Shown: piece by piece, positions 1 through 64,000 of the stretch
How the letters are laid out: every line of letters begins with the position of its first letter
Numbering within the stretch: position 1 is the first letter of the stretch
Origin: Candidatus Pacearchaeota archaeon
Lineage (GTDB): Archaea > Nanobdellota > Nanobdellia > Pacearchaeales > GW2011-AR1
Direction: 5' to 3'
Assembly: GCA_018304105.1 (NCBI GenBank)
Contig: JAGVWX010000019.1
Span: 1,411-65,410 of the forward strand
Length of the DNA stretch: 64,000 bases
Translations under genes and position numbers: made by a program
The notes under the pieces: model-generated
Seen by the model: the letters and a program-made list of their open reading frames with translations, nothing else
Databases searched by the model: none
What the model was told of the DNA's origin: nothing

Positions 1-155
1 CTATTTCGCATAGAAAGTTACAAAAGGTGTATATAATGATACAAAATAAGATATCTTGTCCAAATTATAACCATATGTTGTATAAAATATTACAAAATCT
101 GTAACTATAGGTACAAAATAGTAATATTTATAAACTCTAAAGCAGTAGATATGCT

Positions 156-1397
156 ATGGTCACTAAATATGATATCTTTGAGATTATTTATAAAAATAGG
201 GCGTCACTTAAACCAATAGAAGTAGTTAGAAAACTCAATAAAGACGAAAGAGAATATCACGCAATACACAGATGTCTAAGAGAGCTTGTAAATGAAAAAT
301 TGCTGATAAAAAAGAAAGGGGGATTTCAGGCAGAAATCTCAAAGAAATCAGAATCGCTGTATAATTTAATCTTTTATTGTATAAAAAATGGAATAAATTA
401 TAATCTTATTTTAGATAAAAACTTTGCACAGTTTATCAGCAAGGCCTTACAAAAAGAAGAAATTAATTCTAAAAATATAAAACTTAATCCAAGAACAGCC
501 AAGAAATACGTTGATATCTTGGACAAGTACAGCATGATTCTCATAATTTCTGAGAAGCCGCTAAGAGCTAAAATATTTTACAATGTTCTCCTTAACAATC
601 TGCTGATATATTTTGAATACAAACATTCGGTTCTTACTGAAAGTTCAAAAAGTTATACTTCCGAGATAAAGAAAGAATTAGGGATATATAGAAAATTAAG
701 AAAGAAGGATGAATCGAGATATCAGAAGATAATGAGCGAATTTGAGGCATCATTTATTTATCATAGTCTTTCTTTGGAGGGAAATCCTATAACTCTCCCA
801 GACACAATTAAAATTCTGAGAGACAAATTAATGCCTGCAAACTTAAAGACGGCAGATGTTGATGAAATAAAGAATTATCAAGAGGCTATGCTTCAGATGC
901 TAAAAGACGCAAGTGAAAGAAAACCTCTCAGTTTGCAGTTAATTCTAGATTACCACAAGATTGCAATGAGACATCGTTCACATTTAGCAGGAGGGATTAG
1001 AGCAATTCCGGTGTATATTAAAGGAAATCCCGACTTTAAAACTATTCCTCCCGAGAAGATTAGAGAAGAGCTAGAAAAGCTGTTTGATAAGTACAATGAA
1101 TTTATTAAAAAGAAAAACGTGCCTTTAGAGGAAACATTAAAATTTGCAGTTTATTTTCATAATGAATTTCAGCATATTCATCCATTCGAAGATGGTAATA
1201 GCAGAACAACAAGGCTAATTACTTTTCACTTGTTACAATCTTTAGACATTCCTATACTGGATATTCCATTCGGTCTGCTCGATGAATACTTGAACTACGC
1301 AAAGGGCTCAAAAAGTAGAGAAGATACAAAGTTATATCAAAGCTTTCAAAAGATAATCTTATTTAATCTTAAGAAGATAAATAAGAGATTTGATTAG
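156..1397 (+). CDS. Fic/DOC family protein (putative AMPylase) with N-terminal winged-helix-like region
   Basis: 413-aa ORF. HPFEDGNSRTTR matches the Fic core HxFx(D/E)GNGRxxR with one G->S change. The N-terminal ~60 aa look like a wHTH. TATA-like aatatttataaac lies ~22 nt upstream of the ATG. Confidence 0.85.
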   Translation: MVTKYDIFEIIYKNRASLKPIEVVRKLNKDEREYHAIHRCLRELVNEKLLIKKKGGFQAEISKKSESLYNLIFYCIKNGINYNLILDKNFAQFISKALQKEEINSKNIKLNPRTAKKYVDILDKYSMILIISEKPLRAKIFYNVLLNNLLIYFEYKHSVLTESSKSYTSEIKKELGIYRKLRKKDESRYQKIMSEFEASFIYHSLSLEGNPITLPDTIKILRDKLMPANLKTADVDEIKNYQEAMLQMLKDASERKPLSLQLILDYHKIAMRHRSHLAGGIRAIPVYIKGNPDFKTIPPEKIREELEKLFDKYNEFIKKKNVPLEETLKFAVYFHNEFQHIHPFEDGNSRTTRLITFHLLQSLDIPILDIPFGLLDEYLNYAKGSKSREDTKLYQSFQKIILFNLKKINKRFD

Positions 1398-1533
1398 AAA
1401 CTATCTTTACTTCAAATGATTCACTATTATTCTGTGTTGATCCGAATATCGCCGGGAAAATAATTAAAAAAGACCTGCCCAATTTAGAAAAACAAATTAA
1501 GAAGATAAAAGAAGAATTAATAAAGCAAAGCAG

Positions 1534-2031
1534 ATGAATGTTAAAATGAAATATATACTTATTGCAGGAGTTGTAATCGTTTTAGCGTTTTTAGGAGTTT
1601 TATACTTCATCCCTTTAGGAATTGAGCCCCTCACAGAACTATATCTTGAAAACCACACTTCTCTCCCAGTCAACGTTTATCTGAACAAGACATATAATTT
1701 CTCTTTTACAACTCACAATCTGGAATATCAGAAGGTTGAATATGGCTATAGTATTAAATCTTTTGACGTTAATGACATCCTTCTCTTCAAAATTGACGAA
1801 GGAAAATTCATCCTTTTTAATAACGAGAGTAAAACCATCAATGAAGATTATATTTTTAATGAGCCTTTCAACAGAGCAAAGCTCCAAGTTAAAATAACTA
1901 AAAACCTAATCGGAACGCCCGAATTCAAAAGAAGATTATGGTGGCCTGACCCAAATTATCCAACCGAAATAGACATACATTTCTGGGTGGATGAAATCGT
2001 GCAGACAAAGATAATTATTACTCCGGATTAG
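1534..2031 (+). CDS. membrane-anchored hypothetical protein
   Basis: 165-aa ORF with an N-terminal hydrophobic helix (YILIAGVVIVLAFLGVLYFIPL) and N-x-S/T sequons. No recognisable family. Confidence 0.5.
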   Translation: MNVKMKYILIAGVVIVLAFLGVLYFIPLGIEPLTELYLENHTSLPVNVYLNKTYNFSFTTHNLEYQKVEYGYSIKSFDVNDILLFKIDEGKFILFNNESKTINEDYIFNEPFNRAKLQVKITKNLIGTPEFKRRLWWPDPNYPTEIDIHFWVDEIVQTKIIITPD

Positions 2032-2157
2032 ATGTGCGATTCTGTTAAAAATCTTTTTGTGGTTGGTTTAGGAATCCCCCAATTCGAATTTGACCTAACG
2101 GTCAAAAACCCACCTTCCGCCCAGATAGTTTCGACATTTAGTTAATGAGCTACTGTT

Positions 2158-2367
2158 ACGCGCCGCAATTGGACGCCTGTTCAAGAGACAAGGTCAACGA
2201 CATTCGTCGTTGAGGCACTGACGAAGTCATTCGTTTCACTCATGAGGCAGCCAGCTGGCGTCTTAATCATTTGGCTCATTTGAACTTGGTCAACTCCTTT
2301 CAGTCGTTGAGGCACTGACGAAGTCATTCGTTTCACTCATGAGGCAGCCAGTTCGCCAAGCGATGCG
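2158..2367. repeat. copy of the dispersed hairpin element (core aattggacgcc) interrupted by two 49-bp direct repeats
   Basis: The hairpin arms gacgcc (2172-2177) and ggcgtc (2257-2262) are separated by 79 nt here, versus 13-14 nt in other copies. The 49-mer gtcgttgaggcactgacgaagtcattcgtttcactcatgaggcagccag occurs at 2206-2254 and 2303-2351. Flanks are homologous to 51340-51500. Confidence 0.8.
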
Positions 2368-2545
2368 TTAATTAGTTAATTGTCAGTCGAATTATTCGTT
2401 GCAAACGATTCTAATTTTGGTAGTTTCAGAATCTCGCTCGAATTTAACTTTTTTAACCGGTATATAATAACTACATACTGGTAGCTAAAAAACCTATATC
2501 TTGGAAAGTAACAATCCTTATAAATAAATTTGTTATCAAAACATA

Positions 2546-3292
2546 ATGACAAAAAACTCACAGTTTGTTTATATTTTCTTAGTCTTAACAGTTCTCTCCT
2601 TAAATTTAGCAAACGCGCAGGCATTAGTCGCTGGAAAAGTTTACAATGCAGACTTTAGTGATATTCTTTCTGGCGTAAATGTTAAAGTTGTTTGCAATAA
2701 CGCAGAACCTTCGAATACAATCACTCTTGGAGACGGGACTTATGCTGTTCGTTTTGAAGAAACAGAATGCAATGAAAGCGATAGCGTGAGTGTCGTTGCA
2801 AGCAAATCCGGTTTCCAGGATAAATCAGGCTCTGGGACTATAAGTCGATGCGAGGGTACAGATTGCGAAGAGCCATACGTTACAATTATTAATCTGGGGA
2901 TGAAAACTCAGACGTCCAACGGAGGAAATACTGGCGGTGGAAGCAGTGGAAGACACTATTTATGCGGTAACGGAAAATGTGATAGCGGAGAGAGTGTAAA
3001 TACATGTCCTAAAGACTGCAAGACAATCGAACTATTAACGCAAACGACCAACACAACAGCTAATGCAGATGATGAAGAAACAACAGGAACGCAAGCAACA
3101 AGAACTGAAATTCCTGAAGAAACTTTGTCAGAAACAACTAACGCAAGCTCTTTCCCAGGAATAACCGGTGCAGTAATCGGAACTCTAGGAGCTGCCGGAA
3201 CATTTCTCATCATAGTATTCCTAATTGGAATAATTGCTGCTGCCATTACAGTAAGAATTATTAGAAAGAGAAACAGATTTCAGGAATTTTAA
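2546..3292 (+). CDS. secreted, C-terminally anchored surface protein
   Basis: Signal peptide (LVLTVLSLNLANA). Carboxypeptidase-regulatory-like stretch (VAGKVYNADFSDILSGVNVKVV...GDGTYAV). CGNGKCDSGESVNTCPKDC motif, Thr-rich linker, then ITGAVIGT followed by a TM helix and RKRNR. Confidence 0.6.
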   Translation: MTKNSQFVYIFLVLTVLSLNLANAQALVAGKVYNADFSDILSGVNVKVVCNNAEPSNTITLGDGTYAVRFEETECNESDSVSVVASKSGFQDKSGSGTISRCEGTDCEEPYVTIINLGMKTQTSNGGNTGGGSSGRHYLCGNGKCDSGESVNTCPKDCKTIELLTQTTNTTANADDEETTGTQATRTEIPEETLSETTNASSFPGITGAVIGTLGAAGTFLIIVFLIGIIAAAITVRIIRKRNRFQEF

Positions 3293-3299
3293 ATAAATT

Positions 3300-4670
3300 C
3301 TAAGTCGCGCGCCGCAACCAAAACAATCCAATAAACTCGCTTAGAAATATTCTGTTTAGATTTTTGGCTGGGACGACTTCTCTGACTTCTTTAATTCTAT
3401 GAACAAACAGCGTGACGGAAAGAAAACGCAACAGCGCGCTTAGGATGAAAATCCAGACAATCCCGGAAATTCCAAGCGCAACTCCGCTAAATGACGAGAG
3501 TGCCCCGCCGAGGGTTGCGCCGATAAACGCCCCGAGGGAGTTTAGGATTCCAGTGTAAGCAGAAATAAGCGCGAGCCTTTCTCGCGTGATTGCATGAAAC
3601 ATGAAAGTCCACGTTGCCAAATTAAATCCTGCCCAGACAATACCTGAAAAAGATTCAACAAGAATAAGATAAATGACGACGAAAGAGGTATGTAAACTTG
3701 CCATAAAAATTGTCAGCACCCACAACGCCGGAATCACCCATATCAAATAACCGGAGAATTTGAATATGGCGACATTGCCGTACCGCTCAATCAACCTTCC
3801 CCAGAACTGTATAGTTAAAAGTGTCGTGATAATCGGAGCAACCAATATCATTGTGAAGGCAAAATAATTCAAGCCAAGGTTTTTTAATTCATAAACTACA
3901 AAGAACGGCGATGCAACTGCCGTCGAGAAAGAAACCAGCGCCCAAAAAATCGCGAAGCGCCCGAAATTATTCGATGACATCTTTCGCAGAAATTGCCAGA
4001 AACTGAAATAATAGCCCTCGCTATGCTGTAACTTGGGTTCGTATTTTTTCGTGAACATATAAGCAGAGAAACTTCTTCCTAGAAACGCGACAAAAAGAAT
4101 AATCGCAAATCCTGCAAATACATTGAACGGCGTGAGAAAATACAAAACTAATCCGGCAATTCCTGTGCTCAGCAGGCCGACAATTCCGCAAACCTTGCTT
4201 CTTCTCCCAAAATAAGAATCTGCGTTTTTTATGACGATGTCTTTCATCCATGAGCTCCAGGCAGGACCGACAAACGAACCGGCGACGCTTAGGATAGTGT
4301 ATAAAACGATGACTAAAACCGAGCTTATAACGGCGGACAGGCCGAAAAAGAAATATGCTATGCCGACGGCAATGAGGGGAAGCCACAAGATTGCTTGGAT
4401 AGTGACAAACCATAAAAGAATTTTTTTTCTGGAATGTTTTTCGATGGCTCTTGAACCAAATAATTGTGAGATTGTCCCAAGAAGCTGCGGCAGAGCGCTC
4501 AACAAACCAATGTGAGTATTCGTCGCGCCAAGCGCGAGAGCATACGGAGTAATATATTTTGAGCCAAAGCCGTCCATCACGGAAGCGGCACTTCCTTCAA
4601 CGATGCTTATTTCTGCTGCTTTCTCGCGAAGTTTCTCGTCTTTTAATTTTTTCTCTTCCATGACTGGCAT
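3300..4670 (-). CDS. MFS-type transporter
   Basis: 456-aa polytopic membrane protein with about 12 hydrophobic helices. Clear paralog of the partial gene at 63306-64000 (VESFSGIVWAGFNLATW vs LEIFSGFAWAGFNHATA). Confidence 0.65.
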   Translation of the reverse strand: MPVMEEKKLKDEKLREKAAEISIVEGSAASVMDGFGSKYITPYALALGATNTHIGLLSALPQLLGTISQLFGSRAIEKHSRKKILLWFVTIQAILWLPLIAVGIAYFFFGLSAVISSVLVIVLYTILSVAGSFVGPAWSSWMKDIVIKNADSYFGRRSKVCGIVGLLSTGIAGLVLYFLTPFNVFAGFAIILFVAFLGRSFSAYMFTKKYEPKLQHSEGYYFSFWQFLRKMSSNNFGRFAIFWALVSFSTAVASPFFVVYELKNLGLNYFAFTMILVAPIITTLLTIQFWGRLIERYGNVAIFKFSGYLIWVIPALWVLTIFMASLHTSFVVIYLILVESFSGIVWAGFNLATWTFMFHAITRERLALISAYTGILNSLGAFIGATLGGALSSFSGVALGISGIVWIFILSALLRFLSVTLFVHRIKEVREVVPAKNLNRIFLSEFIGLFWLRRAT

Positions 4671-4685
4671 TAATACATAAGTTTT

Positions 4686-4749
4686 GTGCGCTGCAATTGG
4701 ACGCCCTTTTTTGAGGCTGTCGTCTTAATTATTTAGCTCAGCAGCGCAC
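4686..4749. repeat. structured dispersed element (9-bp outer inverted repeat around the aattggacgcc core)
   Basis: gtgcgctgc (4686-4694) and gcagcgcac (4741-4749) are perfect reverse complements. They enclose caattggacgcc...cgtcttaattatttagctca, homologous to 51388-51464. Confidence 0.75.
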
Positions 4750-4847
4750 CAACTTAATGATTTTCCTTTATTTAGAAATGGGAGTTTAAAAATTGTGACT
4801 AATTACAGCGTGATAATCTTTATTAATCTAGAAAGAGTAATGGGAGA

Positions 4848-6872
4848 ATGAAAAAGAGTGGTGCATATTTGCTTTTGGTTTTTTTAGTTGTCGCGGTTGT
4901 GGGAATTGTGGTTTATTCATTTATAGTTTTTAGACCTTCGGAAGAAGCAGGAGAAGAGATTATGCTCGCACCTTTGACAATTCATTTTCCGGCAAATTGT
5001 TCAGATTTTGAGATAAAGGCGGTTTGGGACAGCGTGTTTCTGGTTTCTTCAGATAATATTTACATAGCCACTAATAACACTGGAACTGGTGCCTGTACTG
5101 CATTTTATGCATATAAAAGTTTGAGTAGCAATGCGACTTACGTGATGGGGGGTTATGCAGTCCGCGATAACAGCGGAATAAACGGTCCATATGTGGAAAT
5201 CAATTCGTCTAATGTATTTTATTTTTATGGAAATTTAACTTTTGTTGATACGGAGTTCTTGAATTTTACTTCTGATTTAGTTGGAAATCCATTTTATATT
5301 TTTGCTATCTTGGGTGTTGGCGCTTATTTTGATGCGGGGGCATATAACTGGACTCAGGTTCCAATTGAACCATATGAGAAATTTAAATCACAGTTTAATT
5401 ATATGAATGATTCGGCTTTTGTTTGGTCGTCGCCATTGTTTACGATAGATGAATCGACTTCAATGAGCTCTTCGGGAATTACTGGAACTAACAAAACTCT
5501 TCAAGTTAATTCTACTGTTTCCGCTTTAGTTCATGGTTACAATCAAACTATGGCTTATATCGGATCAACTACTCGTGCAATTCAGTGTTCTCCGAATTGG
5601 ACATGCACAGACTGGGGTGCTTGCAATGGAACTGTTCAAAACAGAACATGCACGGACCAAAGAAACTGCGGTATCGCATATGGCAGACCGTCGCTAACTC
5701 AAAGTTGTAGTTTAGCATGCATGCCGAACTGGACTGCAGTTAACGCGACTACTATATGCAATTCAAATGAAACTTTTGTTATATGGTATAATGACACGAA
5801 AAGGTGCGCGAATATGACGAGGCCGGCAAACACAACAGGATATTGCGATTATGGAAATAACGGTTTGATAGGAAAGCTCAGCGATATAGCGCATGATAAT
5901 CTGGATGTTGACGCCTTGAAGATTAATAACAGCGCAGTTAACTATTCAAAAAATTATACGGGCGATAAATATGTAGAATTGATTGAGGATGTTGATGATG
6001 TTGATATTGTAAGGGTGCGATTTAGATATGACTTTGACGATGGGCCTTTGAATTTGAAGACTGTCAGGATTGAAAAGCAAGACGATGAATCTGAATTTGG
6101 CTATCTTATTGTTGACGGGCTTGATGTCACCAATAAAGATTTTAGAGTTGATAAAATTTATGACTCTGGTGCTGTGTGCGTTAAGGATTACGCAATAACC
6201 AATATTAATGAGATAGATGACGAATGCGAAGGAAATGACGAATATATTATAGTTTGTCCCGGGAAAAGCGGAGAATTTAATTGCAGTGACGGGGGAAGCG
6301 GAACTTATCTCGTCAGAGGATTGGATAATTCAGGGGTTAGAGAGCTAGCAGATACGGTTTCGACTACTACGACAACCACTACAACTGCCTCGCAAGGGAG
6401 CCCGGCTTGCCAAGTAGATTGGGATTGCGGGCTTTGGGGCGATTGCGTTGGAGGAGTGCAAAAAAGACTTTGCACAGACCTAAGCACTTGTCCTGGCACG
6501 AACAAGAGCTACAACCAAACTCAAGCGTGCACTGAAGGCTGCACTCCAAGTTGGAAATGTGGAAATTGGACGTCTAAAGATTGCGGACCGGGAGAGGAGC
6601 AGAACCAGGAATGCACGGATTTGAACGGATGCGAAGCAGATCAAACAAGGACAAGAGACTGTCCTGAGGATGGAGGCGGAGGAATTGACTGGATGCTTAT
6701 CGGAATTGTAATTGCTGCCGCAGTTATTGTATTGGCTGCGATTATATTGATAATTGTTGTGAAAAAAAGGAGAAATGCCAGAGTATCTGAAGAAAATTCT
6801 ATAGTGCTGCAAAAGCCACTCGCGGGAAATTTTAATCCAACGCATTACGGTGGGCAGGGTTTTGGAAGATGA
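4848..6872 (+). CDS. large Cys-rich surface protein with TSP1-like W-x-C-x-x-W-x-x-C modules and a C-terminal TM anchor
   Basis: 674 aa with an N-terminal TM/signal and many N-x-S/T sequons. Four modules such as CSPNWTCTDWGACNGTVQNRTCTDQRNC and CQVDWDCGLWGDCVGGVQKRLCTDLSTC. Poly-Thr tract. C-terminal helix followed by KKRRN. Confidence 0.7.
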   Translation: MKKSGAYLLLVFLVVAVVGIVVYSFIVFRPSEEAGEEIMLAPLTIHFPANCSDFEIKAVWDSVFLVSSDNIYIATNNTGTGACTAFYAYKSLSSNATYVMGGYAVRDNSGINGPYVEINSSNVFYFYGNLTFVDTEFLNFTSDLVGNPFYIFAILGVGAYFDAGAYNWTQVPIEPYEKFKSQFNYMNDSAFVWSSPLFTIDESTSMSSSGITGTNKTLQVNSTVSALVHGYNQTMAYIGSTTRAIQCSPNWTCTDWGACNGTVQNRTCTDQRNCGIAYGRPSLTQSCSLACMPNWTAVNATTICNSNETFVIWYNDTKRCANMTRPANTTGYCDYGNNGLIGKLSDIAHDNLDVDALKINNSAVNYSKNYTGDKYVELIEDVDDVDIVRVRFRYDFDDGPLNLKTVRIEKQDDESEFGYLIVDGLDVTNKDFRVDKIYDSGAVCVKDYAITNINEIDDECEGNDEYIIVCPGKSGEFNCSDGGSGTYLVRGLDNSGVRELADTVSTTTTTTTTASQGSPACQVDWDCGLWGDCVGGVQKRLCTDLSTCPGTNKSYNQTQACTEGCTPSWKCGNWTSKDCGPGEEQNQECTDLNGCEADQTRTRDCPEDGGGGIDWMLIGIVIAAAVIVLAAIILIIVVKKRRNARVSEENSIVLQKPLAGNFNPTHYGGQGFGR

Positions 6873-6909
6873 GGCAGAAGATTTTTAAATGAACTACTGA
6901 TAGATTTTT

Positions 6910-7539
6910 ATGAGAAATTTACATTCTTTGGTTGGCGCGGCTGCAGGGCTTGCGATTTTTGTTGGAAGTTCTGGATGTTATTCGCCGAAGCCGATGCCGC
7001 GTTTTTTACCAGAGCAAATGAGTTATTCGACTGGAGACAGGGAATTAAAAGTTCATGTTGAACCGATTGATACAAAACCTGAGAATGAAATGATTTTCGG
7101 AGAGAATGTAAACGGGAAAGGATTTGCGCCGTTTGTTTTTGTTTTTGATAATCGCGCGGGAGAAAGAATTAGAATTCCGAGGGGAGGAATTGAGTTTATC
7201 AACGGAGATTGTTCGTGGGTTCAGGTTTCTGGTGCGGATGTTGCGCGCGGATATGAATCGAGAGGAAAAATTGCGACGACTGCCACATTTGGCTGGATGA
7301 AACCAATCGTGATGGCGAGTGCAATAAATAACCAAGCTAAGAGAGAAGGAGATTATGATAGAAAGGTAATGGATTCACAAGTCTATGTTGCTGCTGGTTC
7401 GAGTGTTCAAGGGTTGATTGTTTACAAACCGAGAAAAAAAGATGGGAATGTTGATGAGAGAATGAATAGCGGAAGATTTATAATCCCATATTATGCTGGA
7501 GAAGAAAGAAGAGAAACAACTCTTCAACTTGGAAAATGA
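6910..7539 (+). CDS. putative lipoprotein (paralog pair, member 1)
   Basis: N-terminus LAIFVGSSGC is lipobox-like. Shares the V-x-VEP-x-x-TK-x-E-x-E pattern with the next gene. Its stop overlaps the next start by 4 nt. Confidence 0.6.
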   Translation: MRNLHSLVGAAAGLAIFVGSSGCYSPKPMPRFLPEQMSYSTGDRELKVHVEPIDTKPENEMIFGENVNGKGFAPFVFVFDNRAGERIRIPRGGIEFINGDCSWVQVSGADVARGYESRGKIATTATFGWMKPIVMASAINNQAKREGDYDRKVMDSQVYVAAGSSVQGLIVYKPRKKDGNVDERMNSGRFIIPYYAGEERRETTLQLGK

Positions 7540-8246
7540 ATAGAACACTTACGGCGCTGGTGATGGCGACAGGATTGGTTGTGAATTCTGGATGCGGTAT
7601 AACATTAAGAAAAACTCCGAATATTCCTTTTGAGACTTGTGCGAATCGTTATGAAGAGCGCGGAGTTAGAATTGGGGTTGAGCCGTTCGAAACGAAACAA
7701 GAAACTGAAAAGGACTGGTATTGGGAAATTGTCCCTAGAGGTTTTGTGCCGGTTTATGTTTGTGTTCAAAGTGATCCTAACTCTTTTTCTCCGGTTGATA
7801 TTCATGCGACTGAAGCGAGATTTGTTGGCTCTGACGGAACGCAATGGAGTTATGTTTTGCCGTTGGAAATGACTGCGAAGTTTAACAGAAAAGTTGACGC
7901 TGGAAATGTTGCAGTGGCGGTTGCTGGGAGTTTGCTTCTTCCTGGTTTTGGTCTTGGTTTTGCGATTGGAGCGGCGATTGGTGACGCGCAACTTAAAGCA
8001 ATCGAGAGAAATTTTGTCGAGAAAACTTTTAGAGAAAATTTTGAAGTTGCGCCTGGAGGAGAATCGCGCGGATTTGTTATTATGGGGCGCGATGGAATTG
8101 AGCAAGGAGCGCCGGCGAAATTTAGTTATGGCGGAACCGAGGGTGGAACTTTTTATCTTCCTATTGGTTTAGATGGAAAAGTTGAAGAAGTGGAATTTGT
8201 TTTCGGACCCGAGGGAAATGTTTATGACAGAATAGGGAAGAAATAA
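7536..8246 (+). CDS. putative lipoprotein (paralog pair, member 2)
   Basis: N-terminus GLVVNSGC is lipobox-like. IGVEPFETKQETE parallels VHVEPIDTKPENE in the upstream gene. Translationally coupled to it. Confidence 0.6.
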   Translation: MNRTLTALVMATGLVVNSGCGITLRKTPNIPFETCANRYEERGVRIGVEPFETKQETEKDWYWEIVPRGFVPVYVCVQSDPNSFSPVDIHATEARFVGSDGTQWSYVLPLEMTAKFNRKVDAGNVAVAVAGSLLLPGFGLGFAIGAAIGDAQLKAIERNFVEKTFRENFEVAPGGESRGFVIMGRDGIEQGAPAKFSYGGTEGGTFYLPIGLDGKVEEVEFVFGPEGNVYDRIGKK

Positions 8247-8262
8247 TTTTATAAATATTAGA

Positions 8263-8895
8263 TTAGTTCTTCATCCAACTTCTTTCCCAGCTTCTGACTT
8301 CGTGTTCGTCGAGAGAGACATTGAATTTTCTTTTTTTCATGAGAAGTTTTCTGTAAAGGAAGCCGAAGAGGATGCCGAAGAACATTCCAGATAGATGGGC
8401 GATGTTGCCAGTGTTGTTTAATGGGTTGTTTGTGAAGAAGCCGTAGGCGCCGAGGATGTCTGCTGCTGCCCAGACTATTCCTGCGACGAACATTGGCATT
8501 GGTATGCTGTAAACCCAGACGACCATTAACGGGCGGAGGATTATTAAAGCTCCGAGAATTCCGAAAATAGCTCCAGACGCTCCGAGAGAAGAGTCGTAAA
8601 AATTTACCGCGATTAGATTTGCTAAAATTCCTGTTGTGAAAAAGACGACAAGAAATCTTTTGCTTGAGATAAGGCTTTCAAGGATTGAGCCGAAAAGGAC
8701 GAGGGCGAAGAGATTTAGTAGGAGGTGGGCGATGCCGCCGTGAAGGAAAATCGCGGTGACGAAACGCCAAGGTTGCTGCCAGGAAGTTTGGTCTAAGACG
8801 AGAATGTCTATGAAACTGGAGAATAAAATTTGAATTATGAAAATTAAAATCATTAACAAACAGAGTTTGAGTGCGTAAAAGCGGAAGCGTTTCAT
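8263..8895 (-). CDS. rhomboid family intramembrane serine protease
   Basis: 210 aa, six hydrophobic helices. HGGIAHLLLNLFAL, catalytic GASGAIFGILGA (GxSG) and a downstream AHLSG histidine helix. Confidence 0.85.
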   Translation of the reverse strand: MKRFRFYALKLCLLMILIFIIQILFSSFIDILVLDQTSWQQPWRFVTAIFLHGGIAHLLLNLFALVLFGSILESLISSKRFLVVFFTTGILANLIAVNFYDSSLGASGAIFGILGALIILRPLMVVWVYSIPMPMFVAGIVWAAADILGAYGFFTNNPLNNTGNIAHLSGMFFGILFGFLYRKLLMKKRKFNVSLDEHEVRSWERSWMKN

Positions 8896-8940
8896 GTAAC
8901 TTTTAGTGGATGGAGGTTTATAAAATTCTTGGAAGATTGG

Positions 8941-9055
8941 GTTTGTTGAAAATCTTTTCTATAGGGTTTAAGATTCCCACAGGGATTTCACTTTCAGTGA
9001 AAAACCCACCCTTCCTCGCCCACCCCTTTCGCCCCAATCAAAATAGTAAACCTGT
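8941..9055. repeat. dispersed C-rich box module
   Basis: gtttgttgaaaatct...gattcccaca...cccacccttcctcgcccacccctttcgccccaatcaaaatagtaaa. Homologous modules at 16560-16640, 2041-2135, 20741-20790 and 51281-51330. The listed ORF 8910..9143 across it is considered spurious. Confidence 0.7.
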
Positions 9056-9265
9056 AATTTTTGTTTTTTTAACAAAGCCGAAGGATGGGAAATCTTCTAT
9101 TTTGAAACATTATTTCATTTATGAAATAATGTTACTACTTTGATAAAATGCTACAAGTTTATATATTTGAATCTTTTTCTTTTACGAGGAGTGAAAGCAT
9201 GGCGAACGCCATTCAATCAATTGCGTTCAATAAATTTCACACTATTGAAAGGAGGTTGAAAGAAG

Positions 9266-10303
9266 ATGAATAAGTTTTTTATTCTAACACTAACGATTAC
9301 AAGTATTTTACTATTTAGCACGGGGGTTTTTGCTTTTAGCACGACGACTTACTTACAATCTCAGGGAGTTGGTTCTTATGCACAGTTATCTCCAAATCAC
9401 GTAACTTCTGGAGTTCAGTCAGTAGACCTATATGCTCCATTCGATAATGCAAATGGTCCGGAAGGTCGAGTAAGAATACAATTTAATGAACCCGTAACTC
9501 TGAATGATATAGCAAATATTTCTTGGCAGCAATATGTTGCACAAGGATATGCATCCCATGTCGACGTCAAAATTGATACAGACAACAATGGAACCGAAGA
9601 TGATGCATTAGTATTCGAGTATGCTAAAGTTAGTTCTGCTAATTGTGATGCAACACCTTATCCTACTGGACAAATGAATACTTTTGGAACTTTGGGTATC
9701 GTAAATAATGCGGCTATGGCCTGGTTATCATCAGGAGATGCAGGACCCTGCGGCGGCAGTCCGACTTTTTATTGGCATTCGTTAACAGACTGGAAATTAG
9801 GAAATAACACAAACGGTATTAACGGTAGCACCAAGGTAACCGCTTTCGAAATTGAAGTCGATGGATGGATTGAACAATCCGAGGCATTCATTGATGATGT
9901 AATGCTTAATGGGCAGCTCATTCAGAACTTTGAAGGAACGCAAATCGGTTCTGGCGAGGTCGGCACAGATTTCACGTTTTTGGCTAATCCAAATCCATTG
10001 AATTTTGGGACAATCGTTGCTGGGCATTCCGGCGTGGCTGTTTCGACATTAACAGTTGGGGCATCTAATTTGAAAGTTCAGAATGTAGCTGTAACTTCAA
10101 TTATCGGAACTGTCTTTAATGGAACAAATGTGCTTTTTAGTCAGAATGGAGGAATTAGCTACATGTCTGCACCGAGTTGGACACCGTTATCAATTCCCCA
10201 CAATACAGTTTCTAATCTGCATGTGAAGTTAACAATTCCATCTGGAACTCCTTCTGGAGCATTTAGCGGACAAATAGTGTATACTGTTATGGAAGCAATC
10301 TAA
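9266..10303 (+). CDS. secreted hypothetical protein (first of a three-gene surface operon)
   Basis: Signal peptide (ILTLTITSILLFSTGVFA). An SD-like aggagg lies 9 nt upstream of the ATG. No recognisable domain. Confidence 0.55.
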   Translation: MNKFFILTLTITSILLFSTGVFAFSTTTYLQSQGVGSYAQLSPNHVTSGVQSVDLYAPFDNANGPEGRVRIQFNEPVTLNDIANISWQQYVAQGYASHVDVKIDTDNNGTEDDALVFEYAKVSSANCDATPYPTGQMNTFGTLGIVNNAAMAWLSSGDAGPCGGSPTFYWHSLTDWKLGNNTNGINGSTKVTAFEIEVDGWIEQSEAFIDDVMLNGQLIQNFEGTQIGSGEVGTDFTFLANPNPLNFGTIVAGHSGVAVSTLTVGASNLKVQNVAVTSIIGTVFNGTNVLFSQNGGISYMSAPSWTPLSIPHNTVSNLHVKLTIPSGTPSGAFSGQIVYTVMEAI

Positions 10304-10304
10304 T

Positions 10305-11048
10305 ATGAAAGTTCAAATTTTTTCTTTTTTCTTTTTTATATTGGTTTTCTCTAGCTTGGTTGGCGCGTCATTGCAGTTAGACAGGGGAAGCTTGGTTTTC
10401 AGTCTCGGCTTAAACGAAAGAGCTTGCAAGACAGTAAGAATTTCGTCGGGCGATTATTTCGGGGGAATTCAAATCAAAGATATATGGGCGGGGACTCCTG
10501 ACGAAGCAAGGAATTTTGGGGCGTATAATTTTACTTCGGAGGATCATGGCCTTTCAATTTCTTATGCTAAGCCAATTAGTAACCTTCAGAATTCTGTTGA
10601 TGAAGAAGTTTGTTTGGAAGGTTCGAAGCTGGGAGATTACAAAGGAGCGATAATTTTTACTCCAGAATCATCTGAGCAGATTAATGTTGAAATTGGAACA
10701 TGGCTTTTAGTTCATGTTTCCGAAAATCCGCAAGAATTAACTGAAAAACAAATGTCTGTTTTTAGTTCTGGAAGCGGAAGCGGCAGTTCAGCTTTATCTG
10801 GACAGAAAGTGTCTGATGAAACAGTGAGCAAAACGAATGGGAATTTTGACACTTTAGCTTACACACGCGAGGGGCAGCAAGAAGCATCGTCTCCTATAAT
10901 CGGAACAGTTGTTAACGAAGACGGCTCATCCAGAAATACTGTTATTAGCATCATAGTCATATTCATTGTCGCAATTGCGCTTGCGATGTTTTTTATTCAG
11001 CGCAGGAGAAGAATAGCGAGAAATCCATGGTTAAATTCTCAATATTAA
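10305..11048 (+). CDS. secreted protein with C-terminal TM anchor
   Basis: Starts 1 nt after the previous stop. Signal peptide, Ser/Gly linker, C-terminal helix VISIIVIFIVAIALAMFFI followed by QRRRR. Confidence 0.55.
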   Translation: MKVQIFSFFFFILVFSSLVGASLQLDRGSLVFSLGLNERACKTVRISSGDYFGGIQIKDIWAGTPDEARNFGAYNFTSEDHGLSISYAKPISNLQNSVDEEVCLEGSKLGDYKGAIIFTPESSEQINVEIGTWLLVHVSENPQELTEKQMSVFSSGSGSGSSALSGQKVSDETVSKTNGNFDTLAYTREGQQEASSPIIGTVVNEDGSSRNTVISIIVIFIVAIALAMFFIQRRRRIARNPWLNSQY

Positions 11049-11971
11049 TTATAGGCATATTGGTATTCTCAGTAGGAATAGTTGGAGCGGTAGGAAGCAT
11101 CACAGCAACGCAGAACCTTACAGTTATGGTTGTAGGCGCTCTACATGAAATTTTCGTTACATCGCCAGTTGATGGAACGATTTATACTTCCAGAGTTGTT
11201 TGGGTCAATGTAAGCACGGGTGCTGATATTGTTGGCTATATCAAATATAGGGACAATGATAAAAACTCAGAAGTTACTTTGTGCAGAAACTGCAATGCAT
11301 CGTCGAAGAGAAAACCGTTTGACGAAGGATTTCATGATGTTTTATTTAGCGCAGCCATGCCAGAAGGACTGATATACAAGCATGTTAAATTCTGGGTTGA
11401 CAGCAAGGTGCCTGTAATAAAGAAAGTTGGCCCGAGAAAAGGATTCTGGTTTGAGGACTACATGATTCAGTTTTATGAAGTAAATCCGAAGCAGGTTCTT
11501 CTGGCATATGGAAATAACATAACAGGATACAGGACGGAAGAGGTAAACATTTCATTATGCACTGTGAAAAGAGATACTTGGACATGCAATGGCAATGTTA
11601 GTTTAGCAGACTACGATTTGGAAAAAGTAGACTATTGGTTTAGCGTTTATGATATTGCGTCGCACAGCGCTCTTTCAAAAATTAAGACTCTGGACGTTGA
11701 TTCTTCATCGCCAATTATAGAAGATTTGAATTATTCGCTTGATGGGCGGGAGGTTAGTTTTGCGATTGACATTGATGAACTAAATTTCAAAGTAGCCAGT
11801 TACAAGGATAGTTTAATAAAAAAGCCGAAGGAGATTGTTCTGTGTCGGGGCCTGAAGGATGGTAAATGTTTGTCCAATAAAAGATTTGCGAATGGAAATC
11901 ATAGCCTTCTTTTGACAGTCAGAGATAAAGCGGGGAATTCTGCAAACGAGACGATTTTTTTTGTTGTTTGA
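11027..11971 (+). CDS. secreted hypothetical protein
   Basis: Overlaps the previous gene by 22 nt. Signal peptide ILIIGILVFSVGIVGA, N-glycosylation sequons, conserved Cys pairs. Confidence 0.55.
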   Translation: MVKFSILIIGILVFSVGIVGAVGSITATQNLTVMVVGALHEIFVTSPVDGTIYTSRVVWVNVSTGADIVGYIKYRDNDKNSEVTLCRNCNASSKRKPFDEGFHDVLFSAAMPEGLIYKHVKFWVDSKVPVIKKVGPRKGFWFEDYMIQFYEVNPKQVLLAYGNNITGYRTEEVNISLCTVKRDTWTCNGNVSLADYDLEKVDYWFSVYDIASHSALSKIKTLDVDSSSPIIEDLNYSLDGREVSFAIDIDELNFKVASYKDSLIKKPKEIVLCRGLKDGKCLSNKRFANGNHSLLLTVRDKAGNSANETIFFVV

Positions 11972-12023
11972 TTGAACCTACATACGTGGAAATGTTTTTA
12001 TATGGATATTTAATTGAAAGAGC

Positions 12024-12497
12024 ATGCCATTTAAAGACAGATTAGTTGTGGGATTGGGCGGAGGGCCGATTCCGGGAAAGTTTTATTTTCATACTAATGG
12101 GAGAGATGCCTATGGGATGTATGAGTCCAGTCAAGTAATGGGCGCGATGGAACATTTACGAGAAGCTTTAAGGCAGACTGGAGAGCCGAGAGAATTGTTT
12201 TACAAGGACTGGGAGTTTATGGTTGGAGCTATGTGGGGAGACCGTGGACAAAGGGTGATGGATGTTTTCGGGGCGACGGAAAAAGAGATATTGTCCGGAA
12301 ATCCTGAAATTGAAGGCTGGGTTGTAAGGGAAGGTGTTGCCAGGAGGGAAAAGGGCATTTCATGTTTAGAAGGTTTGGGTTTGGCAGTTGCAGAGTTTCG
12401 CCTTAGAGTAAATAGCGACAGTTTATTGGCATATTTGCAAGCAGACATGCCGAAGCTGCCATTTGTTTCTGGCGATACGCATGTAATTAGGATGTAG
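12024..12497 (+). CDS. hypothetical cytoplasmic protein
   Basis: 157-aa ORF with no TM segment and visibly higher GC than its neighbours. No recognisable motif. Confidence 0.45.
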   Translation: MPFKDRLVVGLGGGPIPGKFYFHTNGRDAYGMYESSQVMGAMEHLREALRQTGEPRELFYKDWEFMVGAMWGDRGQRVMDVFGATEKEILSGNPEIEGWVVREGVARREKGISCLEGLGLAVAEFRLRVNSDSLLAYLQADMPKLPFVSGDTHVIRM

Positions 12498-12915
12498 GAA
12501 GTTTTAAAAACTCACAATCTTTTTTTTGAATATGACAACTAAAACTTGGGGGTATCCCCATTGGCATCACAAGAAGTGATTTATTTAGTTGTGACTTTGA
12601 TTGCGAATTTGATACAGATTCTAGCTTAAATTTACAGGTCCCAGCCATCGCCCAAGAAATTGTAATACCTAACTCCTCGTCGGACAGAGTGGTTGTGGAT
12701 GTTTTCAGTTTTGATGGTGTTAGAAGTTTTCTTTTAAGTAATGCAGGGTTTTCGCTTCGCTCAAAAAATTATAATGCCACCAAAAACCCCGAACAGAGGG
12801 GTTGTGAGTTGATGTTTGATTTTTCCTTGAGTTTGGAAGAAGCTGAAGATATCAGACAGTTAAGCGACATAACAAATAATTTTATAATCTCATTTGGAGA
12901 TATAATTAAATATAT

Positions 12916-12988
12916 GGCGATTGTAGTTCAACGGTTAGAACGTACGACTGTGGCTCGTAAGACGAGAGTTCGACTCTCTCCTTTCGCT
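12916..12988 (+). tRNA. tRNA-His (anticodon GTG) candidate with imperfect acceptor stem
   Basis: Cloverleaf by eye. Acceptor GCGATTG/CTTTCGC pairs at 5 of 7 positions, with two U-U mismatches. D arm GTTC-AACGGTTA-GAAC. Anticodon arm TACGA-CTGTGGC-TCGTA. T arm GAGAG-TTCGACT-CTCTC. Extra 5' G at 12916. An AT-rich TATA-like tract lies upstream. Confidence 0.6.
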
Positions 12989-13126
12989 TCGAATGAAATG
13001 AGAAGAGAAAATGATCGGCCGGAGGTCGGGCTTTTCGCTTTCAGCGAAGCTGAACTGGAATGGAAAAATGAAAATGTGCAAGTTTCGCAGCTAAATCTTT
13101 ATAAATTCATGGAGGTTTAATAAAAT

Positions 13127-13309
13127 ATGGCACAAGAAATGAATCTAGACGTGAAGGAAATATTGACCAGGTTGGCAAGGCTTCAGGCAGATGTAGAATA
13201 TATTAAGTCCAATATGAAATTGGAAGACGAACTGAAAGAAGAGATGAAGGCGTGGGAAGAAACGGGCGCGGAAGACTGTGCTAATTTTCTTGAAAAACAT
13301 AATTTATAA
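13127..13309 (+). CDS. putative antitoxin partner of MazF
   Basis: 60-aa helical, acidic protein. Its TAA stop overlaps the ATG of the MazF-like gene by 1 nt. TATA ctttataaat lies ~25 nt upstream. Confidence 0.55.
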   Translation: MAQEMNLDVKEILTRLARLQADVEYIKSNMKLEDELKEEMKAWEETGAEDCANFLEKHNL

Positions 13310-13638
13310 TGGATAAAGGAGAATTGTGGGTTGTGTCGTTTCCTTTGAGAAAGGGAAGGGAGCAGAGCGGAAATCGGCCTGCCGTTATTATGGCGGATAC
13401 GATGACCGATATAGTATTGGCTGTTCCATTAACATCTAACTTGCAGGCTCTAGAAGAGTTTTCTTTTACGCTTGGGATTAGGAAATCTCAGCGAAACCAG
13501 CTGGATAAAGATTCTGTTGCGTTGATTTTTCAATTGCAAGCAGTTGATAAAAAGAGGCTTGTTCATAAAATGGGAAATTTGGAGGATTCCGATTTGGAGC
13601 AAATTAATAAAAAGCTAAGAGATTTATTGAAACTATGA
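13309..13638 (+). CDS. mazF: MazF/PemK family endoribonuclease toxin
   Basis: 109 aa. GELWVVSFPLRKGREQSGNRPAVIM...VLAVPLTSN matches the PemK/MazF pattern. Confidence 0.85.
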   Translation: MDKGELWVVSFPLRKGREQSGNRPAVIMADTMTDIVLAVPLTSNLQALEEFSFTLGIRKSQRNQLDKDSVALIFQLQAVDKKRLVHKMGNLEDSDLEQINKKLRDLLKL

Positions 13639-14864
13639 AAATGGAAGTATCAAAAGTTAAGGGATTTCAGGATGTTTTGCCGCCTGAAAGTCTGAAGAAG
13701 GCAAGAGTGAAGGAAGTTATTGAGAAATGGTTTAGGCTTTATGGGTTTGTGCCTTGGGAGACGCCGGTTGTTGAGTATGACGAGCTGATGAGACCGGACA
13801 ATTTACCTAGCGAAGGAGTTGATGAGGCAGTTTCGGACAGGTTTAAGCTGCAGGACAGGGGAGGAAGAAATCTTGGACTTAGATACGAATTTACTTTTCA
13901 GCTTTCTAGGATTTTGAAAGAGAATCCGAATATGAAAATGCCGATTAAGAGATATCAAATTGGGGAAGTTTTCAGGGATGAGCCGATTTCTGCGAGGAGA
14001 TTCAGGCAGCTCACGCAGTGCGATGTTGATATTATTGGAGACGCTACAATAAATCCGGATGCTGAGGTCTTGGCTTGCTTTGCTGACATCTTGAAAGAGT
14101 TGAAAGTTGAGTTTGAGATTGTTGTGAATAACAGGAAACTTCTTGAGTCGATTATTGACAGTGTTGAAATTCAGAACGTTAAAGGAGTCATGAGAGAATT
14201 AGACAAGATGGACAAGACGGGAATTGATGAAGTAAAAGCTAATTTGAGAAAGTATGCAGAGGCGAATCAGATTATTACGCTGTTGAGGCTGCTTGAGAAA
14301 GATTTGGCTTTCTTCAAAGAGAATGGATTTGATGGGGTTGACGAGCTGGTTGAGTTGATGGAACTTTGCAAAGCTTACGGCGTGAAGATCAATTTTAATC
14401 CTGGTTTAATTAGAGGGTTTGGATATTACACTGGAAATGTTTTTGAGATTAGAGTTAAAGACAGCAAAGATTCTATCGCTGGAGGCGGAAGGTATGATAA
14501 GAGCGTTGGAAAATATCTTGGAAGAGAGATTCCAGCTGTTGGAATTTCATTCGGGCTTGAGAGAGTTACTGAAATGGCGAGTGTGAAAATGGATGGATTT
14601 CCTAAAGTGCTAATTCTAAGTATTGAGCAGGACTTGGCGGCGATTAAACTTGTTGTAAAGTTAAGGAAGGAAGGGATTTCTTCAGGAATTGATTTCAGGA
14701 AAGTCGGGAAAGGAATGGATTATGCGAACGCAATGAAAATTCCTTATGTTGTTTTTCTCGGGGAAAGCGAAGTCGGAAGCAAAAAGTACAAGTTGAAGAA
14801 CATGGAAACGGGGAAGGAAGAGCTGTTGAGCGAATCTGGGTTGATTAAGAAACTGGGGAAGTAG
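13635..14864 (+). CDS. hisS: histidine--tRNA ligase (class II)
   Basis: 409 aa. VKGFQD N-terminus, motif 2 YQIGEVFRDE, HisRS signature AGGGRYD, AVGISFGLERV, C-terminal anticodon-binding-like domain. Confidence 0.85.
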   Translation: MKMEVSKVKGFQDVLPPESLKKARVKEVIEKWFRLYGFVPWETPVVEYDELMRPDNLPSEGVDEAVSDRFKLQDRGGRNLGLRYEFTFQLSRILKENPNMKMPIKRYQIGEVFRDEPISARRFRQLTQCDVDIIGDATINPDAEVLACFADILKELKVEFEIVVNNRKLLESIIDSVEIQNVKGVMRELDKMDKTGIDEVKANLRKYAEANQIITLLRLLEKDLAFFKENGFDGVDELVELMELCKAYGVKINFNPGLIRGFGYYTGNVFEIRVKDSKDSIAGGGRYDKSVGKYLGREIPAVGISFGLERVTEMASVKMDGFPKVLILSIEQDLAAIKLVVKLRKEGISSGIDFRKVGKGMDYANAMKIPYVVFLGESEVGSKKYKLKNMETGKEELLSESGLIKKLGK

Positions 14865-14887
14865 ACGACCTTGTGAGCGATAGATAA

Positions 14888-14904
14888 CGAAAGTGTTAAA
14901 TAAT
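14888..14904 (+). promoter_or_regulatory. consensus BRE/TATA promoter (cgaaagtgttaaataat)
   Basis: One mismatch to the 17-mer shared by 24010, 35046 and 39775. Exactly 20 nt to the ATG at 14924. Confidence 0.6.
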
Positions 14905-14923
14905 CTTGACGTCTTTTAGGAAT

Positions 14924-15127
14924 ATGACAGAAACAGCAAGCATAGAAAAAGTGTATATGGAACTTCTTGCGTTGAAGAAGGAGATAGATTTTATAAAAAC
15001 GCGCATTATGGATATAGAAGTTGTTATGACTTCTGAGGAAGAAGCTCAATTGGAAGACGCTCTTGAGCAGCACAAAAAGGGAAAAACAAAGAAACTGGAA
15101 GATTTGAAAAAAGAATTGGGTGATTAA
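14924..15127 (+). CDS. putative antitoxin partner of RelE
   Basis: 67 aa from the ATG at 14924; the listed ORF starts at an upstream TTG. Helical, acidic. Overlaps the RelE GTG start by 8 nt. Confidence 0.55.
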   Translation: MTETASIEKVYMELLALKKEIDFIKTRIMDIEVVMTSEEEAQLEDALEQHKKGKTKKLEDLKKELGD

Positions 15128-15383
15128 GGTGTTTGAAATTTTCTTCGGTTCTCAGCCAGAAAAATTTCTTAAAAAGGCTGAGAAAGAATTAAGGGAAAGA
15201 CTTTGGGATAAGCTAGATGAATTGAAATTAAATCCGTTTCCCTCTGATGTTGTTAGAGTTGTTGGCACGAAAGAAAAGGCGTTTCGGGTGAGAGTTGGAG
15301 GCTATAGGATACAATATTATGTTTTTCAGGATAAAAAGGAGATACTTGTTTTTGACATTGATAAAAGGGGAAGAGCGTATTAA
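15120..15383 (+). CDS. relE: RelE/ParE family toxin
   Basis: 87 aa. FRVRVGGYRIQYYVFQDKKEILVFDIDKRGRAY is the typical RelE C-terminal pattern. Confidence 0.8.
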   Translation: MIKVFEIFFGSQPEKFLKKAEKELRERLWDKLDELKLNPFPSDVVRVVGTKEKAFRVRVGGYRIQYYVFQDKKEILVFDIDKRGRAY

Positions 15384-15414
15384 TTGTTCTTTCACCCGCT
15401 AAGTTAACAAAAGA

Positions 15415-16278
15415 CTAGCAATCCAAAAGATTGACTTTCATGTTTATTACGTCGAGGGTTTGGCCGTCAATTGAGATTGTTGACTTGGCTTTGTCAAGTG
15501 TTATTACTGCAGATTCTTTGTATGTAACAGAGTGTTCCCTGATTTCCCCGGAGACGTAGAATTTTATTTTGTTCGGGCCGATTTGCTGTGCGCTGTTGAC
15601 GTTATAAGTGTAAGATATTCTGTTGCTGTTTTGGGCCGTGAAGGAACCCCTTCCCAAGGAAGCTTTTCCGGACGGAACATAAAGGTTCAAACGGTTGCGT
15701 TTGGTGTAAGTGTTTTCGCCGATATTTGTGGTGCCGCCGGTTGCTCTGACAGAACAGATTTGAACTGATTTAGGAGAGCGAACTATTATCTCCTTTTTTG
15801 AACTTTCGAGTTCTATGCCGGGTGTTGTTACAAGATACTTCGAAGTGTATTTGCCTGGAAGAAGCGAGACTGAATTAATTGAAACATTGTATTTTAAAGC
15901 GCCGGGAAGATATCCCTGATCGTAACCGTAACCATATCCATAACTATAACCGTATCCAAACTGATAATCGGAAGTTTCAACCTGCTCGATTTCGATTCCA
16001 GGGCAGGAATTAATTAAAGTAGCGTTTGGGAAAAACTCGCAGGAAATTTGCTGCGGGCCGTCAAGAATCAGAGTTAATTTTTGGATGTCGAGAAGTTCTC
16101 CTTCTTTAATTTCGACTGTAATTTGCAAGCCGAGCATCTCGCCCTGGGTGATATCATCGTCGAGGATTGTGAAATTCAAGAAGTATGCGCCGACAGGGCC
16201 AAGCATGAGCAAAGAGAAGATGATGAATAATGTTATGAAAATTGAAATAATCTTTTTATTTAAGAAGTAATTTTTCAT
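15415..16278 (-). CDS. secreted GY-loop surface protein, paralog 1 of 5
   Basis: Signal ending LMLGPVGA. Conserved module ...LTLILDGPQQISCEF...CPGIEI...FGYGYSYGYGYGYDQGY...GALKYNVSI...PGKYTS. Unique C-terminal domain. Confidence 0.75.
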   Translation of the reverse strand: MKNYFLNKKIISIFITLFIIFSLLMLGPVGAYFLNFTILDDDITQGEMLGLQITVEIKEGELLDIQKLTLILDGPQQISCEFFPNATLINSCPGIEIEQVETSDYQFGYGYSYGYGYGYDQGYLPGALKYNVSINSVSLLPGKYTSKYLVTTPGIELESSKKEIIVRSPKSVQICSVRATGGTTNIGENTYTKRNRLNLYVPSGKASLGRGSFTAQNSNRISYTYNVNSAQQIGPNKIKFYVSGEIREHSVTYKESAVITLDKAKSTISIDGQTLDVINMKVNLLDC

Positions 16279-16527
16279 AATTGAAATAATACATTCTTAT
16301 ATATAAATGTATTTCACTTTAAAGAAGTAGTAAAAGTTTAAAAGTTGTTCTTTCTTATTGCCGATTTTTTGTTATTTTTGGGTAATGATTTTTGATGAGT
16401 TTGACTATACGAATTCTCGGTTAAAATAGCTTCAATTGTTATTGCTCACAAGAGACTAGGTCACTCGCTTCGCTCATGAGGCAGCCAGTTCGCTAATTAC
16501 TTTTGACTATTTTGTTGTGGGTAAGAT

Positions 16528-16664
16528 TATGCTCTGTCCGGAATAGGTTTTCTGATTGATTTTATGATTCCCACATATTTCGACTATCGTCGAGTCCCAC
16601 CCTCACCACCCCTCACCTCCGCCCCAAGATGCTAGTAAAATCAATAAACTCCGGACAGAGCATA
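16528..16664. repeat. MITE-like element with 15-bp perfect terminal inverted repeats
   Basis: tatgctctgtccgga (16528-16542) and tccggacagagcata (16650-16664). aagatta is present on both outer sides. The interior carries the C-rich box cccaccctcaccacccctcacctccgcccc. Confidence 0.7.
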
Positions 16665-16740
16665 AGATTAGATAATAATATATGATATTATGGTTTGGGC
16701 TTTATTAATTCTAGGGGCTGTTATTTATTGAGAGAGATAA

Positions 16741-17634
16741 TTATTTTTCTTTTTTGACTGGAGGCATTTGCGGCAATTTTCTGGACTTTCTGGAGCGGAG
16801 ATGGGAATTTTCCCGGACTTTTACGATTATGTTAATTGTTGTTATGATGCAGTTCATCAATAGGAGGATGACGATAAATTGAAGACCTTCTGGTAAACTG
16901 TTGCCCGCAAAATCAATTGAATATCTGGTTTCTGGCTCGATATTGCTTATGCCGAGAGAGTTTAAAGAGGAATCTTCATCCAAGAAGTTTGTGCCGTCTT
17001 CGAGAAGGCAAAGCCTTTCCTGTTCGGGCATTTCTTCAATTTCGCAGGCGTTGAGGTTTCTGTAACATTCTCTGTATTGCATGCCGGCAGAGCAGGATGA
17101 CCAGGAATTGCAGGTCCATTCTTTAGCGCAGGAGCTTCCGTCGCTGTTACCGTCGTCTCTTAATGTTATGGTTTTTCCGGATTGAGTGTAAACTTGGTCA
17201 TTGATTTCGGCTTTGAAAAGAGAGGTATATGTTCCGGGCTTTAGTTTCTTAGTGTCGATTTCAACTTTGTATTTTAAGGTTCCGGGAGCGAAGCCATAAC
17301 CGTAGCCGAAATTATAGTCGTAACCGTAGTTATAGCCAGGATCTTGGATTTTTGTGATTTTTATATTATCGCAACCGTTGAGAGGCTGGCCATCTTTGTC
17401 AAATGTGCATGAAATTTTTTCTCTTCCAGAGAGTTCGAGAATTAATTTATTTATTGAGGGTCTTTCGGTCTGTTCGATGTTTATTTGTGCAGTGAAAGTT
17501 ACCAGCTCGCCTTGTTTGGGTTTTTCTTTGCTTACTAAAAGATTTAACGTGAAACCGTCTACAGGACCAGACATTAGCAATAGAGCTATTACAAATGTTG
17601 TGAATAATAGTGCAAGAATCTTGCTTTTAGCCAT
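16741..17634 (-). CDS. secreted GY-loop surface protein, paralog 2 of 5, with TSP1-like Cys module and TM segment
   Basis: Signal LLMSGPVDG. GYNYGYDYNFGYGYGF loop. GTLKYKVEID...PGTYTS. CAKEWTCNSWSSCSAGMQYRECYRNLNAC. Hydrophobic helix near the C-terminus followed by a basic tail. Confidence 0.75.
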   Translation of the reverse strand: MAKSKILALLFTTFVIALLLMSGPVDGFTLNLLVSKEKPKQGELVTFTAQINIEQTERPSINKLILELSGREKISCTFDKDGQPLNGCDNIKITKIQDPGYNYGYDYNFGYGYGFAPGTLKYKVEIDTKKLKPGTYTSLFKAEINDQVYTQSGKTITLRDDGNSDGSSCAKEWTCNSWSSCSAGMQYRECYRNLNACEIEEMPEQERLCLLEDGTNFLDEDSSLNSLGISNIEPETRYSIDFAGNSLPEGLQFIVILLLMNCIITTINIIVKVRENSHLRSRKSRKLPQMPPVKKEK

Positions 17635-17775
17635 GCCCTTTTAGATTAGGCGAACTTTTTAAATGTTGCGGCTGTTGTAATTATAGAATGGTATCTATTA
17701 TAATTTTAATTGATATGTTACTAAATAGTGGTAGCAAATAATAAAGTTTAAATAGATGTTGTACTTGAGCAGATT

Positions 17776-18231
17776 ATGGTAAATAGAAGCAAAGCGAATA
17801 GTCAGAATTCTTGGATGAAGTGGAGAGAATTCGGAGCAGTCGGAGACAGATACGGAAGAGTAGCCGGAGAAGCATACGCGTTTTTTGATTGCAATGCGAG
17901 CGGTGAGCAAATTGGGCAAGAGCTGCCGACTATCCGAGAATTAGTTAAAACTCCGAAGGGATTGGTGCTTCGCTTGTCTGAGGAAGGGCTGCCATATCTT
18001 GGTCCAAATACTTTTGATGATGAACTATTGAATATTTATTCAGATGCTCAAGAAGCAGGGATGAGATATAGTCTTGCAGCGAGAGGCCTTCCGACTATGA
18101 CTAACCGCCAGACCGCTGACGAATTGGCTGCTATCTTGAATCAGGCTTATCAATCACCGCTGTATGAAGATGGAGAGACTTTCAGGGGAAGAGTTTTTTA
18201 CAAGGATGGGGAAAGATACGAAGATAGATAA
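17776..18231 (+). CDS. hypothetical cytoplasmic protein
   Basis: 151-aa ORF with no TM segment and no recognisable motif. Interrupts the GY-protein cluster. Confidence 0.45.
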   Translation: MVNRSKANSQNSWMKWREFGAVGDRYGRVAGEAYAFFDCNASGEQIGQELPTIRELVKTPKGLVLRLSEEGLPYLGPNTFDDELLNIYSDAQEAGMRYSLAARGLPTMTNRQTADELAAILNQAYQSPLYEDGETFRGRVFYKDGERYEDR

Positions 18232-18285
18232 ACTATAAATAAGGGCTTTAGAGTGAAGACCTTATTAGAATTAAATAAATAGAAT

Positions 18286-18528
18286 CTATAGAAAATATCT
18301 TTCTTCTAAATTAACTTTCATTTTAGAGAGTACAGGATTTTTCACATTAGATTTTATTTTTTCAATCTTTACATCGGGCAAAATCTTTTCCAAATAGCTA
18401 TTAATTAATGAAATATCTCCTCCAGAGGTAACTGCAAAACGAACCGCATTTTCACTATCCCCTGAATTTTCCACTAAAACGTTTTTGTTATTCTCTAAAC
18501 AAAGTTTCCTAATTCTCCCTCTTAACAT
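18286..18528 (-). CDS. small hypothetical protein
   Basis: 80-aa ORF. An in-frame upstream extension of 14 codons lacks a canonical start, so the N-terminus is uncertain. Confidence 0.35.
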   Translation of the reverse strand: MLRGRIRKLCLENNKNVLVENSGDSENAVRFAVTSGGDISLINSYLEKILPDVKIEKIKSNVKNPVLSKMKVNLEERYFL

Positions 18529-18643
18529 GATTTTGGTTAATGGAGACGATTTAGTAGTGATTTCATAAACATCCTAGTCTATAAGTTTTTCTGACATAAA
18601 TTTTAACATCTTTTATTATTAATAAATTTATCAGTTAAAGGTT

Positions 18644-19618
18644 TTAGTAAAACTTGCCAGAGTAGTATGCCGGCCTGTTTTTTAGATGATTTTTTCTTAT
18701 GGCTATTAGAATTGAAAGCCCGCCGATAACAATTACGAAGCCGGCGACGAGCAAAAATAGGTCTGCGATTGAAGCTCTTTGGAATGTGCCTATGACTGCG
18801 CCGGTGATTCTTGAAATTCCTTTTGGAGAATTTTTAGTTTCAGTTACAGTTGGAACGGGGTTATCTGATTCGCCGGATGCTCCGGAATTTTTGGGTTGAG
18901 TGTTTTGAAGAGCGAGGTTTTGTGTTGTGCAGGTTTGTGCGACTGAAGGAACTGAAGGGAAGATGGTGCATGAAGGATTTTCTAACGAGCATGAGCGGGT
19001 TTGGATACCGTTGGAACATTGAGACCAGTCGGTGCAGGACCAAGTAGTTTTACATTGGGTTCTGTGCCCTCTTGAGCCGCCGTTGACTTGAGCTGGAAGA
19101 GCTGAGATTGAGAACGACTCTCCGTTTTCTGAGAATGTGTTTGAATTGTTCTTCATTTTAACTGAGAGTTTTGTTGTGTAATCGCCTAAGGAATAATCAG
19201 TTGTGTCGAGAGTTATTTTGTAAGTTAGTTTGCCTGAGAGCTTGCCGCCATAGCCGTATCCGTAACCGAAGTTGTAACCATAACCGTGAGAGTAACCGTA
19301 ATTGTAACCGTAGCCGTAATCAATCGTGCCGACTCTTTTGATTTCTAATATGCCTTTGCAGCTTCCCATGATTTCACCGTTTGGAGAGAATTTGCATGTT
19401 TGAGATTCAGGTCCTTCAAGAGTTAGGATTAGGAATTCTATTGGAAGAGATTCGCCATTTTGGATGTCAACTTCTACGGTGAACTGGATTTTTTGGCCTT
19501 GGAAGGGGGATGAGTTGTTTACTTTTAGAAAAAGGTCAAAAGCTTGAGCAGGACCAGCTATTACTAAGAGTAGAATTACTGCTGCCGAGACAAACCATGA
19601 TGTTGTTTTGTATTCCAT
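18644..19618 (-). CDS. secreted GY-loop surface protein, paralog 3 of 5, with TSP1-like Cys module and C-terminal anchor
   Basis: Signal VIAGPAQA. DYGYGYNYGYSHGYGYNFGYGYGYGG loop. GKLTYKITLD...GDYTT. CKTTWSCTDWSQCSNGIQTRSCSLENPSC. ITGAVIGT motif, then a TM helix. Confidence 0.8.
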   Translation of the reverse strand: MEYKTTSWFVSAAVILLLVIAGPAQAFDLFLKVNNSSPFQGQKIQFTVEVDIQNGESLPIEFLILTLEGPESQTCKFSPNGEIMGSCKGILEIKRVGTIDYGYGYNYGYSHGYGYNFGYGYGYGGKLSGKLTYKITLDTTDYSLGDYTTKLSVKMKNNSNTFSENGESFSISALPAQVNGGSRGHRTQCKTTWSCTDWSQCSNGIQTRSCSLENPSCTIFPSVPSVAQTCTTQNLALQNTQPKNSGASGESDNPVPTVTETKNSPKGISRITGAVIGTFQRASIADLFLLVAGFVIVIGGLSILIAIRKNHLKNRPAYYSGKFY

Positions 19619-19819
19619 GTCATTCTTTGCCTGCTTATTCCAGAAAACTAAGGTATTTAACTCTTATGTCTTTGCTGTAACTTTGAAATGGTAAATTATT
19701 CTGTAATTGTAAGAAAGGTACAGAAGGTTTAAATAAAAATTTAGGGGTTTTTGCTTTGGTGCGAAATTTTAACACTGTTGCCTCCCTTGGTTTAAATAGG
19801 ATGAAGCTAAGGGAATTTA

Positions 19820-20578
19820 ATGGAAAAGAGAAAACTTGTTTCGGTTTTGGTGACTGCGGGGATTTTGGGAATCCTGCTGATGGCTGGGCCAGCGTTTGCT
19901 TATCTTGTTTCGTTGAATATAGCAGATGATTCTGTCGAAGAAGGGCAGGACGTAGAGTTTACAGCTAATGTTCAAATAGGAAGCGATGAGTTTGTTGATA
20001 TTCAGAATCTGACTCTGGAAGTTTTTGGGCCGGTGAATAGGTCTTGTGTTTTTGATGTTAACGGAAATGAGCTTTCGGGATGCGAAGATGTGGATGTTGA
20101 GCTGGTGTCTGCGCCGAACTTTACTTTTGGGTATGGATATGGCTATGGATTCAATGACGGGAATTTAACTTATAACATAACTGTGAAGGGCGACGGCCTT
20201 GAAGCTGGGAATTATTCAAGTGAAATTATTTTGAATGTTGCAGGAGATGAAAGTAGTTATGCCGGACCCGATTTTGAAGTTCTTGCGAGAAATGAAAAAG
20301 TAGTTGTCTGTCATGTGCCTCCTGGAAATCCTGGAAACGCACAAACTATTAGTATAGGTGAAAGCGCAGTTGCAGCGCATCTTGCCCATGGAGATTATCT
20401 TGGGGAATGTGTTGAAGGTGAAAATAGTTCTAATGGGAACAGCGGGAATAGCCAAGGGAATGGACAGGGGAATAGTAATAACGGAAATGTCGGCGTGAAC
20501 GGCAATAGCGGGGGTAGTAATAGCAATGTCAGCGGGAATGGAAATTCCGGTGGAAATGGAAACGGGAAGAAAAAATAA
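19820..20578 (+). CDS. secreted GY-loop surface protein, paralog 4 of 5, with CHVPPGNP...HGD...GEC motif and N/G/S tail
   Basis: Signal LLMAGPAFA. FGYGYGYGF loop. GNLTYNITV...GNYSS. VVCHVPPGNPGNAQTISIGESAVAAHLAHGDYLGEC, then a Gly/Asn/Ser low-complexity tail ending GKKK. Confidence 0.8.
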   Translation: MEKRKLVSVLVTAGILGILLMAGPAFAYLVSLNIADDSVEEGQDVEFTANVQIGSDEFVDIQNLTLEVFGPVNRSCVFDVNGNELSGCEDVDVELVSAPNFTFGYGYGYGFNDGNLTYNITVKGDGLEAGNYSSEIILNVAGDESSYAGPDFEVLARNEKVVVCHVPPGNPGNAQTISIGESAVAAHLAHGDYLGECVEGENSSNGNSGNSQGNGQGNSNNGNVGVNGNSGGSNSNVSGNGNSGGNGNGKKK

Positions 20579-20902
20579 TTCTTAATCTGTTTTAGGGCTT
20601 TGCTGAAAATCTCTTAGAATTGTTTTACTCGCAACCACGCTTGTTATTATATCTGCAATATCCTCTCGCGTAACATGCTCACTCGCAGCCACGCTCGAAA
20701 TTTGCTAATTACTTGCACTCGCGTAACATGCTCGCCTTTATCACGTCTTCAACCCCGCCCCCAATCAATATAGTGAATCAATAATTTGACTTTTTTAGCA
20801 AAGATTGTAGCTACATAACAGTAAAAGTTATTTGGAAGTACATTAACGCCCATTAACAGAAAGTTTATATAGTGCGAACTTTTGGGTTTCTGAGTAGAGA
20901 AA

Positions 20903-22192
20903 ATGAAATATTCCAAAACATACTCTGGACTTATTGCATTTAGCTTAATTGCAATTTTAGTTCTTGCAGGGCCGGCTGACGCGTTTGTGAGCTCTTTGGA
21001 AGTTGATGATTCGGTTGTTGAGCAAGGAGAGAAAGTCGTGTTCACAGCGAGCGTTGAACTTTCCAAGGGAGAGTTTGAAGGAATAAACGATTTAATCATT
21101 GATGTTAATGGTCCGGAGAATTTGACTTGCGAGTTTTCGGTTGACGGCGAGGTAAAGTCCGGATGTGAAGGCATGAAGATAGAAAGAATATCTGCTCCTG
21201 ATTTTGGATACGGTTATGGTTACGGATACGGCTATGGGTATGGATATGGTTACGGATACGGCGAAGTTAAAGGAAAGCTAGTTTATAAGATTACGCTGGA
21301 TACAGACGGTCTTGACGTGGGAAATTATTCGACTTCCTTAACGGTAAAGTATGGTTTGAGCGAGCAAAAAGTTGAAGGAGAGAGTTTTGAGATAGTCCAG
21401 AAGCACGAGGGGAAAGTAACTATTTGTCATGTTCCTCCTGGAAATCCTGAAAATGCGCACACGATAAAAGTTGGCGCTTCGGCCGTTCCTGCTCATTTGA
21501 TGCACGGAGATCATGTTGGGGAGTGCGCAGAAAATAATGATGACAATAATGAAAGCGAAAAGGAAAATGGGCGCGGTGGTTCGCACGGGGGTGGTTCTGA
21601 ATCTGGAAGTTCTGACGAAGAAGACGATGAAGAAGGAAATATTTACGAAAACTTGACTTATGAAAATGAAACTAATGGGCATGGAAATGGGACTTGGGAA
21701 AATGAAACTCATGAAGATGATGACGGGAAAAATGAGACTAGCCAACATGGAAATGAAGCAATGAAGAATGAAACTCATGAAGACGAACACGACGATGGGA
21801 ATGTAAAAAACGAGACAAGGAAAAACGAAACTGAACAAAATAGAAACGATGACCATGAAGATTCAACAGTAGAAGATTCTCAAGACGATGAGCATGAGGA
21901 TAACGGAAACACAAACGGCAAGGAAGATGAAGTTCAGGAAGAGCAAGGCAATGGAGATAGCAAAGATGGGAACAATAGCCAAGATGAGGAAAGCGACGAT
22001 GACGAAAATGATAGCCAAGATAAGGGGAATAACGGAAACGGAAGTAATGATAACGGAAACAGCAGAAATGTAAAGGTTGAGAAGAGCAATAATGGAAATG
22101 GAAATGATGGTGGGGAAACGGGAAATGGAAATTCAGGAAACTCAAACGGGAATAATGGAAATTCTGGCGGAAAAGGAAAGAAAGAGAAGTAG
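20903..22192 (+). CDS. secreted GY-loop surface protein, paralog 5 of 5, with CHVPPGNP...HGD...GEC motif and long acidic N/D/E/G tail
   Basis: Signal VLAGPADA. FGYGYGYGYGYGYGYGYG loop. GKLVYKITLD...GNYST. VTICHVPPGNPENAHTIKVGASAVPAHLMHGDHVGEC. About 230-aa low-complexity tail. Confidence 0.8.
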   Translation: MKYSKTYSGLIAFSLIAILVLAGPADAFVSSLEVDDSVVEQGEKVVFTASVELSKGEFEGINDLIIDVNGPENLTCEFSVDGEVKSGCEGMKIERISAPDFGYGYGYGYGYGYGYGYGYGEVKGKLVYKITLDTDGLDVGNYSTSLTVKYGLSEQKVEGESFEIVQKHEGKVTICHVPPGNPENAHTIKVGASAVPAHLMHGDHVGECAENNDDNNESEKENGRGGSHGGGSESGSSDEEDDEEGNIYENLTYENETNGHGNGTWENETHEDDDGKNETSQHGNEAMKNETHEDEHDDGNVKNETRKNETEQNRNDDHEDSTVEDSQDDEHEDNGNTNGKEDEVQEEQGNGDSKDGNNSQDEESDDDENDSQDKGNNGNGSNDNGNSRNVKVEKSNNGNGNDGGETGNGNSGNSNGNNGNSGGKGKKEK

Positions 22193-22210
22193 GATTGAGT
22201 TTTGCGAGGC

Positions 22211-22227
22211 AGAAAGGGTTAAATAAT
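22211..22227 (+). promoter_or_regulatory. consensus BRE/TATA promoter (agaaagggttaaataat)
   Basis: 16 of 17 identical to the shared 17-mer. 20 nt to the ATG at 22247. Confidence 0.6.
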
Positions 22228-22246
22228 ACAGGAAAGTGATTTATTT

Positions 22247-22483
22247 ATGAAATCTTTTACGGCGATTATAAGAAAAGGAGAAAAGCAGTTTGTTGCTTTG
22301 TGCCCAGAAGTTGATGTTGTCAGCCAGGGATACACTATAGAGGAGGCAGTTGAAAACCTTAAGGAAGCTGTCGGGCTTTATTTGGAAGAAATGGGCGAAC
22401 CTGAACAATATGGCTCTCAAGATACTTTTGTAGTCAAATTTGAGGTGAAACCATTTGGCAAAGTTACCGAGGCTATCGGGTAA
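22247..22483 (+). CDS. hicB: HicB-like antitoxin (UPF0150 fold)
   Basis: 78 aa. FTAIIRKGEKQFVALCPEVDVVSQGYTIEEAVENLKEAVGLYLEE is the typical HicB N-terminal domain pattern. Confidence 0.75.
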   Translation: MKSFTAIIRKGEKQFVALCPEVDVVSQGYTIEEAVENLKEAVGLYLEEMGEPEQYGSQDTFVVKFEVKPFGKVTEAIG

Positions 22484-22682
22484 AGAAGTTATAAAAGCTT
22501 TGAAGAAAGCGGGATTTATTGAAGTGCGACAGCGAGGAAGTCATGTTATCATGATAAAACAAACAGCCAATGAAAAGATTCCCCTTGTTGTGCCGATGCA
22601 CAGAGAAATTGATACTGGGATGTTGTTGGAAATAATTAGACAATCAAAGATGAATCGTGATGAGTTCCTTGGTCTTCTTTAG
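22455..22682 (+). CDS. hicA: HicA-like toxin
   Basis: 75 aa from a TTG start. LSGKEVIKALKKAGFIEVRQRGSHVIM matches the HicA (YcfA) pattern. Overlaps hicB by 29 nt. Confidence 0.75.
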   Translation: MAKLPRLSGKEVIKALKKAGFIEVRQRGSHVIMIKQTANEKIPLVVPMHREIDTGMLLEIIRQSKMNRDEFLGLL

Positions 22683-22782
22683 TTAATTTGTTCTAATTCT
22701 AGTTAACTCCTGATTGGTTCTTGTGTAACTCTAAAATGGTAAAAAGCACAAGGTTTAAAAGGATTTAATAAGTTTGAGAAAT

Positions 22783-24009
22783 ATGATAGACGTAATGCAG
22801 AGTAGTGGTAAAAGGTTAAAGGTTATTGTCATGAGTCCGGCGTATAATGAAGCGGAGAACATAGCCAAGGTGATTAAAGGAGTGCCGAGAGAGATTCGTG
22901 GAGTTGGGGAAGTTAAGGTAATGGTGATTGACGACCATTCGAGCGATGGCACTGCTATGGTGGCAAAGAACGCAGGGGCAGATTATGTTTTCAGGCAGAA
23001 GCAGCGTTCAGGACTCGGAGCGACTTTTAAGAAAGGAATCGATATTGCTTTACGACTCGGAGCTGATATAATTGTGAATATTGATGGAGACGGACAGTTC
23101 AATTCGAAAGATATTCCGAAGCTTATTGCGCCGATTCTGGAAAATGAAGCTGATATGGTGACCTGCTCGAGATTCTTGCAGCCGGAAATGACTAAGAACA
23201 TGCCTTGGAGCAAGAGATGGGGGAATAAAAGATTTTCAAATTTAATAAGCAGAATAACTGGAGAGAAATTTTCTGATACGCAGTGCGGGTTTAGAGCTTA
23301 TTCGAGAGAGGCGGCTTTGAGGCTGAACCTGAAGGGGAAGTTCACTTACACGCAGGAAGTTTTCATAGATTTAGTTGAGAAAGGAATGAGAATAAAGGAA
23401 GTGCCGTGCGAGGTTCAGTATTTTGAAAACAGAAAGTCGGTAATTTCGAGCAAAAGTTTTACGGGACTTGTGAAAGGATATGGATTCAAGAGTTTGGGAA
23501 TAATCGCGAAGACGACAAGAGATACGCAGCCATTGACTTTCTTTGGGATGCCTGCATTGATGGTTTTTATTTTGGGATTTATTGGAGGAGCGTACTCTTT
23601 TGTTTATTGGCTTATTTACAGCGCGACGACGCCGATTAGAACTTTGTTTAACGTTTCTGTTTTTTTTATGATATTTGGAGTTGCGCTTGGGATTTTAGCG
23701 ATGGTTGCAGACATGCTGAAGACGATAAAAGGAACGCAGGATGAGCTTTTGTACAGGTTGAAGAGGAATGAAGTTGACCAGAGCCATGCGATGAAGACGC
23801 TGAACGGGCATGTTGAGAAAGTCAATGGAACGATGAAGAAGATTAATGGACATGTGAAAGAGATGAAGATGAACGGAAATGGAAGCGGACACGCGGACAA
23901 GAATGATAAAGAGAATGAAGTTGAGATGTTTGCGGAAGGAAAAGATGAAAAGAGTGTTGGATATTATGCGGGATTGAATGCCCATAAAAGACGAATGAAA
24001 GAGCGATGA
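22783..24009 (+). CDS. GT2 family glycosyltransferase (dolichyl-phosphate hexose synthase-like) with C-terminal TM and coiled tail
   Basis: VIVMSPAYNEAENI, VIDDHSSDGT and NIDGDGQF (DxD) motifs, two TM helices, charged tail. The ATG at 22783 is preferred over the listed TTG at 22774 because the TATA aggtttaaaagg lies ~22 nt upstream. Confidence 0.8.
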   Translation: MIDVMQSSGKRLKVIVMSPAYNEAENIAKVIKGVPREIRGVGEVKVMVIDDHSSDGTAMVAKNAGADYVFRQKQRSGLGATFKKGIDIALRLGADIIVNIDGDGQFNSKDIPKLIAPILENEADMVTCSRFLQPEMTKNMPWSKRWGNKRFSNLISRITGEKFSDTQCGFRAYSREAALRLNLKGKFTYTQEVFIDLVEKGMRIKEVPCEVQYFENRKSVISSKSFTGLVKGYGFKSLGIIAKTTRDTQPLTFFGMPALMVFILGFIGGAYSFVYWLIYSATTPIRTLFNVSVFFMIFGVALGILAMVADMLKTIKGTQDELLYRLKRNEVDQSHAMKTLNGHVEKVNGTMKKINGHVKEMKMNGNGSGHADKNDKENEVEMFAEGKDEKSVGYYAGLNAHKRRMKER

Positions 24010-24026
24010 CGAAAGGGTTAAATAAT
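24010..24026 (+). promoter_or_regulatory. consensus BRE/TATA promoter (cgaaagggttaaataat)
   Basis: Identical 17-mer at 35046 and 39775. 20 nt to the ATG at 24046. Starts immediately after the GT2 stop codon (24007-24009). Confidence 0.6.
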
Positions 24027-24045
24027 TGAAAAGAATAAGAACTGT

Positions 24046-24252
24046 ATGGAATATAAAGAAATGAACTTGGCTGAGTTATATAAGAAATTAAGAATTATAG
24101 AACAGTCTATGGTGACGAAAAAAGAGCTGGACACGGCCTTGGAAAGTGTTATGGTTTTCTCAAATGAAGAGACTATGAAGCAGATTGAGGGGAGCGAAGA
24201 AGATATTAAGGCGGGAAGAGTAAGGAAGATTAATTCTGTTAGCGAGTTATGA
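24046..24252 (+). CDS. orphan antitoxin-like small protein
   Basis: 68-aa helical, acidic protein resembling 14924..15127 in composition and layout. Its stop overlaps an ATG (ATGA) that opens only a 9-codon ORF. Confidence 0.5.
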   Translation: MEYKEMNLAELYKKLRIIEQSMVTKKELDTALESVMVFSNEETMKQIEGSEEDIKAGRVRKINSVSEL

Positions 24253-24281
24253 TGGCTTATTACAAACCCGTCGCCATTTAG
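24252..24281 (+). pseudogene. possible remnant of a translationally coupled toxin gene
   Basis: ATGA overlap with the antitoxin stop, as in intact TA operons, but the ORF is only MAYYKPVAI followed by a stop. Confidence 0.3.
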
Positions 24282-24284
24282 TAT

Positions 24285-24530
24285 TTAATCAGAGAAATCA
24301 ATCTCGCTAGGCAGTTTTTTATCTAACTTTTGCAACAGTCTTTTGAGAAGATAAACTCTTTTTCCAAAAGCAAATATTCCGACGCTCTTTACTTCGCTCG
24401 TGTTTTCATCCTTTCTAATGAAAACGCCTTCTTCCGGTTCTTCAGTAAAGCAGGGCGTCGGCTCTCCGAAAAATACCTCTAAAAAATCTGCTTCCTTGTC
24501 GTAATGGATTTCATATATTGTATCTGTCAT
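24285..24530 (-). CDS. DUF2283-like small protein (putative antitoxin)
   Basis: 81 aa. IHYDKEADFLEVFFGE...GVFIRKDENTSEVKSVGI matches the Y-D-x-x-x-D pattern I associate with DUF2283. Confidence 0.65.
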   Translation of the reverse strand: MTDTIYEIHYDKEADFLEVFFGEPTPCFTEEPEEGVFIRKDENTSEVKSVGIFAFGKRVYLLKRLLQKLDKKLPSEIDFSD

Positions 24531-24826
24531 TTTATTTTATCCTCGTAATATGCTGTTACGATGTACCCTTCGCCGTTTAAATATTTAACTAAGACGAGGA
24601 GATATTTGTAAGGCGATGGCCTATGTTTGAAATACTTATAGTAAAAACCGGCTTTCTCATCTAGTTTAGGAAAAGTAATTTTATCGGGCTCTTTTATGGT
24701 CTCTTCTAGTTCTTCTGCGTTTTCAACTTCCGGATGTTTTTTTCTTATATGAGTCCACCTTTCCTGAGAAAGATGAATTCGCTTGCCGGATTTGTCAGTT
24801 ACTTCAAATACGTAACTCATTGTCAA
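24527..24826 (-). CDS. putative toxin partner of DUF2283 (RelE/barnase-like, family uncertain)
   Basis: 99 aa. Overlaps the downstream DUF2283-like gene by 4 nt. The HLSQERWTHIRKKHPEV motif is typical of small nuclease-toxin families. Confidence 0.45.
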   Translation of the reverse strand: MTMSYVFEVTDKSGKRIHLSQERWTHIRKKHPEVENAEELEETIKEPDKITFPKLDEKAGFYYKYFKHRPSPYKYLLVLVKYLNGEGYIVTAYYEDKIK

Positions 24827-24878
24827 GAGATTAAACGTTTGTTAATAAAAGTTAGCTTATGCTTTGCATGTTTTGTCA

Positions 24879-24954
24879 TAACTCAAGAGTTACATAAATC
24901 GTAAGGGTTTTAATGGCTGAGAAGTAAGGATTTTTATGTTAGGAAGCAGTGAAA
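24879..24954 (+). promoter_or_regulatory. duplicated promoter/leader module P1 (copy 1)
   Basis: taactcaagagttacataaatcgtaagggttttaatggctgagaagtaaggatttttatgttaggaagcagtgaaa is nearly identical to 26259-26334. Contains the TATA-like gggttttaatgg and a short uORF starting MLGSSE. Confidence 0.55.
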
Positions 24955-24991
24955 TTGGGATGCTTTGCGTGATTTGCATAGGAGACGAAAG

Positions 24992-25459
24992 ATGAAAGAA
25001 TTTGATTATTATATTTTTATAGACTATTCGGAGAATTTTCTAGGATACTTAATTTTGGATGGCGAAGAGATAAAGACAATTTTGCCGAAGATATCAAAAT
25101 TTGCCCATTATAAAAAACTCAGGCACAAGTCTTTGTATATTCATTCGATTAAAAAAGTCGTCGACAAAATGGAGTTAATAAAATACTTTGTTAAGTTCAA
25201 GATAAAAACGTTAAGGGATACTCCTGAGATTTATGCGGATTTGGTTGAGTTTATCAGGAAGAATGATAATTGCATTATTTTTATTTCAGTAGATGATAGG
25301 CAGTTCTCTAATTTTGAAAGACTGGTTAGAAATATAGACGGGAAAAATAATAAGATTGTGAAAGAGAGCCAATTGAAAAAGGGCTCTGCAGAGCATAGAC
25401 TGAGTTTAGTTTTAGACACGTTATTAAATATGGAGAGATTAAAAAATGAAAGCAAGTAA
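24992..25459 (+). CDS. uncharacterised ~155-aa protein, family X (copy A)
   Basis: MKEFDYYIFIDYSENFLGY...NCIIFISVDD... is about half identical to 28769..29227. The ATG at 24992 is preferred over the listed TTG at 24965. No family recognised. Confidence 0.7.
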   Translation: MKEFDYYIFIDYSENFLGYLILDGEEIKTILPKISKFAHYKKLRHKSLYIHSIKKVVDKMELIKYFVKFKIKTLRDTPEIYADLVEFIRKNDNCIIFISVDDRQFSNFERLVRNIDGKNNKIVKESQLKKGSAEHRLSLVLDTLLNMERLKNESK

Positions 25460-25571
25460 CTTAGAAATTAAGCATAGGGTAAGGAGGTCCGTCAATCCTA
25501 CTAACCGCATCATCGCATTAAGCGAGCACGGGATTCGTCAGGTCCTGTTCCCCTATGATTTGTCTAGTGAC

Positions 25572-25653
25572 TTGAATTATATAAACTTTGCGGATAACGC
25601 TGAATTGGAGGAATTGATATGAGTAAGAGAAAGCTGGTTGTGTTTGCTTCGAC
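25572..25653 (+). repeat. copy of the GT4 promoter plus first 35 nt of the GT4 gene
   Basis: ttgaattatataaa...gaattgatATGagtaagagaaagctggttgtgtttgcttcgac matches 29335-29417 with few mismatches, then diverges into a stop. Confidence 0.85.
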
Positions 25654-25707
25654 CATTTGAAAACCGCTAAAAATATAAACCACTAGCGACTTTAATCTTA
25701 AAAGAGA

Positions 25708-25923
25708 ATGGGAAAAATAGTTCCGAGAACTGCGAAGGACGTGGTAAAAATTCTTGAAAGATTCGGTTTTAAGTTTGTGAGCAGGGGCAGGCATGACAAA
25801 TATAGGAATGAAGAAAGGGGGATTAGTGTTCCTGTGCCCGTGAGCCACGGAGTTATTTCAAGAGGAGTAATTCAATCATTAATTAGACAAACGGGAATAG
25901 CAAGAGAAGAGTTTGAAGTTTAA
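25708..25923 (+). CDS. hicA: HicA-like toxin
   Basis: 71 aa. AKDVVKILERFGFKFVSRGRHDKY resembles the HicA pattern with GSH replaced by GRH. TATA aaaatataaac lies ~25 nt upstream. Confidence 0.65.
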   Translation: MGKIVPRTAKDVVKILERFGFKFVSRGRHDKYRNEERGISVPVPVSHGVISRGVIQSLIRQTGIAREEFEV

Positions 25924-26183
25924 ACGAAGACTCTTGTCAGCATGGGAGCAATTTCAGAAGATTCTTGTTCTATCATAAACGTTCTTTTTTCTTTGGAATC
26001 TTCAAGGACAATTTCTGCGGCGTCTTTGATATTTTCGATAGCTTCTTCTAATGTAAGACCTTGTGAGGCGACGTCCAGTTGAACTCCCTGCGCAACGAAG
26101 AACTCTTTGCCGTTAATCTTCTCTTTGGTTATAACTACGTCCAAGATAGATTCCTTTCTTTTAGCTTTAGATGTTTCTTCCAT
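25920..26183 (-). CDS. hicB: HicB-like antitoxin, convergent with hicA
   Basis: 87 aa. FFVAQGVQLDVASQGLTLEEAIENIKDAAEIVLE. The C-terminus APMLTRVFV parallels NPMISRIFL of 38994..39251. Shares a TTAA stop-stop overlap with 25708..25923. Confidence 0.7.
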   Translation of the reverse strand: MEETSKAKRKESILDVVITKEKINGKEFFVAQGVQLDVASQGLTLEEAIENIKDAAEIVLEDSKEKRTFMIEQESSEIAPMLTRVFV

Positions 26184-26258
26184 TTAGCACCTGTTTTAAT
26201 TATCTCCTGCAACTTTAAATATCTTCTGTTCGGTGGGGGCTGTTATAGAATTTTGTTC

Positions 26259-26334
26259 TAACTTAAGAGTTACAGAAATCGCAAGGTTTTTAATGGCTGG
26301 AAAGTAAGGATTTTTATGTTTGGAAGCAGTGAAA
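26259..26334 (+). promoter_or_regulatory. duplicated promoter/leader module P1 (copy 2)
   Basis: Near-identical to 24879-24954. Here the MFGSSE leader continues in frame into ORF 26316..26879. Confidence 0.55.
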
Positions 26335-26879
26335 AAGCAGATAGTAAAATGAAAAAAAACCATTTTGGCGGGAGAACGATGCACATTGATGTCAGCCGAA
26401 GGTTTTATCAGGAAGGGGACAGCGGAATCGCGTTTAAAATAATTCCTTCTCAGAAACATAAAGGCATGGTTTTGTCGAATAAACTAAAGAAAGAGTTAAT
26501 AAGAGATTTTGAGCTGGATAAAAATTATGCCCAGCTTCATGCAGTCTGCATTTATTATCTCATTCGCGACGAACTTGACTCTTTTGATAATCTCGTTATC
26601 TGCAATGACGAATCTTATTTTGATGTTAAGAGGTATTTAGATATTCTATTTTTAGATAATGAAAAATATCTTTCCAAGTTTATCACATCGTTAAGCAAAT
26701 TAAGAGAGATTACAGGAGACGCGAAAATCCGCTCTTATGCCGACGGCATCGCAAATGTTTACAGAAGGAAGGCGTTGAAGCCAATCAGAAGACGACAGAA
26801 AGGCGTTTTGCTGGATATAGTTCAAATAAACTACAAAATGATTAAAGAAAAATTGGAGGTAACTAAAAAAATTAAGTAA
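26316..26879 (+). CDS. hypothetical protein, possible distant member of family X
   Basis: 187-aa ORF; the start may instead be the internal ATG at 26379 (MHIDVSRRF). HIDVS...GIAFKI and LVICNDESYFDVKRYL loosely parallel IFIDYS...GYLIL and IIFISVDDRQFSNFERL of family X. Confidence 0.5.
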   Translation: MFGSSEKADSKMKKNHFGGRTMHIDVSRRFYQEGDSGIAFKIIPSQKHKGMVLSNKLKKELIRDFELDKNYAQLHAVCIYYLIRDELDSFDNLVICNDESYFDVKRYLDILFLDNEKYLSKFITSLSKLREITGDAKIRSYADGIANVYRRKALKPIRRRQKGVLLDIVQINYKMIKEKLEVTKKIK

Positions 26880-27108
26880 ATGGTATGAATTTTCCCAACC
26901 AATTACACGCATACGCGCTGGATACATCACATACGTGGTGCTTTTACGGGGTTCATTCCACTTACAAGTTATATAGAACATGGAGTTATATAAAACTTTT
27001 GGTTTAGAAAGTATGGAAAAAATTAAGTTAACAGAACCCGATGGTACTGAAACGCGCATCTCAAGGTGCACTGACCAGCAGGCTTTACCTGTTAGTAACT
27101 TCAGGCTT

Positions 27109-27159
27109 TTGGATATTATAAACCTTTCGGGCAACACTGAGTTGGGAGAACTAAGAATG
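27109..27159 (+). repeat. third copy of the GT4 promoter module
   Basis: ttggatattataaacctttcgggcaacactgagttgggagaactaagaATG aligns with 29335-29385 (ttgaattatataaatctttcgggcaacgccgaattggggaaataagatATG). Sequence after the ATG is unrelated. Confidence 0.7.
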
Positions 27160-27264
27160 GAAGGAAATGCTGATTGCGAGAGACGGAGGACAACAGATGA
27201 AGATGAAGAGGGAAAGTTTAAATATCCCAAAGAGGGGATAATATTATCTCATATTTGTAGGAAC

Positions 27265-27873
27265 ATGGAATCAAAAAATCAAAAAGAAATATTGAACTTG
27301 TTCAGGAAGAATGTTTTTCTAAAAGCAAGCATACGGGAACTCTCTAAGAGGCTGAATAAAAAGTCGTATCAGAGGGTTTATGACGCTGTGAAAGAGCTGG
27401 AGAGAAGAAGAATCTTAGAATTGGAAAGGGTCGGAAAAAGTGACATTGTTTCTTTGGAGTTGAATCATCAGTCAGTTTTGCATTTATCTTATCTGGATGA
27501 AATAGAAAGCATGGGGAAAATTCCGAGTTATGAAAAACTTGCTGGCTTGAAAGAAATTTCCAATTATCTTCTTATTGTAACTGGAAGCTATGCTAAAGGA
27601 AACTTTACAAAGAAATCAGATTTGGATTTGGTAATTGTCATTCCAGATAATCAAAAAGCGATTGATGTCCAGAGGAGAGTTGAAAATTTGACTCTCGCAT
27701 TTTATCCGAAAGTCCATCTTTATGTTTTTAATAATAAGGATTTTCTTGAAATGCTTCTTGATAAGAAAGAGAATTATGGGAAGGAAATTTACAGGAACCA
27801 CTTGATTCTTAGAAATGCCCATACATATTATGAAATTCTGAGGGAGGCGCGAGAACGTGGATTCAAAGGCTAA
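27265..27873 (+). CDS. wHTH-fused minimal nucleotidyltransferase (MNT-like)
   Basis: IVTGSYAKGNFTKKSDLDLVIVIP matches the Pol-beta superfamily motif GSxxxGxxxxxSDxDL. The N-terminal RELSKRLNKKSYQRVYDAVKELERRRILE looks like a wHTH. The internal ATG at 27265 is preferred because the listed N-terminal 95 codons run over a duplicated promoter module. Confidence 0.7.
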   Translation: MESKNQKEILNLFRKNVFLKASIRELSKRLNKKSYQRVYDAVKELERRRILELERVGKSDIVSLELNHQSVLHLSYLDEIESMGKIPSYEKLAGLKEISNYLLIVTGSYAKGNFTKKSDLDLVIVIPDNQKAIDVQRRVENLTLAFYPKVHLYVFNNKDFLEMLLDKKENYGKEIYRNHLILRNAHTYYEILREARERGFKG

Positions 27874-28002
27874 GTGGAAAGAAGCTTTGGCGAATGGCAA
27901 AATTTATAAACAGAACGCTCTTGGAAGATTTAGAATGTTCCCCAGTGATCCTATGGGGTCGCTGGATGATTTTATCTTTAATCTTGCTGGAGGTGTCTGC
28001 TA

Positions 28003-28680
28003 ATGGAAGATACATTAGTTTTTGTTGATGAGGGTTTCTTAGATAAATTGACTAAGTTTTTTGGCGAGGGTATTAGACTAAAGTTTGACAAACTCGGCTT
28101 TGCAAGAAGAATCGCCAAGAAGCAGAATTTGTTTTGCAAGCACTTATTTTATTATACCTGCCCGCCGTTTCAGTCAACAAGCCCAACAGATGAAGAAATA
28201 AAGAGAAGAAGAGGATATGATAAATTTGTTTCTTCTATAAAAAAGAACAAAGAAGTTACGGTAAGAGAGGGAAGATTGCAAAAAATAATCAATGAAGCCG
28301 GAGAAATTGAGTTTAAACAAAAAGGGGTTGATACACTACTAACTATTGACTTAGGCCATACAAGAGAGGATTATCCCAGCATTAAGAGAGTAATTTTGGT
28401 CTCTTCTGATACGGACTTTTGCCCGATTATCCAAGACATAAAAAAAAGGGCAGGAATAGAAGTAATCTTGTATAGCTATTTTGATAGAACAAGAAAATCA
28501 AAGTTTTCTCTATCCAACGAATTGCTAAAGTGCTGTTTTAAGTATGTTAAGCTAACGAAAGAAGATTTTACATCCTGCCCGATAAGCAATAAAGACGATG
28601 AAGGAAAGAGAAAGAGCGAGAGCAACGAAAGAGGCAAGGAAAAAGACAATGAAGAGAGGGGTGAGGGAGATGGAGAATGA
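28003..28680 (+). CDS. NYN (LabA-like) domain protein with acidic/basic C-terminal tail
   Basis: LVFVDEGFL...QKGVDTLLTIDL...VILVSSDTDFCPIIQDIKKRAGIEVILYSY reproduces the NYN/LabA acidic residue pattern. Confidence 0.7.
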   Translation: MEDTLVFVDEGFLDKLTKFFGEGIRLKFDKLGFARRIAKKQNLFCKHLFYYTCPPFQSTSPTDEEIKRRRGYDKFVSSIKKNKEVTVREGRLQKIINEAGEIEFKQKGVDTLLTIDLGHTREDYPSIKRVILVSSDTDFCPIIQDIKKRAGIEVILYSYFDRTRKSKFSLSNELLKCCFKYVKLTKEDFTSCPISNKDDEGKRKSESNERGKEKDNEERGEGDGE

Positions 28681-28697
28681 GCGCGGCATTGATGAGT

Positions 28698-28749
28698 ATG
28701 AGTAAGAGAAAGCTGCTTGTGTTTGCTTCGACGTTTCCGAGATGGAAGA
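28698..28749 (+). repeat. copy of the first 52 nt of the GT4 gene
   Basis: atgagtaagagaaagctgcttgtgtttgcttcgacgtttccgagatggaaga is identical to 29383-29434. It then diverges and is fused to the start region of family X copy B. Confidence 0.85.
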
Positions 28750-28768
28750 CGATGAAGGAGATGGGACG

Positions 28769-29227
28769 ATGAAAGACTTTGATTATTATATTTTTATTGA
28801 TTATTCTGAAAATTTAATTGGTTATGCAATAATTGAAGATGAAAAATTGAAAGAGCTTCTTCCTAACCTAACCAGGTTTAAACATTATCGCTCTTCTGGC
28901 GATAGGATGTCTTACCTTCGGCATATTAAAAAGACAATTGAACGCGACGATATAAAATCTTTTTTTCTTAAATTAAAAATAAAAGAAATGCGCAAGAATA
29001 TGGAAATTCATCTTGATGTCCTTGAATTTCTGAAAACGCATGAGAATTGCATTATTTTTATTTCGGTTGATAACAGCCAGTATTCTGCTTTTAGAAAAAT
29101 GGTAAATATTGTTGACGGAAAAGACATAATGATAAAACAAGAAAGCGAATTAAAAGAAGGAACACCAGAATATCAGGTAAGTCTTGTATTGGATAATTTG
29201 CTAAACATAGAGAGGTTAAGAAAATGA
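28769..29227 (+). CDS. uncharacterised ~152-aa protein, family X (copy B)
   Basis: MKDFDYYIFIDYSENLIGY...NCIIFISVDN... is a paralog of 24992..25459. The internal ATG is preferred by alignment with copy A. Confidence 0.7.
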   Translation: MKDFDYYIFIDYSENLIGYAIIEDEKLKELLPNLTRFKHYRSSGDRMSYLRHIKKTIERDDIKSFFLKLKIKEMRKNMEIHLDVLEFLKTHENCIIFISVDNSQYSAFRKMVNIVDGKDIMIKQESELKEGTPEYQVSLVLDNLLNIERLRK

Positions 29228-29334
29228 TAAGTAACAAGTTAGCATACAGGGTAAGGGCGTCCGTCTATCCTACTCCCCATAACAAGATATGGCTTTCGTC
29301 AGGTCGCTTTCCCCTATACAGTTTATTGAGCTGT

Positions 29335-29382
29335 TTGAATTATATAAATCTTTCGGGCAACGCCGAATTGGGGAAATAAGAT
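29335..29382 (+). promoter_or_regulatory. promoter of the GT4 gene (master copy of the duplicated module)
   Basis: TATA-like ttgaattatataaa about 35 nt upstream of the ATG at 29383. Same module at 25572 and 27109. Confidence 0.55.
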
Positions 29383-30597
29383 ATGAGTAAGAGAAAGCTG
29401 CTTGTGTTTGCTTCGACGTTTCCGAGATGGAAGAAGGATACGATTCCGCCTTTTGTTTATGAGTTGAGCAAGAGACTTGTAAAGGGATTTGATGTTACTG
29501 TTTTAGCTCCGAGTTTTCCTGGAGCGAAGGAAGAGGAAGTCATGGACGGAATGAAAGTCAAGAGATTTCATTACGGGCTTGGAAGATATGAAACGCTGGC
29601 GAGCAACGAGGGAATTTTGCCCGCGCTGAAGAAGAGCAAGTGGAATTATTTTAAGATTCCTTTCTTTTTGCTTGGGGAGTTTTTTGCGTTGAGGAAAGAG
29701 ATTAAGGAAAATAGGCCCGATATGATTCATGCGCATTGGATTATCCCTCAGGGTTTTGTTGCGGCGATTTGCAAGAAGTTTTATGGGACGAGGTTTGTGG
29801 TTACGACGCATGGCGGAGATATTTTTGGCTTGAGAGGATTTGTCTCTAGGATGAGCAAGAGATTCACATTGAGAAATGCGGACAAGATAACGGTTGTAAG
29901 CAATGCGATAAAGAAAGAGATTTTGACTACGCTGAATCCGAAGCTGAAAATAGATGTGGTTTCTATGGGAGTTGACAGCAAGAAGTTCAATCCGAGGCAG
30001 AGAGACGACTCCATAAAGAAGAAGTACAAGATTGGCGAGGAGTTTTTGCTTTTTGTCGGGAGACTTGCGGAGAAGAAAGGAGTTAAGTATTTGCTTGAGG
30101 CGATGCCGGATGTTTTGAAGAAATTTCCGAAAGCAAAACTTTTAATTGTGGGCAGTGGTCCTTTGGAGAAAGAGCTAAAGGAGATTCACAAGAATTTGAA
30201 ACTTAAAGACAGCGTGGTTTTTACAGGCGCGATAGCAAATGCAGAACTTCCGAAGTATTATGCAACAGCAGATATTTTTGTTGGGCCTTCAATTGAAGCG
30301 AGAGGAGGGGATAAGGAAGGGTTAGGCCTGACTTTCGTTGAAGCTGGAATGTCTGGAGCATTAGTTATTGCAACCGATTTGGAAGCTATAGCAGATGCTA
30401 TTCAAGATGGCAAGACTGGGTTTATTGTTAAGCAGAAAAATTCTAAAGAGATTGCCAAGAAGATTATTTCTTTATTGGGTTCTAAAGACAAGATGGGCAA
30501 AATGCAGAAAACAGCGAGGGCAGAGTTGGTAAAGAAGTTTGACTGGGATGTTGTGAGCAAGAGATACGATGAAATTCTTGGAGGGGTGGGGAGATGA
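29383..30597 (+). CDS. GT4 family glycosyltransferase
   Basis: 404 aa. GT-B pattern with GGD, GRLAEKKG and the EGLGLTFVEAGMSGALVIATD (E-x7-E region). Confidence 0.85.
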   Translation: MSKRKLLVFASTFPRWKKDTIPPFVYELSKRLVKGFDVTVLAPSFPGAKEEEVMDGMKVKRFHYGLGRYETLASNEGILPALKKSKWNYFKIPFFLLGEFFALRKEIKENRPDMIHAHWIIPQGFVAAICKKFYGTRFVVTTHGGDIFGLRGFVSRMSKRFTLRNADKITVVSNAIKKEILTTLNPKLKIDVVSMGVDSKKFNPRQRDDSIKKKYKIGEEFLLFVGRLAEKKGVKYLLEAMPDVLKKFPKAKLLIVGSGPLEKELKEIHKNLKLKDSVVFTGAIANAELPKYYATADIFVGPSIEARGGDKEGLGLTFVEAGMSGALVIATDLEAIADAIQDGKTGFIVKQKNSKEIAKKIISLLGSKDKMGKMQKTARAELVKKFDWDVVSKRYDEILGGVGR

Positions 30598-31559
30598 AAA
30601 TGTCTATTATCGTTCCAGTATACAATGAAGAAGAGATGATCAAAACCTGTTTGAAGGCTTTGTCGGAAATTGATTATCCTAAAAGAGATTACGAAGTTAT
30701 CGTTGTTAACGATGGAAGTACAGACAGGACGAAGAAGAGTATAGAAGATTTTATCAGAAAAGAAAAGAAGACTAAATTTAAACTTGTAAATCAGAAAAAC
30801 AGCGGGAGAGCATTGACTCGCGAGAATGGTGCGAGGCTTGCCAAGAACGAAAACTTGTTGTTTACAGACTCTCGATGCACAGTTCATTCCGACATTCTCA
30901 AGCAGGTTGCTAAGTCAAAATATAAGATTATCGTCGGTAATCCTCTGACTGACAAAGAGAGCGCACTTGGCCGGTTCGGTTATTTGTTTAGGAAAAAATT
31001 GTTCAAGGGGTCCTTTGAAAATTTTAAGTCCATCGAGATAAATAAAGCAAACTTTGATGATATTAGTAAAGGGACTACTGTTTTATTTTGTAAGAAGAAA
31101 TTGTTTTTGTCTTCGCAATTAGATAATCAGCAAAGCAAGGATAATTCTGACGATACAAAGCTTTTGTGGAATCTGTTAGAAAAGGCCAAGATTGAGAAAA
31201 ATCCTGATGTTAAGGTAACCTATCATCCGAGAACTTCGTTAAAGAATCACATTAAGCATACTTACGAAAGAGGACCAAAATTTGTTGACTACTATTTCAA
31301 GCCAGGGAGAAAATATTTTCCTTACATACTCTCTATGCTGTTTGCGTTAGCGATTTTGTTAGGCCTTTTGATGTTTTATCCTGTTCTGTTTGGATATTCT
31401 CTGTTGACTTTATTAGCCCTGGATATTTTGGTTTCTGTTTATTTATCTGAGAAATTTTCTGACTTCACAATCTTGGCAACTTTAATGCCCTTGACAGGGG
31501 CTATGTTTACACTTGGAATTTTGAAGGGAATCTTTATGAAGATTCTTGGGAGATATTAA
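30594..31559 (+). CDS. GT2 family glycosyltransferase with C-terminal TM helices
   Basis: SIIVPVYNEEEMI and VIVVNDGSTDRT, with C-terminal hydrophobic helices. 4-nt overlap with the GT4 gene. Confidence 0.8.
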   Translation: MKMSIIVPVYNEEEMIKTCLKALSEIDYPKRDYEVIVVNDGSTDRTKKSIEDFIRKEKKTKFKLVNQKNSGRALTRENGARLAKNENLLFTDSRCTVHSDILKQVAKSKYKIIVGNPLTDKESALGRFGYLFRKKLFKGSFENFKSIEINKANFDDISKGTTVLFCKKKLFLSSQLDNQQSKDNSDDTKLLWNLLEKAKIEKNPDVKVTYHPRTSLKNHIKHTYERGPKFVDYYFKPGRKYFPYILSMLFALAILLGLLMFYPVLFGYSLLTLLALDILVSVYLSEKFSDFTILATLMPLTGAMFTLGILKGIFMKILGRY

Positions 31560-31560
31560 A

Positions 31561-33129
31561 ATGAAATACAAGGAGATATTCTTTTGGATAACAGTTATTT
31601 TGTTTGCGTTTCTTATTTCGATTATTACAAGACAAACTAATGCAACACCTTCTCAGCTTTTAGATGCAAATCAAAATTTATTTTTCTCTAAAAATATTCT
31701 TGTATCGGGAGATTTGAGTTATGTAAATCCTTACAATGAAAAATATTCTCAAATTTTTGGGTTTAGAACAACATTTATCGATGGTGGTGGGTTAAACTTA
31801 CCCGCAACACATTTGGGGTATATTTACGTTTTGTCTATTTTTAGGCTTGCTCTATTAGATGAAATTTTTTTCATCACGTTTTTTCTGTTGGTACTCTCTG
31901 CAGCATATGTAAAGAAGCTAGCTACTTTGTTATTTGATGCGAAAACAAGTTATATTGCTGTTATAGGATTTTTATTTTTCTCTTCAGTAATCTATTGGTC
32001 AACAGCTTATATCAATGATGTTGCGGCATTATTTTTCTTTATCGTTGCAATGTATTATTTTTTCAGATATTTAGAAAGTGAAAGACAGATTGAAGGAATT
32101 CTGTTTGCTCTTTTTTATTTTGTAGCTGTCTTCATTCGGTTTTCCTATTTACCTGTTCTGGTGTCATTTGTAATTGCGTTTGTCTTTGTAAGAAAACCAA
32201 ATAAGAAAGCACTATTTGTCGGATTATTTTTGTTTGTTAATATTCTTTTGTTGTTTATCTTTAATTTTTTTAATTACAATTTTTTTCTAGGCCCCGTCAG
32301 TAATCAAGTTTTAAGAAGACTCTCTCCAAATATAATCAGTAAAGATTCACTAGAAGGTGTTTCTTTAGTTTCTAATTTTTTTGTGTTTTCGAATTCTGAA
32401 GTTTTTATTAACAATATAAAGAATTATCTGCTAGGTTTGCAGATAGTATTTTTCTTTGTGCCAAGTCTTATAACGGTTTTTAAGGGACTACAGAAGAAGA
32501 ATAGAAATTTGCTTCCCTTTTCTTTGTTCTTTGTTACAACTGTTTTAATTTTGGCCTCTTTATATCTTGGAAAAGAATGGTCTGGATATAGTTCTACTTT
32601 TTTAATAAATTCTATGTACACCAGATATCTTCTACCGATGTATCTATTATTCATTATTGCCGGGAGTTATTCTTTAAGAAAGTATCTCTCTAGGTTCAGT
32701 AAAAGTTTTGCAGTAGTCTTTTTAGTTGGATTTATAATTATGTTTATGGCCATTAACTTTCAATTAGTTTCTCCTCAGTTAAATTATAACTCGGGTCTTG
32801 ATTTTGAGAGGAAATTTAGTATTGATGTAATTAATAATACAAATGGGGATTCGGTTATTTTCACGACCTATTTTGATAAATACTTATTTCCTACTAGGCA
32901 AACGGCAATATATACTACTTTCGAGAAAGACACAAGAAAAGAAAATACAGCTAATTTAATTAAAGATTTGTTAGCCGATGGTAAGGAAGTTTATTTTATT
33001 GATGAAAATTATTTAAAAGATTACGATGAGTTTACTTTGAAGGATGATTATTTTCCATATTTTACAAAAGCCGGTTTAGAACCAAAGAATGTTTCATTTA
33101 GGCTCTACAAAATAGAACTTACAAAATGA
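31561..33129 (+). CDS. polytopic membrane protein, possible GT-C type glycosyltransferase
   Basis: More than 10 TM helices followed by a soluble C-terminal domain, within a glycosyltransferase operon. Function is inferred from context only. The ATG at 31561 is preferred to the listed TTG. Confidence 0.5.
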   Translation: MKYKEIFFWITVILFAFLISIITRQTNATPSQLLDANQNLFFSKNILVSGDLSYVNPYNEKYSQIFGFRTTFIDGGGLNLPATHLGYIYVLSIFRLALLDEIFFITFFLLVLSAAYVKKLATLLFDAKTSYIAVIGFLFFSSVIYWSTAYINDVAALFFFIVAMYYFFRYLESERQIEGILFALFYFVAVFIRFSYLPVLVSFVIAFVFVRKPNKKALFVGLFLFVNILLLFIFNFFNYNFFLGPVSNQVLRRLSPNIISKDSLEGVSLVSNFFVFSNSEVFINNIKNYLLGLQIVFFFVPSLITVFKGLQKKNRNLLPFSLFFVTTVLILASLYLGKEWSGYSSTFLINSMYTRYLLPMYLLFIIAGSYSLRKYLSRFSKSFAVVFLVGFIIMFMAINFQLVSPQLNYNSGLDFERKFSIDVINNTNGDSVIFTTYFDKYLFPTRQTAIYTTFEKDTRKENTANLIKDLLADGKEVYFIDENYLKDYDEFTLKDDYFPYFTKAGLEPKNVSFRLYKIELTK

Positions 33130-33827
33130 ACAATAAAATTACTACGGCAATCGACGGAAGACTAAAGAAATCAATCGTCTTATTGGGAGATTTGACTGGC
33201 AAGAAAATATTAGACGTTGGGTGTAAGGCAGCGTGGCTGGAAAACTATCTCAACGACCACAAGACAAAACTTAAGGAAATGCATTCGTTTGACGTAGAGA
33301 ATTATGATTTTCCTAAACTTGGAAAGAAGTTTCATTTTGCTATTGATTCAGTATTGGATATGAAGAGATATTTCGGAAAAGATTTTGATGTGGCTACATT
33401 CTTTGAAGTGATAGAACATATACCGAAGAATACAGAGTTACAAGCTTTGACGAACATAAGGAAAACTTTGAAGGTTGGTGGGAAGCTTTATTTGTCGACT
33501 CCAAACAAAAGTCTTTTTTCAAATGCTCTTGATCCAGCTTGGTGGCTTATAGGCCATAGACATTACTCCGAGAAAGAACTGAGGAAGATGTTGGAAAAAG
33601 TTGGTTTTAAGATAGTTAAGTCAGAAGTCCGAGGAGGATTTACGGAGTTGATCGCTATGGACACTTACTATTTATTCAAGAATGTGTTTAGAACGAAAAG
33701 GTTTGGTTCTAACTTGTTTAAGGATAAAAGAAATAGTGATTATTTAGATAAGAACAAGAAAGGATTTGCTACTCTGTTTATCGTTGCAGAAAAGACTAAG
33801 GAAAAGAAAAATAAAACTCTCCCCTAA
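33126..33827 (+). CDS. class I SAM-dependent methyltransferase
   Basis: ILDVGCKAAW (motif I-like), FDVATFFEVIEHIP, GGKLYLSTPN. The last four codons and the stop are contributed by repeat element R1. Confidence 0.65.
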   Translation: MNNKITTAIDGRLKKSIVLLGDLTGKKILDVGCKAAWLENYLNDHKTKLKEMHSFDVENYDFPKLGKKFHFAIDSVLDMKRYFGKDFDVATFFEVIEHIPKNTELQALTNIRKTLKVGGKLYLSTPNKSLFSNALDPAWWLIGHRHYSEKELRKMLEKVGFKIVKSEVRGGFTELIAMDTYYLFKNVFRTKRFGSNLFKDKRNSDYLDKNKKGFATLFIVAEKTKEKKNKTLP

Positions 33828-33910
33828 ACCCTTAATCTCAACAGCAGTTCTCATCTCAAATGGGACGGACGCCAATTTAGTTCTGGTTAGCTCTGGTTAG
33901 TTCTGCTGGC
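33814..33910. repeat. cassette-boundary element, copy R1
   Basis: aaactctcccctaaacccttaatctcaacagcagttctcatctcaaatgggacggacgccaatttagttctggttagctctggttagttctgctggc. Near-identical copies at 36018, 36889 and 37692. Confidence 0.9.
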
Positions 33911-34060
33911 TGTGTTGTGATTTGCTTGGTTCTGCTTGGTTCTGCTTGGTTCTGCTTGGTTCTGCTTGTCTTGCTAATTGCCTTACTTGCTTTGTCGTGA
34001 TTTGCTGACGATGTGAACGACATGTGAATGACTTGTGAGTGAGGAGAAGAACGAAGTGAA
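33881..34060. repeat. phased 10/11-bp degenerate tandem array upstream of a promoter
   Basis: ttctggttag ctctggttag ttctgctggc ... tttgcttggt (tctgcttggt x3) tctgcttgtc ... then gatgtgaacga catgtgaatga cttgtgagtga ... agtgaacga. The top strand is almost free of A over 33881-33970. Confidence 0.85.
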
Positions 34061-34076
34061 CGAAAAACATAAATAG
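34061..34076 (+). promoter_or_regulatory. BRE/TATA promoter variant (cgaaaaacataaatag)
   Basis: Identical 16-mer at 38958. 20 nt to the ATG at 34097. Confidence 0.55.
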
Positions 34077-34096
34077 CCGAGATTGCTGAATGAGAG

Positions 34097-34438
34097 ATGG
34101 AAAAACGGAAGTTTGTCTTCATGTATGATGATTTCTCAGATAGGCTGCTAATATCATGCAAAGATAAAAATGAGACCATTTCTGGGAGTGCGAGGGTTCT
34201 GAATCTTGTTCTTACATTTACAACCAATAATAAAGTTGTTGGCATAGAGCTAAAAAATGCCTCTAAGTATCTGGAATCACTAAGAATAAACCCTAAGATA
34301 TTGAATAATCTAAGCAACGCAGAGATTGTTTTTCAGCAGCAAAGAGATGGGTATCTGATTTATTTTATTCTTTATGCAGGAGAAGAAGTGGAAAGAGTCC
34401 CCTATAACGTAATATCTAGAGAACCTATCCTGAATTAA
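34097..34438 (+). CDS. DUF2283-like small protein
   Basis: 113 aa. FVFMYDDFSDRLLISCKD...VVGIELKNASKYL. Paralog of 39811..40158. Confidence 0.65.
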   Translation: MEKRKFVFMYDDFSDRLLISCKDKNETISGSARVLNLVLTFTTNNKVVGIELKNASKYLESLRINPKILNNLSNAEIVFQQQRDGYLIYFILYAGEEVERVPYNVISREPILN

Positions 34439-34770
34439 CTTTTCTTGAGTCTTTTATCCAGACTTCTTTTATACTCTACTGCATGGATGATTAAAACTCC
34501 CTTGTCTTTAGGGCAGGTGGCAATTGAGAAATAGGTGCCGTTGCTTAAATTGTAAAATAATTCATAGCCTATGTCTCCATATTTTAATGTGTCTTTTTCT
34601 ATTTCAGTCACTTTATCAAATTGGGGGAATACTTCAAGCACTTTTTTATGTTCAATTCCCTTCTCAGCAATGCTTAATCTGTAATAGCTTGTAAAAATTA
34701 ATTTCTTTCCTTTGATTTTCTCTGTGATTATCTTCTGGATTTCCTCTTTTTCTGAGATGATTTCAGTCAT
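34435..34770 (-). CDS. convergent partner of the DUF2283-like gene (DUF4258-like, putative toxin)
   Basis: 111 aa. YYRLSIAEKGIEHKKVLEV loosely resembles the HA-x-x-R-x-x-ERGI region of DUF4258. TTAA stop-stop overlap with 34097..34438. Own TATA (tttataac) ~24 nt upstream. Confidence 0.5.
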   Translation of the reverse strand: MTEIISEKEEIQKIITEKIKGKKLIFTSYYRLSIAEKGIEHKKVLEVFPQFDKVTEIEKDTLKYGDIGYELFYNLSNGTYFSIATCPKDKGVLIIHAVEYKRSLDKRLKKS

Positions 34771-34854
34771 CTCTTTTTTGACTTATTCAGAGTTATAAAT
34801 TTTCCCTATAAAATTTTTATAGCCCATAATTATTCTAGGCAAACTTAGAAAATA

Positions 34855-35045
34855 AAACTCTCACTTAAATCCATCATCTCTTCTTCCCAATAGGACTCAC
34901 CATGCTTCGAGGCTGTGAGTCTTGATTATTGCCCGCCCCTAAATCCATCATCTCCCCTATACTTCAATAGGACGCCTGTTTTATTTTGCTGACGAATTGC
35001 TGACGAATTGCTGACGATGTGAGGGGTTTGTGAATGAGAGGGGAA
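34855..35045. repeat. cassette-boundary element, diverged copy R6, with covarying hairpin and 3 x 11-bp repeats
   Basis: aaactctcacttaaatccatcatctc... Hairpin gactcac (34894-34900) / gtgagtc (34915-34921) followed by ttgattatt. ttgctgacgaa x3 at 34986-35018. Confidence 0.75.
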
Positions 35046-35062
35046 CGAAAGGGTTAAATAAT
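35046..35062 (+). promoter_or_regulatory. consensus BRE/TATA promoter (cgaaagggttaaataat)
   Basis: Identical 17-mer at 24010 and 39775. 20 nt to the ATG at 35083. Confidence 0.6.
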
Positions 35063-35082
35063 AGAACAACAATAACAACAAC

Positions 35083-35208
35083 ATGACAAAGAAGAAATTA
35101 ACGGGGAAGAATGAGAGAAAGGTTGAAGAGTTGAAGGAAATTATTCTTTCTATTAGAAACGATCCTGTGGCTATGAAACAAGTTAAAAAGTTAGCTGTTG
35201 CCTGTTAA
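35083..35208 (+). CDS. 41-aa small ORF downstream of the consensus promoter (not in the supplied ORF track)
   Basis: MTKKKLTGKNERKVEELKEIILSIRNDPVAMKQVKKLAVAC. Sits at the exact promoter-ATG spacing seen for seven other genes. Converges on, and overlaps by 18 nt, the PIN gene. Confidence 0.4.
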   Translation: MTKKKLTGKNERKVEELKEIILSIRNDPVAMKQVKKLAVAC

Positions 35209-35664
35209 GAAACTTCTTTTTAGATCCTTATATGTGTAAAAGGTTGGAGTTCTTATCTTTTTTCTTAGGTTAATTATCTTATAAGCATTTATTGCCCTTG
35301 GATGTTTTAATGTTTTTTCATCGTCAGAGAAGATTAAATCAAAGTTATACAAACTGGCGCAGGCAACAATTTTGAAGTCATTTCCGATGTTTGCCCAGTT
35401 CTTCACGCCATTGTTTGCTTTGTATTCTGAAAAATACTGCTTTGCCAGTTCTTTAATTTGTTTGTTCTCTTGAATCATTGTCCCCTTAACTAACTTATCA
35501 TATACTCTTAGGATACTTGGAGCTTTCCTTAGCTCATCTCTGATTAGCCTGAAATTATGAATTACGAATCGATTATCTGGAGCAATTTTTTCAACGAGGT
35601 TTATACCTTCTGCATCTTCAATTATTTTCCCATAGATATTTGTGTCTAATAATACATTCGCCAT
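35191..35664 (-). CDS. vapC: PIN domain protein (VapC-like toxin)
   Basis: 157 aa. N-terminal VLLDTNIY with the first PIN aspartate, and a later FDLIFSDDEK acidic cluster. Own TATA atatatttaaac ~28 nt upstream. Confidence 0.65.
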   Translation of the reverse strand: MANVLLDTNIYGKIIEDAEGINLVEKIAPDNRFVIHNFRLIRDELRKAPSILRVYDKLVKGTMIQENKQIKELAKQYFSEYKANNGVKNWANIGNDFKIVACASLYNFDLIFSDDEKTLKHPRAINAYKIINLRKKIRTPTFYTYKDLKRSFLTGNS

Positions 35665-35743
35665 CTTTGAACATAGAAACAGTCTGATTGTTTAAATATA
35701 TTTACATTGGTAAACCATTTAATCACTACAGAAGCGTCGAGAA

Positions 35744-35929
35744 CTACCTCTTTTGTCTCCATTTCATTATTTCGTCTTCGCCTTTCCACGAACCGCTTTT
35801 TTTACTGAGCGCATTTTGGGCGCTTACAGCCCTTGTCAGATTATTTTTCTTTCTCAATCGCCCGGCTACCAAAATCTCTATTTTATTTTTTAAGAGGCGC
35901 AATTCTTTGCCATTTATTTCCTGTTCCAT
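35744..35929 (-). CDS. VapB-like antitoxin candidate
   Basis: 61-aa basic protein immediately upstream of the PIN gene on the same strand. The SGSWKGEDEI motif is typical of small archaeal antitoxins. Confidence 0.5.
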   Translation of the reverse strand: MEQEINGKELRLLKNKIEILVAGRLRKKNNLTRAVSAQNALSKKSGSWKGEDEIMKWRQKR

Positions 35930-36017
35930 TGCTTGCTAACAGCATCATCGCATATAAATTTTTGGTTATCTTAGTTTTGCTTGGATATTACGATGTTGAA
36001 GTTGTTGCCCCTTAAGG

Positions 36018-36116
36018 AAACTCTCCCCTAAACCCTTAATCTCAACAGCAGTTCTCATCTCAAATGGGACGGACGCCAATTTAGTTCTGGTTAGCTCTGG
36101 TTAGTTCTGCTGGCTG
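36018..36116. repeat. cassette-boundary element, copy R2
   Basis: Near-identical to 33814-33910. Confidence 0.9.
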
Positions 36117-36167
36117 CGTTTGGCTTGTGAACGAAACAATTAAAAGCATTTGAAAGCAAACTATTGT

Positions 36168-36383
36168 ATGGCTGCTAGTGTATCTCCTTCGGAAATGAAT
36201 TATGAGTTTTATGTAGAAAGTGATATGAGCAAATACATCGGAGAATGGGTTGCGATTTTTGAGGGGAAAGTAATTGCTCACGGAAAAAATATAAAATTGG
36301 TTGCTGAAGAAGCAACAGCCTTAGCGAAAGGAAGAAAAGTCTTGTTTGCTCGCGTGCCAGATAAAGCAGCGATGATATTTTAG
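36168..36383 (+). CDS. DUF5678-like small protein
   Basis: 71 aa from the ATG at 36168 (TATA caattaaaag ~25 nt upstream). YIGEWVAIFEGKVIAHGKNIKLVAEEA...ARVP matches my recollection of DUF5678. Confidence 0.6.
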   Translation: MAASVSPSEMNYEFYVESDMSKYIGEWVAIFEGKVIAHGKNIKLVAEEATALAKGRKVLFARVPDKAAMIF

Positions 36384-36384
36384 A

Positions 36385-36813
36385 ATGACTATCACGTTTA
36401 AGTATAAGAGAATAAGACGACCTGACAATTCAGAGATTAAGACGCCTTCTATTTTAGTAACTTTTGGTGGAGCCGGAGCAAAATACGACTTTATGGTCCT
36501 TGTTGATTCTGGTGCAGATGTTTCGGTTATTCCGAAATCCATAGCGGAATTACTTGGACTGAACTTGGCGGGAGAGGAAGAAGAGGCGTCTGGAATAGGC
36601 GGTGTTGTCCCTGCGGTAGAAAGCAGTGTGCAGATAGAAATACATAAAGGGCATGAACATTATTCTTTTGTCCTTCCTGTTAAAGTTATCCTTGACGACA
36701 GCGATTTTCCAATTCTTCTGGGAAGGGAAGGATTTTTTGATAAATTTGTTGTAACATTCAATCAGTCAGAAGAGAAATTAATTTTAAAGAGAGTTCAAGA
36801 GGGCAGTTATTAA
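36385..36813 (+). CDS. retropepsin-like (clan AA) aspartic protease
   Basis: 142 aa. FMVLVDSGADVSVIP contains the D-S/T-G-A catalytic motif. ILLGREGFF is a flap/dimer-type C-terminal motif. Starts 1 nt after the DUF5678-like stop. Confidence 0.75.
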   Translation: MTITFKYKRIRRPDNSEIKTPSILVTFGGAGAKYDFMVLVDSGADVSVIPKSIAELLGLNLAGEEEEASGIGGVVPAVESSVQIEIHKGHEHYSFVLPVKVILDDSDFPILLGREGFFDKFVVTFNQSEEKLILKRVQEGSY

Positions 36814-36888
36814 GCCGATTATCTGTTGAAATTCTTTGGCAGTTTTCTCTTGAGTTTATTCTTCTTTGAGGTCTCGGAACAGAAAATG

Positions 36889-37079
36889 AAACTCTCCCCT
36901 AAACCCTTAATCTCAACAGCAGTTCTCATCTCAAATGGGACGGACGCCAATTTAGCTCTGGTTAGTTTTGCTGGTCTTGCTCGCTTTGCTTGTTAATTGC
37001 CTTACTTGCTTTGTCGTGCTTGTTTTGCTGGCTGTGTTGTGATTTGCTGACGATGTGAGGGGTTTGTGAACGGCTATGG
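36889..37079. repeat. cassette-boundary element, copy R3, plus phased array
   Basis: Core near-identical to R1, followed by ctctggttagttttgctggtcttgctcgctttgcttg...gatttgctgacgatgtgaggggtttgtgaacgg. Confidence 0.9.
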
Positions 37080-37096
37080 GAAAGAGTTTAAATAAT
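37080..37096 (+). promoter_or_regulatory. BRE/TATA promoter variant (gaaagagtttaaataat)
   Basis: 19 nt to the ATG at 37116. Confidence 0.55.
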
Positions 37097-37115
37097 ATAC
37101 ACGACTGGATAAAAC

Positions 37116-37334
37116 ATGGAGAGAATTGTAATAAACAATGAAGTCTTGGCAGGGAAGCCCATAGTGAAGGGAACAAGAATATCTGTAGAATTTATATTGG
37201 AAATGCTGTCTTCAGGAATGAGTATCGAGAGGATTTTGGAAGAATACCCTCATCTGAAGAGGGAAGATATATTGGCCGCTTTGGAATATGCAGCAAGGAT
37301 TTTTAAAAGAGAAGAATTTTACAGACTTCAATAA
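37116..37334 (+). CDS. DUF433-like antitoxin candidate
   Basis: 72 aa. LAGKPIVKGTRISVEFILEMLSSGMSIERILEEYPHLKREDILAALEYA is the characteristic DUF433 pattern. Confidence 0.75.
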   Translation: MERIVINNEVLAGKPIVKGTRISVEFILEMLSSGMSIERILEEYPHLKREDILAALEYAARIFKREEFYRLQ

Positions 37335-37335
37335 A

Positions 37336-37692
37336 ATGAAATTCCTTACTGATGAAAATGTGGCAGTTTCCGTCGTTGGATTCTTAAGGCAAGAAGGATT
37401 TGATGTGAAAGACGTAAAGGAAGAGTTGTTGCATGGCTCTCCAGATAGAGAAATTTTCGAGCTTGCAAAGAAAGAAAATAGAGTTGTTCTAACGCATGAC
37501 AAAGATTTCTTGGAGATTGTAAAGAATTACACTTCTGATTTTGAGGGGATTATTTTAATAAAGTGCAAAAAACAAAGTCCAGAAAACGTTATCGCAACTT
37601 TAAGCAAACTCATAGACTCTGAGGCAATTAAAAAAATTAAAAATAGTCTGTTTATTTTGAATGAAGAAGAATTAGTAATAATTAGAAAATGA
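37336..37692 (+). CDS. DUF5615-like (PIN-like/Mut7-C type) toxin candidate
   Basis: 118 aa from the ATG at 37336 (MKFLTDENV...LTHDKDF). Typical partner of DUF433. The listed upstream start overlaps the DUF433 gene and is rejected. Confidence 0.7.
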   Translation: MKFLTDENVAVSVVGFLRQEGFDVKDVKEELLHGSPDREIFELAKKENRVVLTHDKDFLEIVKNYTSDFEGIILIKCKKQSPENVIATLSKLIDSEAIKKIKNSLFILNEEELVIIRK

Positions 37693-37790
37693 AACTCTCC
37701 CCTAAACAAATCATCTCAACAGCAGTTCTTATCTCAAATGGGACGGACGCCAATTTAGTTCTGGTTAGTTCTGGTTAGTTCTGCTGGCTG
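37692..37790. repeat. cassette-boundary element, copy R4
   Basis: aaactctcccctaaacaaatcatctcaacagcagttcttatctcaaatgggacggacgccaatttagttctggttagttctggttagttctgctggctg. Begins at the stop codon of the preceding gene. Confidence 0.9.
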
Positions 37791-37927
37791 CGTTTGGATG
37801 GTACGTTTACAGACGCTGATTAACGCTTTGTTGAAAATCTGTCTTTTCTTGGCTGTTTGCTACTCACCAGCCACATTTAAAATCCTTGCCACCAAAATCT
37901 TTTAAACTTCAATAAACTGAACAAATT

Positions 37928-38839
37928 ATGGAAAAAGAGAAAGATGAAGTTGAAGACAGGAAAGAAGGTGACAGGGAAAATGACGAGGAAGACGGCACCC
38001 ATATTGCCATTTTTAATGGGAAACGCATAAGAAAGCGAATGGTGAATGGTGAATGGTTCTTTTCTATCGTAGACATTGTCGGAGTCTTAACTGAAAGTTC
38101 TCGCCCTAGAAAATATTGGTCTGATTTAAAATCTAAGTTAATAGACGAAGGTTCAGAGTTGTCCGCAAAAATCGGACAACTGAAATTTAAGTCTAGCGAT
38201 GAAAAAGATTATCTAACAGATTGTGCCAATACAGAAACTATTTTCAGAATAATTCAATCAATTCCTTCTAAAAAAGCAGAACCTTTCAAAAGATGGCTGG
38301 CAAGAGTTGGTTATGAAAGAATTCAAGAAATAGAGAATCCCGAGTTGGCACAAGAAAGAATGAAAAAATTGTATGAACTAAAAGGATATTCTAAAGACTG
38401 GATTGAGAAAAGATTGAGGGGAATTGCAGTTAGGCAGGAGCTTACAGATGAATGGAAAAATAGGGGGGTTAAAAAAGAAATAGAATTTGCTATTTTGACC
38501 AATGAAATAAGCAAGGCAACATTTGACAAGACTGTTGAAGAATACAGGAAATTCAAAAAGCTAAAACGCGAAAACCTGAGAGACCATATGGACGACTTGG
38601 AACTTATTTTTACTATGCTGGGGGAAGCAGCAACAACCAGAATTACTAAAACAAAAGATGTTCAAGGTTTTCCGGAAAATATAATCGCCGCAAAACAAGG
38701 CGGGGAAGTCGCAGGTAATGCACGAAGAGAATTAGAAGAAAAGACGGGAGAGAGTGTTTTATTAGAAGATAATTACTTAGACATTCCGGAAAAGCTAAAG
38801 AAAAAGAGGAAAAAGCTAATAGAAAACTTAAATGGTTGA
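37928..38839 (+). CDS. Bro-N domain protein, DNA-damage-inducible protein D (DinD)-like
   Basis: 303 aa. GEWFFSIVDIVGVLTES..PRKYWSDLKSKL, PSKKAEPFKRWLARVGYERIQE, GYSKDWIEKRL, NLRDHM. This pattern matches Bro-N/DinD-like proteins. Confidence 0.7.
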   Translation: MEKEKDEVEDRKEGDRENDEEDGTHIAIFNGKRIRKRMVNGEWFFSIVDIVGVLTESSRPRKYWSDLKSKLIDEGSELSAKIGQLKFKSSDEKDYLTDCANTETIFRIIQSIPSKKAEPFKRWLARVGYERIQEIENPELAQERMKKLYELKGYSKDWIEKRLRGIAVRQELTDEWKNRGVKKEIEFAILTNEISKATFDKTVEEYRKFKKLKRENLRDHMDDLELIFTMLGEAATTRITKTKDVQGFPENIIAAKQGGEVAGNARRELEEKTGESVLLEDNYLDIPEKLKKKRKKLIENLNG

Positions 38840-38957
38840 AACTGGCTTTAGTAATCAACAAAGCCGGATTTGCTGAAATGGGATGCATTTGCGACGCTGG
38901 AACTGCAACACTAGAACTTGCGATATAACGATGTGAATGACTTATGAACGAAGGGAA

Positions 38958-38973
38958 CGAAAAACATAAATAG
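38958..38973 (+). promoter_or_regulatory. BRE/TATA promoter variant (cgaaaaacataaatag)
   Basis: Identical to 34061-34076. 20 nt to the ATG at 38994. Preceded by gatgtgaatgacttatgaacgaaggg repeats. Confidence 0.55.
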
Positions 38974-38993
38974 TCTAAATTGCTGAGTAAAAG

Positions 38994-39251
38994 ATGGAAA
39001 AGAAAATTGAATTGGATATTGTAATTTATCCAGAGGGCAAGGGAAAAGATAAAGTTTACAGCATAAGCTCTGTTCAGGTACCTAATGTTGTAACGCAAGG
39101 AGATACAATCGAAGAGGCAATAAGCAGGTTAAGAGAAGCTTTAGAATTATACTTTGAGTCTGTTCCCTATGAAAAAGATAATTTGATAAAAATAACGGAA
39201 GATGAACAAGAGGGCTGTAATAACCCGATGATTAGCAGGATCTTTCTTTAA
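38994..39251 (+). CDS. hicB: HicB-like antitoxin
   Basis: 85 aa. VVTQGDTIEEAISRLREALELYFE. The C-terminus NPMISRIFL is paralogous to 25920..26183. Confidence 0.7.
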   Translation: MEKKIELDIVIYPEGKGKDKVYSISSVQVPNVVTQGDTIEEAISRLREALELYFESVPYEKDNLIKITEDEQEGCNNPMISRIFL

Positions 39252-39496
39252 TATCTTAGTAATTCATTTAACTCTTTTAAAATTTCTTCGTTTATTCCAG
39301 CTTCCCTGCAATTGCGGATTAAATTTTGTCTAACTATATTTGATGGTTGTTTTACATTGACTAAAATGATTGGTCGTTTCAAAGGAGGATTTCGATTGAG
39401 CTTAATATGATCGCCCCTCATGTGTTCAACATAGAATCCCTGTTTCTCCAAAATAGAAATCACTTTACTTATTATCGGTTTGAAATTATACTTCAT
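39248..39496 (-). CDS. hicA: HicA-like toxin, convergent with hicB
   Basis: 82 aa from the ATG at 39496 (TATA agtttataat ~22 nt upstream). VISILEKQGFYVEHMRGDHIKL resembles the HicA pattern. TTAA stop-stop overlap at 39248-39251. Confidence 0.65.
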   Translation of the reverse strand: MKYNFKPIISKVISILEKQGFYVEHMRGDHIKLNRNPPLKRPIILVNVKQPSNIVRQNLIRNCREAGINEEILKELNELLRY

Positions 39497-39559
39497 CTTT
39501 TTATTACTCAGAGGACGATTATAAACTTTTTCTATAATTTTTTGTAGTTGCAACCCTCG

Positions 39560-39706
39560 TATTTTTTATTCCCGCATTAAATCGTCAATCATCTCAGCAC
39601 TCGTCCTCATCTCCTAAGCTCTTCACTTCAACAGCAGTTATTATCCCAAATTGGACGCCAATTTAATTCTGGTTAGCTCTGGTTAGTTCTGCTTGGCTAT
39701 TACGGA
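39560..39706. repeat. cassette-boundary element, diverged copy R5
   Basis: ...cttcaacagcagttattatcccaaattggacgccaatttaattctggttagctctggttagttctgcttggc. Contains the perfect palindrome aaattgg-acg-ccaattt. Confidence 0.8.
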
Positions 39707-39774
39707 TAGATACAATCATCGAGGGATTTTGCTCATTTCATTTGCGTGTGAGAAAACGAGGAGAACGGCGAGGG

Positions 39775-39791
39775 CGAAAGGGTTAAATAAT
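39775..39791 (+). promoter_or_regulatory. consensus BRE/TATA promoter (cgaaagggttaaataat)
   Basis: Identical 17-mer at 24010 and 35046. 20 nt to the ATG at 39811. Confidence 0.6.
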
Positions 39792-39810
39792 CTTCATCAT
39801 CAATATAATC

Positions 39811-40158
39811 ATGAGTAGCAGGTTTTATTATGATGCTGATACGGATGATGTTATCATCTCGAATAAGCTGGACGATGAAAAAGTGAAAAAGAACTATATT
39901 TTTGATGATTTTGTTATTAGTGTTGCTGGAAGCGGGAAGATTGTTGGATTAGAGATAAGGGATGTTTCCAAGTTTCTTAAGGATTCTGGTTTAGACCTGG
40001 GCTTTTTCAAGGATATAAAAGAAGTTGAGTTAGTAATTGTTCCTAAAAGAGATTCTATCGGAATCTATATTTATCTGACAATCTTTTGCAAAGAGGGGAC
40101 TTTTGAGAGAAGGATTCCCATTACTCACCTACCTGCAGAAATTGTAGCCAGCAATTAA
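39811..40158 (+). CDS. DUF2283-like small protein
   Basis: 115 aa. FYYDADTDDVIISNK...IVGLEIRDVSKFL. Paralog of 34097..34438. Confidence 0.65.
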   Translation: MSSRFYYDADTDDVIISNKLDDEKVKKNYIFDDFVISVAGSGKIVGLEIRDVSKFLKDSGLDLGFFKDIKEVELVIVPKRDSIGIYIYLTIFCKEGTFERRIPITHLPAEIVASN

Positions 40159-40439
40159 ATCATCTTCTTCCAATATCTTTTTGCCACTGCTTTTGCAAAA
40201 TTCTTGAAGTTCTTTTCTGCGGCAAAAGCATTTATCAATTCTGGCGGCTTTTTGTCTAGATTAATGGCATAGACGAGATAAGTTCCATCTTCCTTTTCAT
40301 AATGGAAATCGTAATTGTTGTATCCAGACGGCCTTTTCCTGTAAAAAATCATCTTTATTTTTTCAAACTTTGGAAAATAATTTCTTAGTTCGTCTTCGTT
40401 CGTGTTTTTTTCTGCAACGGAAACTTCATAATACTGTTT
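40155..40439 (-). pseudogene. 5'-truncated copy of the convergent DUF2283 partner
   Basis: The reading frame extends upstream of the listed Met to a stop at 40440-40442 with no start codon. The extension (KQYYEVSVAEKNTNEDELRNYFPKFEK) aligns with residues ~28-55 of 34435..34770. The shared promoter block ttataaattttccctataaaa is still present at 40487-40507. Confidence 0.6.
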
Positions 40440-40575
40440 CTATTGTTTCCTCTGTTCTCATTTTTATCTGACGATTTTAAATATTATAAATTTTCCCTAT
40501 AAAATAATTATAGTTACTTTAGTTAAGGCCCTTGATTTTGCGAAGTTTTAAAAACCATTTTATTTCAGTAGTAAC

Positions 40576-41727
40576 ATGGCAAGGGTCAAACAACTTATTT
40601 CAGTTGGAATTATCCTGGTTTTTCTAGCATGGCTTGGATACTACGGCTATGCTCACAGAAGTGATTTTGCTGAATTGACACTCGTAAGTCCGTGGCTGAT
40701 TATTGTTTTGGTATTGGGAACGCTGGTTTCGTATCTGGCTATAAGCTACTTGAATAACGTCCTCATGCAATCATTCGGCGTGTACATGAAAATGGGCGAG
40801 AGCTTCATGCTGTCGGTTGTGACGGGCTTCTACAACTTGATAACGCCATTCCGAGGGGGAATGGCGGTACGGGCGGTGTATTTGAAAAAGAGATATAGCT
40901 TTGCGTATGTGAACTTTCTTGCTTCGCTTTCTGCGGTTTATGTTCTGACTTTCCTTGTTGCCTCGCTTCTTGGAATTGTCTCAACGGTTTGGATTTATTA
41001 TCAAACTGGAATGTTCTCTTGGATACTCTTTGTGATATTTGATGTTGTGTTTATTGGAATGGTTGGAATTATATTTGTGTCGCCGAAGTTTAAGGAATAT
41101 GATATTAACCCACCCTCCTCGCGGTCACGCTCGCAAGTTGTAGATAAAATTCACTCGCGTGACACGCTCGCCCACCCAGACGGAAAATATAGCACCAATA
41201 ATTATAACGCCAGAAATTACAACGCAAATCTTAAGAGCAGGGGCAGAAGAGATAATGGGAATGGAGATGATAATGGAAATAGCAATTGGAAAACGGGCTT
41301 GAGAAAATGGCTGAACAGATTTATTAAAGTTATTAATGGATGGCATTTGATTAAGAAGAACGGGAGAGTGATTTTAGTTACTAGCTTTGTGACGCTTGTG
41401 CAAATCTTGCTTGGAAGTTTGATGCTCTGGTTTCAGTTTAAAGTTTTTGGTGTGGATATATCGTTCATGGCTGCGATATTTTTGTCTGCGATTGGTTCGT
41501 TAAGCATTTTGATTGGACTAACTCCCGGGAATCTTGGAGTTCAGGAAGCGATTACTGTTTTCTCGGCTGCGACGATTGGAATTTCAACTACTGAATCGCT
41601 TTCTGCTGTTTTGCTTGGTCGCGCGGTTGGCTTGGTTGTGCTTTTTGTTCTTGGGCCGATATTTTCTTATGTTCTTATGAGAAGCAAAAAGAAAGGAGAT
41701 GTGAAAAATGTCAGACGAAAGAAGTAA
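40576..41727 (+). CDS. UPF0104/flippase-like (lysylphosphatidylglycerol synthase TM region-like) membrane protein carrying an in-frame repeat insertion
   Basis: 383 aa, about 8 TM helices. RGGMAVRAVYLKKRY and LTPGNLGVQEA motifs. The central loop, encoded at about 41104-41300, is made of dispersed-repeat sequence. Confidence 0.65.
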   Translation: MARVKQLISVGIILVFLAWLGYYGYAHRSDFAELTLVSPWLIIVLVLGTLVSYLAISYLNNVLMQSFGVYMKMGESFMLSVVTGFYNLITPFRGGMAVRAVYLKKRYSFAYVNFLASLSAVYVLTFLVASLLGIVSTVWIYYQTGMFSWILFVIFDVVFIGMVGIIFVSPKFKEYDINPPSSRSRSQVVDKIHSRDTLAHPDGKYSTNNYNARNYNANLKSRGRRDNGNGDDNGNSNWKTGLRKWLNRFIKVINGWHLIKKNGRVILVTSFVTLVQILLGSLMLWFQFKVFGVDISFMAAIFLSAIGSLSILIGLTPGNLGVQEAITVFSAATIGISTTESLSAVLLGRAVGLVVLFVLGPIFSYVLMRSKKKGDVKNVRRKK

Positions 41728-43495
41728 TAGCAATCTCAAACAAGGAGTGAAAGGAATTTTTAGCAGCACGTTTTGGCAGCTTGTCGTGGTTTATACTGCG
41801 CTAGTTGTGCTGATTTCATTCAGCTTGTTTTGGAAGTATACTCTACACTTTGAGCTATTTGCGGTTGTGATTGCGGTGATTGGAGCCATGGCATTGTATC
41901 ATAGTGAGGACGATGAAAAAGAGAAGCTGGACAAGCACCTGCATTACATGCTTTTGGCGCTTGGGATTTTAATTGTTTTGACTTTTAGAATGATTCCTTA
42001 TCTTAACGGAAATACAATTCCTCTTGGATATGATGCCGGAATTTACAAATACGGAATTGAGAGCTTTTCTGCCCAGGGATTTGGTGTTGATGATTGGGTT
42101 AAGAGTGCGATGTCTCCGGGATTTTTGTATCTGCTTGTGCCTCTTTTGAAAATGGGAGTTTCAAGCGAATTTATTTTGACATGGGCTTTTATTTTCTTTG
42201 GAGTTTTGCTTGGAGTTTCAATTTACTTTGCGGGGAAGGCTTACTTTGGAAACAGAACTGCTGTGATTGCGTTGCTTTTGTATGCGGTTTCAGCGATTCA
42301 GTTTAAGGTTTTCACTTATATGTATTACAAGAACGTTATAGCGCTCGCGTTTTTGTTTTTTGCACTGTATTTTCTTAAGCGGAACGAGGATTTTCGTGCT
42401 TCTGTTTTCTCTGGTGCCCACTCCGTTCATAAGCAAAGGGTTTCTGTTGTTAGTGCCCACCCTCCCGCCCTGAAACGTGATGGTAATGATAATAGTTATT
42501 CCGAGTCTGGTGGGGCAGGGAAATGGGAGAGCGAGAGCAAGAGTGGAGAAGGAACGGAAAGGCTAAAAGGATGGAACTTTTACAGATTCTTCTTCATTGT
42601 GTTTGGTGTGCTTGTTGGAATCATGCATTTGCCGACTTTCTTTATTTTTGGAGTGGCGTATGTGCTGTTTATATTTTATAATAGAAAGAATTTTGGGAAG
42701 AAGTTTGTTGACGGAGCACTTATTCTCGGATTGACGCTTCTGCTTTATGTTGGGTTTTGGAACGAGGCGATTTTGCCTTTGATTAAACCTGTGGCGGAGA
42801 GTTTTGTTGAGCCTGGAACTGCGCCCGGAACTTTTATTTCGTTTTTTGTTTATCAGTTTTCAACGCTTTACATTCTGCCATTTGCGATTCTGGGTTTTGC
42901 GCATCTGTTGTGGCAGAGGAAGTTTGACATGCTGTTTTTCTTGACGCTTGTCACAGGGATTATTGTCTATTTCCAGTTTTTCTTTTTTAACAGGTTTATT
43001 ATTCATCTGGATGTGTTCTTGATTGTTCTGGCTGCTTCGGCGTTTTCGCTGATGATTGCAAATTCTAAGAAACTGGGAATTGCGATTTTGGTTTTGATGC
43101 TTGTGTCTTCGGGTTATGTGGCGTTTCAGGATTCTGTGAATGCAAAGCCCTTGATAACAGAAGAAAGCTTGAATTTGATTAAGATGATTAATTTGAATGT
43201 TGAAGGCGACGCAAGAATTATGGTTGTTTCTTCAGAGTATTCGCCTTGGGTGCTGGCTTACTCAAACAGAGGGACGATTGCGCCTGGGCTGTTTGAGGAA
43301 AATAAATGGACTCAAGCTGACTGGGAGAAGTTTTGGAATAGCAATAGTACAGACGAGACTAAATCTTTAATGAGCGTTTATCCGAAGGGAGAACAGGTTT
43401 ATATTTTTGTCGGAACCAAAAGCTTTAACAATCCATGTTTCAGTGAATTTTTATCTAATGGAAGTAGTAAACTCCTGAGGTATAACTGTGAGTGA
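41708..43495 (+). CDS. polytopic membrane protein, possible GT-C glycosyltransferase, carrying an in-frame repeat insertion
   Basis: 595 aa with more than 10 TM helices and a C-terminal soluble domain. The loop at about 42390-42570 contains the C-rich box gcccaccctcccgccc. Function is inferred from context only. Confidence 0.55.
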   Translation: MSDERSNSNLKQGVKGIFSSTFWQLVVVYTALVVLISFSLFWKYTLHFELFAVVIAVIGAMALYHSEDDEKEKLDKHLHYMLLALGILIVLTFRMIPYLNGNTIPLGYDAGIYKYGIESFSAQGFGVDDWVKSAMSPGFLYLLVPLLKMGVSSEFILTWAFIFFGVLLGVSIYFAGKAYFGNRTAVIALLLYAVSAIQFKVFTYMYYKNVIALAFLFFALYFLKRNEDFRASVFSGAHSVHKQRVSVVSAHPPALKRDGNDNSYSESGGAGKWESESKSGEGTERLKGWNFYRFFFIVFGVLVGIMHLPTFFIFGVAYVLFIFYNRKNFGKKFVDGALILGLTLLLYVGFWNEAILPLIKPVAESFVEPGTAPGTFISFFVYQFSTLYILPFAILGFAHLLWQRKFDMLFFLTLVTGIIVYFQFFFFNRFIIHLDVFLIVLAASAFSLMIANSKKLGIAILVLMLVSSGYVAFQDSVNAKPLITEESLNLIKMINLNVEGDARIMVVSSEYSPWVLAYSNRGTIAPGLFEENKWTQADWEKFWNSNSTDETKSLMSVYPKGEQVYIFVGTKSFNNPCFSEFLSNGSSKLLRYNCE

Positions 43496-45158
43496 ACCTA
43501 AAGATTATAGAGAGAAGAACTGGGACGAGAAGTTTGAGCAGTGGAAACACAAAAGAGAGAACGAGAAATCTAAATCTGAAGATGGTGCCCACCCTCTAGC
43601 TCTAAATAGTTTTGGTAGAGAAATTAAAGAGAGCGTCGAAAGGATAGAGAAAAGTGCTGAAAAGACAGTTGAAGAAGTTGAAGAAGAAATTAAAGAAGTT
43701 GAAAAAGGAATCAAAGAGTATGAGAAAAGCAGGCCTCGGCATGTTAAAGTTTTTAGATTCCTTGCGGTTTTGATTCCTGTTTTGATTGTTCTGTATTTGA
43801 TTAGCGCGAATTTTCTTGTTGCGCAGGATTTTGAGTATACTTATAACCTTGGAGAAAGCGGGGAAAATTATCTGACGCCTGCTGAAAGGGTTTCGCAATC
43901 GGCGAGCGACAATGGAGTTTCGTACAAGAATTTGACTGGCGGTTTAGTTTATTTTGATGTGCCGATTGCGCGGGGCGCGGAGAATGTAAACGTTGAAGTT
44001 AAATTCAAAGATAACTTTCCCGAGAACGCGAAGCTTAGCCTTGGGGCGAGAGATCAGGAGGAATGGCATTATCTTTACAAGGGATTGTATAATCCTTTAA
44101 TTGATTTGGGGAGTTATGAACACAAAGGAAGGGTTTATCGATTGAATGACAATTTGCCTTTGGTTGACGAAGTTGGATTGGAAAATCTTGACGGAGTTAC
44201 TATTGCAAGCGAGGATTTTACGCCAACAATGAACAAGGTAGATGACTATGAAAATAGCGAGATAGAAATTAACGTGACTTTGAGAGGGAAGCACGTGTTT
44301 TACATTTACGCTTCGCAGGAACTGGAAGTTGAAGTAGAGAAGAGGGATATTAATTGGTATGAAGGGAGCGACGAGTTGTTTATTATGCTGTATGATTCGG
44401 ATGGGGTGCTGGTTGAGATGACACAGATTGGAGATGATGGAGTTGTTGATGCGAGCAAGGCTTTGGGAAAGAAGCAGAAAATTGTTTTGAAGGCAAGCGG
44501 ATTGAACGAGGGAGTTTACAGGCTTGAGCTGAGCGATTTTGACGGACTGGTTACGAATCTTAAGATAAATTCGAACAAGGTAGTTGCGGAGAAAGTTTTC
44601 CTGGCAGATAATGAGATTTACGGAGCTGAAACGAAGGAAAGCAAATTGTATTTTGATTACACTAAGAATGTGACTTTAAAATTAACAACTTATCATAAAG
44701 AAGGGCTGCAGAAAATTCTTTTCAATCATGGGGGAAATGTTGAAGGTTTTAGCTTTGATGTTGAAGATGCAGCTGTTTACAAGAAAGTTGCGGAGGGAAA
44801 TTATGAAGTGACATTCACAAAGAATGATATTGTTATTGAAAGCCCCGAGTATTTTGCTTTTACGCCGAGCGGATATTTCAGGCCGTTCAGGCAGAAAGTT
44901 GTTTCAGTCAGTTCGCCAGAATGGGTGATGGACAGCGCGGATTATTTGATTACAGATTATGCCGTGCCGCAGAAGGAGGGGGATTGGATTATCGCCTCGA
45001 CGGATTTTGATATTGCCAAGGAGAATTTGTTTGTGACTGAGAAGGGAATTTTAAGCTTTGTGTTTAACACGCCGCATTTGGCTGAAGCTGGAAGCAATTA
45101 TACGATTCCTGTTGATTGGATAAAAATAAAAGTGCACAAGCCGGGAGTGTTTGGATAA
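43488..45158 (+). CDS. single-pass membrane protein with large extracytoplasmic domain
   Basis: 556 aa. Charged N-terminal coil, one TM (FLAVLIPVLIVLYLISANFLV), then a beta-rich domain. 8-nt overlap with the upstream gene. Confidence 0.6.
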   Translation: MSEPKDYREKNWDEKFEQWKHKRENEKSKSEDGAHPLALNSFGREIKESVERIEKSAEKTVEEVEEEIKEVEKGIKEYEKSRPRHVKVFRFLAVLIPVLIVLYLISANFLVAQDFEYTYNLGESGENYLTPAERVSQSASDNGVSYKNLTGGLVYFDVPIARGAENVNVEVKFKDNFPENAKLSLGARDQEEWHYLYKGLYNPLIDLGSYEHKGRVYRLNDNLPLVDEVGLENLDGVTIASEDFTPTMNKVDDYENSEIEINVTLRGKHVFYIYASQELEVEVEKRDINWYEGSDELFIMLYDSDGVLVEMTQIGDDGVVDASKALGKKQKIVLKASGLNEGVYRLELSDFDGLVTNLKINSNKVVAEKVFLADNEIYGAETKESKLYFDYTKNVTLKLTTYHKEGLQKILFNHGGNVEGFSFDVEDAAVYKKVAEGNYEVTFTKNDIVIESPEYFAFTPSGYFRPFRQKVVSVSSPEWVMDSADYLITDYAVPQKEGDWIIASTDFDIAKENLFVTEKGILSFVFNTPHLAEAGSNYTIPVDWIKIKVHKPGVFG

Positions 45159-45538
45159 TGAAACTGTTTAAAGGACATCATGCTGAACTTGTAAATCATA
45201 TCTTTCAAACGTTGTTGGTTACGTATTTAGTTTTGTTGCTGATTGAACAATTGTGGGAAGGAGTTGTGAGCGTTTACCTGAATTTGAATTATCTTTTGAT
45301 TGCGGTTATTGTTGCGGGGATTGTGGATGTTTTTTCGGAAGTTCCCTACAAGATGCATGAACGCGTAAAGACAAAAAATTATTGGTTTGTTTTTGCACTT
45401 GGAATTTTAGGATTTTTCATTATTAAGTTTAAGACTTCAAGCCTTGGATGGCTGAGCTGGGTGATTTCTTTGATAGCTGGAGTTTTGATTATTTTACTTT
45501 CGATGCTTGTTTTGGAGGAAGAAGATGAAAGGCATTAG
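45158..45538 (+). CDS. small integral membrane protein
   Basis: 126 aa from the ATG at 45158, which overlaps the previous TAA by 1 nt. Four hydrophobic helices. Confidence 0.55.
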   Translation: MKLFKGHHAELVNHIFQTLLVTYLVLLLIEQLWEGVVSVYLNLNYLLIAVIVAGIVDVFSEVPYKMHERVKTKNYWFVFALGILGFFIIKFKTSSLGWLSWVISLIAGVLIILLSMLVLEEEDERH

Positions 45539-45905
45539 CTGGATTTTTGGAGGAATTGCAGTTTTTATCGTGCTGGAAGTTGTTACGGTAATTCTCGGGG
45601 TTGCGACGGAGATGACTTATCTTGAAAGCTTTAGGGTTATTTTTGGGAGCGTGTATGTTTTGTTTGTGCCCGGACTGGTCTGGAGCTTTGTGTTTTTTCC
45701 TTTTGGGGAAAAGAAAGTAGACATTATTGAAAGAATTGCGCTTTCGTTTGCACTGAGCATTGCAATTGTTCCGTTGGCTGTTTTCTATTTGAATCTAATT
45801 GGACTGAAGATTTCGGCGTGGAGCAGTTTTCTTGTTGTTCTGGTTTTGATTATTGCCGGGTTGTCGGTTGTAATTTTGAGACGGAAGCGCCGTGTTTTTG
45901 AATAA
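45507..45905 (+). CDS. small integral membrane protein
   Basis: 132 aa with four hydrophobic helices and a basic C-terminus RRKRR. Last gene of the 40.6-45.9 kb membrane operon. Confidence 0.55.
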   Translation: MFWRKKMKGISWIFGGIAVFIVLEVVTVILGVATEMTYLESFRVIFGSVYVLFVPGLVWSFVFFPFGEKKVDIIERIALSFALSIAIVPLAVFYLNLIGLKISAWSSFLVVLVLIIAGLSVVILRRKRRVFE

Positions 45906-48900
45906 GATGGGCAAGTTCTGTTTTCCAGAGAAGAATTATTATTGTAAATCCCAGGATAGTCGCGAGAGTCACTGCAGAGATTAAAAATATACGGTCCAAC
46001 GAGGTAGATTGTTTTTCGGTTATTTGTTCAGTGTCGTTAAGTAGTTCCGAAGTGTTTGATGGCTGCTCCCCGGAAATGCATTCTAGCGTTGTGAGCGGTT
46101 TATTTGTTTTGATGGTGCAATTTTTGCTGTCTGCGCATGTTCTTGTTTTTTGATTGAACGAACTGCATTCTGTCCATTCTGTGCATGTCCAGTTTGAAAT
46201 GCAGGCTGAGGTTCCTCCAGGACTGTCATTGTCATCCCCATCATCGCCGCCATCTGAAGGACAGCTTCCACAATCTGCTGAACACGAAGAGCAACTTTCT
46301 CCGTTGTTGCAAGAGCCGTCGCCACAAAATTCTATTCTTGTGACATTCGTCGTTGCGTTTGCTTCATTTGTATAGCTTGAATCTCCGATGGCATTATAGG
46401 CTTTGATTCTATAAAAATAAGTTGTGTTAGATTTGAGATTTTCATCAACTAAAACTTCTATATTCTGATTCGTTACAGTTATTTCACTATATATTTCTGT
46501 TTCATTTTTTCTTTCTATTTTGAAACCATCTTCATTGTCGCTGTTATCAGTCCAGTTCAAAGTTAACGATTGATTGGTTTCATTGAAAACATTTAAATCT
46601 GAAGGAGCCAACGGCGCTGTCAATGGCGGGCTTCCTGTTTCTATAATTGTGTAAGATGAAAAATGCGAGACAAAAACCTTGACATATTCGCTAGTTCTTT
46701 CTTCAACAACGCAAACTGGAGGAAAACACTCATCGCCGTTATCTTTCAAAATTTTTGGCGAGTAATAAGTTCCGTAGAAATAAATTTCCGCGCTCTTGTT
46801 GAATTGCGAGTACGCATACGCAGATGTATTTACTGAAATGCTCGTATCGTTTATCTCGAATACTTTGCTAAGATTTAATGGTTCTTCAATATTGAAATAA
46901 CAGCATTCCGAATAAGAATTGCCAGAATAACGTTCATAAATTTTAACTAAGGAAATGTTATTTAAATATTTAACACGAGTTTTTTGGTTAAGCGAGAGAT
47001 TAAAATCGACTGAGCGCAGGTCAACAAAATTATCTAATGCCGGAACGTCAAAATTTTCTGTTAACGGCCTAATTGTGTCAAAGAGCGTGACGTTGCTCCA
47101 ATTAACGTAATAGTCGTCCCAGCTTCCTTCCTTGGAGCCCAAATTAAAGTAGTCGTCTTTTCCTAATAAACATGTAGAAGAAGGTTCATCAATTCCATCC
47201 TTGTCATCGTCTTTGCAAATCGAGGAGCAATAATCGGCACAATCGAAATCATCGCAATCGACTAATTCATCTCCGTCGTTATCTACGCTATCGCCACAAT
47301 ATTTTTCTTTTTCATATTCGCAAAGAACTGGTGAAACTTTATACAAAAAGTATCCTGGCGGCGCCGCAATCTGATTGCCGATTATTTTTCCATCGCAGTT
47401 TTTATATGCACATTTTGAAACTCCTGCTGGTGGAACAATACTCTCACATTGAGTTTCGCAAACATTTCCGCAAGAGTTACCGCAATCAACTCCAGTCTCA
47501 TCGCCATTCCGACATTTATCGTCACATGCAGAAGTTTCACAATCAGGGTCTTGCTCATGTGAACAACGCGGCGAACAAAAACCATTACAACCATCAGAAT
47601 GACACTGCTCTAGAACATCGGGAATTTTGTTTGCATTAAAATCGTCAAGAGAACTAATATTGAATTTGTAAATATTTCCGCCGACGCTGATTCCGAAAGA
47701 GCCGTTTCCGAAAGCAACCACGCCCCCAACTTCACCGTAAAAGTTGTAGTAAGAATAACTCGCTCCAGAGTCTACGGGCATTACTTGTTCGTAGAGCCAC
47801 TCGCCGCTTTTTGTATAAATTTGCGCGCGGCGGCTGTAAGGGTCGGATACAAAAGTTAAATTTAATTCTGAATCAACCGCAATCGAATATGGATAAATGA
47901 ATTGTCCTTGTCCATATCCTTTTTCGCCCCAAGAGCGCAGGAAATTTCCATTTTTATCAAACACTTGAATTCTGTGATTTCCCGCATCAGCGACGTATAA
48001 CTCGCTGTTTTTATCTACCGCTAGCGTTTGAGGAAATTCAAATTTTCCGTTTGCTTTTCCGCGTGAGCCGATAGCTCTTAACAAGATTGGAAAACCATTG
48101 GCGTCAAACGATGTAGCGTCGTAAACTCTGATTCTGTGGTTCATTGAATCAGAGACGTAAAGCAGCGCATTTGTTTCATCAATCGCGAGCCCCATAGGAA
48201 ATAGAAAGCCGCCTTTTTGAGGCAGGGTAATTGTGAGTGTCGGAACAGTAATTCCGTTTTTAGTGATAGTTGGTTTGTAATGTATGGTCTGGTTTCTCAT
48301 GCTTTGATTAAACACTTGGACTCTTCCGGAATAAGTTGCAAACGCTGCGCCATATCCCGCTATGTAATCTGCAACATAAACTTTTCCGCGAATATTGTCT
48401 ACTGCGACAGCGCTAGGCAATAATAAATAGTCCCAATAGTTTCCCCAGACATCTTGAACATTATAAAAGTCAGTTTCATTGCGAATTAATACTTTTTCAA
48501 GAACTGTTGCTGGCTGATAAAGATAATTGTCTTTGTCTAAAGCCATCTGCCCACCGAAATGTCTTCCATAAGGCGAGCTGTAAGTTACAGAAAGAGTCCA
48601 GCTGTTATTCAAGGGGCGCATAGAGAAAACATCAGAATTAATAGCAGGATAGCTTAGTGAGACATTAATTCTCTGCGCCGGATTCTCATCGAAGTTTCCG
48701 TTAGTATATGCGTAAATTTTTCCCGGCGTTTCTATAAATATAATCGCGTTTCCGTTTTCCAAGAAAGTCATTTCTGCGACTTTGTATTCTGCACTTTCTC
48801 TCGAGAATAGAACTTCCGAAGAAGACCAAACGTCGTTGTCTTTTTTTATCAGATAAATATTACTATCATTTGATTTTTTGTAAACTAACCAAATTGAGCC

Positions 48901-50106
48901 TGAAGAATTTACTTCAGCGGAGAAAGAAGTTATTTCTGAATGTAATAATTCTTGATTTGACCAAGATGACGAAACGAGATTGTAAGATGTTTCGTAAATT
49001 GCAGAATTCCAATTTGTAATGTAAGAAATTCCCTCATTAGTTAAGCCAAAAAAATCTTCCGGAAAATGATTAACATTTGTGGAGATAAAAGGAATATTAA
49101 AAGAGCCGCCAGAAACGTCAGTGCATTCTCCAAAATCTGAAGGAACCCAGCTTCCATTCCATAACTGCCATTGGTCTGGAAAGTCAAGCGAATAGCGCGC
49201 GGCGCACACTATTTTTTTATTAGGATAAAGTTGAATATTAACATCAAAAAGAACAATATAAGACCTGTCATCTGGAAGGTAAATGATTCTTGGCTGGTAA
49301 ACAGAAAAAGTTTCATTGTATGGTGTTTCATTAAAAACAATTGAGGAACGAGCGCTTAAATCAGATGACCAAATGTTTCCTTCTGCTCCGTTCCAAACTT
49401 TCCAAGTTAAATCGTTTTCTGAATAAACATATTTGGCAGCGGCGATTCTACTGACTCCGTTTATGCCGTCAGTATCAAAGGCAGCAACTGCGATAAGAGT
49501 ATCATTTCCATTTGTTGCAATGTCGCCGCCATGCTGGGCGTAAGCAGAAATAAGCGGGGCGCTTGAATATTCTCCATAAGTGCTTGTTCCGTTTTTACGC
49601 GTGAAATTCTCGCCATTAAACATAAACGGGCGCAGCGCGTCGTGTGTATCAAGAGTTATGCTTAAGGTTTTTGTAATTCCAGAATAAATTCCCATGATAT
49701 TTTTTGACGCTGCAAACTTCAGTGGTTTCAGGAATACTATATTCTCGACAAAAGTCATTGGCTTTGGCAATGCTGCGTTGTTTGTCCAACCGCCATCTGA
49801 TAAAACTTCCCAATTTCCCGAAGACAAATTAAATCTATGAATTTCCTGCATTGAAGATTGACCTGCGCCATAGATAAACATGTAAGTTGTTTCGTTAATG
49901 GTAATCGGGCTGATTTTTACATCAAATGGATAGTTTTGTATTGGGATTAAATTAATCATGTTGGCTGAGTTCATAATGGTCCATTCTCCATCTGGACCGA
50001 GCATGGGGGAGGCTCTAGGGGTTTTCAAGATTGTTGCAAAAGTTGCTGTCATGCAAACGAGAATAAAAATAGTGAACAGAATCTTGGTTTTCTTTTTTAA
50101 GGGCAT
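45850..50106 (-). CDS. giant multidomain surface protein (beta-propeller-like region, NHL repeats, Cys-rich and Ca-binding-like modules, FN3, TSP1-like module, C-terminal TM anchor)
   Basis: 1418 aa. Signal peptide. NHL-type repeats (YVSDSMNHRIRVYD, YVADAGNHRIQVFDKNGNFLRSWG). Cys-rich block. DNDGDELVDCDDFDC. FN3-like APSDLNVFNETNQSLTLNWTD...YFYRIKAYN. CGDGSCNNGESCSSCSADCGSCP. CISNWTCTEWTECSSFNQKTRTCADSKNC. TM helix near the C-terminus. Confidence 0.8.
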   Translation of the reverse strand: MPLKKKTKILFTIFILVCMTATFATILKTPRASPMLGPDGEWTIMNSANMINLIPIQNYPFDVKISPITINETTYMFIYGAGQSSMQEIHRFNLSSGNWEVLSDGGWTNNAALPKPMTFVENIVFLKPLKFAASKNIMGIYSGITKTLSITLDTHDALRPFMFNGENFTRKNGTSTYGEYSSAPLISAYAQHGGDIATNGNDTLIAVAAFDTDGINGVSRIAAAKYVYSENDLTWKVWNGAEGNIWSSDLSARSSIVFNETPYNETFSVYQPRIIYLPDDRSYIVLFDVNIQLYPNKKIVCAARYSLDFPDQWQLWNGSWVPSDFGECTDVSGGSFNIPFISTNVNHFPEDFFGLTNEGISYITNWNSAIYETSYNLVSSSWSNQELLHSEITSFSAEVNSSGSIWLVYKKSNDSNIYLIKKDNDVWSSSEVLFSRESAEYKVAEMTFLENGNAIIFIETPGKIYAYTNGNFDENPAQRINVSLSYPAINSDVFSMRPLNNSWTLSVTYSSPYGRHFGGQMALDKDNYLYQPATVLEKVLIRNETDFYNVQDVWGNYWDYLLLPSAVAVDNIRGKVYVADYIAGYGAAFATYSGRVQVFNQSMRNQTIHYKPTITKNGITVPTLTITLPQKGGFLFPMGLAIDETNALLYVSDSMNHRIRVYDATSFDANGFPILLRAIGSRGKANGKFEFPQTLAVDKNSELYVADAGNHRIQVFDKNGNFLRSWGEKGYGQGQFIYPYSIAVDSELNLTFVSDPYSRRAQIYTKSGEWLYEQVMPVDSGASYSYYNFYGEVGGVVAFGNGSFGISVGGNIYKFNISSLDDFNANKIPDVLEQCHSDGCNGFCSPRCSHEQDPDCETSACDDKCRNGDETGVDCGNSCGNVCETQCESIVPPAGVSKCAYKNCDGKIIGNQIAAPPGYFLYKVSPVLCEYEKEKYCGDSVDNDGDELVDCDDFDCADYCSSICKDDDKDGIDEPSSTCLLGKDDYFNLGSKEGSWDDYYVNWSNVTLFDTIRPLTENFDVPALDNFVDLRSVDFNLSLNQKTRVKYLNNISLVKIYERYSGNSYSECCYFNIEEPLNLSKVFEINDTSISVNTSAYAYSQFNKSAEIYFYGTYYSPKILKDNGDECFPPVCVVEERTSEYVKVFVSHFSSYTIIETGSPPLTAPLAPSDLNVFNETNQSLTLNWTDNSDNEDGFKIERKNETEIYSEITVTNQNIEVLVDENLKSNTTYFYRIKAYNAIGDSSYTNEANATTNVTRIEFCGDGSCNNGESCSSCSADCGSCPSDGGDDGDDNDSPGGTSACISNWTCTEWTECSSFNQKTRTCADSKNCTIKTNKPLTTLECISGEQPSNTSELLNDTEQITEKQSTSLDRIFLISAVTLATILGFTIIILLWKTELAHLIQKHGASVSKLQPTTRQ

Positions 50107-50175
50107 CTTTAAGGTAGGGTTTTATGATTTATAATATTACTTATTGGTTGATATTGCTTTAGATATTTAATAATC

Positions 50176-51153
50176 TTATTCGCGTTCGTCTTCAGTTTGG
50201 GATTGAAATTTTTTCTCTGAAAAGGCATTGGCCCTTTCTGGAACTTCATTATCTTCTTCGGTCTCTTGATCTTTTTTGTAGGAATCTTCCTGCTGTTGTT
50301 CTAATAAATCTTTTTGCATCTCTATTTCTGCTTCTCTTTTCATTTGCTCTAGTTCTGCTGCGAATTTTTTATTGTGGGTTTCTTTCATCCAGACGTAGAT
50401 TTCTTCAAGGTGCTTTTCTTGTTCGAGAAGGACTTTGTGCTGGGTGTCGAGATGCAGAAGCGGAACGAAATGATTGATTCTTTCTTCTTTGATGCCGTGT
50501 TTGTCTCCGAGAAGTTCGGTGAAGGTTACAGGGCGCTCTCTTTCAGGGGTGAAGAAACTTTTTAGTTTGCCATAGACGTTTTTCACTAAGTCTTTAAGAT
50601 TAATTGTTCCTTTTGGGATGGCAATTGCGGTTTCGATTTCCTGTTGTTTTGCTGTGACGACTTTCTGGATTCTGCGGTTTTCGGTTGTGACTGCCTTGCC
50701 CAACGCGGAGAGCAATTCCTGAAGAGAAACTTTTCTATGCCTTGGAAGAGGAGTTCTTTGAACTAAATCTGGAATGTCCTCTTCAAGTTCAATACGCTCT
50801 TGCTCGTAGCGTTTTTCTTCTTTTTTCCCGAAAAGTACATCGTCCAAGGAAGGGAGGTCTTGGTTTAGAATAATTTCTGATTTAATTCTTAAAAGAAGGG
50901 CTGCGGCGAAAAGAACTTTTGATGACACGAAGAGATTTGCTTCTTCGAATTGGCGGATTTTTCCCAGGTATTTGTTTGTCAGAACGACAAGGTCAATGTC
51001 CCATGGGTCAAGTTGTTCGGAATTGATTAAATCTAAGATGATTGCCTGCCAACTAAGCTGGTCGCCGAATAAGAGGCCGTGAATTTGCTCCTGCCCGACT
51101 TTGTCTTTTTTTTGAACGATTATTTGTTCTGTCTTTGAAGATTCAGAATCCAT
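50176..51153 (-). CDS. scpA: segregation and condensation protein A (kleisin)
   Basis: 325 aa. LDPWDIDLVVLTNKYL and VLFAAALLLRIKSEIIL match the ScpA N-terminal pattern. Acidic C-terminus. Confidence 0.75.
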   Translation of the reverse strand: MDSESSKTEQIIVQKKDKVGQEQIHGLLFGDQLSWQAIILDLINSEQLDPWDIDLVVLTNKYLGKIRQFEEANLFVSSKVLFAAALLLRIKSEIILNQDLPSLDDVLFGKKEEKRYEQERIELEEDIPDLVQRTPLPRHRKVSLQELLSALGKAVTTENRRIQKVVTAKQQEIETAIAIPKGTINLKDLVKNVYGKLKSFFTPERERPVTFTELLGDKHGIKEERINHFVPLLHLDTQHKVLLEQEKHLEEIYVWMKETHNKKFAAELEQMKREAEIEMQKDLLEQQQEDSYKKDQETEEDNEVPERANAFSEKKFQSQTEDERE

Positions 51154-51387
51154 CTTTAGTCTTAGAAAAGTGGATTTAAATTAGTTTTGATTGTTCATAT
51201 ATGTTGAAAGTCTTTTTATGAATTGTTTGCTACTCGCGATCACACTCGCGAATTAATTGATATACTGCTCGTGCAATGCGCTCGCCCACCCTCCCTGCTC
51301 CCGACCTGGCTCGTAAATAATTTTTAGAATACTCTCGCTAAGTCGCTCGCCCAGACAGTTTCGACTTGAAATTAATAAATCATTGTC

Positions 51388-51464
51388 GCGCGCCGCAATT
51401 GGACGCCCGTTAGTGAAGCTGGCGTCTTGATTATTTGGCTCATTTCGTTCGCCTTGCGGCGCGC
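51388..51464. repeat. 77-nt structured dispersed element (11-bp outer stem, inner hairpin)
   Basis: gcgcgccgcaa (51388-51398) and ttgcggcgcgc (51454-51464) are perfect complements. Inner hairpin gacgcc (51402-51407) / ggcgtc (51421-51426), then ttgattatttggctca. Confidence 0.8.
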
Positions 51465-51933
51465 TAAATTTAAGTCGAATTATTTATCGCAAACAATTCT
51501 AATTTTTTGTAGGTTTAGGATTCCCTCCCCGATTTGACTTTTCAATGGAGTTTGAAAGTTCGCAAAATATTTAAAGGCAAATAGCCGAGGATAATTGTTT
51601 TAAACGAACTCGGTATACTGAGATATACTACTAAAGAAGGGCGTGTTAACACTGTTCCCATTGAGAAGTTACAACAAACCGAAAAGTTTAAATACCTTTT
51701 ATGACTCTATTTACTATCACCTCTTTTTGCCCGGGAGAGGACGTTTAGTTCATCTATTTTAGCTTGAATTAAACCTCCTCTTCAAGGGTTTGAATTTTGT
51801 TATAAATCTCCAACAAATCATATTTCTTAAGAAGAAAATGATGGCATCCGGTCTAGAATCCGGCACTACATCTTTTTTATTTTTATTCTTTTATAATTAA
51901 TTTATCTAGAAAATACTCTTTTTGCCCGGAAGA

Positions 51934-52287
51934 CTAATATTGATAGTCGTAAATTGCCGCGATTGGTCTAGCATGCATTTGAAGATAAGACATTTGGTAA
52001 GAGTAAGGATAACGAACCATCATTAATTTTGGCCGCTCGACTTTAACTCTGGCTTCGCGGACTTGAACTATTTTGGTTGTGATTGGGCATGACATTGCGT
52101 CACAATATGTTCGGTAAGCGTTGAACGGGGTGTAGAAAATGTCTGCTTTTGGGGCAAAATCTGGATGGAGATACATTGAGTCGTCATAGTTTTGGATGTT
52201 AGTTGAAGAAGTTTGAGTGTAATAATCTGCTGAAGCAAAGCCCGAAAGCAGAATTAACGTGAATACGAGGAGCATTGCTTTTTTCAT
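51934..52287 (-). CDS. small secreted protein
   Basis: 117 aa. Signal peptide (MLLVFTLILLSGFASA), Tyr-rich mature part. Confidence 0.55.
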   Translation of the reverse strand: MKKAMLLVFTLILLSGFASADYYTQTSSTNIQNYDDSMYLHPDFAPKADIFYTPFNAYRTYCDAMSCPITTKIVQVREARVKVERPKLMMVRYPYSYQMSYLQMHARPIAAIYDYQY

Positions 52288-52421
52288 CTCGTTTTAAGAG
52301 CCAAGGAGTTAATAAAGATAATTGTGATTTTTTATGCATATTTGTTGTCATTCAAATTGATGAAAAAACAGAAGGAACCGAAAGTCCATAGAATTAATAA
52401 GTTAAAAATGCATAAAGCTGT

Positions 52422-52955
52422 ATGAAAAAAACAATTATCGTTTTGGCTTTGCTGGTAGTTTTAGTCCTTGTCTTGTTTAATTATACTCCTGTCGGGAGCT
52501 GGGTTAACAGTGTTCTGGAGAGCGGTGTGGCCCGATGGGGATACATTGGACTTTTTATTTTGGTTTTTATTTTGGAGTTTGTGCCTCAGCCTTTGATAAG
52601 CTCGCTTTTGCCGGTTTCTGCGGGGCTCTTTCTTAAATTGAATTTTACGTATGTCCTTCTTATTTCAGTGGTGGCCGCTGTGCTCTCAAATTATTTTTCA
52701 TATTTTTTTGGGAGAGTTTACGGAGAGCCAATCGCCCGTTATTTTGTAAGCGAGAAGAATTATCTTAAAACTAAACAGTGGTTTGAGAAATATGGAATTA
52801 AAGCATTTTTTGTCCTTGCGCTTTTACCTTTACCATATTTTCCGATAATGGCCGGAATTTTTAATATCAAACCGAGGGAACTTACTATTTATGCGATTAT
52901 ACCAAGGATATTCCATTTTGTTATTTTCACTTACCTGATATCGCTGGTGGTGTAA
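52422..52955 (+). CDS. DedA/VTT-domain family membrane protein
   Basis: 177 aa. GYIGLFILVFILEFVPQP and YFFGRVYGEPIARYF are typical of DedA/SNARE-associated proteins. Confidence 0.55.
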   Translation: MKKTIIVLALLVVLVLVLFNYTPVGSWVNSVLESGVARWGYIGLFILVFILEFVPQPLISSLLPVSAGLFLKLNFTYVLLISVVAAVLSNYFSYFFGRVYGEPIARYFVSEKNYLKTKQWFEKYGIKAFFVLALLPLPYFPIMAGIFNIKPRELTIYAIIPRIFHFVIFTYLISLVV

Positions 52956-52966
52956 AAATAGTTAAA

Positions 52967-53245
52967 TTGGAGATAGATAGAATAAAGATGAAAAAAAGGC
53001 AAGTAACGAAAGTTCTTTTGATTGCGGCAGTTGTTGCAGTGACGCTTTTTATTGTTTTTAATGTCAACGCTTTTTTGAGAATGAAAGATTTTCGAGGGGT
53101 AACCAAGGCAGCATGCGGGAACTTTGTTGAAGGCGATAATTGTGAATTTACTTTGAGGAACGCGATAATAAACGGGAGCTGCGTCAAGGAAAAAAATGGC
53201 GAATTGACATGCAGGCCCAGCGATCCGGTATTCAGAAAAAAGTGA
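52967..53245 (+). CDS. small single-pass membrane/secreted protein
   Basis: 92-aa ORF (start possibly the MKKRQ Met at 52988). One TM helix, four Cys in the C-terminal part. Confidence 0.4.
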   Translation: MEIDRIKMKKRQVTKVLLIAAVVAVTLFIVFNVNAFLRMKDFRGVTKAACGNFVEGDNCEFTLRNAIINGSCVKEKNGELTCRPSDPVFRKK

Positions 53246-53381
53246 GTTAAGCTGCGTTGTTAAAAATTTATTCAAAAATGCGAAGGTTCTGTTGAAAATC
53301 TATTTTAGCTGGTTTATAGAAAAGTTTTGATTATTATAATTGACCAAGATATCTGGCTTTTAATAGAGTATATTTTTTTTA

Positions 53382-54827
53382 TTAGTATTCTCTTCGCCTT
53401 TCTCTTCTTGCCTGACCTCTAGACTGTCCGTCTGAAGAACTGCTTGACTGAGTACGTTCCCGGCTTCTGTAGGTACTGCTTTTGTTGTTTTTGTAGCCTC
53501 CGTCGCTGTGACCGCTTTCACTTTTGCCATAGCTGCTTTTATTGCTTCCACTGTAGCTCCCACTGCGATTGCTGCCGCCATAACCGCCCCTGCTGCCACT
53601 TCTTTGACTTCCACCACCGCCGCCATAGCTTCTTCCTCCACCGGATGAACTTCTGCTATAGCCTTGCCTTCTATTCATTCTTTCGCCTCTTTTCTCAGGC
53701 ATCCAACGAATTCTTGTGCGTTCGATGTAAGGGGGTTCTTCTTTTTTGATGTTAAAGTCACCCAGCATAATTTCCTGGAAGTTTTCGTAGTCGCGGCTGG
53801 ATACAAGATTTATGACTTTGCCTTCTTTGCCTGCTCTTGCTGTTCTTCCGATTCTATGGGTGTATTCTTCGATTGACTTTGGAGAGTCGTAGTTATAAAT
53901 GTGCGAGACGCCTTTGATGTCTAATCCACGAGCAGCGACGTCGGTCGCAACTAAAATGTGAACTCTTTTAGCGTGAAAATCTGCAATCATTTTGGTTCTT
54001 TTTTCCTGCGAGAAACCGCCATGTAATGGAAGGGTATCAATGCCGTTGAATCTTAAGTTTTTTACGACGAAGTCAACGTTTTTTCTGGTGTTGCAAAAGA
54101 CCATAACTAGATTTGACTTTTCGTTTTCAAGCAGATGTTTCAGAAGGGAATATTTCAAATTGTTGTCAATATCGTAGTAAACCTGCTCGAGTTTTGTCGG
54201 GTCGACGTATGGCTGTGCATTAATTTCGACGGGGCTTTTCATGTGTCTTTTTGAAAGGAATGAAATGTCTGGGGAGATTGTTGCGGAGAATAGCATGGTT
54301 TGTCTTTCTTGCGGGCATTCTGAAACGATTCTGATTACGTCGTCGCGGAAACCCATGTCGAGCATTCTGTCCGCTTCATCCAGAACTAAAGTATTAATGT
54401 GAGAAAGGTCGATTGATCTTTTGTTTATGTGGTCGAGAATTCTTCCTGGGGTGCCAATTACAATATCCGCAGTTTCTAGTTTTCTCACTTGATTTTCAAA
54501 AGAAACGCCACCATAAACTGCGAGAATTTCGAGATGTTTTGGCTCTGAGAATTCTGAAATTTCTTTTGCGATTTGTTCTGCGAGTTCACGAGTTGGAGTT
54601 AAGACGAGCCCTTTGATTCCGTGGTTTTTTGTAGCATTGTTTATCAGGCCTGCAGCGAATGCGAGAGTTTTTCCAGAGCCCGTTGAAGCTCCGCCGATTA
54701 CATCTTTTCCTTCTAAGATTAGCGGTATTGCCTTCTCTTGTATTTCTGTTGGTTCTTGGAAGCCTCTTGCCCGAATTGTTTTAAGCAAAGGACTATCTTT
54801 TCCCAATAGTTGTTCGAATTTATCCAT
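53382..54827 (-). CDS. DEAD-box ATP-dependent RNA helicase with C-terminal RGG/Ser/Tyr-rich tail
   Basis: Q-motif region GFQEPTEIQ, motif I ASTGSGKT, PTRELA, VLDEADRMLDMGF, SAT, HRIGRTARAG. The last ~110 aa are low-complexity G/S/R/Y. Confidence 0.9.
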   Translation of the reverse strand: MDKFEQLLGKDSPLLKTIRARGFQEPTEIQEKAIPLILEGKDVIGGASTGSGKTLAFAAGLINNATKNHGIKGLVLTPTRELAEQIAKEISEFSEPKHLEILAVYGGVSFENQVRKLETADIVIGTPGRILDHINKRSIDLSHINTLVLDEADRMLDMGFRDDVIRIVSECPQERQTMLFSATISPDISFLSKRHMKSPVEINAQPYVDPTKLEQVYYDIDNNLKYSLLKHLLENEKSNLVMVFCNTRKNVDFVVKNLRFNGIDTLPLHGGFSQEKRTKMIADFHAKRVHILVATDVAARGLDIKGVSHIYNYDSPKSIEEYTHRIGRTARAGKEGKVINLVSSRDYENFQEIMLGDFNIKKEEPPYIERTRIRWMPEKRGERMNRRQGYSRSSSGGGRSYGGGGGSQRSGSRGGYGGSNRSGSYSGSNKSSYGKSESGHSDGGYKNNKSSTYRSRERTQSSSSSDGQSRGQARRERRREY

Positions 54828-55050
54828 GTAATATTAATAGTTAAGAAATAGCAAACGTATTTCTTTAACAGTTTAATAAACTAATTTGTAAAAGAGGGTT
54901 TTTATGTGTTGCGGTTATGTAATTTTGTTGAAAATCTTTTTTTGTGAGTTGTTTGTACCCGCCCCAGTCACTAAAAATATTATACTATCACCCCGGACCG
55001 AGAAAGATGAGTTTTCTATTTTTTGGTCAGACTTTTGCGTTCTGTAAAAT

Positions 55051-55593
55051 TTATTCGTCTTTATGGCTCCTGTCCCAGATTATTTTTTTGTTCAGATTGT
55101 AGAGGCCCATTTTTTCCATGCCTTCGAATTGTTCATCGGAAAATTCGACGTATTGGATTTTGAAATTGTACTTTCCGTCTATTTCCTTGATAATTGCAGT
55201 CACCTTGTCAGAAGGAACGGGGTTGCCGACAATTATTATCTTTGCCCCGTCATCTGTTTTAGACTCAAGAATTATTTTTTTTATCTTCGGAATTTCTTTT
55301 ATCTTTTCTATGAAATCTGTGATGTGTTCTTCTTTTTTCAGGAGGCGATTGAGGGCGATTGTTTTTTCCCCGGGTTTCAACTTGTAGAATTTTGATTTCC
55401 CCATAAGAGTTATTTCTACTATTTCTTTTTTGACAAGCCGTTCTAATATTCTGAGGGTTGTAGCAACGTTGACTTTCGACATCGAAGAAGTTTGTGTCAG
55501 GGAAAAATGTTTTTCCGGTTCATCTAAGAAAATGTTGATAATTTTGATAATTTTTTCGTCAAATAGCTCCCTCAAAACATCTGATTTTTTCAT
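55051..55593 (-). CDS. winged-helix transcriptional regulator with C-terminal domain of unknown function
   Basis: 180 aa. FSLTQTSSMSKVNVATTLRILERLVKKEIV looks like an HTH followed by a wing. Confidence 0.5.
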   Translation of the reverse strand: MKKSDVLRELFDEKIIKIINIFLDEPEKHFSLTQTSSMSKVNVATTLRILERLVKKEIVEITLMGKSKFYKLKPGEKTIALNRLLKKEEHITDFIEKIKEIPKIKKIILESKTDDGAKIIIVGNPVPSDKVTAIIKEIDGKYNFKIQYVEFSDEQFEGMEKMGLYNLNKKIIWDRSHKDE

Positions 55594-55788
55594 GTATTTT
55601 CAGAGTTTTAAGAATATATAAATTTATCATCTTGTATATTTTTTTTGAGAACTTTGCCTGTTTTTTTATTTTTGATGAATTATTTCAAAATTGGAAAACA
55701 GTCCAGGTTTGTGATATTCTTCTTTTACCGACGGTGTTTGGCGAACTCCCTGAAATTTAGTGTTTATGGTGCAGGGCTCTGCGAGCAC

Positions 55789-56961
55789 TTAAACTTTTTT
55801 CAATTGCTTTAAGATTTCATTAAGACTAATTTTCTTAACTGTTGTATGCTTGTCTCCGGCGCCTGAATAAATCAAAATATCGTTTCCTTCAGGAATTGCT
55901 GCGGTCGGGAAAACGACCCTCTTATTTTCAAATGTGACCTCGTATTTTTTTCTTGGGGCAATTATAAATTTTTTAGTTTTTGCAATCAGTTTTTCTGGGT
56001 TGTTTAATTTGAAGAGGGCAGCACCAACTGAGTAAATGGCTATTTTCTTCATTGCTTCTTTCTTTAGTTTTGATAATTTTTTAAGCAGATTTTCCGGGGA
56101 GTTTATCATTTTTTTTATATTTGTTAAAATTTCTTCTTCGCTTTCCTGGGATTCGGTTACTGCGTGATACAATAGCAGCCATCCTTTTTTTGTTTTGATT
56201 GGCGGCGGGCCTGCGCCGTTTCTTGGGCAGAATCCTGCTTCTTCGTAGACGCAGTCGATAGGTTTTAAGTCGCCCCAAGAAACTAAATCGTTTGAGTACG
56301 CAATCCAAATATGGGGCTGGGTGAACTGAAAAGAGCCCTCTGGGCGGTTGAATGCGACATATCTTCCGTTGACTTTTTCGGGGAAGACAACAACGTCTTT
56401 GTCTTGCTCACCGAAGATTATCCCTTTTCGTTCCCAGTTCAGGCAGTCGTAAGAAGTAGCTATTGCAGTTGAAATGTTTTGTTCGATGGAAAGACTTACA
56501 TATGTCATAACGTAAAGATTGTTTATTTTTGTAATTCTTGGGTCCTCAATTCCGAGTTCGCCGTCTGCTGCAGTTCCGAAGAAACTTGGTTTTTTATCAA
56601 TTGAAATAATTTTGAAACCGGATTTGTCCAGCATGATTTTTCTCAAATGGGAGACGAATGTTAGTCTTTTTGTGCCGTCGCCGAATACAAAATCAAGGTC
56701 AGTGTTGGTGGTTACTTTTTCTCTTTTGAATTTGTCTATTTTAACCTTGAATTTGTTTTTTCCGACCATGCGCGGAGAGTAAAAGTATTTTTTGTCTTCT
56801 GTTTTTTTTAGCTTTTCTATCACTCTGACATAAGCAATTATTTTTCCATCCGGGAGTCTTACTGCTCCGGGATTGAGCACTCCGAGAACTTTGAATTTAT
56901 TTGACGATGGCTTTATGTCTTTTGGAGATAGAAGTATCGCCTCTTTCTTTACTTTTATCAT
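55789..56961 (-). CDS. GH130 family glycoside hydrolase/phosphorylase-like protein
   Basis: 390 aa. GVLNPGAVRLPDGKI..YVRV, GIEDPRITKINNLYVMTY and later beta-propeller-type repeats match the GH130/DUF377 pattern. Confidence 0.7.
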   Translation of the reverse strand: MIKVKKEAILLSPKDIKPSSNKFKVLGVLNPGAVRLPDGKIIAYVRVIEKLKKTEDKKYFYSPRMVGKNKFKVKIDKFKREKVTTNTDLDFVFGDGTKRLTFVSHLRKIMLDKSGFKIISIDKKPSFFGTAADGELGIEDPRITKINNLYVMTYVSLSIEQNISTAIATSYDCLNWERKGIIFGEQDKDVVVFPEKVNGRYVAFNRPEGSFQFTQPHIWIAYSNDLVSWGDLKPIDCVYEEAGFCPRNGAGPPPIKTKKGWLLLYHAVTESQESEEEILTNIKKMINSPENLLKKLSKLKKEAMKKIAIYSVGAALFKLNNPEKLIAKTKKFIIAPRKKYEVTFENKRVVFPTAAIPEGNDILIYSGAGDKHTTVKKISLNEILKQLKKV

Positions 56962-57006
56962 TTTTTTAAAAGTGGACTTTAAAGTATATAAACGTAGCGG
57001 GGCATT

Positions 57007-57594
57007 CTAATTGGCCGTGTAGAATAGGAGGCCGTTGATTATTGTAATCTCTAAAATTATCCAAACTCCTGAAGTAATCATAACTATTTTGTTTTTGTAA
57101 TAAAGCCCGTATCCAAACCATGCTGCGGCTATTGCAAGATAGGCACCCCAATAGACGATTGAAATTCCTGAAGCTATTCCCATATAGAAAATTTTCCAGG
57201 CCTGGATTATTGCGAAAGTCATGCTCAAAAAGCTTATGATGTATGTAAATTTATTAAATTCTTTTTTTGATTGCTCTTTTCGCAAAAGCACGGATTCATT
57301 TATTCTTTCTACATCTCCTTCGATATTCTTTCCAGTGAATTTTTTTGTAGCTTTTAGTTTTCTGTCTTTTTGAAATACTGTCGCCACTAAGACTGCTGAC
57401 GTGGTCGCAAGTAATAGCATTGAAAAGAATATTGGGCTTGTAAGACCTGCCGCCGGCAGCGCAACTTCAGGAGATAAAAAGATATTTTGAGGAGCAAGGA
57501 ATAAAAAAACCGCCCCCAATGTATAAGCAATAAGAGAAACTACTGGCAGAACCTGCCTCTTTTTTTTGTCTTGGTTGTTCTCATCATTACTCAT
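57007..57594 (-). CDS. integral membrane protein
   Basis: 195 aa, five to six hydrophobic helices. No family recognised. Confidence 0.55.
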   Translation of the reverse strand: MSNDENNQDKKKRQVLPVVSLIAYTLGAVFLFLAPQNIFLSPEVALPAAGLTSPIFFSMLLLATTSAVLVATVFQKDRKLKATKKFTGKNIEGDVERINESVLLRKEQSKKEFNKFTYIISFLSMTFAIIQAWKIFYMGIASGISIVYWGAYLAIAAAWFGYGLYYKNKIVMITSGVWIILEITIINGLLFYTAN

Positions 57595-57723
57595 CTCTTT
57601 TTTTAGTTAATCGGGATTTATAAAATTGTTGATGTTATTGGGTTGCTTCATTGATGCGGCCATAACGTGTTTCAGGCGATTTTGCCTTCGGGGATTTCTA
57701 TGTCTGGAAAACATTTAAATAGG

Positions 57724-57743
57724 GTATATACATAAGTATATAC
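57724..57743. promoter_or_regulatory. tandem 8-bp palindromes between TATA box and ATG (candidate operator)
   Basis: gtatatac-ataa-gtatatac. Lies between the TATA catttaaatagg and the ATG at 57746. Confidence 0.4.
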
Positions 57744-57745
57744 TA

Positions 57746-57952
57746 ATGGCACAAGAGCGGATTGAAAAAAATTTCGAGAAACTCAAGAAACAACTTGAAG
57801 GGCTGAGCAAGGAACTTGAGAAGTTTGTTCCTTATGCGATTGTAAAGGAAACGAGCGCCTTCGGGAATTCGTCGCACATTGTTCTTTCAAAGAATTTTCT
57901 GGATAAAAAAGTCGGCGTGATAATCTTGGGAGACAAGGGGGAAGAACGATGA
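57746..57952 (+). CDS. AbrB/SpoVT-like small DNA-binding protein (DUF2080-like)
   Basis: 68 aa. KETSAFGNSSHIVLSKNFLDKKVGVIIL resembles the swapped-hairpin AbrB/MazE-type motif. Confidence 0.4.
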   Translation: MAQERIEKNFEKLKKQLEGLSKELEKFVPYAIVKETSAFGNSSHIVLSKNFLDKKVGVIILGDKGEER

Positions 57953-58158
57953 TTCATTTTAATGAAGCAATGAATAATTATAAGGGGGTTTGGCATGATA
58001 TTTTCAATCAGTGAGTACCTTGGATTCGACGATGACGAGATTTTAAGAATTTTCCGAGAGGAAGATATTGAAATTTCTGCAATCAGAGAGCCTCAAGAAT
58101 TCCAGCAAGCATTTTCCGTTCAAAGAAACTAAAAATTTTGTTTTTATTTTCTGTTAAT

Positions 58159-58368
58159 TTATTTTTCTGTGAATTCTGTGTAGTGGCATTTGCCGCAATA
58201 GGCTCTGCCTTTGTGTTCGGCAAGAAATGTTCCTGGGCCGCATCGCGGGCAGGTTTTCTTTTTCTTCTTCCCGTCCTGGTAGTGTGAGTATTTCTTGCTG
58301 GTTGGCTTGTTTTTGTGTGGCTTCTTGCCTTTCTTTTCTTTTGTTGCTCCGCCCTTTACTGTTGCCAT
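58159..58368 (-). CDS. rps27ae: 30S ribosomal protein S27ae (eS31)
   Basis: 69 aa. Basic N-terminus and the zinc ribbon [22 protein letters not shown]. Confidence 0.9.
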
Positions 58369-58640
58369 TATGCACTTGCTCCGGATTTTTTTGCTTTTGG
58401 TTTAGGCTCTATTCTTTCTTTGTCTGTCAAGGATTCGTAGATAAAAGCTTCTATCAAAAAGTCGTTTGTGCCGAAATTGTTTTTTATTGATTTGATTGCT
58501 ATGTTGTCCAGTTCGGTCTTGAATTTTTCTGCAAGGTGTTTTTTTGAATCATTGAATCCGGGATTTGAAGCCGAAGGTAACGAAACGAGAAGTTCTCTTC
58601 TTTTAAGCAGGGTGTTTTTGTTTTCGTTCAGGATTTCCAT
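58368..58640 (-). CDS. rps24e: 30S ribosomal protein S24e (eS24)
   Basis: 90 aa. [15 protein letters not shown]...[15 protein letters not shown] fits S24e. Located in the conserved operon position. Confidence 0.8.
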
Positions 58641-58641
58641 T

Positions 58642-58827
58642 TTATGTTCTTATTGCGTATTCTCCTTTTTCTTTTATTTTTAGCTTTTCTGAGATTTCGG
58701 ATTGTTCTGGGTTTAACATGACAATTTTGCCTTTGAAGGCGTCAGTCGCTTCTTCAGAACCACATTTGGGACATTTCGCCCCTGTGAAAATTGTTTTGCA
58801 TTTTTTACAAGCTTTTTGTTTGGCCAT
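58642..58827 (-). CDS. spt4: transcription elongation factor Spt4 (RpoE'')
   Basis: 61 aa from the internal Met. Zinc ribbon ACKKCKTIFTGAKCPKCGS. Its start overlaps the Rpo7 stop (TAATG). Confidence 0.85.
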   Translation of the reverse strand: MAKQKACKKCKTIFTGAKCPKCGSEEATDAFKGKIVMLNPEQSEISEKLKIKEKGEYAIRT

Positions 58828-59426
58828 TATTTTTTGTTTCCTTTTGTTTTTTTCTCGGATTTTTTGACCGCTTTTTTTGTTGCGGCGTCTTTTTTCTTTT
58901 TTTCTTCTTCCATCCATTTGATTTCTCCCAAGCCTGCTTGCCTCATTGTCAGGCCAATTTTTGGGATGCCGGCTTTATAGCTTATGGCAACGACTCTTGC
59001 CAGGCAGTCATCGCCTTTTCCGAGAGAGCGTTTTGTGGACTTTCCGGAGAGAGTTCCTGTTTTGCTTAATGAAACGTAGTCTTCCATTGTCTGTGAGATG
59101 TGGACCATTCCTCTTGCTGGGCCGATCTGAATGAACGCGCCGAAGTTTGTTATTTCAGAGAGTGTGCCATAAACTAATTCATGGAGTTCTGGTTTCCAGA
59201 CTAAGATTTTGAATTTTGTGTTGTAGTAAGCGGCGCCGTCTCCGGGAATAATCACACCTTCGTCTATTTCATTGATTTCCAAGACTGCTATTGCGTAACC
59301 AAATTCCTTAGTGATTGAACCAATAAAGTTTTCTTTAAGCTGCCTCTCTATTGCTTCGTTGGTTGGCAAACCAAAATGCTTGGGTTCAACCCGAACGTGG
59401 TCTTCAACATCTAATATGTAGAACAT
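58827..59426 (-). CDS. rpo7: DNA-directed RNA polymerase subunit Rpo7 (E')
   Basis: 199 aa. N-terminal MFYILDVEDHVRVEPKHFG, S1 domain GTLSEITNFGAFIQIGPARGMVHISQ, Lys-rich tail. Confidence 0.9.
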   Translation of the reverse strand: MFYILDVEDHVRVEPKHFGLPTNEAIERQLKENFIGSITKEFGYAIAVLEINEIDEGVIIPGDGAAYYNTKFKILVWKPELHELVYGTLSEITNFGAFIQIGPARGMVHISQTMEDYVSLSKTGTLSGKSTKRSLGKGDDCLARVVAISYKAGIPKIGLTMRQAGLGEIKWMEEEKKKKDAATKKAVKKSEKKTKGNKK

Positions 59427-59504
59427 TTTACTCCTTGATATAGTTTTTCAGATAAGTTGGTTTTTAAAGTTTACTGAGTGATGAACTTTATGGAATTAGA
59501 GCGT

Positions 59505-59520
59505 TAAACCTTTAAATAAC
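59505..59520 (+). promoter_or_regulatory. BRE/TATA promoter of the tRNA-Ser transcription unit
   Basis: taaacctttaaataac. The TATA ends ~25 nt before 59545, the first gcccacatggcaca copy, and ~79 nt before the intact tRNA. Confidence 0.5.
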
Positions 59521-59598
59521 GGGAGTTTTAAGCTTTTAGAACAAGCCCACATGGCACACACAAGTTGCGCCATGAGGATAATGAAACACAAAATAATA

Positions 59599-59680
59599 GC
59601 CCACATGGCACAACGGCACTGCGCGAGTCTCGAAAACTCGTTTCCTTCGGGATTTCCAGGTTCGATTCCTGGTGTGGGCG
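59599..59680 (+). tRNA. tRNA-Ser (anticodon CGA)
   Basis: Cloverleaf by eye. Acceptor GCCCACA/TGTGGGC. 3-bp D stem GCA/TGC with a GG-containing loop. Anticodon arm CGAGT-CTCGAAA-ACTCG. Long variable arm tttccTTCGggattt. T arm CCAGG-TTCGATT-CCTGG. Discriminator G. Confidence 0.85.
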
Positions 59681-59742
59681 TTTCTGCTAATCAGGGATAT
59701 CCTCGTTCCTCGGACATACAGGTTCGATTCCTGGTGTGGGCG

Positions 59743-59748
59743 TTTTTT
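59743..59748 (+). terminator. oligo-T terminator after the second tRNA 3'-half copy
   Basis: A T6 run immediately follows the ...ggtgtgggcg copy at 59723-59742. Confidence 0.45.
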
Positions 59749-59837
59749 ACTATTAGTTGGAGAATAAATTTTTGGTACATAGTTTAAATATAAGTTCGCA
59801 TTATTGATGTAAAGAGAAAATTAGGAGAAAATAGAAA

Positions 59838-60746
59838 ATGACACGGTTGGCAGTGCAAAAAAATCCTGTTCCAGAAAATATAGGAATCAAACCAGTCGAC
59901 ACACATTTTTTTTCTGTGAGGACGGATGAAGTTGGCGTTGCATTTAGCTGGGGCAAACCGACTTTACTTGGGCCCGGAGGTCATTTTAGATTCGGATTTT
60001 TTCCGCAACATAGTTATGTTAAGATGGTTGATATGCGTGAGTTTTGCAAAAATGTTAGAATGCCTGTTCAAAGTAGAGATAATTTTGAGTTTGATGTTGA
60101 AGCAGATGTACGCATAAGACCAAAAGATGCATTGTATATCGCTCAAAATGAAGATAGAATTAATGGCTTTTTAGAAAGAACGATTCAAAAAAATTTAAAT
60201 GAAATTTCTTCTACAATAGCCGAAAGTGAAGGATGGGTCGGTAATGTTTATCAGCATGCTAAGAGTTTAGAAGAGCAAATGGCTATCGAACTAGGCGGCG
60301 ATGGGGTAATGTATCGTGATACTTCTATGAGGATTTATTGTCCTGACCAATTTTTGGCTGTTGCTTCTACAAGATATGGACTAAAACACTATTTGGAATT
60401 TGATATGCAACTGAAACAGCATTTCTTTCAATGGATTGAAAAAGAATCGAGGCTTAAAGTTGAAGTAAGAGAAAGAATAGTTAATGCAATTGGAAAACAT
60501 CCCCAAATGCTTGTTCTGGGAACATTTAGTGAGATATTCGATAGGGAATGGCCCAAGGATTTGCAGGATCCTGAATATCGCTTGGTGCGCCCATATGTTC
60601 GAGGATTTTTACAAACGGAAGTTGCGAAGAGAATTACTGAAGGATATAAGAAAGGAGAAGTATGCCCTGCAGCCATGCAAGATGCACTAGATTTTTCGTG
60701 GGGAAGCTTTATGCTAAACCTTCTTCCGAGGGGGCGTTCACGTTAA
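59838..60746 (+). CDS. SPFH/band-7-like domain protein
   Basis: 302 aa. VRTDEVGVAFSWGKPTLLGPGGHFRFGFFP...VKMVDMRE...VQSRDNFEFDVEADVRIRP follows the SPFH N-terminal pattern. No TM helix seen. Confidence 0.5.
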   Translation: MTRLAVQKNPVPENIGIKPVDTHFFSVRTDEVGVAFSWGKPTLLGPGGHFRFGFFPQHSYVKMVDMREFCKNVRMPVQSRDNFEFDVEADVRIRPKDALYIAQNEDRINGFLERTIQKNLNEISSTIAESEGWVGNVYQHAKSLEEQMAIELGGDGVMYRDTSMRIYCPDQFLAVASTRYGLKHYLEFDMQLKQHFFQWIEKESRLKVEVRERIVNAIGKHPQMLVLGTFSEIFDREWPKDLQDPEYRLVRPYVRGFLQTEVAKRITEGYKKGEVCPAAMQDALDFSWGSFMLNLLPRGRSR

Positions 60747-60747
60747 G

Positions 60748-61464
60748 ATGGAAGATGTTAGAGCAATAAACTTGGAAAGAGAAAAAAGACTTAAAGAATT
60801 ATATGAAAAAGGCAGGAACATGAGAGAAGAGCAACCGCCCGTTACTTTTGTTCCAGGGAGAAACGTTTTAGCAAGATTGGCTTTAGCAGGAACTCTTGCA
60901 GTTATAAGTTTAGCTGGTCTTGTTGGTTATGGGTGTTATAGCTGTTATGCTTACCGAGGACATGGGCAACAGAGTCGAGAAGTTTCAACCGGGGCGACTG
61001 CAGGACGAGAACAAACTAAAGCAGAAGAATATTTGCCCGGTACTAATATAATTAGACGAACTTACTTAGTGAAAGGTACGGATACTATAAATGGGGTTCT
61101 TAATCCAGATGCGAAAGTCACGGAATTAATATTTCCAGAGAATTTTAGTTCTGAGCAATATGGGCTAATAAAAACAGGCATTTATTTAAGAAAAGAACGT
61201 CGCGGTTTAGTTAGGGTAAGTTCTAATTGTTATTTTCAAGCGCAAATTGGAAAAAAATTTTTTGTGAGTGCTAGACCAGGACCGCCACAACCAATAAAAG
61301 AAGTATCCATTTGGGAAGAAGAGGGTGTATGGCCTTCTACTCCTACGGATGTATATTTAGGAAATGGGGAATTAGAATTGTATTTAACTAATATCACAGA
61401 GAACAGTGAACCAAGAGAAAATCATGTTAGAGCTGAAATAGTAGAAGTGCCTCCGCCTAATTAA
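60748..61464 (+). CDS. single-pass membrane protein
   Basis: 238 aa. Starts 1 nt after the previous stop. One TM (LALAGTLAVISLAGLVGYGCY) and a C-terminal beta-rich domain. Confidence 0.55.
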   Translation: MEDVRAINLEREKRLKELYEKGRNMREEQPPVTFVPGRNVLARLALAGTLAVISLAGLVGYGCYSCYAYRGHGQQSREVSTGATAGREQTKAEEYLPGTNIIRRTYLVKGTDTINGVLNPDAKVTELIFPENFSSEQYGLIKTGIYLRKERRGLVRVSSNCYFQAQIGKKFFVSARPGPPQPIKEVSIWEEEGVWPSTPTDVYLGNGELELYLTNITENSEPRENHVRAEIVEVPPPN

Positions 61465-61507
61465 ATTTTTTACAAAAATAATTAAACTTCATGTTCTTCT
61501 AGTGCGG

Positions 61508-62026
61508 ATGATAATTGGTTTGAGCGGGCCGTATTGTGCGGGAACAGACACTGTCGGAAAGATTCTTGTTGAAAAGGGTTTTGTTTGGTTTTCGTATTCT
61601 GATATTATTGAACTTACGAGGAGAAATCTGCAGGATTTGGGGGATGAACTTCGGCTGAAGCAGGGGCTTGGGGTTTTATCTAAGATTTTAATTGAGAAGA
61701 TGGAAGACGGAAAAAATTATGTTGTTGGAAATATTCGGAATCCGGGAGAAGTTGAGGAATTGAGGAAATGCAAAGATTTTATTTTGGTGAATGTTGATGC
61801 GCCGAAAGAACTTAGGTTTGAGAGAATGCTGCAGCGCGGACGGGAAAAAGATGCGAAGACGTTTTCTGATTTTTTAAGGTCTGAAGAAAAGGATTTTGGG
61901 ATTGGGCAGGGAAAACATGGACAGCAGCACGCGGCAGTTTTTGAAATGGCAGATACTAAGATAATTAACGATGGAACTGTTGAAGAATTGAGAGAGAAGG
62001 TTGAGAGGATTTTGAAGATAGACTAA
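61508..62026 (+). CDS. P-loop nucleoside/nucleotide kinase-like protein with atypical Walker A
   Basis: MIIGLSGPYCAGTDTVGKIL sits where GxxGxGKS/T is expected; the Lys is replaced. Overall layout resembles small dNMP/CoaE-type kinases. The ATG at 61508 is preferred to the listed GTG. Confidence 0.45.
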   Translation: MIIGLSGPYCAGTDTVGKILVEKGFVWFSYSDIIELTRRNLQDLGDELRLKQGLGVLSKILIEKMEDGKNYVVGNIRNPGEVEELRKCKDFILVNVDAPKELRFERMLQRGREKDAKTFSDFLRSEEKDFGIGQGKHGQQHAAVFEMADTKIINDGTVEELREKVERILKID

Positions 62027-63054
62027 TTATCTTTTTTGACTTCTTTGCTTGGAGAAGGAATTTCTTTGCTTTGATTCTGAATTGGCGGGAGCGAACCTTC
62101 CTTGCCGATGTCTTTGCCGAGGTCCTGGCTTAGTTCTTTTCCGACTTCCTTGCTGACTTCTTTTACGCCCCTTACCAGCTCATTGACGCCTAAGTTTTCT
62201 TTGAGGCCTTCAAGAAATTCTTTGAATGGGTGGCCACTGGCCAGCTGAATTTTTTTGATGTGACGTTGTGCGTAATATCTTCCTTTACCGATTAGAGCTT
62301 TTGACTGGGAGAAGTCGAATCCGTCTATTTTTTCCAGGTCGATATTTATTACTATGTCTGCTTTTTCGCCTAAAAGGTCTGCTTCGCTGATTTGGCATTC
62401 CCTGATATGCAGAGATTTCATGACACTCTGGTAAATGCTTGGGAGATTTTTCTTTGATTGTTTCGGAACGGCTCTTGCGTTTAATAATGGTTTTTTGTCT
62501 TTCATGTAGTTTACGTTTACTGCGATTATAATGTCTGCGCCCATTTTGCGCAGGATTTCGGTGGGGATTGGATCTCCGACAGCGCCATCAACGAGCACGC
62601 GATCCTTGTTTATTACAGGGATGAAAATACCAGGAATCGAGATACTTGCCCTTACTGCTTTTGCGACGCTGCCGCGGTGGAAAATTATTTCTCTGCTATT
62701 TCCTAAATCAAATGCGGTTATGTAAAGCGGGATTTTCAAGTCCTTGAATTCTGTGTCACCGATTGTATCTTCTAAAATCTTCTCTATTTTTTTGCCTTTT
62801 ATCAGGCCATGCCTTGGAAATGTGTAGTCGAATAATTTTTCATCCTTGAGTTTCATAACCTTCCTTTCTATTTTTTTTGCATTTGGCTCCATTGCGTATA
62901 GCGCTCCAACCAAGGCACCCATGCTTGTGCCTGCAATCAGGTCAATCGGAATATTGTTTTGTTCCAGGATTTCAAGAACGCCTATATGGGCGAGGCCACG
63001 CGAACCTCCGCTGCTTAGTGCCAGACCCACTTTTTTTCTGTTGAAAATCGGCAT
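62023..63054 (-). CDS. patatin-like phospholipase
   Basis: 343 aa. Oxyanion GLALSSGGSRG, nucleophile elbow GTSMGALVG (GxSxG), catalytic Asp in VDGAVGD. Confidence 0.85.
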   Translation of the reverse strand: MPIFNRKKVGLALSSGGSRGLAHIGVLEILEQNNIPIDLIAGTSMGALVGALYAMEPNAKKIERKVMKLKDEKLFDYTFPRHGLIKGKKIEKILEDTIGDTEFKDLKIPLYITAFDLGNSREIIFHRGSVAKAVRASISIPGIFIPVINKDRVLVDGAVGDPIPTEILRKMGADIIIAVNVNYMKDKKPLLNARAVPKQSKKNLPSIYQSVMKSLHIRECQISEADLLGEKADIVINIDLEKIDGFDFSQSKALIGKGRYYAQRHIKKIQLASGHPFKEFLEGLKENLGVNELVRGVKEVSKEVGKELSQDLGKDIGKEGSLPPIQNQSKEIPSPSKEVKKDN

Positions 63055-63305
63055 GGATGAATAAACAAAACTATGGATTTAAATGTTTTTGATTAGGGGA
63101 TTTTGAGATAAGCTATTATTTGGGCTTGCAGATTTGTTATTTCCCCCATCCGCCACTAAATAAATAATGACCAACCCCATCCGACCGACTTGTGCGTTAG
63201 GATTATTGTAATAGATATAAAATTGTATTGACTTGTGAACAGATTTCCTAATTGGTTATTGTGTTTAATTAATTGATAAGTTATTTAATTTTAACACGTC
63301 AGAGG

Positions 63306-64000
63306 TTAGTGGCTATGAGGAGGGGTTAGCTTGATGGGCTTGAACCCGAAGAGCCGCCAGAACTGAGTTGTGAGCATTGCCTTGTCTTCTTCGAAGTGAT
63401 GCTTTATGCTTTGCTTAAATGAGAAAGGGGTGATGGGTTTTACTTCTTTTATCATTGGCAAGAAAATAATAATAGAAATGATTCTTAGAACTCCGCTTAT
63501 GAGGAAGGTGAACAAGATAGGGGTTAAGCCGAAGGGTACGCTGGAAAGAGACGCGATGTATCCTCCGAGCATTGCGCCGGCAAATAATCCGATTCCGGTA
63601 AGAATATTGAAGTAAGTCATATAGTAAGGCATTTTTTCTTTTGAAACTGCATCGAAAATGAACATGGCGGTGGCGTGGTTGAAGCCAGCCCAGGCGAACC
63701 CGCTGAAAATTTCCAGGATGAAAAGGTAAAATATTAAGTGAGTGTAGCTGATTGAAAGGAATAATGGGGAAAGCATCCACAGCAGAGGTATGGTTGGGAT
63801 TAGGTAGCCAGTTATTTTGAGAATTTTTACGTTTCCATGGACATCTGAAAATTTGCCCCAGACCGGAAGAAAGGCGAGGGTTGAGACTATCGGGCTGATT
63901 ATTATAAGGGTGTAAGAAAGATAGTCCATGCCCAAGTCCTTTAACATGTAGACCGCGAAGAACGGGCCGGCGACTGTTGTTGCAAGAGATATAATCGAGA
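63306..64000 (-). CDS. MFS-type transporter, 5' end beyond the window
   Basis: The frame stays open upstream of the listed Met to the window edge (...SLATTVAGPFFAVYMLKDLGMDY). Paralog of 3300..4670. Confidence 0.65.
   Translation of the reverse strand, partial: SIISLATTVAGPFFAVYMLKDLGMDYLSYTLIIISPIVSTLAFLPVWGKFSDVHGNVKILKITGYLIPTIPLLWMLSPLFLSISYTHLIFYLFILEIFSGFAWAGFNHATAMFIFDAVSKEKMPYYMTYFNILTGIGLFAGAMLGGYIASLSSVPFGLTPILFTFLISGVLRIISIIIFLPMIKEVKPITPFSFKQSIKHHFEEDKAMLTTQFWRLFGFKPIKLTPPHSH

Follow-up and report, generated by a model that had tools for sequence, protein, structure and literature searches.

The stretch of DNA analysed here (the window; 64,000 nt, part of the Pacearchaeota genome referred to below as G000) carries nine putative promoters, all on the plus strand, that precede small, mostly toxin–antitoxin (TA)-type genes. 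The 17-mer CGAAAGGGTTAAATAAT (P1) is present in exact form at 24010–24026, 35046–35062 and 39775–39791 and with one mismatch at 14888–14904 (CGAAAGTGTTAAATAAT) and 22211–22227 (AGAAAGGGTTAAATAAT). Its sister form CGAAAAACATAAATAG (P2) is found at 34061–34076 and, as an exact second copy, at 38958–38973, and a further variant, GAAAGAGTTTAAATAAT, occupies 37080–37096. Pattern searches confirmed all these sites as given in the initial annotation, together with the start codons at 14924, 22247, 24046, 34097, 35083, 37116, 38994 and 39811. All eight listed sites are real but the list lacked a ninth, weaker one in the same register, CGAAACAATTAAAAGCA (36132–36148), upstream of a DUF5678 gene that starts at 36168. 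The fixed spacing claimed earlier holds for seven of the eight sites, where TTAAATA starts 28 nt ahead of the ATG; the odd one, with a spacer one base longer, is the site at 35046 and not that at 37080.

Promoters and cassettes in the window

The first P1-type site, with the HisRS stop codon 23 nt upstream of the 17-mer, leads a cassette (14924–15383) that consists of a RelB-like 67-aa antitoxin gene (14924–15127) and a ParE/RelE toxin gene (15120–15383; PF05016, E = 1.2e-6). The site at 22211 precedes a HicB/HicA pair (22247–22682), with hicB at 22247–22483 and hicA at 22455–22682 (PF07927, E = 1.9e-18); its ortholog in the related genome G009 has the promoter CGAAAGGGTTAAATAAC. The exact copy at 24010 adjoins the TGA stop codon of a GT2 glycosyltransferase gene (22774–24009) and precedes a 68-aa orphan antitoxin gene (24046–24252). 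A strain variant (L086) retains this P1 and the first 40 antitoxin codons, has a different C-terminus and carries an additional ParE/RelE toxin gene.

Several of the cassettes that follow include convergent genes. The P2 copy at 34061 precedes a DUF2283-like 113-aa gene (34097–34438), whose stop codon overlaps in TTAA with that of a 111-aa gene (34435–34770, minus strand) that has its own leaderless promoter. The P1 copy at 35046 is followed by a 41-aa ORF (35083–35208), convergent to a weakly PIN-like 157-aa gene (35191–35664, minus strand); a similar pair, 46 aa and a convergent PIN gene, is found in the relative G004. Downstream of CGAAACAATTAAAAGCA are the DUF5678 gene (36168–36383) and a gene for a retropepsin-like aspartyl protease (36385–36813), whereas GAAAGAGTTTAAATAAT leads a DUF433 gene (37116–37334) and its DUF5615/PIN-like partner (37288–37692). 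These are followed by a Bro-N domain gene (37928–38839, plus strand) and, behind the second P2 copy, by a HicB-like gene (38994–39251), whose stop codon again overlaps in TTAA with that of a convergent HicA-like gene (39248–39553, minus strand; probably starting at an ATG that gives an 82-aa product, with its own promoter). Finally, the P1 copy at 39775 precedes a DUF2283-like 115-aa gene (39811–40158) and a truncated convergent 65-aa ORF (40155–40352, minus strand), the counterpart of which in the relative G019 has 162 aa. Beyond it lies a gene for an LPG_synthase_TM-family membrane protein (40576–41727, plus strand), after which there is no cassette in G000.

The genes led by these promoters had been described as eight unrelated antitoxin-type genes; we count about five families, namely two distant HicB, two distant DUF2283-like, a pair of RelB-like coiled-coil antitoxins with marginal similarity, DUF433 and the 41-aa ORF. 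Promoter type (P1, P2 or variant) cuts across these families. Clear type II TA pairs are RelB-like/ParE, HicB/HicA and DUF433/DUF5615-PIN-like, as well as the 68-aa antitoxin with ParE in the strain variant. Assignment of the HicB-like gene and its convergent HicA-like partner is weaker, both being below the Pfam cut-off, and neither the 41-aa ORF nor the genes paired with the 113-aa and 115-aa genes have a clear assignment. Pfam searches found no mobility domains in the cassette genes, which are TA-type, unmatched or have weak sub-threshold matches.

Leaderless promoters of the host genome

The host is a tiny groundwater archaeon with a 1.05 Mb genome. In at least 236 of its 1213 genes (crude gene calls), a TATA box with no more than one mismatch is located exactly at −29 to −22 of the ATG; with a strict TATA pattern, 86 genes in the whole genome matched at −29 and at most nine at every other position. 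Thus, leaderless promoters are the norm in G000, and the fixed TATA–ATG distance is a genome-wide property that is nothing special to antitoxin-type genes. All nine window sites conform to this register, except that the TATA box at 35046 is at −30 to −23, and their BRE, CGAAA(G/A) at −36 to −31, agrees with the profile of the leaderless promoters of G000, which has A at −34 to −32. The genome-wide spike at −29 bears out the initial reading of the sites as BRE/TATA promoters of leaderless transcripts. They are probably ordinary archaeal core promoters (BRE at −36 to −31, TATA at −29 to −22) predicted to start leaderless mRNAs and, judged from their sequence, would be active.

Analysis of the 17-mer itself showed that the identity of the P1 copies exceeds chance. 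Shuffled sequences gave an expectation of 0.02 matches to P1 at ≤ 2 mismatches, and a weight matrix derived from 228 further leaderless promoters of G000 predicted ∼ 0.0002 exact copies among 236 promoters, compared with the three observed. The G at −29 is rare, being found in 3% of other leaderless promoters, and P1 forms the largest cluster at ≤ 1 mismatch among 402 leaderless promoters. P1 scores 12.4 bits (67th percentile) and is therefore not the strongest promoter; the sites at 14888 (scored at −36 to −20), 22211, 37080 and 36132 reach 11.5, 12.5, 13.2 and 4.5 bits, respectively. In a genome-wide search, P1 with ≤ 1 mismatch was found only in the contig that contains the window (C17), between 14.9 and 39.8 kb of the window. 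The possibility, raised initially, that the 17-mer and its spacing are common throughout the genome therefore applies to the spacing, which is generic, but not to the 17-mer, which is confined to this ∼ 25-kb island.

Repeats, junctions and related genomes

Repeat comparison identified five plus-strand copies of a ∼ 105-nt repeat (R), which show about 83–100% identity, four of them at ≥ 84% over ≥ 103 nt. The first (33808–33924) overlaps the final 20 nt of a methyltransferase gene (33126–33827) and is followed by copies at 36012–36128, 36883–36999, 37686–37802 (upstream of the Bro-N domain gene) and 39610–39693, the last of which is diverged (79–83%). At its left edge, R agrees in 16 of 17 nt with the 3′ junction of the G009 methyltransferase gene. 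The two P2 sites have ∼ 85 nt in common, comprising promoter and spacer and reaching codon 3 of the downstream genes. Phased 10–11-nt repeats lie upstream of the promoters in the 33.8–39 kb array; the GTGAAYGA repeats proposed earlier as candidate factor-binding sites fall within a single intergenic module that is present in paralogous copies, and most of the purine-rich stretch at 22211 and 24010 belongs to the coding 3′ end of the preceding gene, likewise in relatives. Accordingly, these repeats do not count as independent sites for a factor.

Cassette positions differ between relatives. In G009, which is syntenic with G000 at 70–77% identity, the LPG-synthase gene is followed by the cassettes, whereas in G000 they are found upstream of it or after the HisRS and GT2 genes. 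Despite these different locations, homology between the species begins 0–5 nt from the BRE in the HicBA and RelBE cassettes, and in the 115-aa cassette 22 nt upstream of it. In G009, the DUF433 gene and the DUF2283-like gene have in common the 17-mer minus its first base and an identical 20-nt spacer; DUF433, DUF2283-like, RelB-like and MNT genes of G009, G019 and a metagenome contig (L095) are led by the AAC form of P1 and a similar spacer (AAAAGKTRTCT). Further, the DUF2283-like gene has P2 in G000 and P1 in its G009 ortholog, and the DUF433 gene, which has a variant promoter in G000, has P1 in G009. The suggestion of a portable promoter unit fits all three observations: shared promoter–spacer blocks ahead of unrelated genes (in G009 and at 34061/38958), orthologs with different promoter variants in two species, and cassette homology that starts at or near the BRE. 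Identical spacers ahead of unrelated genes point to copying and are not expected from selection on a binding site.

In the relatives, the 3′ end of the LPG-synthase-family gene is an insertion hotspot that carries P1, and TA cassettes accumulate between direct copies of this gene end. In G019, the ORF terminates at the TAA within P1, and its 3′ end recurs, together with the tail and CGAAAGGATTAAATAAC, as a 144-nt copy (72% identical) ahead of a RelB-like gene. The corresponding direct repeat in G009 (75 nt, 85% identical) terminates in the CGAA of the BRE, G004 has four partial 3′-end copies (∼ 180–225 nt) between four cassettes (three with PIN, PBECR2 plus DUF2283 or NTP_transf_2 genes and one without a Pfam match), and G003 and G010 have one additional 3′ fragment each. 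Matches were found in 13 genomes of an order-wide sample of 201 (G000 and 12 others), each with a single copy of the target. Repeat boundaries differ among genomes (75, 144 and about 180–225 nt) and hence define no single precise mechanism. A DNA profile of the 3′ ends detected no decayed copies in the intergenic modules of the window, so that the link between P1 and this junction in G000 is made by the relatives and by ∼ 22 purine-rich nt upstream of the P1 at 39775 (39753–39774), which are homologous to the tail/P1 junction of G019. No target duplication was found flanking the outlying P1 cassettes of G000 (14888, 22211 and 24010).

Origin of the promoter copies and comparison with known systems

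We consider it fairly probable that one promoter module gave rise to P1 and P2 as paralogous copies and was spread by cassette recombination and not by independent selection. The module would be located at the 5′ edge of small, self-promoted TA-type cassettes that are inserted, moved and swapped within a hypervariable region, each insertion duplicating the promoter-bearing junction. In the relatives, this junction would comprise the 3′ end of the LPG-synthase-family gene, a Lys/Arg/Glu-rich tail and P1; in the window, the repeated unit would be R with the promoter-proximal module. Alternatively, the junction may be copied over short tracts between neighbouring cassettes. The exact register would follow from transcription starting at the ATG, since only joins with 19–20-nt spacing would express the first gene. 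We read the case as close to insertion with long target duplication, the recombination presumably being either of that kind or homology-driven. More tentatively, the genus may possess an integrase-free, homology-driven form of cassette capture, in which a gene end provides the repeat and the leaderless promoter abutting it the expression signal; the resident gene might then be, equally tentatively, the LPG-synthase-family gene in the relatives and the methyltransferase junction (R) in G000.

Regulation by a common factor is a less likely source of the similarity. A regulon of TA genes, one of the two alternatives proposed initially, is not supported: outside the island, G000 has more than 25 further TA genes (13 PIN genes that pass the Pfam cut-off and one weak, eight DUF2283, three ParE and one HicA), which lack the 17-mer and use other promoters, at least five of them with a palindrome of their own in the spacer. 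In an island-limited version, which we regard as rather unlikely, selection would maintain the non-consensus positions of P1 (G−31, G−30, G−29, A−21 and T−20) and, with the same low likelihood, one trans-acting factor on BRE/TATA, either a repressor or a TFB/TBP variant, would co-regulate the cassettes. The three exact and two near-exact 17-mers have non-alignable flanks, and the unrelated sequences on both sides of the exact copies might also reflect selection acting on every one of the 17 positions. P1 is kept at the G009 and G019 orthologs although spacer and upstream sequence have diverged, and a CGAAA BRE is present in seven of the nine island promoters versus nine promoters elsewhere, among the 402 that were scored. 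However, ortholog promoters are in general conserved equally well between G000 and G009, which makes the conservation of P1 at HicB uninformative, and CGAAA-BRE promoters elsewhere precede unrelated membrane or secreted proteins. The phased repeats, being paralogous copies or coding 3′ ends, and the identical, apparently copied spacers also count against such a regulon, for which no candidate factor has been identified.

A site-specific system, in which R or P1 serves as the recombination site of a dedicated cassette-capturing recombinase, appears improbable. Five R copies do separate unrelated cassettes, most of them led by a plus-strand gene, cassette content and position vary among species, and Archaea are known to have integrons (Ghaly et al., 2022; PMC9668308). 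However, R forms no attC-like hairpin (it folds no better than shuffled sequences on either strand, z = +1.1 to +1.7), shows no GTTRRRY/RYYYAAC pair and has no Rfam match; the repeat boundaries in the relatives reveal no fixed core, and the sole tyrosine recombinase gene (PF00589 match) is on contig C22, outside the window. An integron was therefore rejected, since the array neither adjoins an integron integrase (IntI) gene nor contains a folded attC-like site. Coincidence or convergence on the genome consensus as the best generic promoter is very improbable: the BRE and TATA positions of P1 do agree with the generic consensus and register, 17 consensus-like promoter pairs with ≤ 1 mismatch exist among 236 promoters elsewhere and, in other DPANN lineages, the exact 16-mer is found at this spacing ahead of non-TA genes, but the rare G at −29, the excess of exact copies, the mid-range score and the confinement of every copy to one 25-kb region all disfavour it, and common spacers are impossible by convergence.

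If the more tentative reading of integrase-free cassette capture is correct, each captured TA or defence cassette would automatically receive a working promoter exactly 19–20 nt from its ATG, and host recombination and promoter-bearing target duplications would form a functional analogue of an integron. Cassette recombination as such would offer a concrete route by which new accessory genes obtain promoters where leaderless mRNAs demand single-base precision between promoter and start, the promoter travelling in the junction repeat duplicated at every insertion. The 3′ end of one membrane-protein gene is identified as a genus-specific insertion hotspot. For annotation, a regulon should not be assumed from identical promoters before unrelated genes in genomes of this kind without further evidence.

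Leaderless mRNAs predominate in Haloferax and Sulfolobus. The window sites share the layout of archaeal leaderless promoters (reviewed in PMC7289017), with a CGAAA-type BRE directly upstream of an 8-nt TATA box centred ∼ 26 nt ahead of the first transcribed base (the A of the ATG), and this layout is found in at least 20% of G000 genes. The architecture itself is usual; the difference is that all 17 nt, including normally free positions, are near-identical ahead of unrelated genes in one island. Like integrons, the array consists of small unrelated, often TA-type cassettes between conserved repeats, with cassette content that differs between relatives. The Vibrio superintegron is a sedentary chromosomal integron with VCR repeats and self-promoted TA cassettes. 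Unlike it and the archaeal integrons, the window has neither an integrase nor a folded attC-like site, each cassette has its own promoter and many contain convergent gene pairs. In horizontal regulatory transfer, or promoter switching, of bacterial core genes between strains (Oren et al., 2014, PNAS, as cited in PMC5890482), promoters likewise move independently of the coding sequence and orthologs have different variants; compared with what is described there, the exchange is among neighbouring cassettes of one genome and the join is base-precise owing to the predicted leaderlessness of the mRNAs.

The closest parallel is insertion with long target duplication, described for bacterial restriction–modification genes (Furuta et al., 2010, NAR; PMC2853133), where small, selfish gene units without a mobility gene are inserted into a host gene at its 3′ end, or beside it, and are flanked by direct repeats of variable length (> 30 bp) whose counterpart in other genomes is a single-copy target. 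The repeat-flank screen in that study had archaea in its starting pool and retained no archaeal cases. Inserts in the relatives G009, G019 and G004 are similarly flanked by > 30-bp direct repeats of a single-copy target and no transposase or integrase was found within the cassettes, whereas in G000 itself only the R repeats fit this pattern. Our reading would thus extend long target duplication from bacterial restriction–modification genes to TA-type cassettes of a DPANN archaeon, with the differences that the insertions are serial, forming arrays, and that the duplicated target includes a promoter that would then drive the next cassette.

Promoters and their downstream genes

The genome that carries the window (G000; the window is C17:1411–65410) is 1.05 Mb long in 23 contigs, 89% complete and 39% G+C, and the 13–42 kb part of the window combines glycosyltransferase and paralogous secreted-protein genes with many small toxin-antitoxin (TA)-type genes. 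The 17-mer core promoter P1 (CGAAAGGGTTAAATAAT) is exact at 24010, 35046 and 39775, and two more copies (14888 and 22211) differ by a single base, against a chance expectation of 0.02 matches (shuffled sequence). Its sister form P2 (CGAAAAACATAAATAG) is exact at 34061 and 38958, and a P1 variant (GAAAGAGTTTAAATAAT) lies at 37080. As the initial annotation had reported, an ORF begins with an ATG downstream of each site; the distance is one base longer at 35046 and the other seven sites share a register. A ninth, weaker promoter (36132) precedes a DUF5678 gene. This gene and a retropepsin-like aspartyl protease gene form a pair (36168–36813), absent from the initial annotation, that has a separate promoter in the P1 register.

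Pfam backs the outline of the gene assignments for the eight downstream genes and their partners, which include a RelB-like gene followed by a ParE/RelE toxin, a HicB-HicA pair, DUF433 with a DUF5615/PIN-like gene, two DUF2283-like genes, a HicB-like gene with a convergent HicA-like gene, and a 41-aa ORF with a convergent, weakly PIN-like gene. These had been described as eight unrelated genes; several families do stand behind one promoter type, but they number about five, not eight. P1 precedes HicB-78 and a 115-aa DUF2283-like gene and P2 precedes HicB-85 and a 113-aa DUF2283-like gene, so that promoter type is not tied to gene family but cuts across families.

Several cassettes are pairs of convergent genes with stop codons that overlap in the palindrome TTAA (34435–34438, 39248–39251 and 40155–40158). 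Such pairs recur in three relatives (the same-genus genome G009 and contigs L026, 1980–1983, and L133, 2252–2255). One of them is the HicB-like/HicA-like pair, a layout unusual for a TA pair, and at least two of the minus-strand partners (at 34770 and the HicA-like gene) have leaderless promoters of their own. The metagenome contig L073 equals 37922–40369 of the window except for a 42-nt in-frame deletion in the HicA-like gene (window 39327–39368).

The fixed 20-nt distance between promoter and ATG is real at these sites but not special to them. Among 1213 crudely called genes, a strict TATA pattern stands at −29 (counted from the first ATG) in 86 genes and at any other position in nine at most; with one mismatch allowed, 236 genes (∼20%) have TATA at −29 to −22. 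The position profile from −36 to −22 reads [C/A][G/A]AAA-NN-TTTA[A/T]A[T/A]A, and no Shine-Dalgarno signal was found in the genome-wide profile, which also shows a T-rich stretch around −10. Since the TATA peak at −29 is genome-wide, the fixed distance reflects the organism's general promoter design. Archaeal TATA boxes are centred ∼26 nt upstream of the transcription start site, and TATA at −29 to −22 combined with this geometry implies that transcripts begin at the ATG. The proposed leaderless mRNAs are thus supported by the genome-wide spike, with the start site predicted from this spacing.

P1 fits the profile except for the G at −29, found in 3% of other promoters, and its copies repeat identical choices at the free positions −36, −35, −31, −30, −21 and −20. 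The profile predicts ∼0.0002 exact P1 copies among the 236 promoters; three are present. When 402 leaderless starts were scored with the matrix, P1 formed the largest cluster at ≤ 1 mismatch, with four members plus the offset 35046 copy; no other cluster exceeds three members, and these smaller ones are consensus-like. A strongest generic promoter would be another way to account for the recurrence, but P1 scores 12.4 bits (67th percentile) and P2 less than 9 bits, and neither is the strongest. The genome-wide pattern search, run as had been proposed, found P1 at ≤ 1 mismatch with a GGG/GTG core only in the window.

Probable promoter copying and possible common regulation

Sequence sharing extends beyond the core promoters. 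Sites 34061 and 38958 have ∼85 nt in common, from GATGTGAATGACTT across the spacer as far as codon 3, with unrelated proteins downstream, and 35046 and 37080 share 27–30 nt just upstream. In G009, syntenic to the window (70–77% nucleotide identity), the DUF433 and DUF2283-like orthologs both have (C/G)GAAAGGGTTAAATAAC and an identical 20-nt spacer; their G000 counterparts have the P1 variant (DUF433) and P2 (DUF2283-like). A P1-AAC form whose spacer is similar stands ahead of a RelB-like gene in another genome of the genus (G019) and an MNT nucleotidyltransferase gene on the metagenome contig L095. When one genome per prokaryote species was scanned, a 16-mer with the P1 spacing turned up ahead of TA-type genes only in this genus; DPANN matches outside the genus precede ordinary genes and bacterial matches are at chance level. 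A metagenome scan for the 16-mer agreed. A viral origin was rejected, as the pattern was not found in viral contigs. The shared promoter-plus-spacer blocks ahead of unrelated genes support a portable promoter unit.

The other reading, by which one factor controls all these genes as a TA regulon, is not supported. Outside the island (the stretch with P1 and P2 cassettes), G000 encodes 13 PIN proteins over the Pfam cut-off and one weak, eight DUF2283, three ParE and one HicA. The assignable leaderless promoters of these genes are different and generic, with T at −29 and 9–17 bits, and at least five of the genes carry a gene-specific palindrome in the spacer (e.g. TTCCTACtttgGGTAGGAA), as is expected of antitoxin auto-operators. 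A one-factor regulon limited to the island alone would be a less likely alternative. The GTGAAYGA repeats, taken earlier for candidate binding sites of such a factor, are concentrated together with TTGCTGACGA repeats in the 33.8–39 kb array as parts of paralogous intergenic modules; the purine-rich stretch at 22211 and 24010 consists mostly of coding sequence from the 3′ end of the upstream gene, and the HisRS gene ends 23 nt ahead of the 17-mer at 14888. The portable-promoter half of the earlier interpretation is therefore supported and the regulon half is not.

Two further promoter groupings were considered. A lineage-specific shared promoter, AATTATTTAAAC (in the genomes G004, G010 and G015), recurs ahead of DUF433 and of two G004 cassettes; it also precedes ordinary genes and is suggestive only. 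A genome-wide promoter class with a CGAAA-type BRE (14 of the 402 promoters) tied to TA genes was rejected, as the genes driven by the nine such promoters outside the island are unrelated.

Palindromes such as TTCCTACtttgGGTAGGAA and CCCACACATATGTGTGGG occur in VapBC-type modules elsewhere in G000 (C6:∼26500, C21:∼2950 and C3:∼13950). They are perfect or near-perfect, lie exactly in the 19-nt TATA–ATG spacer and are likely antitoxin operators overlapping the transcription start.

Cassette mobility and the LPG-synthase-family junction

Comparison with relatives revealed that HicBA, located upstream of the GT2 gene in G000, is ∼1.6 kb downstream of GT2 in G009, with homology beginning at the second base of the 17-mer. 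RelBE follows HisRS in G000 and a fragment of an LPG-synthase-family gene in G019, and here homology begins 5 nt ahead of the 17-mer. In G000 the 115-aa cassette precedes the LPG-synthase-family gene, in G019 it comes after that gene, and homology begins 22 nt ahead of P1. Judging from these alignments, the cassettes move, and the promoter apparently marks their left edge. The strain-level contig L086 (1487–1971) shows no difference from the window across P1 and up to codon 40 of the 68-aa antitoxin gene; beyond that point it encodes a different C-terminus (28 residues), next to a ParE/RelE toxin gene that is absent from the window (24046–24260). On this comparison, the 68-aa gene of the window is an orphan antitoxin that arose through intragenic recombination.

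The window has three copies of the promoter and initial codons of a glycosyltransferase gene whose protein begins with MSKRKLLVFAST... (25618–25670, 28697–28749 and 29382–29434), one of them a dead stub beside a HicA gene (25708–25923). In G009, such a stub lies directly upstream of the HicBA promoter.

In the relatives, the host gene at the junction, a probable source of the promoter module, belongs to the LPG_synthase_TM (PF03706) family. In G019, the purine-rich stretch is part of its ORF, coding for a Lys/Arg/Glu/Gly tail, and translation ends at the TAA within P1; past the 115-aa cassette, a second, diverged copy of the last 144 nt of the gene (72% identity), with the tail and CGAAAGGATTAAATAAC, heads the next cassette. 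In G009, a 75-nt direct repeat (85% identity) of the gene end and tail, up to the CGAA of the BRE, flanks an insert containing a HEPN-MNT pair. The array in G004 (L133 = G004:C12:9000-19000, 1071–6353) is the clearest of its kind among the loci examined: downstream of the gene lie four partial copies of its final 180–225 nt (about residues 300–372), each bounding a cassette. The four cassettes, one of them without a Pfam match, encode 46 aa and a convergent PIN; 110 aa and a convergent 179 aa; PBECR2 and DUF2283; and a nucleotidyltransferase and a 177-aa protein. The block AAGATAATTATTTAAACCTCA is present after the end of the resident gene and again after the first copy, with unrelated genes downstream. 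G003 and G010, also of this genus, have one extra 3′ fragment each. Such duplicates are present in five of the 10 genus genomes with the gene; outside the genus, none was found in the 12 other matching genomes (13 with G000) of an order-wide sample of 201.

In G003, a stranded 3′ fragment (L134, from G003:C2, 4486–4683) is 74% identical to the G000 protein and the resident full-length gene only ∼38%, which suggests that most of the gene may have been replaced allelically together with ∼3 kb of HTH/HEPN-type cassettes.

The array in the window and a model of junction copying

Between 33.8 and 40.4 kb, the window has five copies of a ∼105-nt repeat (R), 83–100% identical and found only in G000. 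R starts within the final 20 nt of the methyltransferase gene; at its left edge, 16 of 17 nt agree with the junction between the methyltransferase gene and the next gene in G009. Runs of 10–11-nt units (TTGGTTCTGC five times and GAATTGCTGAC three times; 33916–33966 and 34986–35018) separate R from the promoters and vary in unit number among module copies. R was rejected as a coding element: only ∼14 minus-strand codons are in common, running on into unrelated sequence, and the plus-strand mini-ORF has lost its ATG in one copy. An integron/attC reading was rejected as well, since R is unstructured, the single tyrosine recombinase gene of G000 lies on another contig and 13–42 kb has no Rfam match.

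Most likely, a promoter-bearing junction was copied by recombination: cassette insertion and exchange would copy the junction, and selection would retain only in-register joins. We infer both the promoter activity and the recombination enzymology. An nhmmer profile of 16 LPG-synthase-family 3′ ends, searched against the window and the genome, matched only the gene itself (40576–41727), so that the G000 modules were rejected as detectable decayed copies of it; pairwise alignments between the two gave z up to 6.8. No flanking target duplication was found around the outlying HicBA, RelBE and 68-aa gene cassettes. Together, the missing remnants and duplications count against junction copying.

The 3′-end copies that bracket cassettes in the relatives match what has been reported from bacteria, for restriction-modification genes, as 'insertion with long target duplication' (PMC2853133), with the addition that here the duplicated target carries a promoter.

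Follow-up and report, generated by a model that had tools for sequence, protein, structure and literature searches.

The question raised by this locus is what role could be played by five paralogous secreted proteins that share an N-terminal module with a poly(Gly-Tyr) tract. The window, i.e., the whole 64-kb stretch of DNA that was analysed, belongs to a Candidatus Pacearchaeota genome from groundwater, and an earlier note made from its letters had proposed a diversifying family of adhesins or cell-envelope proteins. All five open reading frames (P1-P5) are present exactly at the coordinates listed here, with their parts and neighbours (nucleotide positions in the window; GY, Gly-Tyr; TM, transmembrane).

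15415..16278 (-): P1, 287 aa, no membrane anchor
16186-16278 (-): P1 signal peptide, aa 1-31, rule-based
15772-16185 (-): P1 Ig-like module, aa 32-169
15922-15969 (-): P1 GY tract DYQFGYGYSYGYGYGY, aa 104-119
15418-15768 (-): P1 C-terminal beta-rich domain, ~117 aa, starting C-S-V-R, Cys at end
16741..17634 (-): P2, 297 aa, signal peptide aa 1-27
17155-17553 (-): P2 module, aa 28-160
17290-17337 (-): P2 GY tract GYNYGYDYNFGYGYGF, aa 100-115
17008-17130 (-): P2 6-Cys knot, aa 169-209
16810-16884 (-): P2 C-terminal TM helix FIVILLLMNCIITTINIIV, then K/R-rich tail
17776..18231 (+): small ORF, 151 aa, between P2 and P3, outside the family
18286..18528 (-): small ORF, 80 aa, between P2 and P3, outside the family
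18644..19618 (-): P3, 324 aa, signal peptide aa 1-26
19100-19540 (-): P3 module, aa 27-173
19250-19321 (-): P3 two-block GY tract DYGYGYNYGYSHGYGYNFGYGYGY, aa 100-123
18929-19054 (-): P3 6-Cys knot, aa 189-230, then disordered linker
18788-18814 (-): P3 motif S-R-I-T-G-A-V-x-G, aa 269-277, invariant in subfamily alignment
18692-18769 (-): P3 TM helix, aa ~284-309, then basic tail, FY at end
19820..20578 (+): P4, 252 aa, signal peptide aa 1-27, no TM anchor
19901-20290 (+): P4 module, aa 28-157
20129-20152 (+): P4 short GY tract GYGYGYGF, aa 104-111
20297-20410 (+): P4 CHVPPGNP mini-domain, aa 160-197
20411-20575 (+): P4 N/G/S-rich low-complexity tail, KKK at end
20903..22192 (+): P5, 429 aa, signal peptide aa 1-27, no TM anchor
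20984-21403 (+): P5 module, aa 28-167
21200-21259 (+): P5 GY tract DF(GY)9, aa 100-119, longest pure tract of the five
21413-21526 (+): P5 CHVPPGNP mini-domain, aa 171-208
21527-22189 (+): P5 long acidic N/G/E/D-rich tail, repeated K-N-E-T sequons, GKGKKEK at end
22774..24009 (+): family-2 glycosyltransferase with C-terminal TM segments (Pfam Glycos_transf_2, E 2e-22)

The family and its reach

The similarity among the five paralogs is far above chance. Pairwise identity amounts to 27-29% across the first ~170 residues, and an HMM of the N-terminal 175 aa, run against all six reading frames of the 64-kb window, recovers exactly P1-P5 (E 1e-68 to 1e-77); a sixth copy sought in the same search was not found, the next match having E 0.5. 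Alignment of the five delimits a common N-terminal module of ~135 aa, referred to here as the head, with invariant columns that include the G-P of the signal c-region, the G of 'QGE', C...F...G...C, the tract G-Y/Y, G-x-L-x-Y and G-x-Y, and with a conserved Cys pair spaced C-x11-C. Alignment and HMM search thus confirm the five open reading frames with a common signal peptide, module and tract that the earlier note had described.

That note had also suggested looking for relatives in DPANN and other archaea. The family comprises ~1,000 cluster representatives, the named ones being nearly all from DPANN archaea. Searches of the head against Pfam, NCBIfam, PHROG and PDB sequences returned no match. 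The best curated-family match for the window, WxLIP_HBD (PF11797) against P2, reached 14.9 bits with a cut-off of 28.9, and the best E across 51 family members was 4e-4; this weak but recurrent likeness concerns the last two strands of the head. No curated family reaches its cut-off, the module lies outside any described family, and the GY-tract proteins are an undescribed family widespread in DPANN archaea.

Predicted fold of the head

Two independent AlphaFold2 models, of P3 (m465b86b7a3ff) and P5 (mb5a5d2d0e000, mean pLDDT 90.3), give the module the fold of an Ig-like beta-sandwich with a core pLDDT of ~97. In both, the GY tract is inserted between two strands and is predicted with low confidence (pLDDT 46-57 and 54-63, respectively). 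In P5, short strands at 103-105 and 119-121 flank the tract base in a hairpin-like manner. Outside the head, the P3 knot has pLDDT 88-95 and is followed by a helix at 284-313, and the P5 mini-domain has 91-96. Foldseek neighbours are generic Ig-like sandwiches only, including nanobody and VL domains at TM 0.55-0.62, GH123 and transglutaminase N-terminal domains, RbmA and viral type-I glycoproteins. Of the two folds suggested beforehand, the models and neighbours agree with an Ig-like module carrying the tract as an inserted loop or hairpin, while profile searches revealed no CARDB similarity.

Ig-like/E-set sandwiches such as Big_13, WxLIP_HBD and Vibrio RbmA belong to the same predicted fold class and share with the head a signal peptide and a surface setting. 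The head differs from them by its C-x11-C loop, its obligatory poly(Gly-Tyr) insertion and its position, as the domain that invariably follows the signal peptide directly. Antibody V domains, whose chains rank among the best fold neighbours, are likewise Ig sandwiches with a length-variable loop (CDR-H3) of Tyr, Gly, Ser, Asn and Asp; the comparison set comprises bovine germline IGHD segments such as SYSGYGYGYSYGY and synthetic Tyr/Ser 'binary code' antibodies and monobodies. This likeness is functional and convergent only, a comparison of fold and loop composition and not of loop position. The two are not homologous (8-14% identity, E ~1e-4), the Cys pair is local in the head whereas antibody V domains have the canonical B-F disulfide, and the GY loop is germline-fixed and conserved in composition whereas CDR-H3 is somatically diversified.

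The Gly-Tyr tract

The tract was found in 185 of 185 representatives with alignable flanks, always at the same position. Its length there is 11-50 aa (median 23 aa), it consists of 29% Y and 28% G, and aromatic residues are spaced by two in 84% of cases. The flanks are conserved, [DNS][FY]GYGY... before and ...GYG[YF]xxGxLxY after. Alternation at this period would turn every aromatic side chain to one side of the tract and every glycine to the opposite side, which points to a sticky loop driven by composition. The same short-period Gly-aromatic composition occurs in structural sequences such as sulphur globule proteins (PF17228), eggshell and oocyst-wall proteins, LARKS and the [G/S]Y[G/S] motifs of FUS-like low-complexity domains, and these sequences also share with the tract the ability to stack aromatic rings and to pair beta-strands between chains. 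Gly/Tyr structural proteins are long and repetitive or disordered, whereas here a short tract sits in a folded domain.

At the DNA level, GGA, GGT, GGC and GGG are mixed with TAC and TAT, and TRF detects imperfect period-6 arrays only (61-78% matches). Codons scrambled in this way indicate that slippage is not what maintains the tract. Heterogeneous codons and upkeep at the protein level, both proposed in the earlier note, are therefore upheld by the codon mix, the imperfect DNA repeat and the family-wide presence, and on these grounds the GY tract is best regarded as a selected protein feature.

Export and C-terminal supports

Signal peptides, called by n/h/c-region rules, are present in all five proteins, each comprising a positively charged n-region, an uncharged stretch of 20-22 residues, the G-P pair and small side chains at -3/-1. 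P2 and P3 end in a TM anchor with a basic tail, and their knot stalk and anchor make them type-I membrane proteins. N-x-S/T sequons exceed expectation in P4 (8 vs 3.7) and P5 (14 vs 6.2), whose low-complexity tails are probably glycosylated; a 251-aa variant of P4 (P0005) differs only in the tail, by indels and substitutions. Signal regions, anchors, the Cys pair and the sequon excess bear out the proposal of exported cell-envelope proteins. The head is the sole part common to anchored and unanchored members.

All three C-terminal types described earlier are present, although the P1 beta domain also occurs in other genomes, where it defines an orthologous subfamily, so that the word 'unique' does not apply. 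The P2/P3 Cys module had been called TSP1-like, and it does resemble TSP1 (PF00090) in size (~42 aa), six Cys and an extracellular, stalk-adjoining position, its W-x-C-x-x-W-S-x-C-x-x-G-x-Q-x-R-x-C pattern recalling WSxW, CSxxCG and the Arg-layer. It nevertheless lacks CSxxCG and has only one conserved Arg. Many solved TSP1 repeats are present in the PDB, yet none of its chains was matched at E<=10 by a 26-sequence profile of the module. Nor did Pfam TSP_1 match at E<=1, and the TSP1-like label is not supported.

Orthologs and gene order

P1 has orthologs with the same C-terminal domain in L005c (56% identity, 338 bits) and L007b, and P2 in L005b (56%, 329 bits) and L006b (47%, 273 bits); the 'LLxNC' TM signature of P2 recurs in loci L005, L006, L010, L013 and L014. 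Ortholog scores for P1, P2 and P3 are 200-340 bits, compared with ~100 bits between paralogs. The order P3-type to P2-type and/or P1-type, on the same strand, holds in 8 of 10 informative loci, with P3-type and P2-type genes directly adjacent in L005, L006 and L013. The two small open reading frames, without a Pfam match, are missing between the orthologous genes of these three loci and are thus probably an insertion. Among the loci inspected, CHVPPGNP-type paralogs (P4, P5) occur in the window only, and homologs exist elsewhere.

Judging from scores and synteny, P1, P2 and P3 are old orthologous groups in a fixed order. The cluster locus is also identical across independent assemblies; P3 is 100% identical to P0018, an NCBI Candidatus Pacearchaeota MAG protein, and the assembly collection lists a P5-identical protein under 62 of its index blocks. 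The 'diversifying' character assigned to the family does not hold against such conservation.

The glycosyltransferase immediately downstream of the cluster is not a family member. More GT4 and GT2 genes lie ~7 kb beyond it, and on the Pacearchaeota contig L020 family genes are flanked by GT2, GT4, Polysacc_synt and CDP-OH_P_transf.

Possible roles of the gene set

Our preferred, tentative reading is a conserved envelope/adhesion gene set in which the tyrosine-faced loop would be a non-covalent contact element of a self-associating coat. The analysis shows the export signals, the fold, the anatomy and conservation of the tract, the anchoring, the orthology and synteny, and the taxonomic range; both the contact role and the identity of the partner are inferred. 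P1-P5 are Sec-exported surface proteins exposing the same Ig-like head at the mature N-terminus, a sandwich closed by the local Cys-Cys loop in which a flexible, hairpin-like stretch of Gly (or Ser/Asn/Asp) alternating with Tyr/Phe takes the place of one inter-strand connection. The heads stand on different supports: a 6-Cys knot stalk with anchor in P2/P3, an unanchored beta domain in P1, and a Cys/His mini-domain with tail in P4/P5. Aromatic contacts through the Tyr faces could then hold the proteins to one another, the anchored members retaining the unanchored ones in a glycosylated coat; apposed surfaces could be touched by the loops as well. There are precedents for such contacts: bovine D segments carry GYGYGYGY-type tracts in the germline, which end up as CDR-H3 loops of Ig domains (PMC7366855), LARKS, segments of aromatic and Gly/Ser residues, form reversible inter-protein beta-sheets (PMC10477902), and loops of Tyr and Ser only are enough for binding on Ig-like scaffolds (PMC5405424). 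Gene order, ortholog scores, the head common to all and the adjoining glycosylation and envelope genes favour proteins working as a set. Clustering of paralogous genes can last without physical interaction, and the P3-type gene standing alone in some genomes (L012, L015) implies that a hetero-complex is not obligatory.

A rather unlikely alternative is an adhesin for external partners, with the loop as a low-specificity, CDR-like tyrosine paratope for host envelope, glycans or mineral and organic surfaces, and the paralogs as different ways of displaying one binding head, either anchored or shed. The Ig V-like fold neighbours agree with it, as do the binding capacities of Tyr/Gly/Ser loops in antibodies and monobodies (PMC7366855, PMC5405424). 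Named homologs are nearly all from DPANN, and cultured DPANN are described as cell-contact ectosymbionts (PMC11291902). A sub-threshold likeness to the host-binding domain of WxL-interacting proteins is found in 10 of 51 members, and longer members add Big_13 and further Ig-like repeats, as is typical of adhesins; these repeats point to external binding as much as to coat assembly. On the other hand, loop composition is kept across ~1,000 clusters instead of being hypervariable, independent samples carry an identical locus, the paralogs are old fixed-order groups and not lineage-specific expansions, and unanchored secreted forms fit poorly.

It is improbable that the tract is a functionless, slippage-generated insertion tolerated in redundant surface proteins. 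Its variable length (also 8, 16 and 18 residues in three P1-type orthologs), its low AlphaFold2 confidence and nonsense alleles in or beside it in two populations would suit such a spacer, but the constant position in all alignable members, the strict period-2 alternation, the scrambled codons and the conserved flanks do not, and no tract indels or length differences were found among four assemblies.

Oxidative coupling of the tyrosines (dityrosine, isodityrosine, DOPA) into a hardened coat, as in plant glycine-rich proteins, trematode eggshell and oocyst-wall proteins, is very improbable. [quoted passage not shown] Against it, the annotated neighbourhoods (window, L001-L004, L020) contain no recognisable peroxidase, laccase, tyrosinase or similar gene, oxidants would be scarce if the groundwater is largely anoxic, as we assume, and the tract is a short loop and not a long repetitive protein.

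Highly improbable is a membrane-active hairpin at the sandwich tip, akin to class II fusogen or C2-domain loops, inserting into the interface of the host's or its own membrane and aiding DPANN-host bridges: tyrosine favours membrane interfaces, the distal head, type-I anchoring and DPANN lineage suit it, and whole-chain comparison with the viral library gives type-I envelope glycoproteins as the closest folds, but the likeness to fusexins and class II fusogens is that of generic sandwiches, known fusion loops have a Trp/Leu/Phe hydrophobicity that poly-GY does not offer, unanchored paralogs fit a fusogen badly, and the whole reading is inferential.

For these DPANN archaea, the conserved gene set may provide, as a tentative view, a coat whose proteins would be held together by tyrosine-faced loops.

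Copies in the window and their source

All five open reading frames for which the earlier note had claimed a shared N-terminal module were found exactly where it had placed them. The features to which the text refers lie in the window as follows.

Features of the P1-P5 cluster and its surroundings (window coordinates)
15415..16278 (-): P1, unanchored beta domain; Gly/Tyr tract at aa 104-119
16741..17634 (-): P2, 6-Cys knot and membrane anchor; tract at aa 100-115
18644..19618 (-): P3, 6-Cys knot and membrane anchor; tract at aa 100-123 (two blocks)
19820..20578 (+): P4, CHVPPGNP mini-domain and low-complexity tail; tract at aa 104-111
20903..22192 (+): P5, CHVPPGNP mini-domain and low-complexity tail; tract at aa 100-119
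17008-17130 and 18929-19054: 6-Cys knots of P2 and P3, 42 aa, pLDDT 88-95
18788-18814: SRITGAVxG motif of P3, aa 269-277
20297-20410 and 21413-21526: Cys-bracketed mini-domains of P4 and P5, 38 aa, AF2 pLDDT 91-96
20411-20575: tail of P4, N/G/S-rich
21527-22189: tail of P5, acidic, N/G/E/D-rich
17776-18528: two small ORFs between P3 and P2, 151 aa (+) and 80 aa (-), no Pfam match
22774..24009: GT2 glycosyltransferase gene
13309-13638, 15120-15383, 24285-24826 and beyond: toxin-antitoxin-type genes

The first ~170 residues of P1-P5 align at 27-29% identity, and their invariant positions agree with the pattern previously described for the module: G-P in the signal c-region, the G of 'QGE', C...F...G...C, G-Y/Y in the tract, G-x-L-x-Y and G-x-Y. 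When a HMM of the N-terminal 175 residues was run against a six-frame translation of the whole window, only P1-P5 were returned (E 1e-68 to 1e-77; next match E 0.5), and the shared module is thus real, with a copy number of exactly five.

The window is a chromosomal segment of a DPANN archaeon. It contains tRNA-His, tRNA-Ser, HisRS, glycosyltransferases and many toxin-antitoxin genes, and P3 is identical to an NCBI protein labelled 'Candidatus Pacearchaeota archaeon'. The identical P5 protein recurs in the assembly collection, where 62 index blocks list it; among the contigs read, the longest come from groundwater metagenomes (ENA ERZ27254749, JGI 3300025121, PRJNA268031).

Predicted fold of the head and its relation to known families

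AF2 was run with family alignments. For full-length P3, the mean pLDDT was 77.8, with a sandwich core at ~97, the 6-Cys module at 88-95, a disordered linker and a C-terminal helix at residues 284-313, while residues 1-210 of P5 reached a mean of 90.3 (core ~97, mini-domain 91-96). Ig-like or E-set domains are two-sheet Greek-key sandwiches of 7-9 strands, recognisable by structure comparison, and the predicted core, with its 8-10 strands, belongs to this class at the level of fold class only. Foldseek comparisons with the PDB (two models) and BFVD returned generic Ig-like sandwiches only, at E ~1e-4, among them nanobody and VL domains (TM 0.55-0.62 on target), GH123 and transglutaminase N-terminal domains, RbmA and viral type-I glycoproteins. 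Such generic matches do not allow assignment to a family. Of the two folds considered in the earlier note, the Ig-like one is favoured by both AF2 and Foldseek, whereas CARDB (PF07705) was never among the Pfam matches.

At the sequence level, P1-P5 gave no Pfam, NCBIfam or PHROG match above cut-off. None of 51 module sequences scanned singly against Pfam exceeded a gathering cut-off; the best recurring match was WxLIP_HBD, found in 10 of the 51 (best E 4e-4, below its 28.9-bit cut-off). The sulphur globule protein family (PF17228), for which at least 26.7 bits over a repetitive protein would be expected, was rejected, as its matches in 8 of the 51 members scored 16.6-20 bits and were compositional, confined to the Gly/Tyr tract. 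Profiles of the full alignment of P3-type proteins (6-Cys knot and anchor), of the 6-Cys module and of the CHVPPGNP unit had zero matches among PDB sequences even at E<=10. Likewise, no archaeal S-layer family in Pfam or NCBIfam matched P1-P5, whose size (250-430 aa) and type-I topology are atypical of archaeal S-layer proteins; these form a 2-D paracrystalline lattice, are very abundant and are mostly recognised by proteomics or EM. A search of the literature on Gly/Tyr tracts in archaea or on DPANN surface proteins found no description of the family.

Given the lack of curated or PDB sequence matches and the generic nature of the Foldseek matches, the predicted head is a sandwich of the Ig-like or E-set kind whose sequence family has not been described, and it is highly probable that P1-P5 represent an exported family of Ig-like surface proteins not described before.

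Export signals, anchoring and putative promoters

Sec signals cleaved by signal peptidase I have a positive n-region, a hydrophobic h-region (typically 15-22 residues), a helix breaker and small residues at -3/-1. The N-termini of P1-P5 conform to these rules, with a net n-region charge of 0 to +3, 20-22 uncharged residues (mean KD 1.6-2.5), G-P at -6/-5 and [AV]-x-[AG] at -3/-1. The signal motif ...L[IL]AGPAQ[AG]|F is kept across the family, and AF2 modelled the signal residues as helical (3-20 in P3, 3-22 in P5). Judged by sequence rules, P1-P5 carry Sec signals that would be cleaved. A class III (type IV pilin-like) signal, with a [KR]-[GAS] cleavage site directly before the hydrophobic stretch, was rejected: direct reading of P1-P5 revealed no conserved [KR][GAS] ahead of the h-region, and the conserved G-P-A-x-A comes after it, as in Sec signals. 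The stretch K-I-I-A-G-I-x-T, recurrent in many homologs, is not conserved in P1-P5 and has no [KR]G at the cleavage position.

The C-terminus of P2 and P3 consists of a hydrophobic helix with a K/R-rich tail behind it, which gives type-I topology; the membrane anchor is absent from P1, P4 and P5. Sorting signals of the archaeosortase/PGF-CTERM type are recognised by an NCBIfam sorting-signal match together with a signature motif directly abutting the TM helix, and P1-P5 had no such NCBIfam match at E<=1. P3-type proteins have an invariant motif, S-R-I-T-G-A-V-x-G, placed 6 residues upstream of the modelled TM helix in P3 and at a similar short distance in the others. Among loci from other genomes or assemblies (numbered L001-L020), the motif or a related form was recorded in L006, L007, L009-L017 and L019, and at 10001-10834 and 13119-14642 of L020. 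The related form, '...GAVIGAG...TM...KKK', closes a 502-aa protein that has a signal peptide, is unrelated to the family and adjoins the L020 cluster. No NCBIfam or Pfam sorting-signal model matches, and in Pacearchaeota SRITGAVxG may serve as a C-terminal signal for anchoring or processing that has not been described.

TATA-like boxes (TTTATAT, TTTAAAA, TTTAAAT) precede the ATG by exactly 29 nt in P1, P2 and P4 (16278 (-), 17634 (-) and 19820 (+)) and by 39 nt in P5 (20903 (+)), while no obvious box was seen within 60 nt of P3. Such boxes hint at separately promoted, short-leader transcripts, a weak indication because the DNA is AT-rich.

The Gly/Tyr tract

The Gly/Tyr tract is the sole low-confidence part of the head in both AF2 models (pLDDT 46-63). 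In the P5 model it is flanked by short strands at 103-105 and 119-121, as would be expected for a hairpin stem with an unmodelled tip. Tract statistics were collected from 185 representatives with both flanks aligned, the span being anchored on HMM columns. Length ranged from 11 to 50 residues (median 23), and composition was 29% Tyr, 28% Gly, 8% Asn, 7% Ser and 5.5% Phe. Successive aromatics were exactly two residues apart in 84%, and the alternation formed one block in 116 proteins, two in 63 and three in 5.

The proposal that the tract is maintained at the protein level is supported by the interleaving of all four Gly codons and both Tyr codons in an imperfect DNA repeat, in which Tandem Repeats Finder detected only imperfect period-6 arrays (61-78% matches). 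A contingency locus or coding microsatellite, characterised by perfect tandem DNA units and length polymorphism between close strains, was rejected on account of the imperfect repeats, the mixed codons and the lack of indels between assemblies. Three independent assemblies of the window's population are 100% identical, a fourth differs by 4 SNPs and 0 indels over 7.8 kb, and tract length does not vary within this population. Between orthologs it does vary, with 16, 8 and 18 residues in three P1-type proteins (those with the unanchored beta domain).

Single in-frame stops were observed in otherwise intact P3-type genes at L009 83-1135, L010 152-1204 and L011 3027-3857. In L009 and L010, which represent one population in two samples, a TGA falls on the conserved Gly in G-K-L-x-Y, immediately downstream of the tract, and in L011 a TAA stands in place of a Tyr codon inside it. 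These are two independent cases in 11 metagenome loci and could reflect either recent null alleles or sequencing errors.

C-terminal modules

The Cys module of P2 and P3 had been called TSP1-like, a likeness that proved to be one of pattern only, with no Pfam TSP_1 match at E<=1. TSP1 domains are defined by a TSP_1 profile match, WSxW, CSxxCG, a stacked Trp/Arg layer and 6 Cys, whereas the P2/P3 module has 6 Cys and two Trp but no CSxxCG and one conserved Arg only. Its pattern is C-x-T-x-W-x-C-x-x-W-S-x-C-x-x-G-x-Q-T-R-x-C-x6-C-x(n)-P-E-x-x-R-x-C; it has no relative in Pfam or the PDB, and the resemblance to TSP1 is superficial.

The mini-domain of P4 and P5, with no Pfam or PDB match, follows the pattern K-V-x-I-C-H-x-P-P-G-N-P-x-N-A-H-T-I-x-V-G-x-S-A-V-x-A-H-L-x-H-G-D-x-x-G-E-C, of which C, H, H, H, G-D and C are invariant. 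Gemmatimonadota proteins carry it as 2-3 tandem copies, at up to 80% identity, and in proteins of ~75 aa it stands alone behind a signal peptide. One possibility is an extracellular module, metal-binding or stabilised by disulfides, that bacteria and archaea share.

P4 has 8 N-x-S/T sequons against 3.7 expected and P5 has 14 against 6.2, including six K-N-E-T repeats in the P5 tail. Both tails finish in a short Lys-rich tag (GNGKKK, GKGKKEK), which recurs in homologs as GKGKNK. P4 differs from its 251-aa variant P0005 by indels and substitutions in the tail only.

Distribution, orthology and gene order

An exhaustive HMMER search of 1.84 billion cluster representatives returned 1,407 proteins at E<=1e-3, 1,069 at E<=1e-10 and 325 at E<=1e-30, and in the 150 best matches listed the module was always N-terminal. 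Named members are Pacearchaeota or Nanoarchaeota MAG proteins, with single outliers labelled Bathyarchaeota and Methanosarcinales; the viral contigs scanned held no relative. Longer members append Big_13 and other Ig-like repeats. On an 'uncultured Methanosarcinales archaeon' contig (L008 7947-9752), a 588-aa protein combines the signal peptide LVLAGPAQAF and the head with a degenerate, interrupted tract (YSFGSYYGYGYEPSGAYIGISGSGYGYGYQ), followed by long N-glycosylation-rich Ig-like or cadherin-like regions. Either the family extends beyond DPANN, or this contig is mis-binned.

Window proteins were compared by BLASTP with the tandem genes of three other genomes. P1 matched L005c (338 bits, 56% identity), P2 matched L005b (329 bits, 56%) and P3 matched L005a (295 bits, 45%), while paralogs within a genome scored ~100 bits. 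Classification of every module-bearing ORF in 15 non-redundant loci revealed a recurring one-strand order of P3-type (6-Cys knot, SRITGAVxG, TM), P2-type (6-Cys knot, TM with 'LLxNC') and P1-type (beta domain ending in Cys) genes. The window, L005, L010 and L014 have the full trio; L006/L013, L007/L016, L018 and L019 have partial sets, and L012 and L015 the P3-type gene alone. A different Pacearchaeota contig, L020, has an anchored and a P1-type member adjoining GT2, GT4, a Polysacc_synt flippase and a CDP-alcohol phosphatidyltransferase; the counterpart in the window is the GT2 gene, with further GT4 and GT2 genes downstream. Orthology, fixed order and glycosylation neighbours together indicate a conserved envelope gene set and not a rapidly diversifying adhesin repertoire. 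The cell-envelope part of the earlier interpretation is thereby retained, and the diversifying part falls, the paralogs being old and syntenic. On diversification, orthology and synteny are a better guide than dN/dS among the paralogs, whose synonymous sites are saturated at 27-29% protein identity.

The P3-P2 pair is contiguous in L005, L006 and L013 and interrupted by the two small ORFs in the window; in L020, two small opposite-strand ORFs are inserted between its two family genes. Toxin-antitoxin-type genes (PemK, ParE, HicA, NTP_transf_2, PBECR2, NYN) are dense around the cluster, as read from the window and from the gene tables of L001 and L020; this combination of ParE and HicA with glycosyltransferases also flanks the family genes in a different Pacearchaeota contig.

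Possible role of the Gly/Tyr loop

The analysis shows that P1-P5 carry export signals and an Ig-like head, that this head has a local Cys pair and an obligatory period-2 Gly/aromatic insertion whose length varies, that the C-terminal supports are of three kinds, with two anchored members (P2, P3), and that the set has ancient orthology and synteny and lies among glycosylation genes. In a period-2 Gly/Tyr strand, the aromatic rings would all lie on one face with nothing on the other, and a hairpin of such strands would present a flat tyrosine ladder needing cover by something. We propose, tentatively, that heads associate with one another non-covalently through these tyrosines, and that anchored members so retain unanchored ones in a glycosylated coat; the loops could also touch apposed surfaces. 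Association between heads is favoured because the head alone is common to all paralogs and the unanchored members need retention on the cell. By analogy, GY-type sequences can mediate contacts: the germline D segments of cattle encode CDR-H3 sequence of the GYGYGYGY type (PMC7366855), loops made of Tyr and Ser alone bind targets when carried on Ig-like scaffolds (PMC5405424), and aromatic-Gly/Ser LARKS form reversible inter-chain beta-sheets (PMC10477902).

The main rival is that the loops bind an external partner and P1-P5 are true adhesins, a reading to which the target-binding Tyr/Ser loops would equally apply; we consider it somewhat less likely than the coat. A more far-reaching reading, which as a whole seems rather improbable, is a protein-protein 'tyrosine zipper' not recognised before, in which beta-hairpins of anchored and secreted paralogs, backed by glycine and faced with tyrosine, would interdigitate into a DPANN-specific glycosylated outer coat, or in trans glue the symbiont to its partner. 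Covalent tyrosine cross-linking, membrane insertion of the loop and a neutral spacer are each less likely explanations of the same tract.

Significance

Ig-like surface proteins in general, and the fold class to which they belong, are already known. The sequence family, the obligatory poly(Gly-Tyr) loop in a folded domain and the trio of anchored and unanchored genes are not described in the libraries and literature searched. Abundant, uncultured and ultra-small, Pacearchaeota and related archaea have reduced genomes. To our knowledge, neither Pacearchaeota nor Nanoarchaeota have cultured representatives. Little has been described of envelope construction or partner attachment in Pacearchaeota and their relatives, and most of their surface proteins lack annotation.

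The present analysis defines a family of about 1,000 clusters without a Pfam or NCBIfam model, built on a confidently predicted Ig-like head with an unusual, obligatory Gly/Tyr loop, together with a conserved core of two anchored members and one unanchored member adjoining glycosylation genes. It offers antibody and proteomic targets for surface labelling, a testable assay of tract-dependent association, lineage markers, and a natural Ig-type scaffold with a minimalist Tyr/Gly loop that parallels engineered binders. As a feature of organisms that are poorly understood, the family is solid, testable and found across the lineage, with a putative function and an unremarkable fold. If the tyrosine zipper were true, Pacearchaeota and Nanoarchaeota would have a new system of their own for envelope assembly or attachment, and SRITGAVxG plus TM would be a new motif for C-terminal anchoring.

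Follow-up and report, generated by a model that had tools for sequence, protein, structure and literature searches.

A cassette island between two glycosyltransferase genes of a Pacearchaeota genome, with predicted RNase H-like proteins and convergent structured RNAs

In surface-polysaccharide loci, such as those for O-antigen and capsule, conserved flanks anchor the exchange of variable glycosyltransferase clusters. RNA-antitoxin systems include type I, with a 3′-overlapping antisense RNA (e.g. txpA/RatA), and type III (ToxIN). Sequential displacement has been described for the effector-immunity arrays of Rhs, CDI and T6SS loci, with homology-facilitated illegitimate recombination as the proposed mechanism (Kirchberger et al. 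2017, PMC5361080). RuvC-fold proteins associated with K-turn or structured RNAs are represented by the IS110 recombinase with its bridge RNA and by Nop5 with box C/D RNA (PMC11213020).

The locus analysed here lies in a 64,000-nt stretch of DNA from a Candidatus Pacearchaeota archaeon (the window). A GT2 glycosyltransferase gene (22774-24009, +; Pfam Glycos_transf_2) is separated by 5.4 kb from a GT4 glycosyltransferase (29382-30597, +, gene from 29383; 404 aa; Pfam Glycos_transf_1 and Glyco_transf_4), and the DNA between these left and right boundaries is a cassette island. The best overall explanation, given a probability of about 0.6, is that the island was built by serial insertion, that it includes modules of an RNase H-like protein and an RNA, and that the insertions arose by recombination.

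Repeats and cassettes at the GT2-GT4 junction

Every repeat listed in the initial annotation was found in place and beyond chance. The GT4 5′ end (TATGAGTAAG...GATGGAAGA) is present at 28697-28749 (+, nt -1 to 52) and again at 29382-29434, with 53/53 positions identical. The two form a perfect 53-bp direct repeat around the module carrying the second copy of family X (X-B), the right arm being the first 52 nt of the GT4 gene, and this position of X-B is consistent with an X-carrying segment having been inserted recently. A shorter copy (nt 1-35, one mismatch, 97% identical) forms a recombination scar at 25619-25653 (+); the number of GT4 5′-end matches expected from shuffles was 0.00. As claimed, one junction lies after GCTTCGAC (25653) and the other after GATGGAAGA (28749). 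A fourth and far weaker copy, at about 27157-27178, was seen by alignment and is not significant alone; it is fused to the start of a nucleotidyltransferase gene, in which the initial ~22 nt show a weak resemblance to the GT4 start.

Two other elements recur. A 43-nt module, described initially as the GT4 promoter, is present at 25572-25614, 27109-27151 and 29335-29377; relative to the first copy, the others are 81% and 72% identical. Three copies of its core were found in the window with 0.03 expected, and one further, unrelated core match with 3 mismatches lies on the minus strand at 5577-5596. The stretch from the X stop codon to this module is also conserved between copies (25476-25556 and 29248-29317). 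A leader module, ld, spans 84 nt with 89% identity between 24871-24954 (+), upstream of the first X copy (X-A), and 26251-26334 (+), upstream of ORF187 (family Y); two matches in the window compare with 0.01 expected. The first copy contains a palindrome (TAACTCAAGAGTTA) and a TATA-like sequence (TTTTTATG). Elsewhere, ld was found in locus L032 and in three copies in L057, there directly before GT4-type starts.

The island cassettes comprise protein-RNA pairs (X-A, X-B and Y, each with its RNA) and toxin-antitoxin-like genes (PBECR/DUF2283, HicAB, nucleotidyltransferase and NYN). HicA (25708-25923, +; Pfam HicA_toxin, E = 8e-13) is followed by a HicB-like gene on the minus strand (25920-26183; weak HicB_lk match). 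A winged-helix plus nucleotidyltransferase (MNT-like) gene at 27157-27873 (+) matched Pfam NTP_transf_2 (E = 1e-9) and, weakly, an MntA-like NCBIfam model. A small ORF (27857-28003, +) is the upstream partner of a gene for an NYN-domain protein (28003-28680, +; Pfam NYN, E = 3e-7). This two-gene cassette is common to the window, L057 and L005, with orthologues 68-72% identical.

Comparison with related genomes, a check proposed with the initial annotation, revealed an empty site: in L146 (GCA_030611805.1), and also in L147, GT2 and GT4 are 4 nt apart. Two small genes separate them in L145, and HicA and PemK cassettes only in L143. X is present at the junction in the window and in L057, L032, L041, L005 and L007, whose GT2 orthologues are 38-76% identical. 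The cassette sets of these relatives differ, each adjoining copies of the GT4 5′ end or of the leader. L057 (UBA73) carries six GT4 5′ fragments with end points from nt 54 to 168; in L143 the junction region occurs in triplicate around toxin-antitoxin cassettes, with neither X nor its RNA; and in L005/L024 every cassette is preceded by a GT-like 5′ unit, nine copies in total. The NYN-GT4 fragment junction is common to the window and L057, and the sequence beyond it differs. Given the empty site and the different cassettes beside these copies, the junction is read as an insertion hot spot with recombination scars. Since conservation of GT4 in L057 stops after its first ~170 nt, and the remaining glycosyltransferase cluster there has been replaced (27% identity), the GT4 5′ end behaves as a conserved recombination boundary. 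The proposal that this 5′ end is a recurrent insertion or recombination point was thus upheld; the GT4 promoter reading was not, and neither was the view that each event integrated an X-carrying element, as the same scars flank X-less cassettes in L057, L005/L024 and L143.

An assembly artefact was dismissed, because gene order is the same on 24 contigs encoding an identical GT4 protein and the three of these examined each showed 0 mismatches to the window. Contigs carrying this GT4 displayed no within-population variation; all represent the same clone.

Arrays of this kind could also reflect an integron-like platform, with cassettes leaving as circles and returning at the GT4 5′ or leader repeat. 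The repeat would serve as attachment site, for site-specific integration or for a single (Campbell) crossover. At least four genomes have [repeat-cassette]n arrays beside a fixed gene, most repeat units of L005/L024 share an end point, and a circle with a GT4 5′ piece would by single crossover produce exactly the direct duplication seen. Both ends of the 3.3-kb contig L024 carry the same 72 bp; however, an assembly break within a multi-copy repeat explains this equally well. Contrary to what a single defined crossover site would give, the fragments do not share an end: the window has nt 24, 35 and 52, and L057 54-168. Most cassettes are not followed by an attC-like element. Moreover, no integrase or transposase Pfam match was obtained over about 3.6-53 kb of the window, leaving no integrase or other recombinase in ~25 kb on either side of the island. 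An integron-like origin is considered quite unlikely.

Families X and Y and their convergent RNAs

X-A (24992-25459, +; 155 aa) and X-B (28769-29227, +; 152 aa), the ATG of which overlaps the stop codon of the GT4-fragment mini-ORF (ATGA), belong to a family of 518 homologues with no family match in Pfam, NCBIfam, PADLOC or PHROG. The AlphaFold2 model of the family (pLDDT 86) led by Foldseek to the RNase H superfamily; the predicted fold class of X, as of Y below, is RNase H-like.

The two X copies are 48% identical over 151 aa (E = 6e-55), and the observation that they are only about half identical in protein while the GT4 fragments are near-identical held (48% versus 97-100% of DNA). This difference bears on a local tandem duplication of an X-RNA-GT4 fragment unit, followed by divergence and cargo insertion without foreign input. 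Such a history would account for the order X-RNA-promoter-GT4 fragment occurring twice in the window, and X paralogues cluster in L007, L008 and L024. However, the adjacent GT4 fragments have diverged far less than X, and the copies differ in their closest relatives: the orthologue of X-A is the copy in L057 (71% identical), and X-B has its orthologues in L005 and L007 (75-78%). Tandem duplication is already disfavoured and appears very improbable.

The conserved stretch 3′ of X corresponds to a previously undescribed small structured RNA without a match in Rfam. Copy A occupies 25474-25556 (-; covariance-model match 25464-25561, model R1, 92 bits, E = 3e-26) and copy B 29246-29317 (-; match 29236-29322, R1, 86.5 bits, E = 2e-24). 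By nhmmer the element was found 3′ of X in nearly all loci, and the covariance model gave 82 matches across 79 loci (817 kb), about 79 of them directly 3′ of X. Compensatory changes were present in 16 of 18 base pairs; 90% of alignment cells were paired, compared with 33-45% after sliding the partners, and the covariation values were matched in 0/500 shuffles. In the window, the reading frames of the two copies differ, and core lengths are not multiples of three. Folding energies of single sequences were unremarkable (z = -0.25 to -1.8). Conservation across 79 sequences extends to two unpaired segments, of 8 and 15 nt, with core residues invariant or nearly so, and these loops would fit a K-turn plus loop-E motif (tandem G-A, AGUA/GAA).

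The strand and expression of this RNA are read from promoter and terminator geometry and from wobble-pair asymmetry, which in minus orientation is 83 G-U versus 14 A-C. In 66/77 loci the structure has a TATA octamer 19-22 nt upstream of its 5′ end, with an A-rich, BRE-like stretch on the same side, and a T-run follows the structure in 57/79. In the window, RNA-A has a TATA box (TTTATATA, minus strand) and BRE-like A-rich stretch at 25578-25595 (-), and RNA-B a TATA and BRE-like sequence at 29341-29357 (-), which coincide with copies 1 and 3 of the 43-nt module. This module is kept beside X in genomes whose downstream gene is unrelated to GT4. From this conservation and the TATA/BRE/T-run geometry it follows that the module is placed and oriented for a minus-strand RNA, so the idea of a duplicated GT4 promoter now facing cargo genes was abandoned. 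Judged by its sequence, the module provides the BRE/TATA promoter for a minus-strand RNA gene of 85-95 nt that is convergent with X; its TATA might in addition drive transcription in the direction of GT4 or of cargo genes, giving it a dual role.

Alternatively, the element might act as single-stranded DNA in recombination or replication, like attC sites or the ends of IS200/IS605. Covariation proves only that one strand folds, DNA hairpins tolerate G-T wobble pairs, and the element is located at cassette boundaries. Nevertheless, the fixed TATA distance and A-rich stretch on one side with the T-run on the other, the 8- and 15-nt unpaired segments that match an RNA tertiary motif consensus and are atypical of DNA sites, and the repetition of this layout by a second RNA make a DNA site highly unlikely.

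That second RNA accompanies family Y (ORF187; 26349-26879, +; 176 aa), for which 53 clusters of homologues were found. The Y model (AlphaFold2, pLDDT 93.8) has an RNase H-like topology, with the order strand-strand-strand-helix-strand-helix-strand-helix and weak Foldseek matches to integrase, RNase HI and EndoV; profile comparison of Y with X showed no similarity. RNA-Y (26876-26965, -) is convergent with Y, overlaps its stop codon and has its own BRE/TATA at about 26986-27002. Conserved directly 3′ of Y (53 matches over Y loci), it shows compensatory changes in 13 of 21 pairs, a single-sequence fold of z = -3.5 and the promoter and terminator layout of the X-RNA. Y with RNA-Y is a module parallel to X and its RNA, with a different RNA.

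Copy 2 of the 43-nt module forms part of a minus-strand feature (27015-27151) that also holds an X-RNA-shaped hairpin (~27015-27090) followed by a T-run. Model R1 gave no match at this hairpin, and nhmmer matched the promoter part only. In L103 a good X-type RNA occupies the corresponding position after RNA-Y; the feature is probably an X-type RNA gene that has decayed or diverged and has no X.

Gene contexts of the modules and proposed origin of the island

Across genomes, the 56 genes downstream of X modules fall into 48 families and the 68 upstream into 63. Divergence of X is correlated with that of its RNA (Mantel r = 0.38, 0/999 permutations). Locus-specific direct repeats flank 12/67 X modules (18%) versus 4/220 control genes (2%; Fisher p = 9e-6).

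These repeats, and gene contexts that are nearly all different, would be expected if X and its RNA were an autonomous transposable element, with X, as a RuvC/RNase H-like enzyme, catalysing insertion, the RNA perhaps assisting, and the long target duplications created by insertion itself. The repeats often sit close to the module, 0-50 nt ahead of the ATG on one side and 22-70 nt past the TATA on the other; each genome has one to three X copies, and in fold X is a relative of RuvC, integrase and the RuvC domain of IS110. However, the duplications range from 22 to 325 bp, module ends are unfixed and lack terminal repeats, and X-less cassettes are similarly flanked (L143, the non-X cassettes of L057, and L005/L024). 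X is 152 aa only, with no extra domain, and was not found in IMG/VR; it also stays at the same locus throughout a clade in which GT2 identity is 38-76%. As the RNA loops are invariant while the targets differ, the RNA cannot specify targets. A transposable element is therefore unlikely.

Under the preferred reading of serial insertion, the junction would originally have been a tight GT2-GT4 operon boundary. Each insertion would have left a copy of the insertion point, either the first 24-52 nt of GT4 or the native leader ld. The insertions could have come from the host's own recombination, for which the conserved GT4 5′ end would provide the homology while the opposite side is joined illegitimately; this would be the sequential displacement suggested for Rhs and T6SS arrays. 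As a rule, illegitimate recombination with a homologous anchor removes recipient DNA and does not duplicate it, so the duplication step is not accounted for in detail by this proposal. From left to right, the divergence of the fragments gives no simple order of age (identity is 97% for the 35-nt copy, and the 27157 copy is barely recognisable), and gene conversion or imports from other strains must therefore be invoked.

The predicted module plan is a small RNase H-like gene lying tail-to-tail with a strongly promoted 85-95-nt structured RNA on the opposite strand. X would bind its RNA via the K-turn/loop-E core, and the pair would act as a self-contained, horizontally moving module. Based on neighbourhood and behaviour only, X with its RNA is most plausibly an addiction or defence-type nuclease, held in check by or dependent on the RNA.

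Comparison with described systems

As in integron arrays, cassettes pile up at one point by a resident gene, mostly in one orientation, with a repeated element between them. Unlike those arrays, the island has no IntI-type integrase, and its separators are host gene 5′ fragments or leaders with varying end points, not attC.

IS110 and Nop5 resemble X in the genetic linkage between a small protein of RuvC/RNase H fold and a structured RNA, here one whose invariant residues would fit a K-turn. X differs in lacking the coiled-coil and the C-terminal Tnp or Nop domains, and its RNA lies on the opposite strand, without variable guide loops or C/D box order.

With RNA-antitoxin systems the X modules share a two-gene unit, convergent transcription with touching 3′ ends, co-divergence of protein and RNA, and a multi-copy, patchy distribution amid other toxin-antitoxin genes. 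X, known here from sequence and models, is no small membrane peptide as in type I; it is also no ToxN-fold RNase and has no upstream tandem-repeat RNA as in type III.

The GT4 5′ end parallels the conserved recombination boundaries of O-antigen and capsule loci, as seen in L057, whereas the variable DNA here lies upstream of the cluster and holds toxin-antitoxin-like and nuclease-RNA cassettes, not sugar genes.

In the Rhs, CDI and T6SS arrays, as here, a conserved stretch of one gene serves as homology anchor, an incoming module displaces an older one, which remains beside a shortened copy of the anchor gene, close relatives have different arrays, and small conflict-type genes are the modules, without a dedicated recombinase. 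Those arrays orphan 3′ ends downstream, whereas the island keeps 5′ fragments upstream; it is anchored on the gene that opens a glycosylation operon, its host is a DPANN archaeon, and several of its modules include an RNA gene.

Repeats at the GT2-GT4 locus and its counterparts in relatives

The island under study occupies the 5.4 kb between two glycosyltransferase genes, GT2 (22774-24009) and GT4 (29383-30597). Self-alignment recovered every repeat described in the initial annotation. The 53 nt TATGAGTAAG...GATGGAAGA at 28697-28749 was identical to 29382-29434, and the first 35 coding nt of GT4 recurred at 25619-25653 with one mismatch, the GT4 fragments in the window measuring 35, 52 and ~22 nt. 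A 43-nt repeat, initially named the GT4 promoter module, was present at 25572, 27109 and 29335 (identity 72-81%), and an 84-nt leader at 24871 and 26251 (89%). Dinucleotide-preserving shuffles gave a chance expectation of ~0 for such repeats. The two copies of the small protein X, X-A (24992-25459, 155 aa) and X-B (28769-29227, 152 aa), were 48% identical, so the earlier contrast between half-identical paralogues and near-identical GT4 pieces held. The same arrangement was found in 24 contigs from other samples, with 0 mismatches in the three examined, which rules out an assembly artefact but also means that these contigs carry no information on variation; contigs with identical GT4 all shared one arrangement, and no structural variants were found in the population. 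The displaced GT4 5' fragment before X-B forms a mini-ORF (28677-28771, MSAALMSMSKRKLLVFASTFPRWKTMKEMGR) whose stop codon overlaps the X-B start (ATGA), which may couple translation of X-B to GT4's former initiation region.

Among relatives, given here as L-numbered loci, those that have GT2 and GT4 orthologues formed a graded series. In L146 (GCA_030611805.1) and L147 the two genes are 4 nt apart, which provides the empty site. Two small genes lie between them in L145, HicA and PemK cassettes in L143, and X modules among other cassettes in L057 (UBA73), L032, L041, L005 and L007. Together with the scars that recur independently in these relatives, the empty site and the series support the proposal that the GT4 5' end is a recurrent insertion point. 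L057 contained six GT4 5' fragments, with ends at nt 54-168, and three leader copies; since two of these three directly precede GT4-type starts, the leader is probably the native upstream region of GT4. Conservation of GT4 in L057 is limited to its first ~170 nt, the remaining glycosyltransferase cluster being different. The junction between the NYN gene and the displaced GT4 fragment is common to the window and L057, and the DNA after it differs. In L143 the junction region was present three times, with neither X nor its RNA there. In L005 and L024, a ~125-nt unit with a GT4-like start (MN/K-I/V-LFITRS...) precedes each of nine cassette genes. L024 (PFCY01000022.1, 3306 bp) consists just of such repeats of GT-like 5' unit and cassette, among them two modules of X and its RNA, a DUF3800-like gene and an NYN gene. 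Both of its ends carry the same 72 bp, and the contig represents a small circle or else an assembly that broke off within a multi-copy repeat.

The window belongs to a genome of the Pacearchaeota (DPANN), with contigs from ANAN16/Rifle-type and ERZ2725xxxx groundwater assemblies. The DNA around the island is chromosomal, with HisRS, tRNA-His, ScpA and many toxin-antitoxin genes. PemK and ParE genes (~13.3-15.4 kb) flank HisRS, and toxin-antitoxin-like genes occur inside and beside the island, namely a PBECR2-type nuclease with DUF2283 and a second HicB/HicA pair (24285-24826, minus strand, and 22247-22682). A surface protein is predicted at 20903-22192, containing a (GY)9 run and a long N-, D-, E- and G-rich tail; in L057, L032, L007 and L005, homologous genes adjoin the island on its GT2 side. 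A further repeat of ~100 nt, AAACTCTCCCCTAAACCC...GGGACGGACGCCAATTTAGTTCTGGTTAG..., was found four times (33814-33916, 36018-36120, 36876-36965 and 37688-37797; ~93-99% identity by blastn) between toxin-antitoxin-like genes (DUF5678/Asp-protease, DUF433/PIN), and could represent a further leader, an RNA or a miniature element. Pfam searches of all called genes in ~3.6-53 kb of the window, ~25 kb on each side of the island, gave no integrase, recombinase or transposase. DPANN archaea have tiny genomes, and how these change is poorly understood; the GT2-GT4 locus offers a comparable series from an empty site through few cassettes to long arrays, with conflict-type genes piling up at one operon boundary without a dedicated recombinase.

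Structured RNAs 3' of X and Y

The stretch between the X stop codon and the 43-nt repeat was conserved between both window copies. A total of 79 genome loci encoding X relatives were fetched, from Pacearchaeota, Woesearchaeota or Nanoarchaeota bins and a few contigs binned to other taxa, and a nucleotide profile of this stretch matched directly 3' of X in nearly all of them. Their alignment revealed a long hairpin with compensatory changes, followed by a TATA box at a fixed distance. The reading of the 43-nt repeat as a duplicated GT4 promoter was replaced by two protein-RNA modules, X with X-RNA and Y with RNA-Y.

In a fixed 18-pair structure, 90% of cells were paired, compared to 33-45% when the partners were slid by 1-3 columns. 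Compensatory changes were present at 16 of the 18 pairs, the observed values were reached by none of 500 shuffles, and RNAalifold agreed on its own structure prediction. Single-sequence folding z-scores were unimpressive except for RNA-Y, so the evidence for the RNA is covariation and not thermodynamic stability. A covariance model found exactly two copies in the window, at 25464-25561 (92 bits) and 29236-29322 (86.5 bits), the next best scoring 16 bits; at the repeat copy at 27109 it found no intact X-type RNA, just a hairpin of similar shape. Across the 79 loci there were 82 copies, three of them not immediately 3' of X. X-type RNA genes without an adjacent X, or with two subtypes in tandem, were seen at L014:7457-7676, L007:6569-6664, L078:2281-2376 and L103:1189-1285. 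The two subtypes differ in helix P1 (AUAGGGG vs AUAGAUG), and each goes with different X clades.

In the minus orientation, the helices contained 83 G-U pairs vs 14 A-C mismatches. In 66 of 77 loci, a TATA octamer with an A-rich BRE-like stretch before it was located 19-22 nt upstream of the first helix, and in 57 of 79 the last helix was followed by four or more consecutive T residues. From these three features, X-RNA is predicted to be a minus-strand RNA transcribed convergently with X, and a plus-strand RNA is disfavoured. That the hairpin acts as DNA, not RNA, is possible and fits less well. A small protein encoded in the stretch was rejected, as nucleotides are kept while the reading frame is shifted between the window copies, and the length differences among cores are not multiples of three; the open frame in 73 of 79 sequences is uninformative at such length.

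Several residues were invariant (alignment A3 columns): C21, G23, A24, G26, A27 and A28 on the 5' side, and A78, U80, A81, G87, A88 and G90 on the 3' side. A further seven (U22, C25, G79, G82, G83, U85 and C89) varied in <10% of sequences. The C21-G90 pair was invariant and C25-G82 was kept in 76 of 79. From their sequence, these positions would fit the tandem sheared G-A pairs of a K-turn stacked directly on an AGUA/GAA loop-E (sarcin-ricin-type) motif. A K-turn combines tandem sheared G-A pairs and a 3-nt bulge with canonical and non-canonical flanking stems, whereas the bulge of X-RNA would be 4 nt, as judged from the pattern of residues alone.

The second module consists of ORF187 (26349-26879), which belongs to a separate family, Y (53 clusters, 56 metagenome loci), and RNA-Y at 26876-26965, predicted on the minus strand and convergent with Y, with a T-run and a TATA box at ~26986-26995 within a BRE/TATA stretch up to ~27002. 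RNA-Y was kept after Y in 53 matches (loci L080-L140 and window 26349-27002), with compensatory changes at 13 of 21 pairs; its P1 is GUAAGUGG/CCACUUAC. X-type RNAs or entire X modules adjoin Y modules in several other contigs, and the decayed hairpin and second copy of the 43-nt repeat after RNA-Y in the window match that arrangement. Neither RNA was overlapped by any match in Rfam 15, at the gathering threshold or at E <= 10, and the full-text literature search found no description of these RNAs or their proteins. The repeated 'promoter' thus revealed two structured RNA families without an Rfam match, each tied to one small RNase H-fold protein family.

The partner proteins and the behaviour of the modules

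Neither X nor Y matched any family in Pfam, NCBIfam, PADLOC or PHROG. An AlphaFold2 model of X from 25 sequences (pLDDT 86) had an RNase H-like topology. Its best Foldseek matches were to archaeal RNase HII (E = 3e-5, TM 0.47-0.50, 9-13% identity), followed more weakly by RuvX, poxvirus resolvase, retroviral integrase and the RuvC-like domain of IS621. These model-based matches would assign X at the superfamily level only, and X was not taken for an RNase HII, the match being one of fold without Pfam or NCBIfam support. Among PDB sequences, no profile match of X fell below E = 0.36. An exhaustive HMMER profile search of 1.84 billion representatives returned only 101 X proteins, mostly fragments, and no domain fusion among them. 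X was absent from IMG/VR, which, with the lack of PHROG matches, argues against a viral origin; a protein identical to X-B is present in NCBI, on contigs up to 188 kb. The Y model (pLDDT 94) showed an RNase H-like strand order with weak Foldseek matches, and profile-profile comparison of X and Y detected no relationship. The two families together were present in well over 100 genomes and metagenome contigs in public databases.

The neighbourhood of the X-RNA module was almost never the same: the 56 downstream genes represented 48 families, and the 68 upstream genes 63. X and X-RNA co-diverge (Mantel r = 0.38, reached by 0 of 999 permutations), and genomes carry one to three copies, often clustered. 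Direct repeats bracketed 12 of 67 X modules vs 4 of 220 control genes (Fisher p = 9e-6). They were locus-specific, each duplicating either the 5' end of the next gene or the region upstream of it, with a length of 22-325 bp and an identity of 84-100%. The longest duplication seen, at L033:314-2477, is a perfect 325-bp direct repeat that brackets an X-RNA module and a ~900-bp gene; the repeated segment is the 5' portion of a small gene of zinc-ribbon-like type, and the duplication is apparently the youngest seen. Neither conserved element termini nor junction microhomology was consistent among the modules. Transposition driven by X is possible and would fit less well, since inverted repeats bracketing the module and a terminal motif are absent and the flanking repeats vary in their distance to it.

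In the modules, the protein and RNA genes converge with their 3' ends touching, the RNA core is invariant and of a protein-binding type, protein and RNA co-diverge, copies are multiple and patchily distributed, and the neighbours are toxin-antitoxin genes. These features point to a selfish or defence-type unit, complete in itself, whose RNA would bind the nuclease and either control or enable it. Taken further, this reading would make X/X-RNA and Y/RNA-Y a new class specific to Pacearchaeota and Woesearchaeota, in which a minimal RNase H-fold nuclease is checked by, or dependent on, a convergent K-turn/loop-E RNA. The class could be an RNA-antitoxin addiction or defence type undescribed in archaea, the RNA might mimic the structured-RNA substrate of the nuclease, and the modules would spread as cassettes into host-gene 5' regions. 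We give this reading a chance of about one in three. As both RNAs are short with strong covariation and their partners have 150-180 aa, binding, cleavage and toxicity are directly testable. If true, a K-turn RNA paired with a minimal RuvC/RNase H-fold protein would bear on the origin of archaeal RNA-guided and RNA-dependent nucleases and ribonucleoproteins.

Proposed mechanism and comparison with known systems

The GT4 5' end and leader are the only conserved sequence between two variable regions, and would therefore have been used repeatedly as a homologous anchor. Incoming foreign or sister DNA would recombine at this anchor, with its other end joined illegitimately, and with every event the older cassettes, accompanied by a truncated anchor copy, would move further left. 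The X-B module, marked by the perfect 53-bp repeat, would be the latest arrival. The same process has been put forward to explain the displacement of Rhs C-termini and the immunity arrays of Vibrio T6SS (PMC5361080). The mechanism has two weak points: the step that yields duplication instead of replacement, and the identities of the GT4 fragments, which give no simple age order. Simple tandem duplication is possible as well, but fits less well than displacement from the anchor. The recombination pattern would be a variation on a known kind of process, mirrored at a 5' end; the two protein-RNA modules are the more novel element.

Insertion sequences of the DDE/RNase H-fold type have terminal inverted repeats and a short fixed target duplication, and the X module has neither. 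IS110 transposases combine a DEDD RuvC-like domain with a C-terminal Tnp domain in ~300-450 aa, whereas X has 152-155 aa and no Pfam match to IS110 domains; for IS621, Foldseek aligns X to the RuvC-like part only (TM ~0.37). The loops of the IS110 bridge RNA vary and are complementary to target and donor DNA, whereas the unpaired segments of X-RNA are conserved in the 79 sequences, with core residues invariant or nearly so, and stay constant although the flanking genes belong to 48 and 63 families. Box C/D sRNAs carry C (RUGAUGA) and D (CUGA) at their ends, with guides between C/D and C'/D'; X-RNA has CUGA 5' and UGACG 3' in one long hairpin, without single-stranded guide stretches and without an Rfam match at E <= 10. 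In type III (ToxIN-like) toxin-antitoxin systems, a tandem-repeat RNA lies upstream on the same strand as a ToxN-fold endoribonuclease, whereas the RNA of the X module is single-copy, downstream and on the opposite strand, and X is RNase H-like in its predicted fold, with no PADLOC match.

Campbell-type or integron-like integration of cassettes is likewise possible and fits the locus less well. An integron has an IntI tyrosine recombinase gene beside its array, and none was found by Pfam in ~3.6-53 kb. Each integron cassette ends in attC, an imperfect palindrome with conserved core sites, whereas the cassettes of the island are separated by GT4 5' fragments or leaders, and its sole structured element follows X (or Y) with its own TATA box and T-run.

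Rhs and T6SS displacement arrays carry truncated copies of the resident gene beside displaced modules, as do the window (35, 52 and ~22 nt), L057 (six) and L143 (three junction copies). Their content varies and an array-free state exists; likewise, L146 is empty, and L145, L143, L057, L032, L041, L005, L007 and the window all differ. Those arrays consist of 3' ends and immunity genes downstream of a polymorphic toxin gene, whereas the island consists of glycosyltransferase 5' ends upstream. The process may be the same as Rhs/T6SS displacement, the type of locus is not, and the island mirrors these bacterial arrays at the 5' end of a gene.
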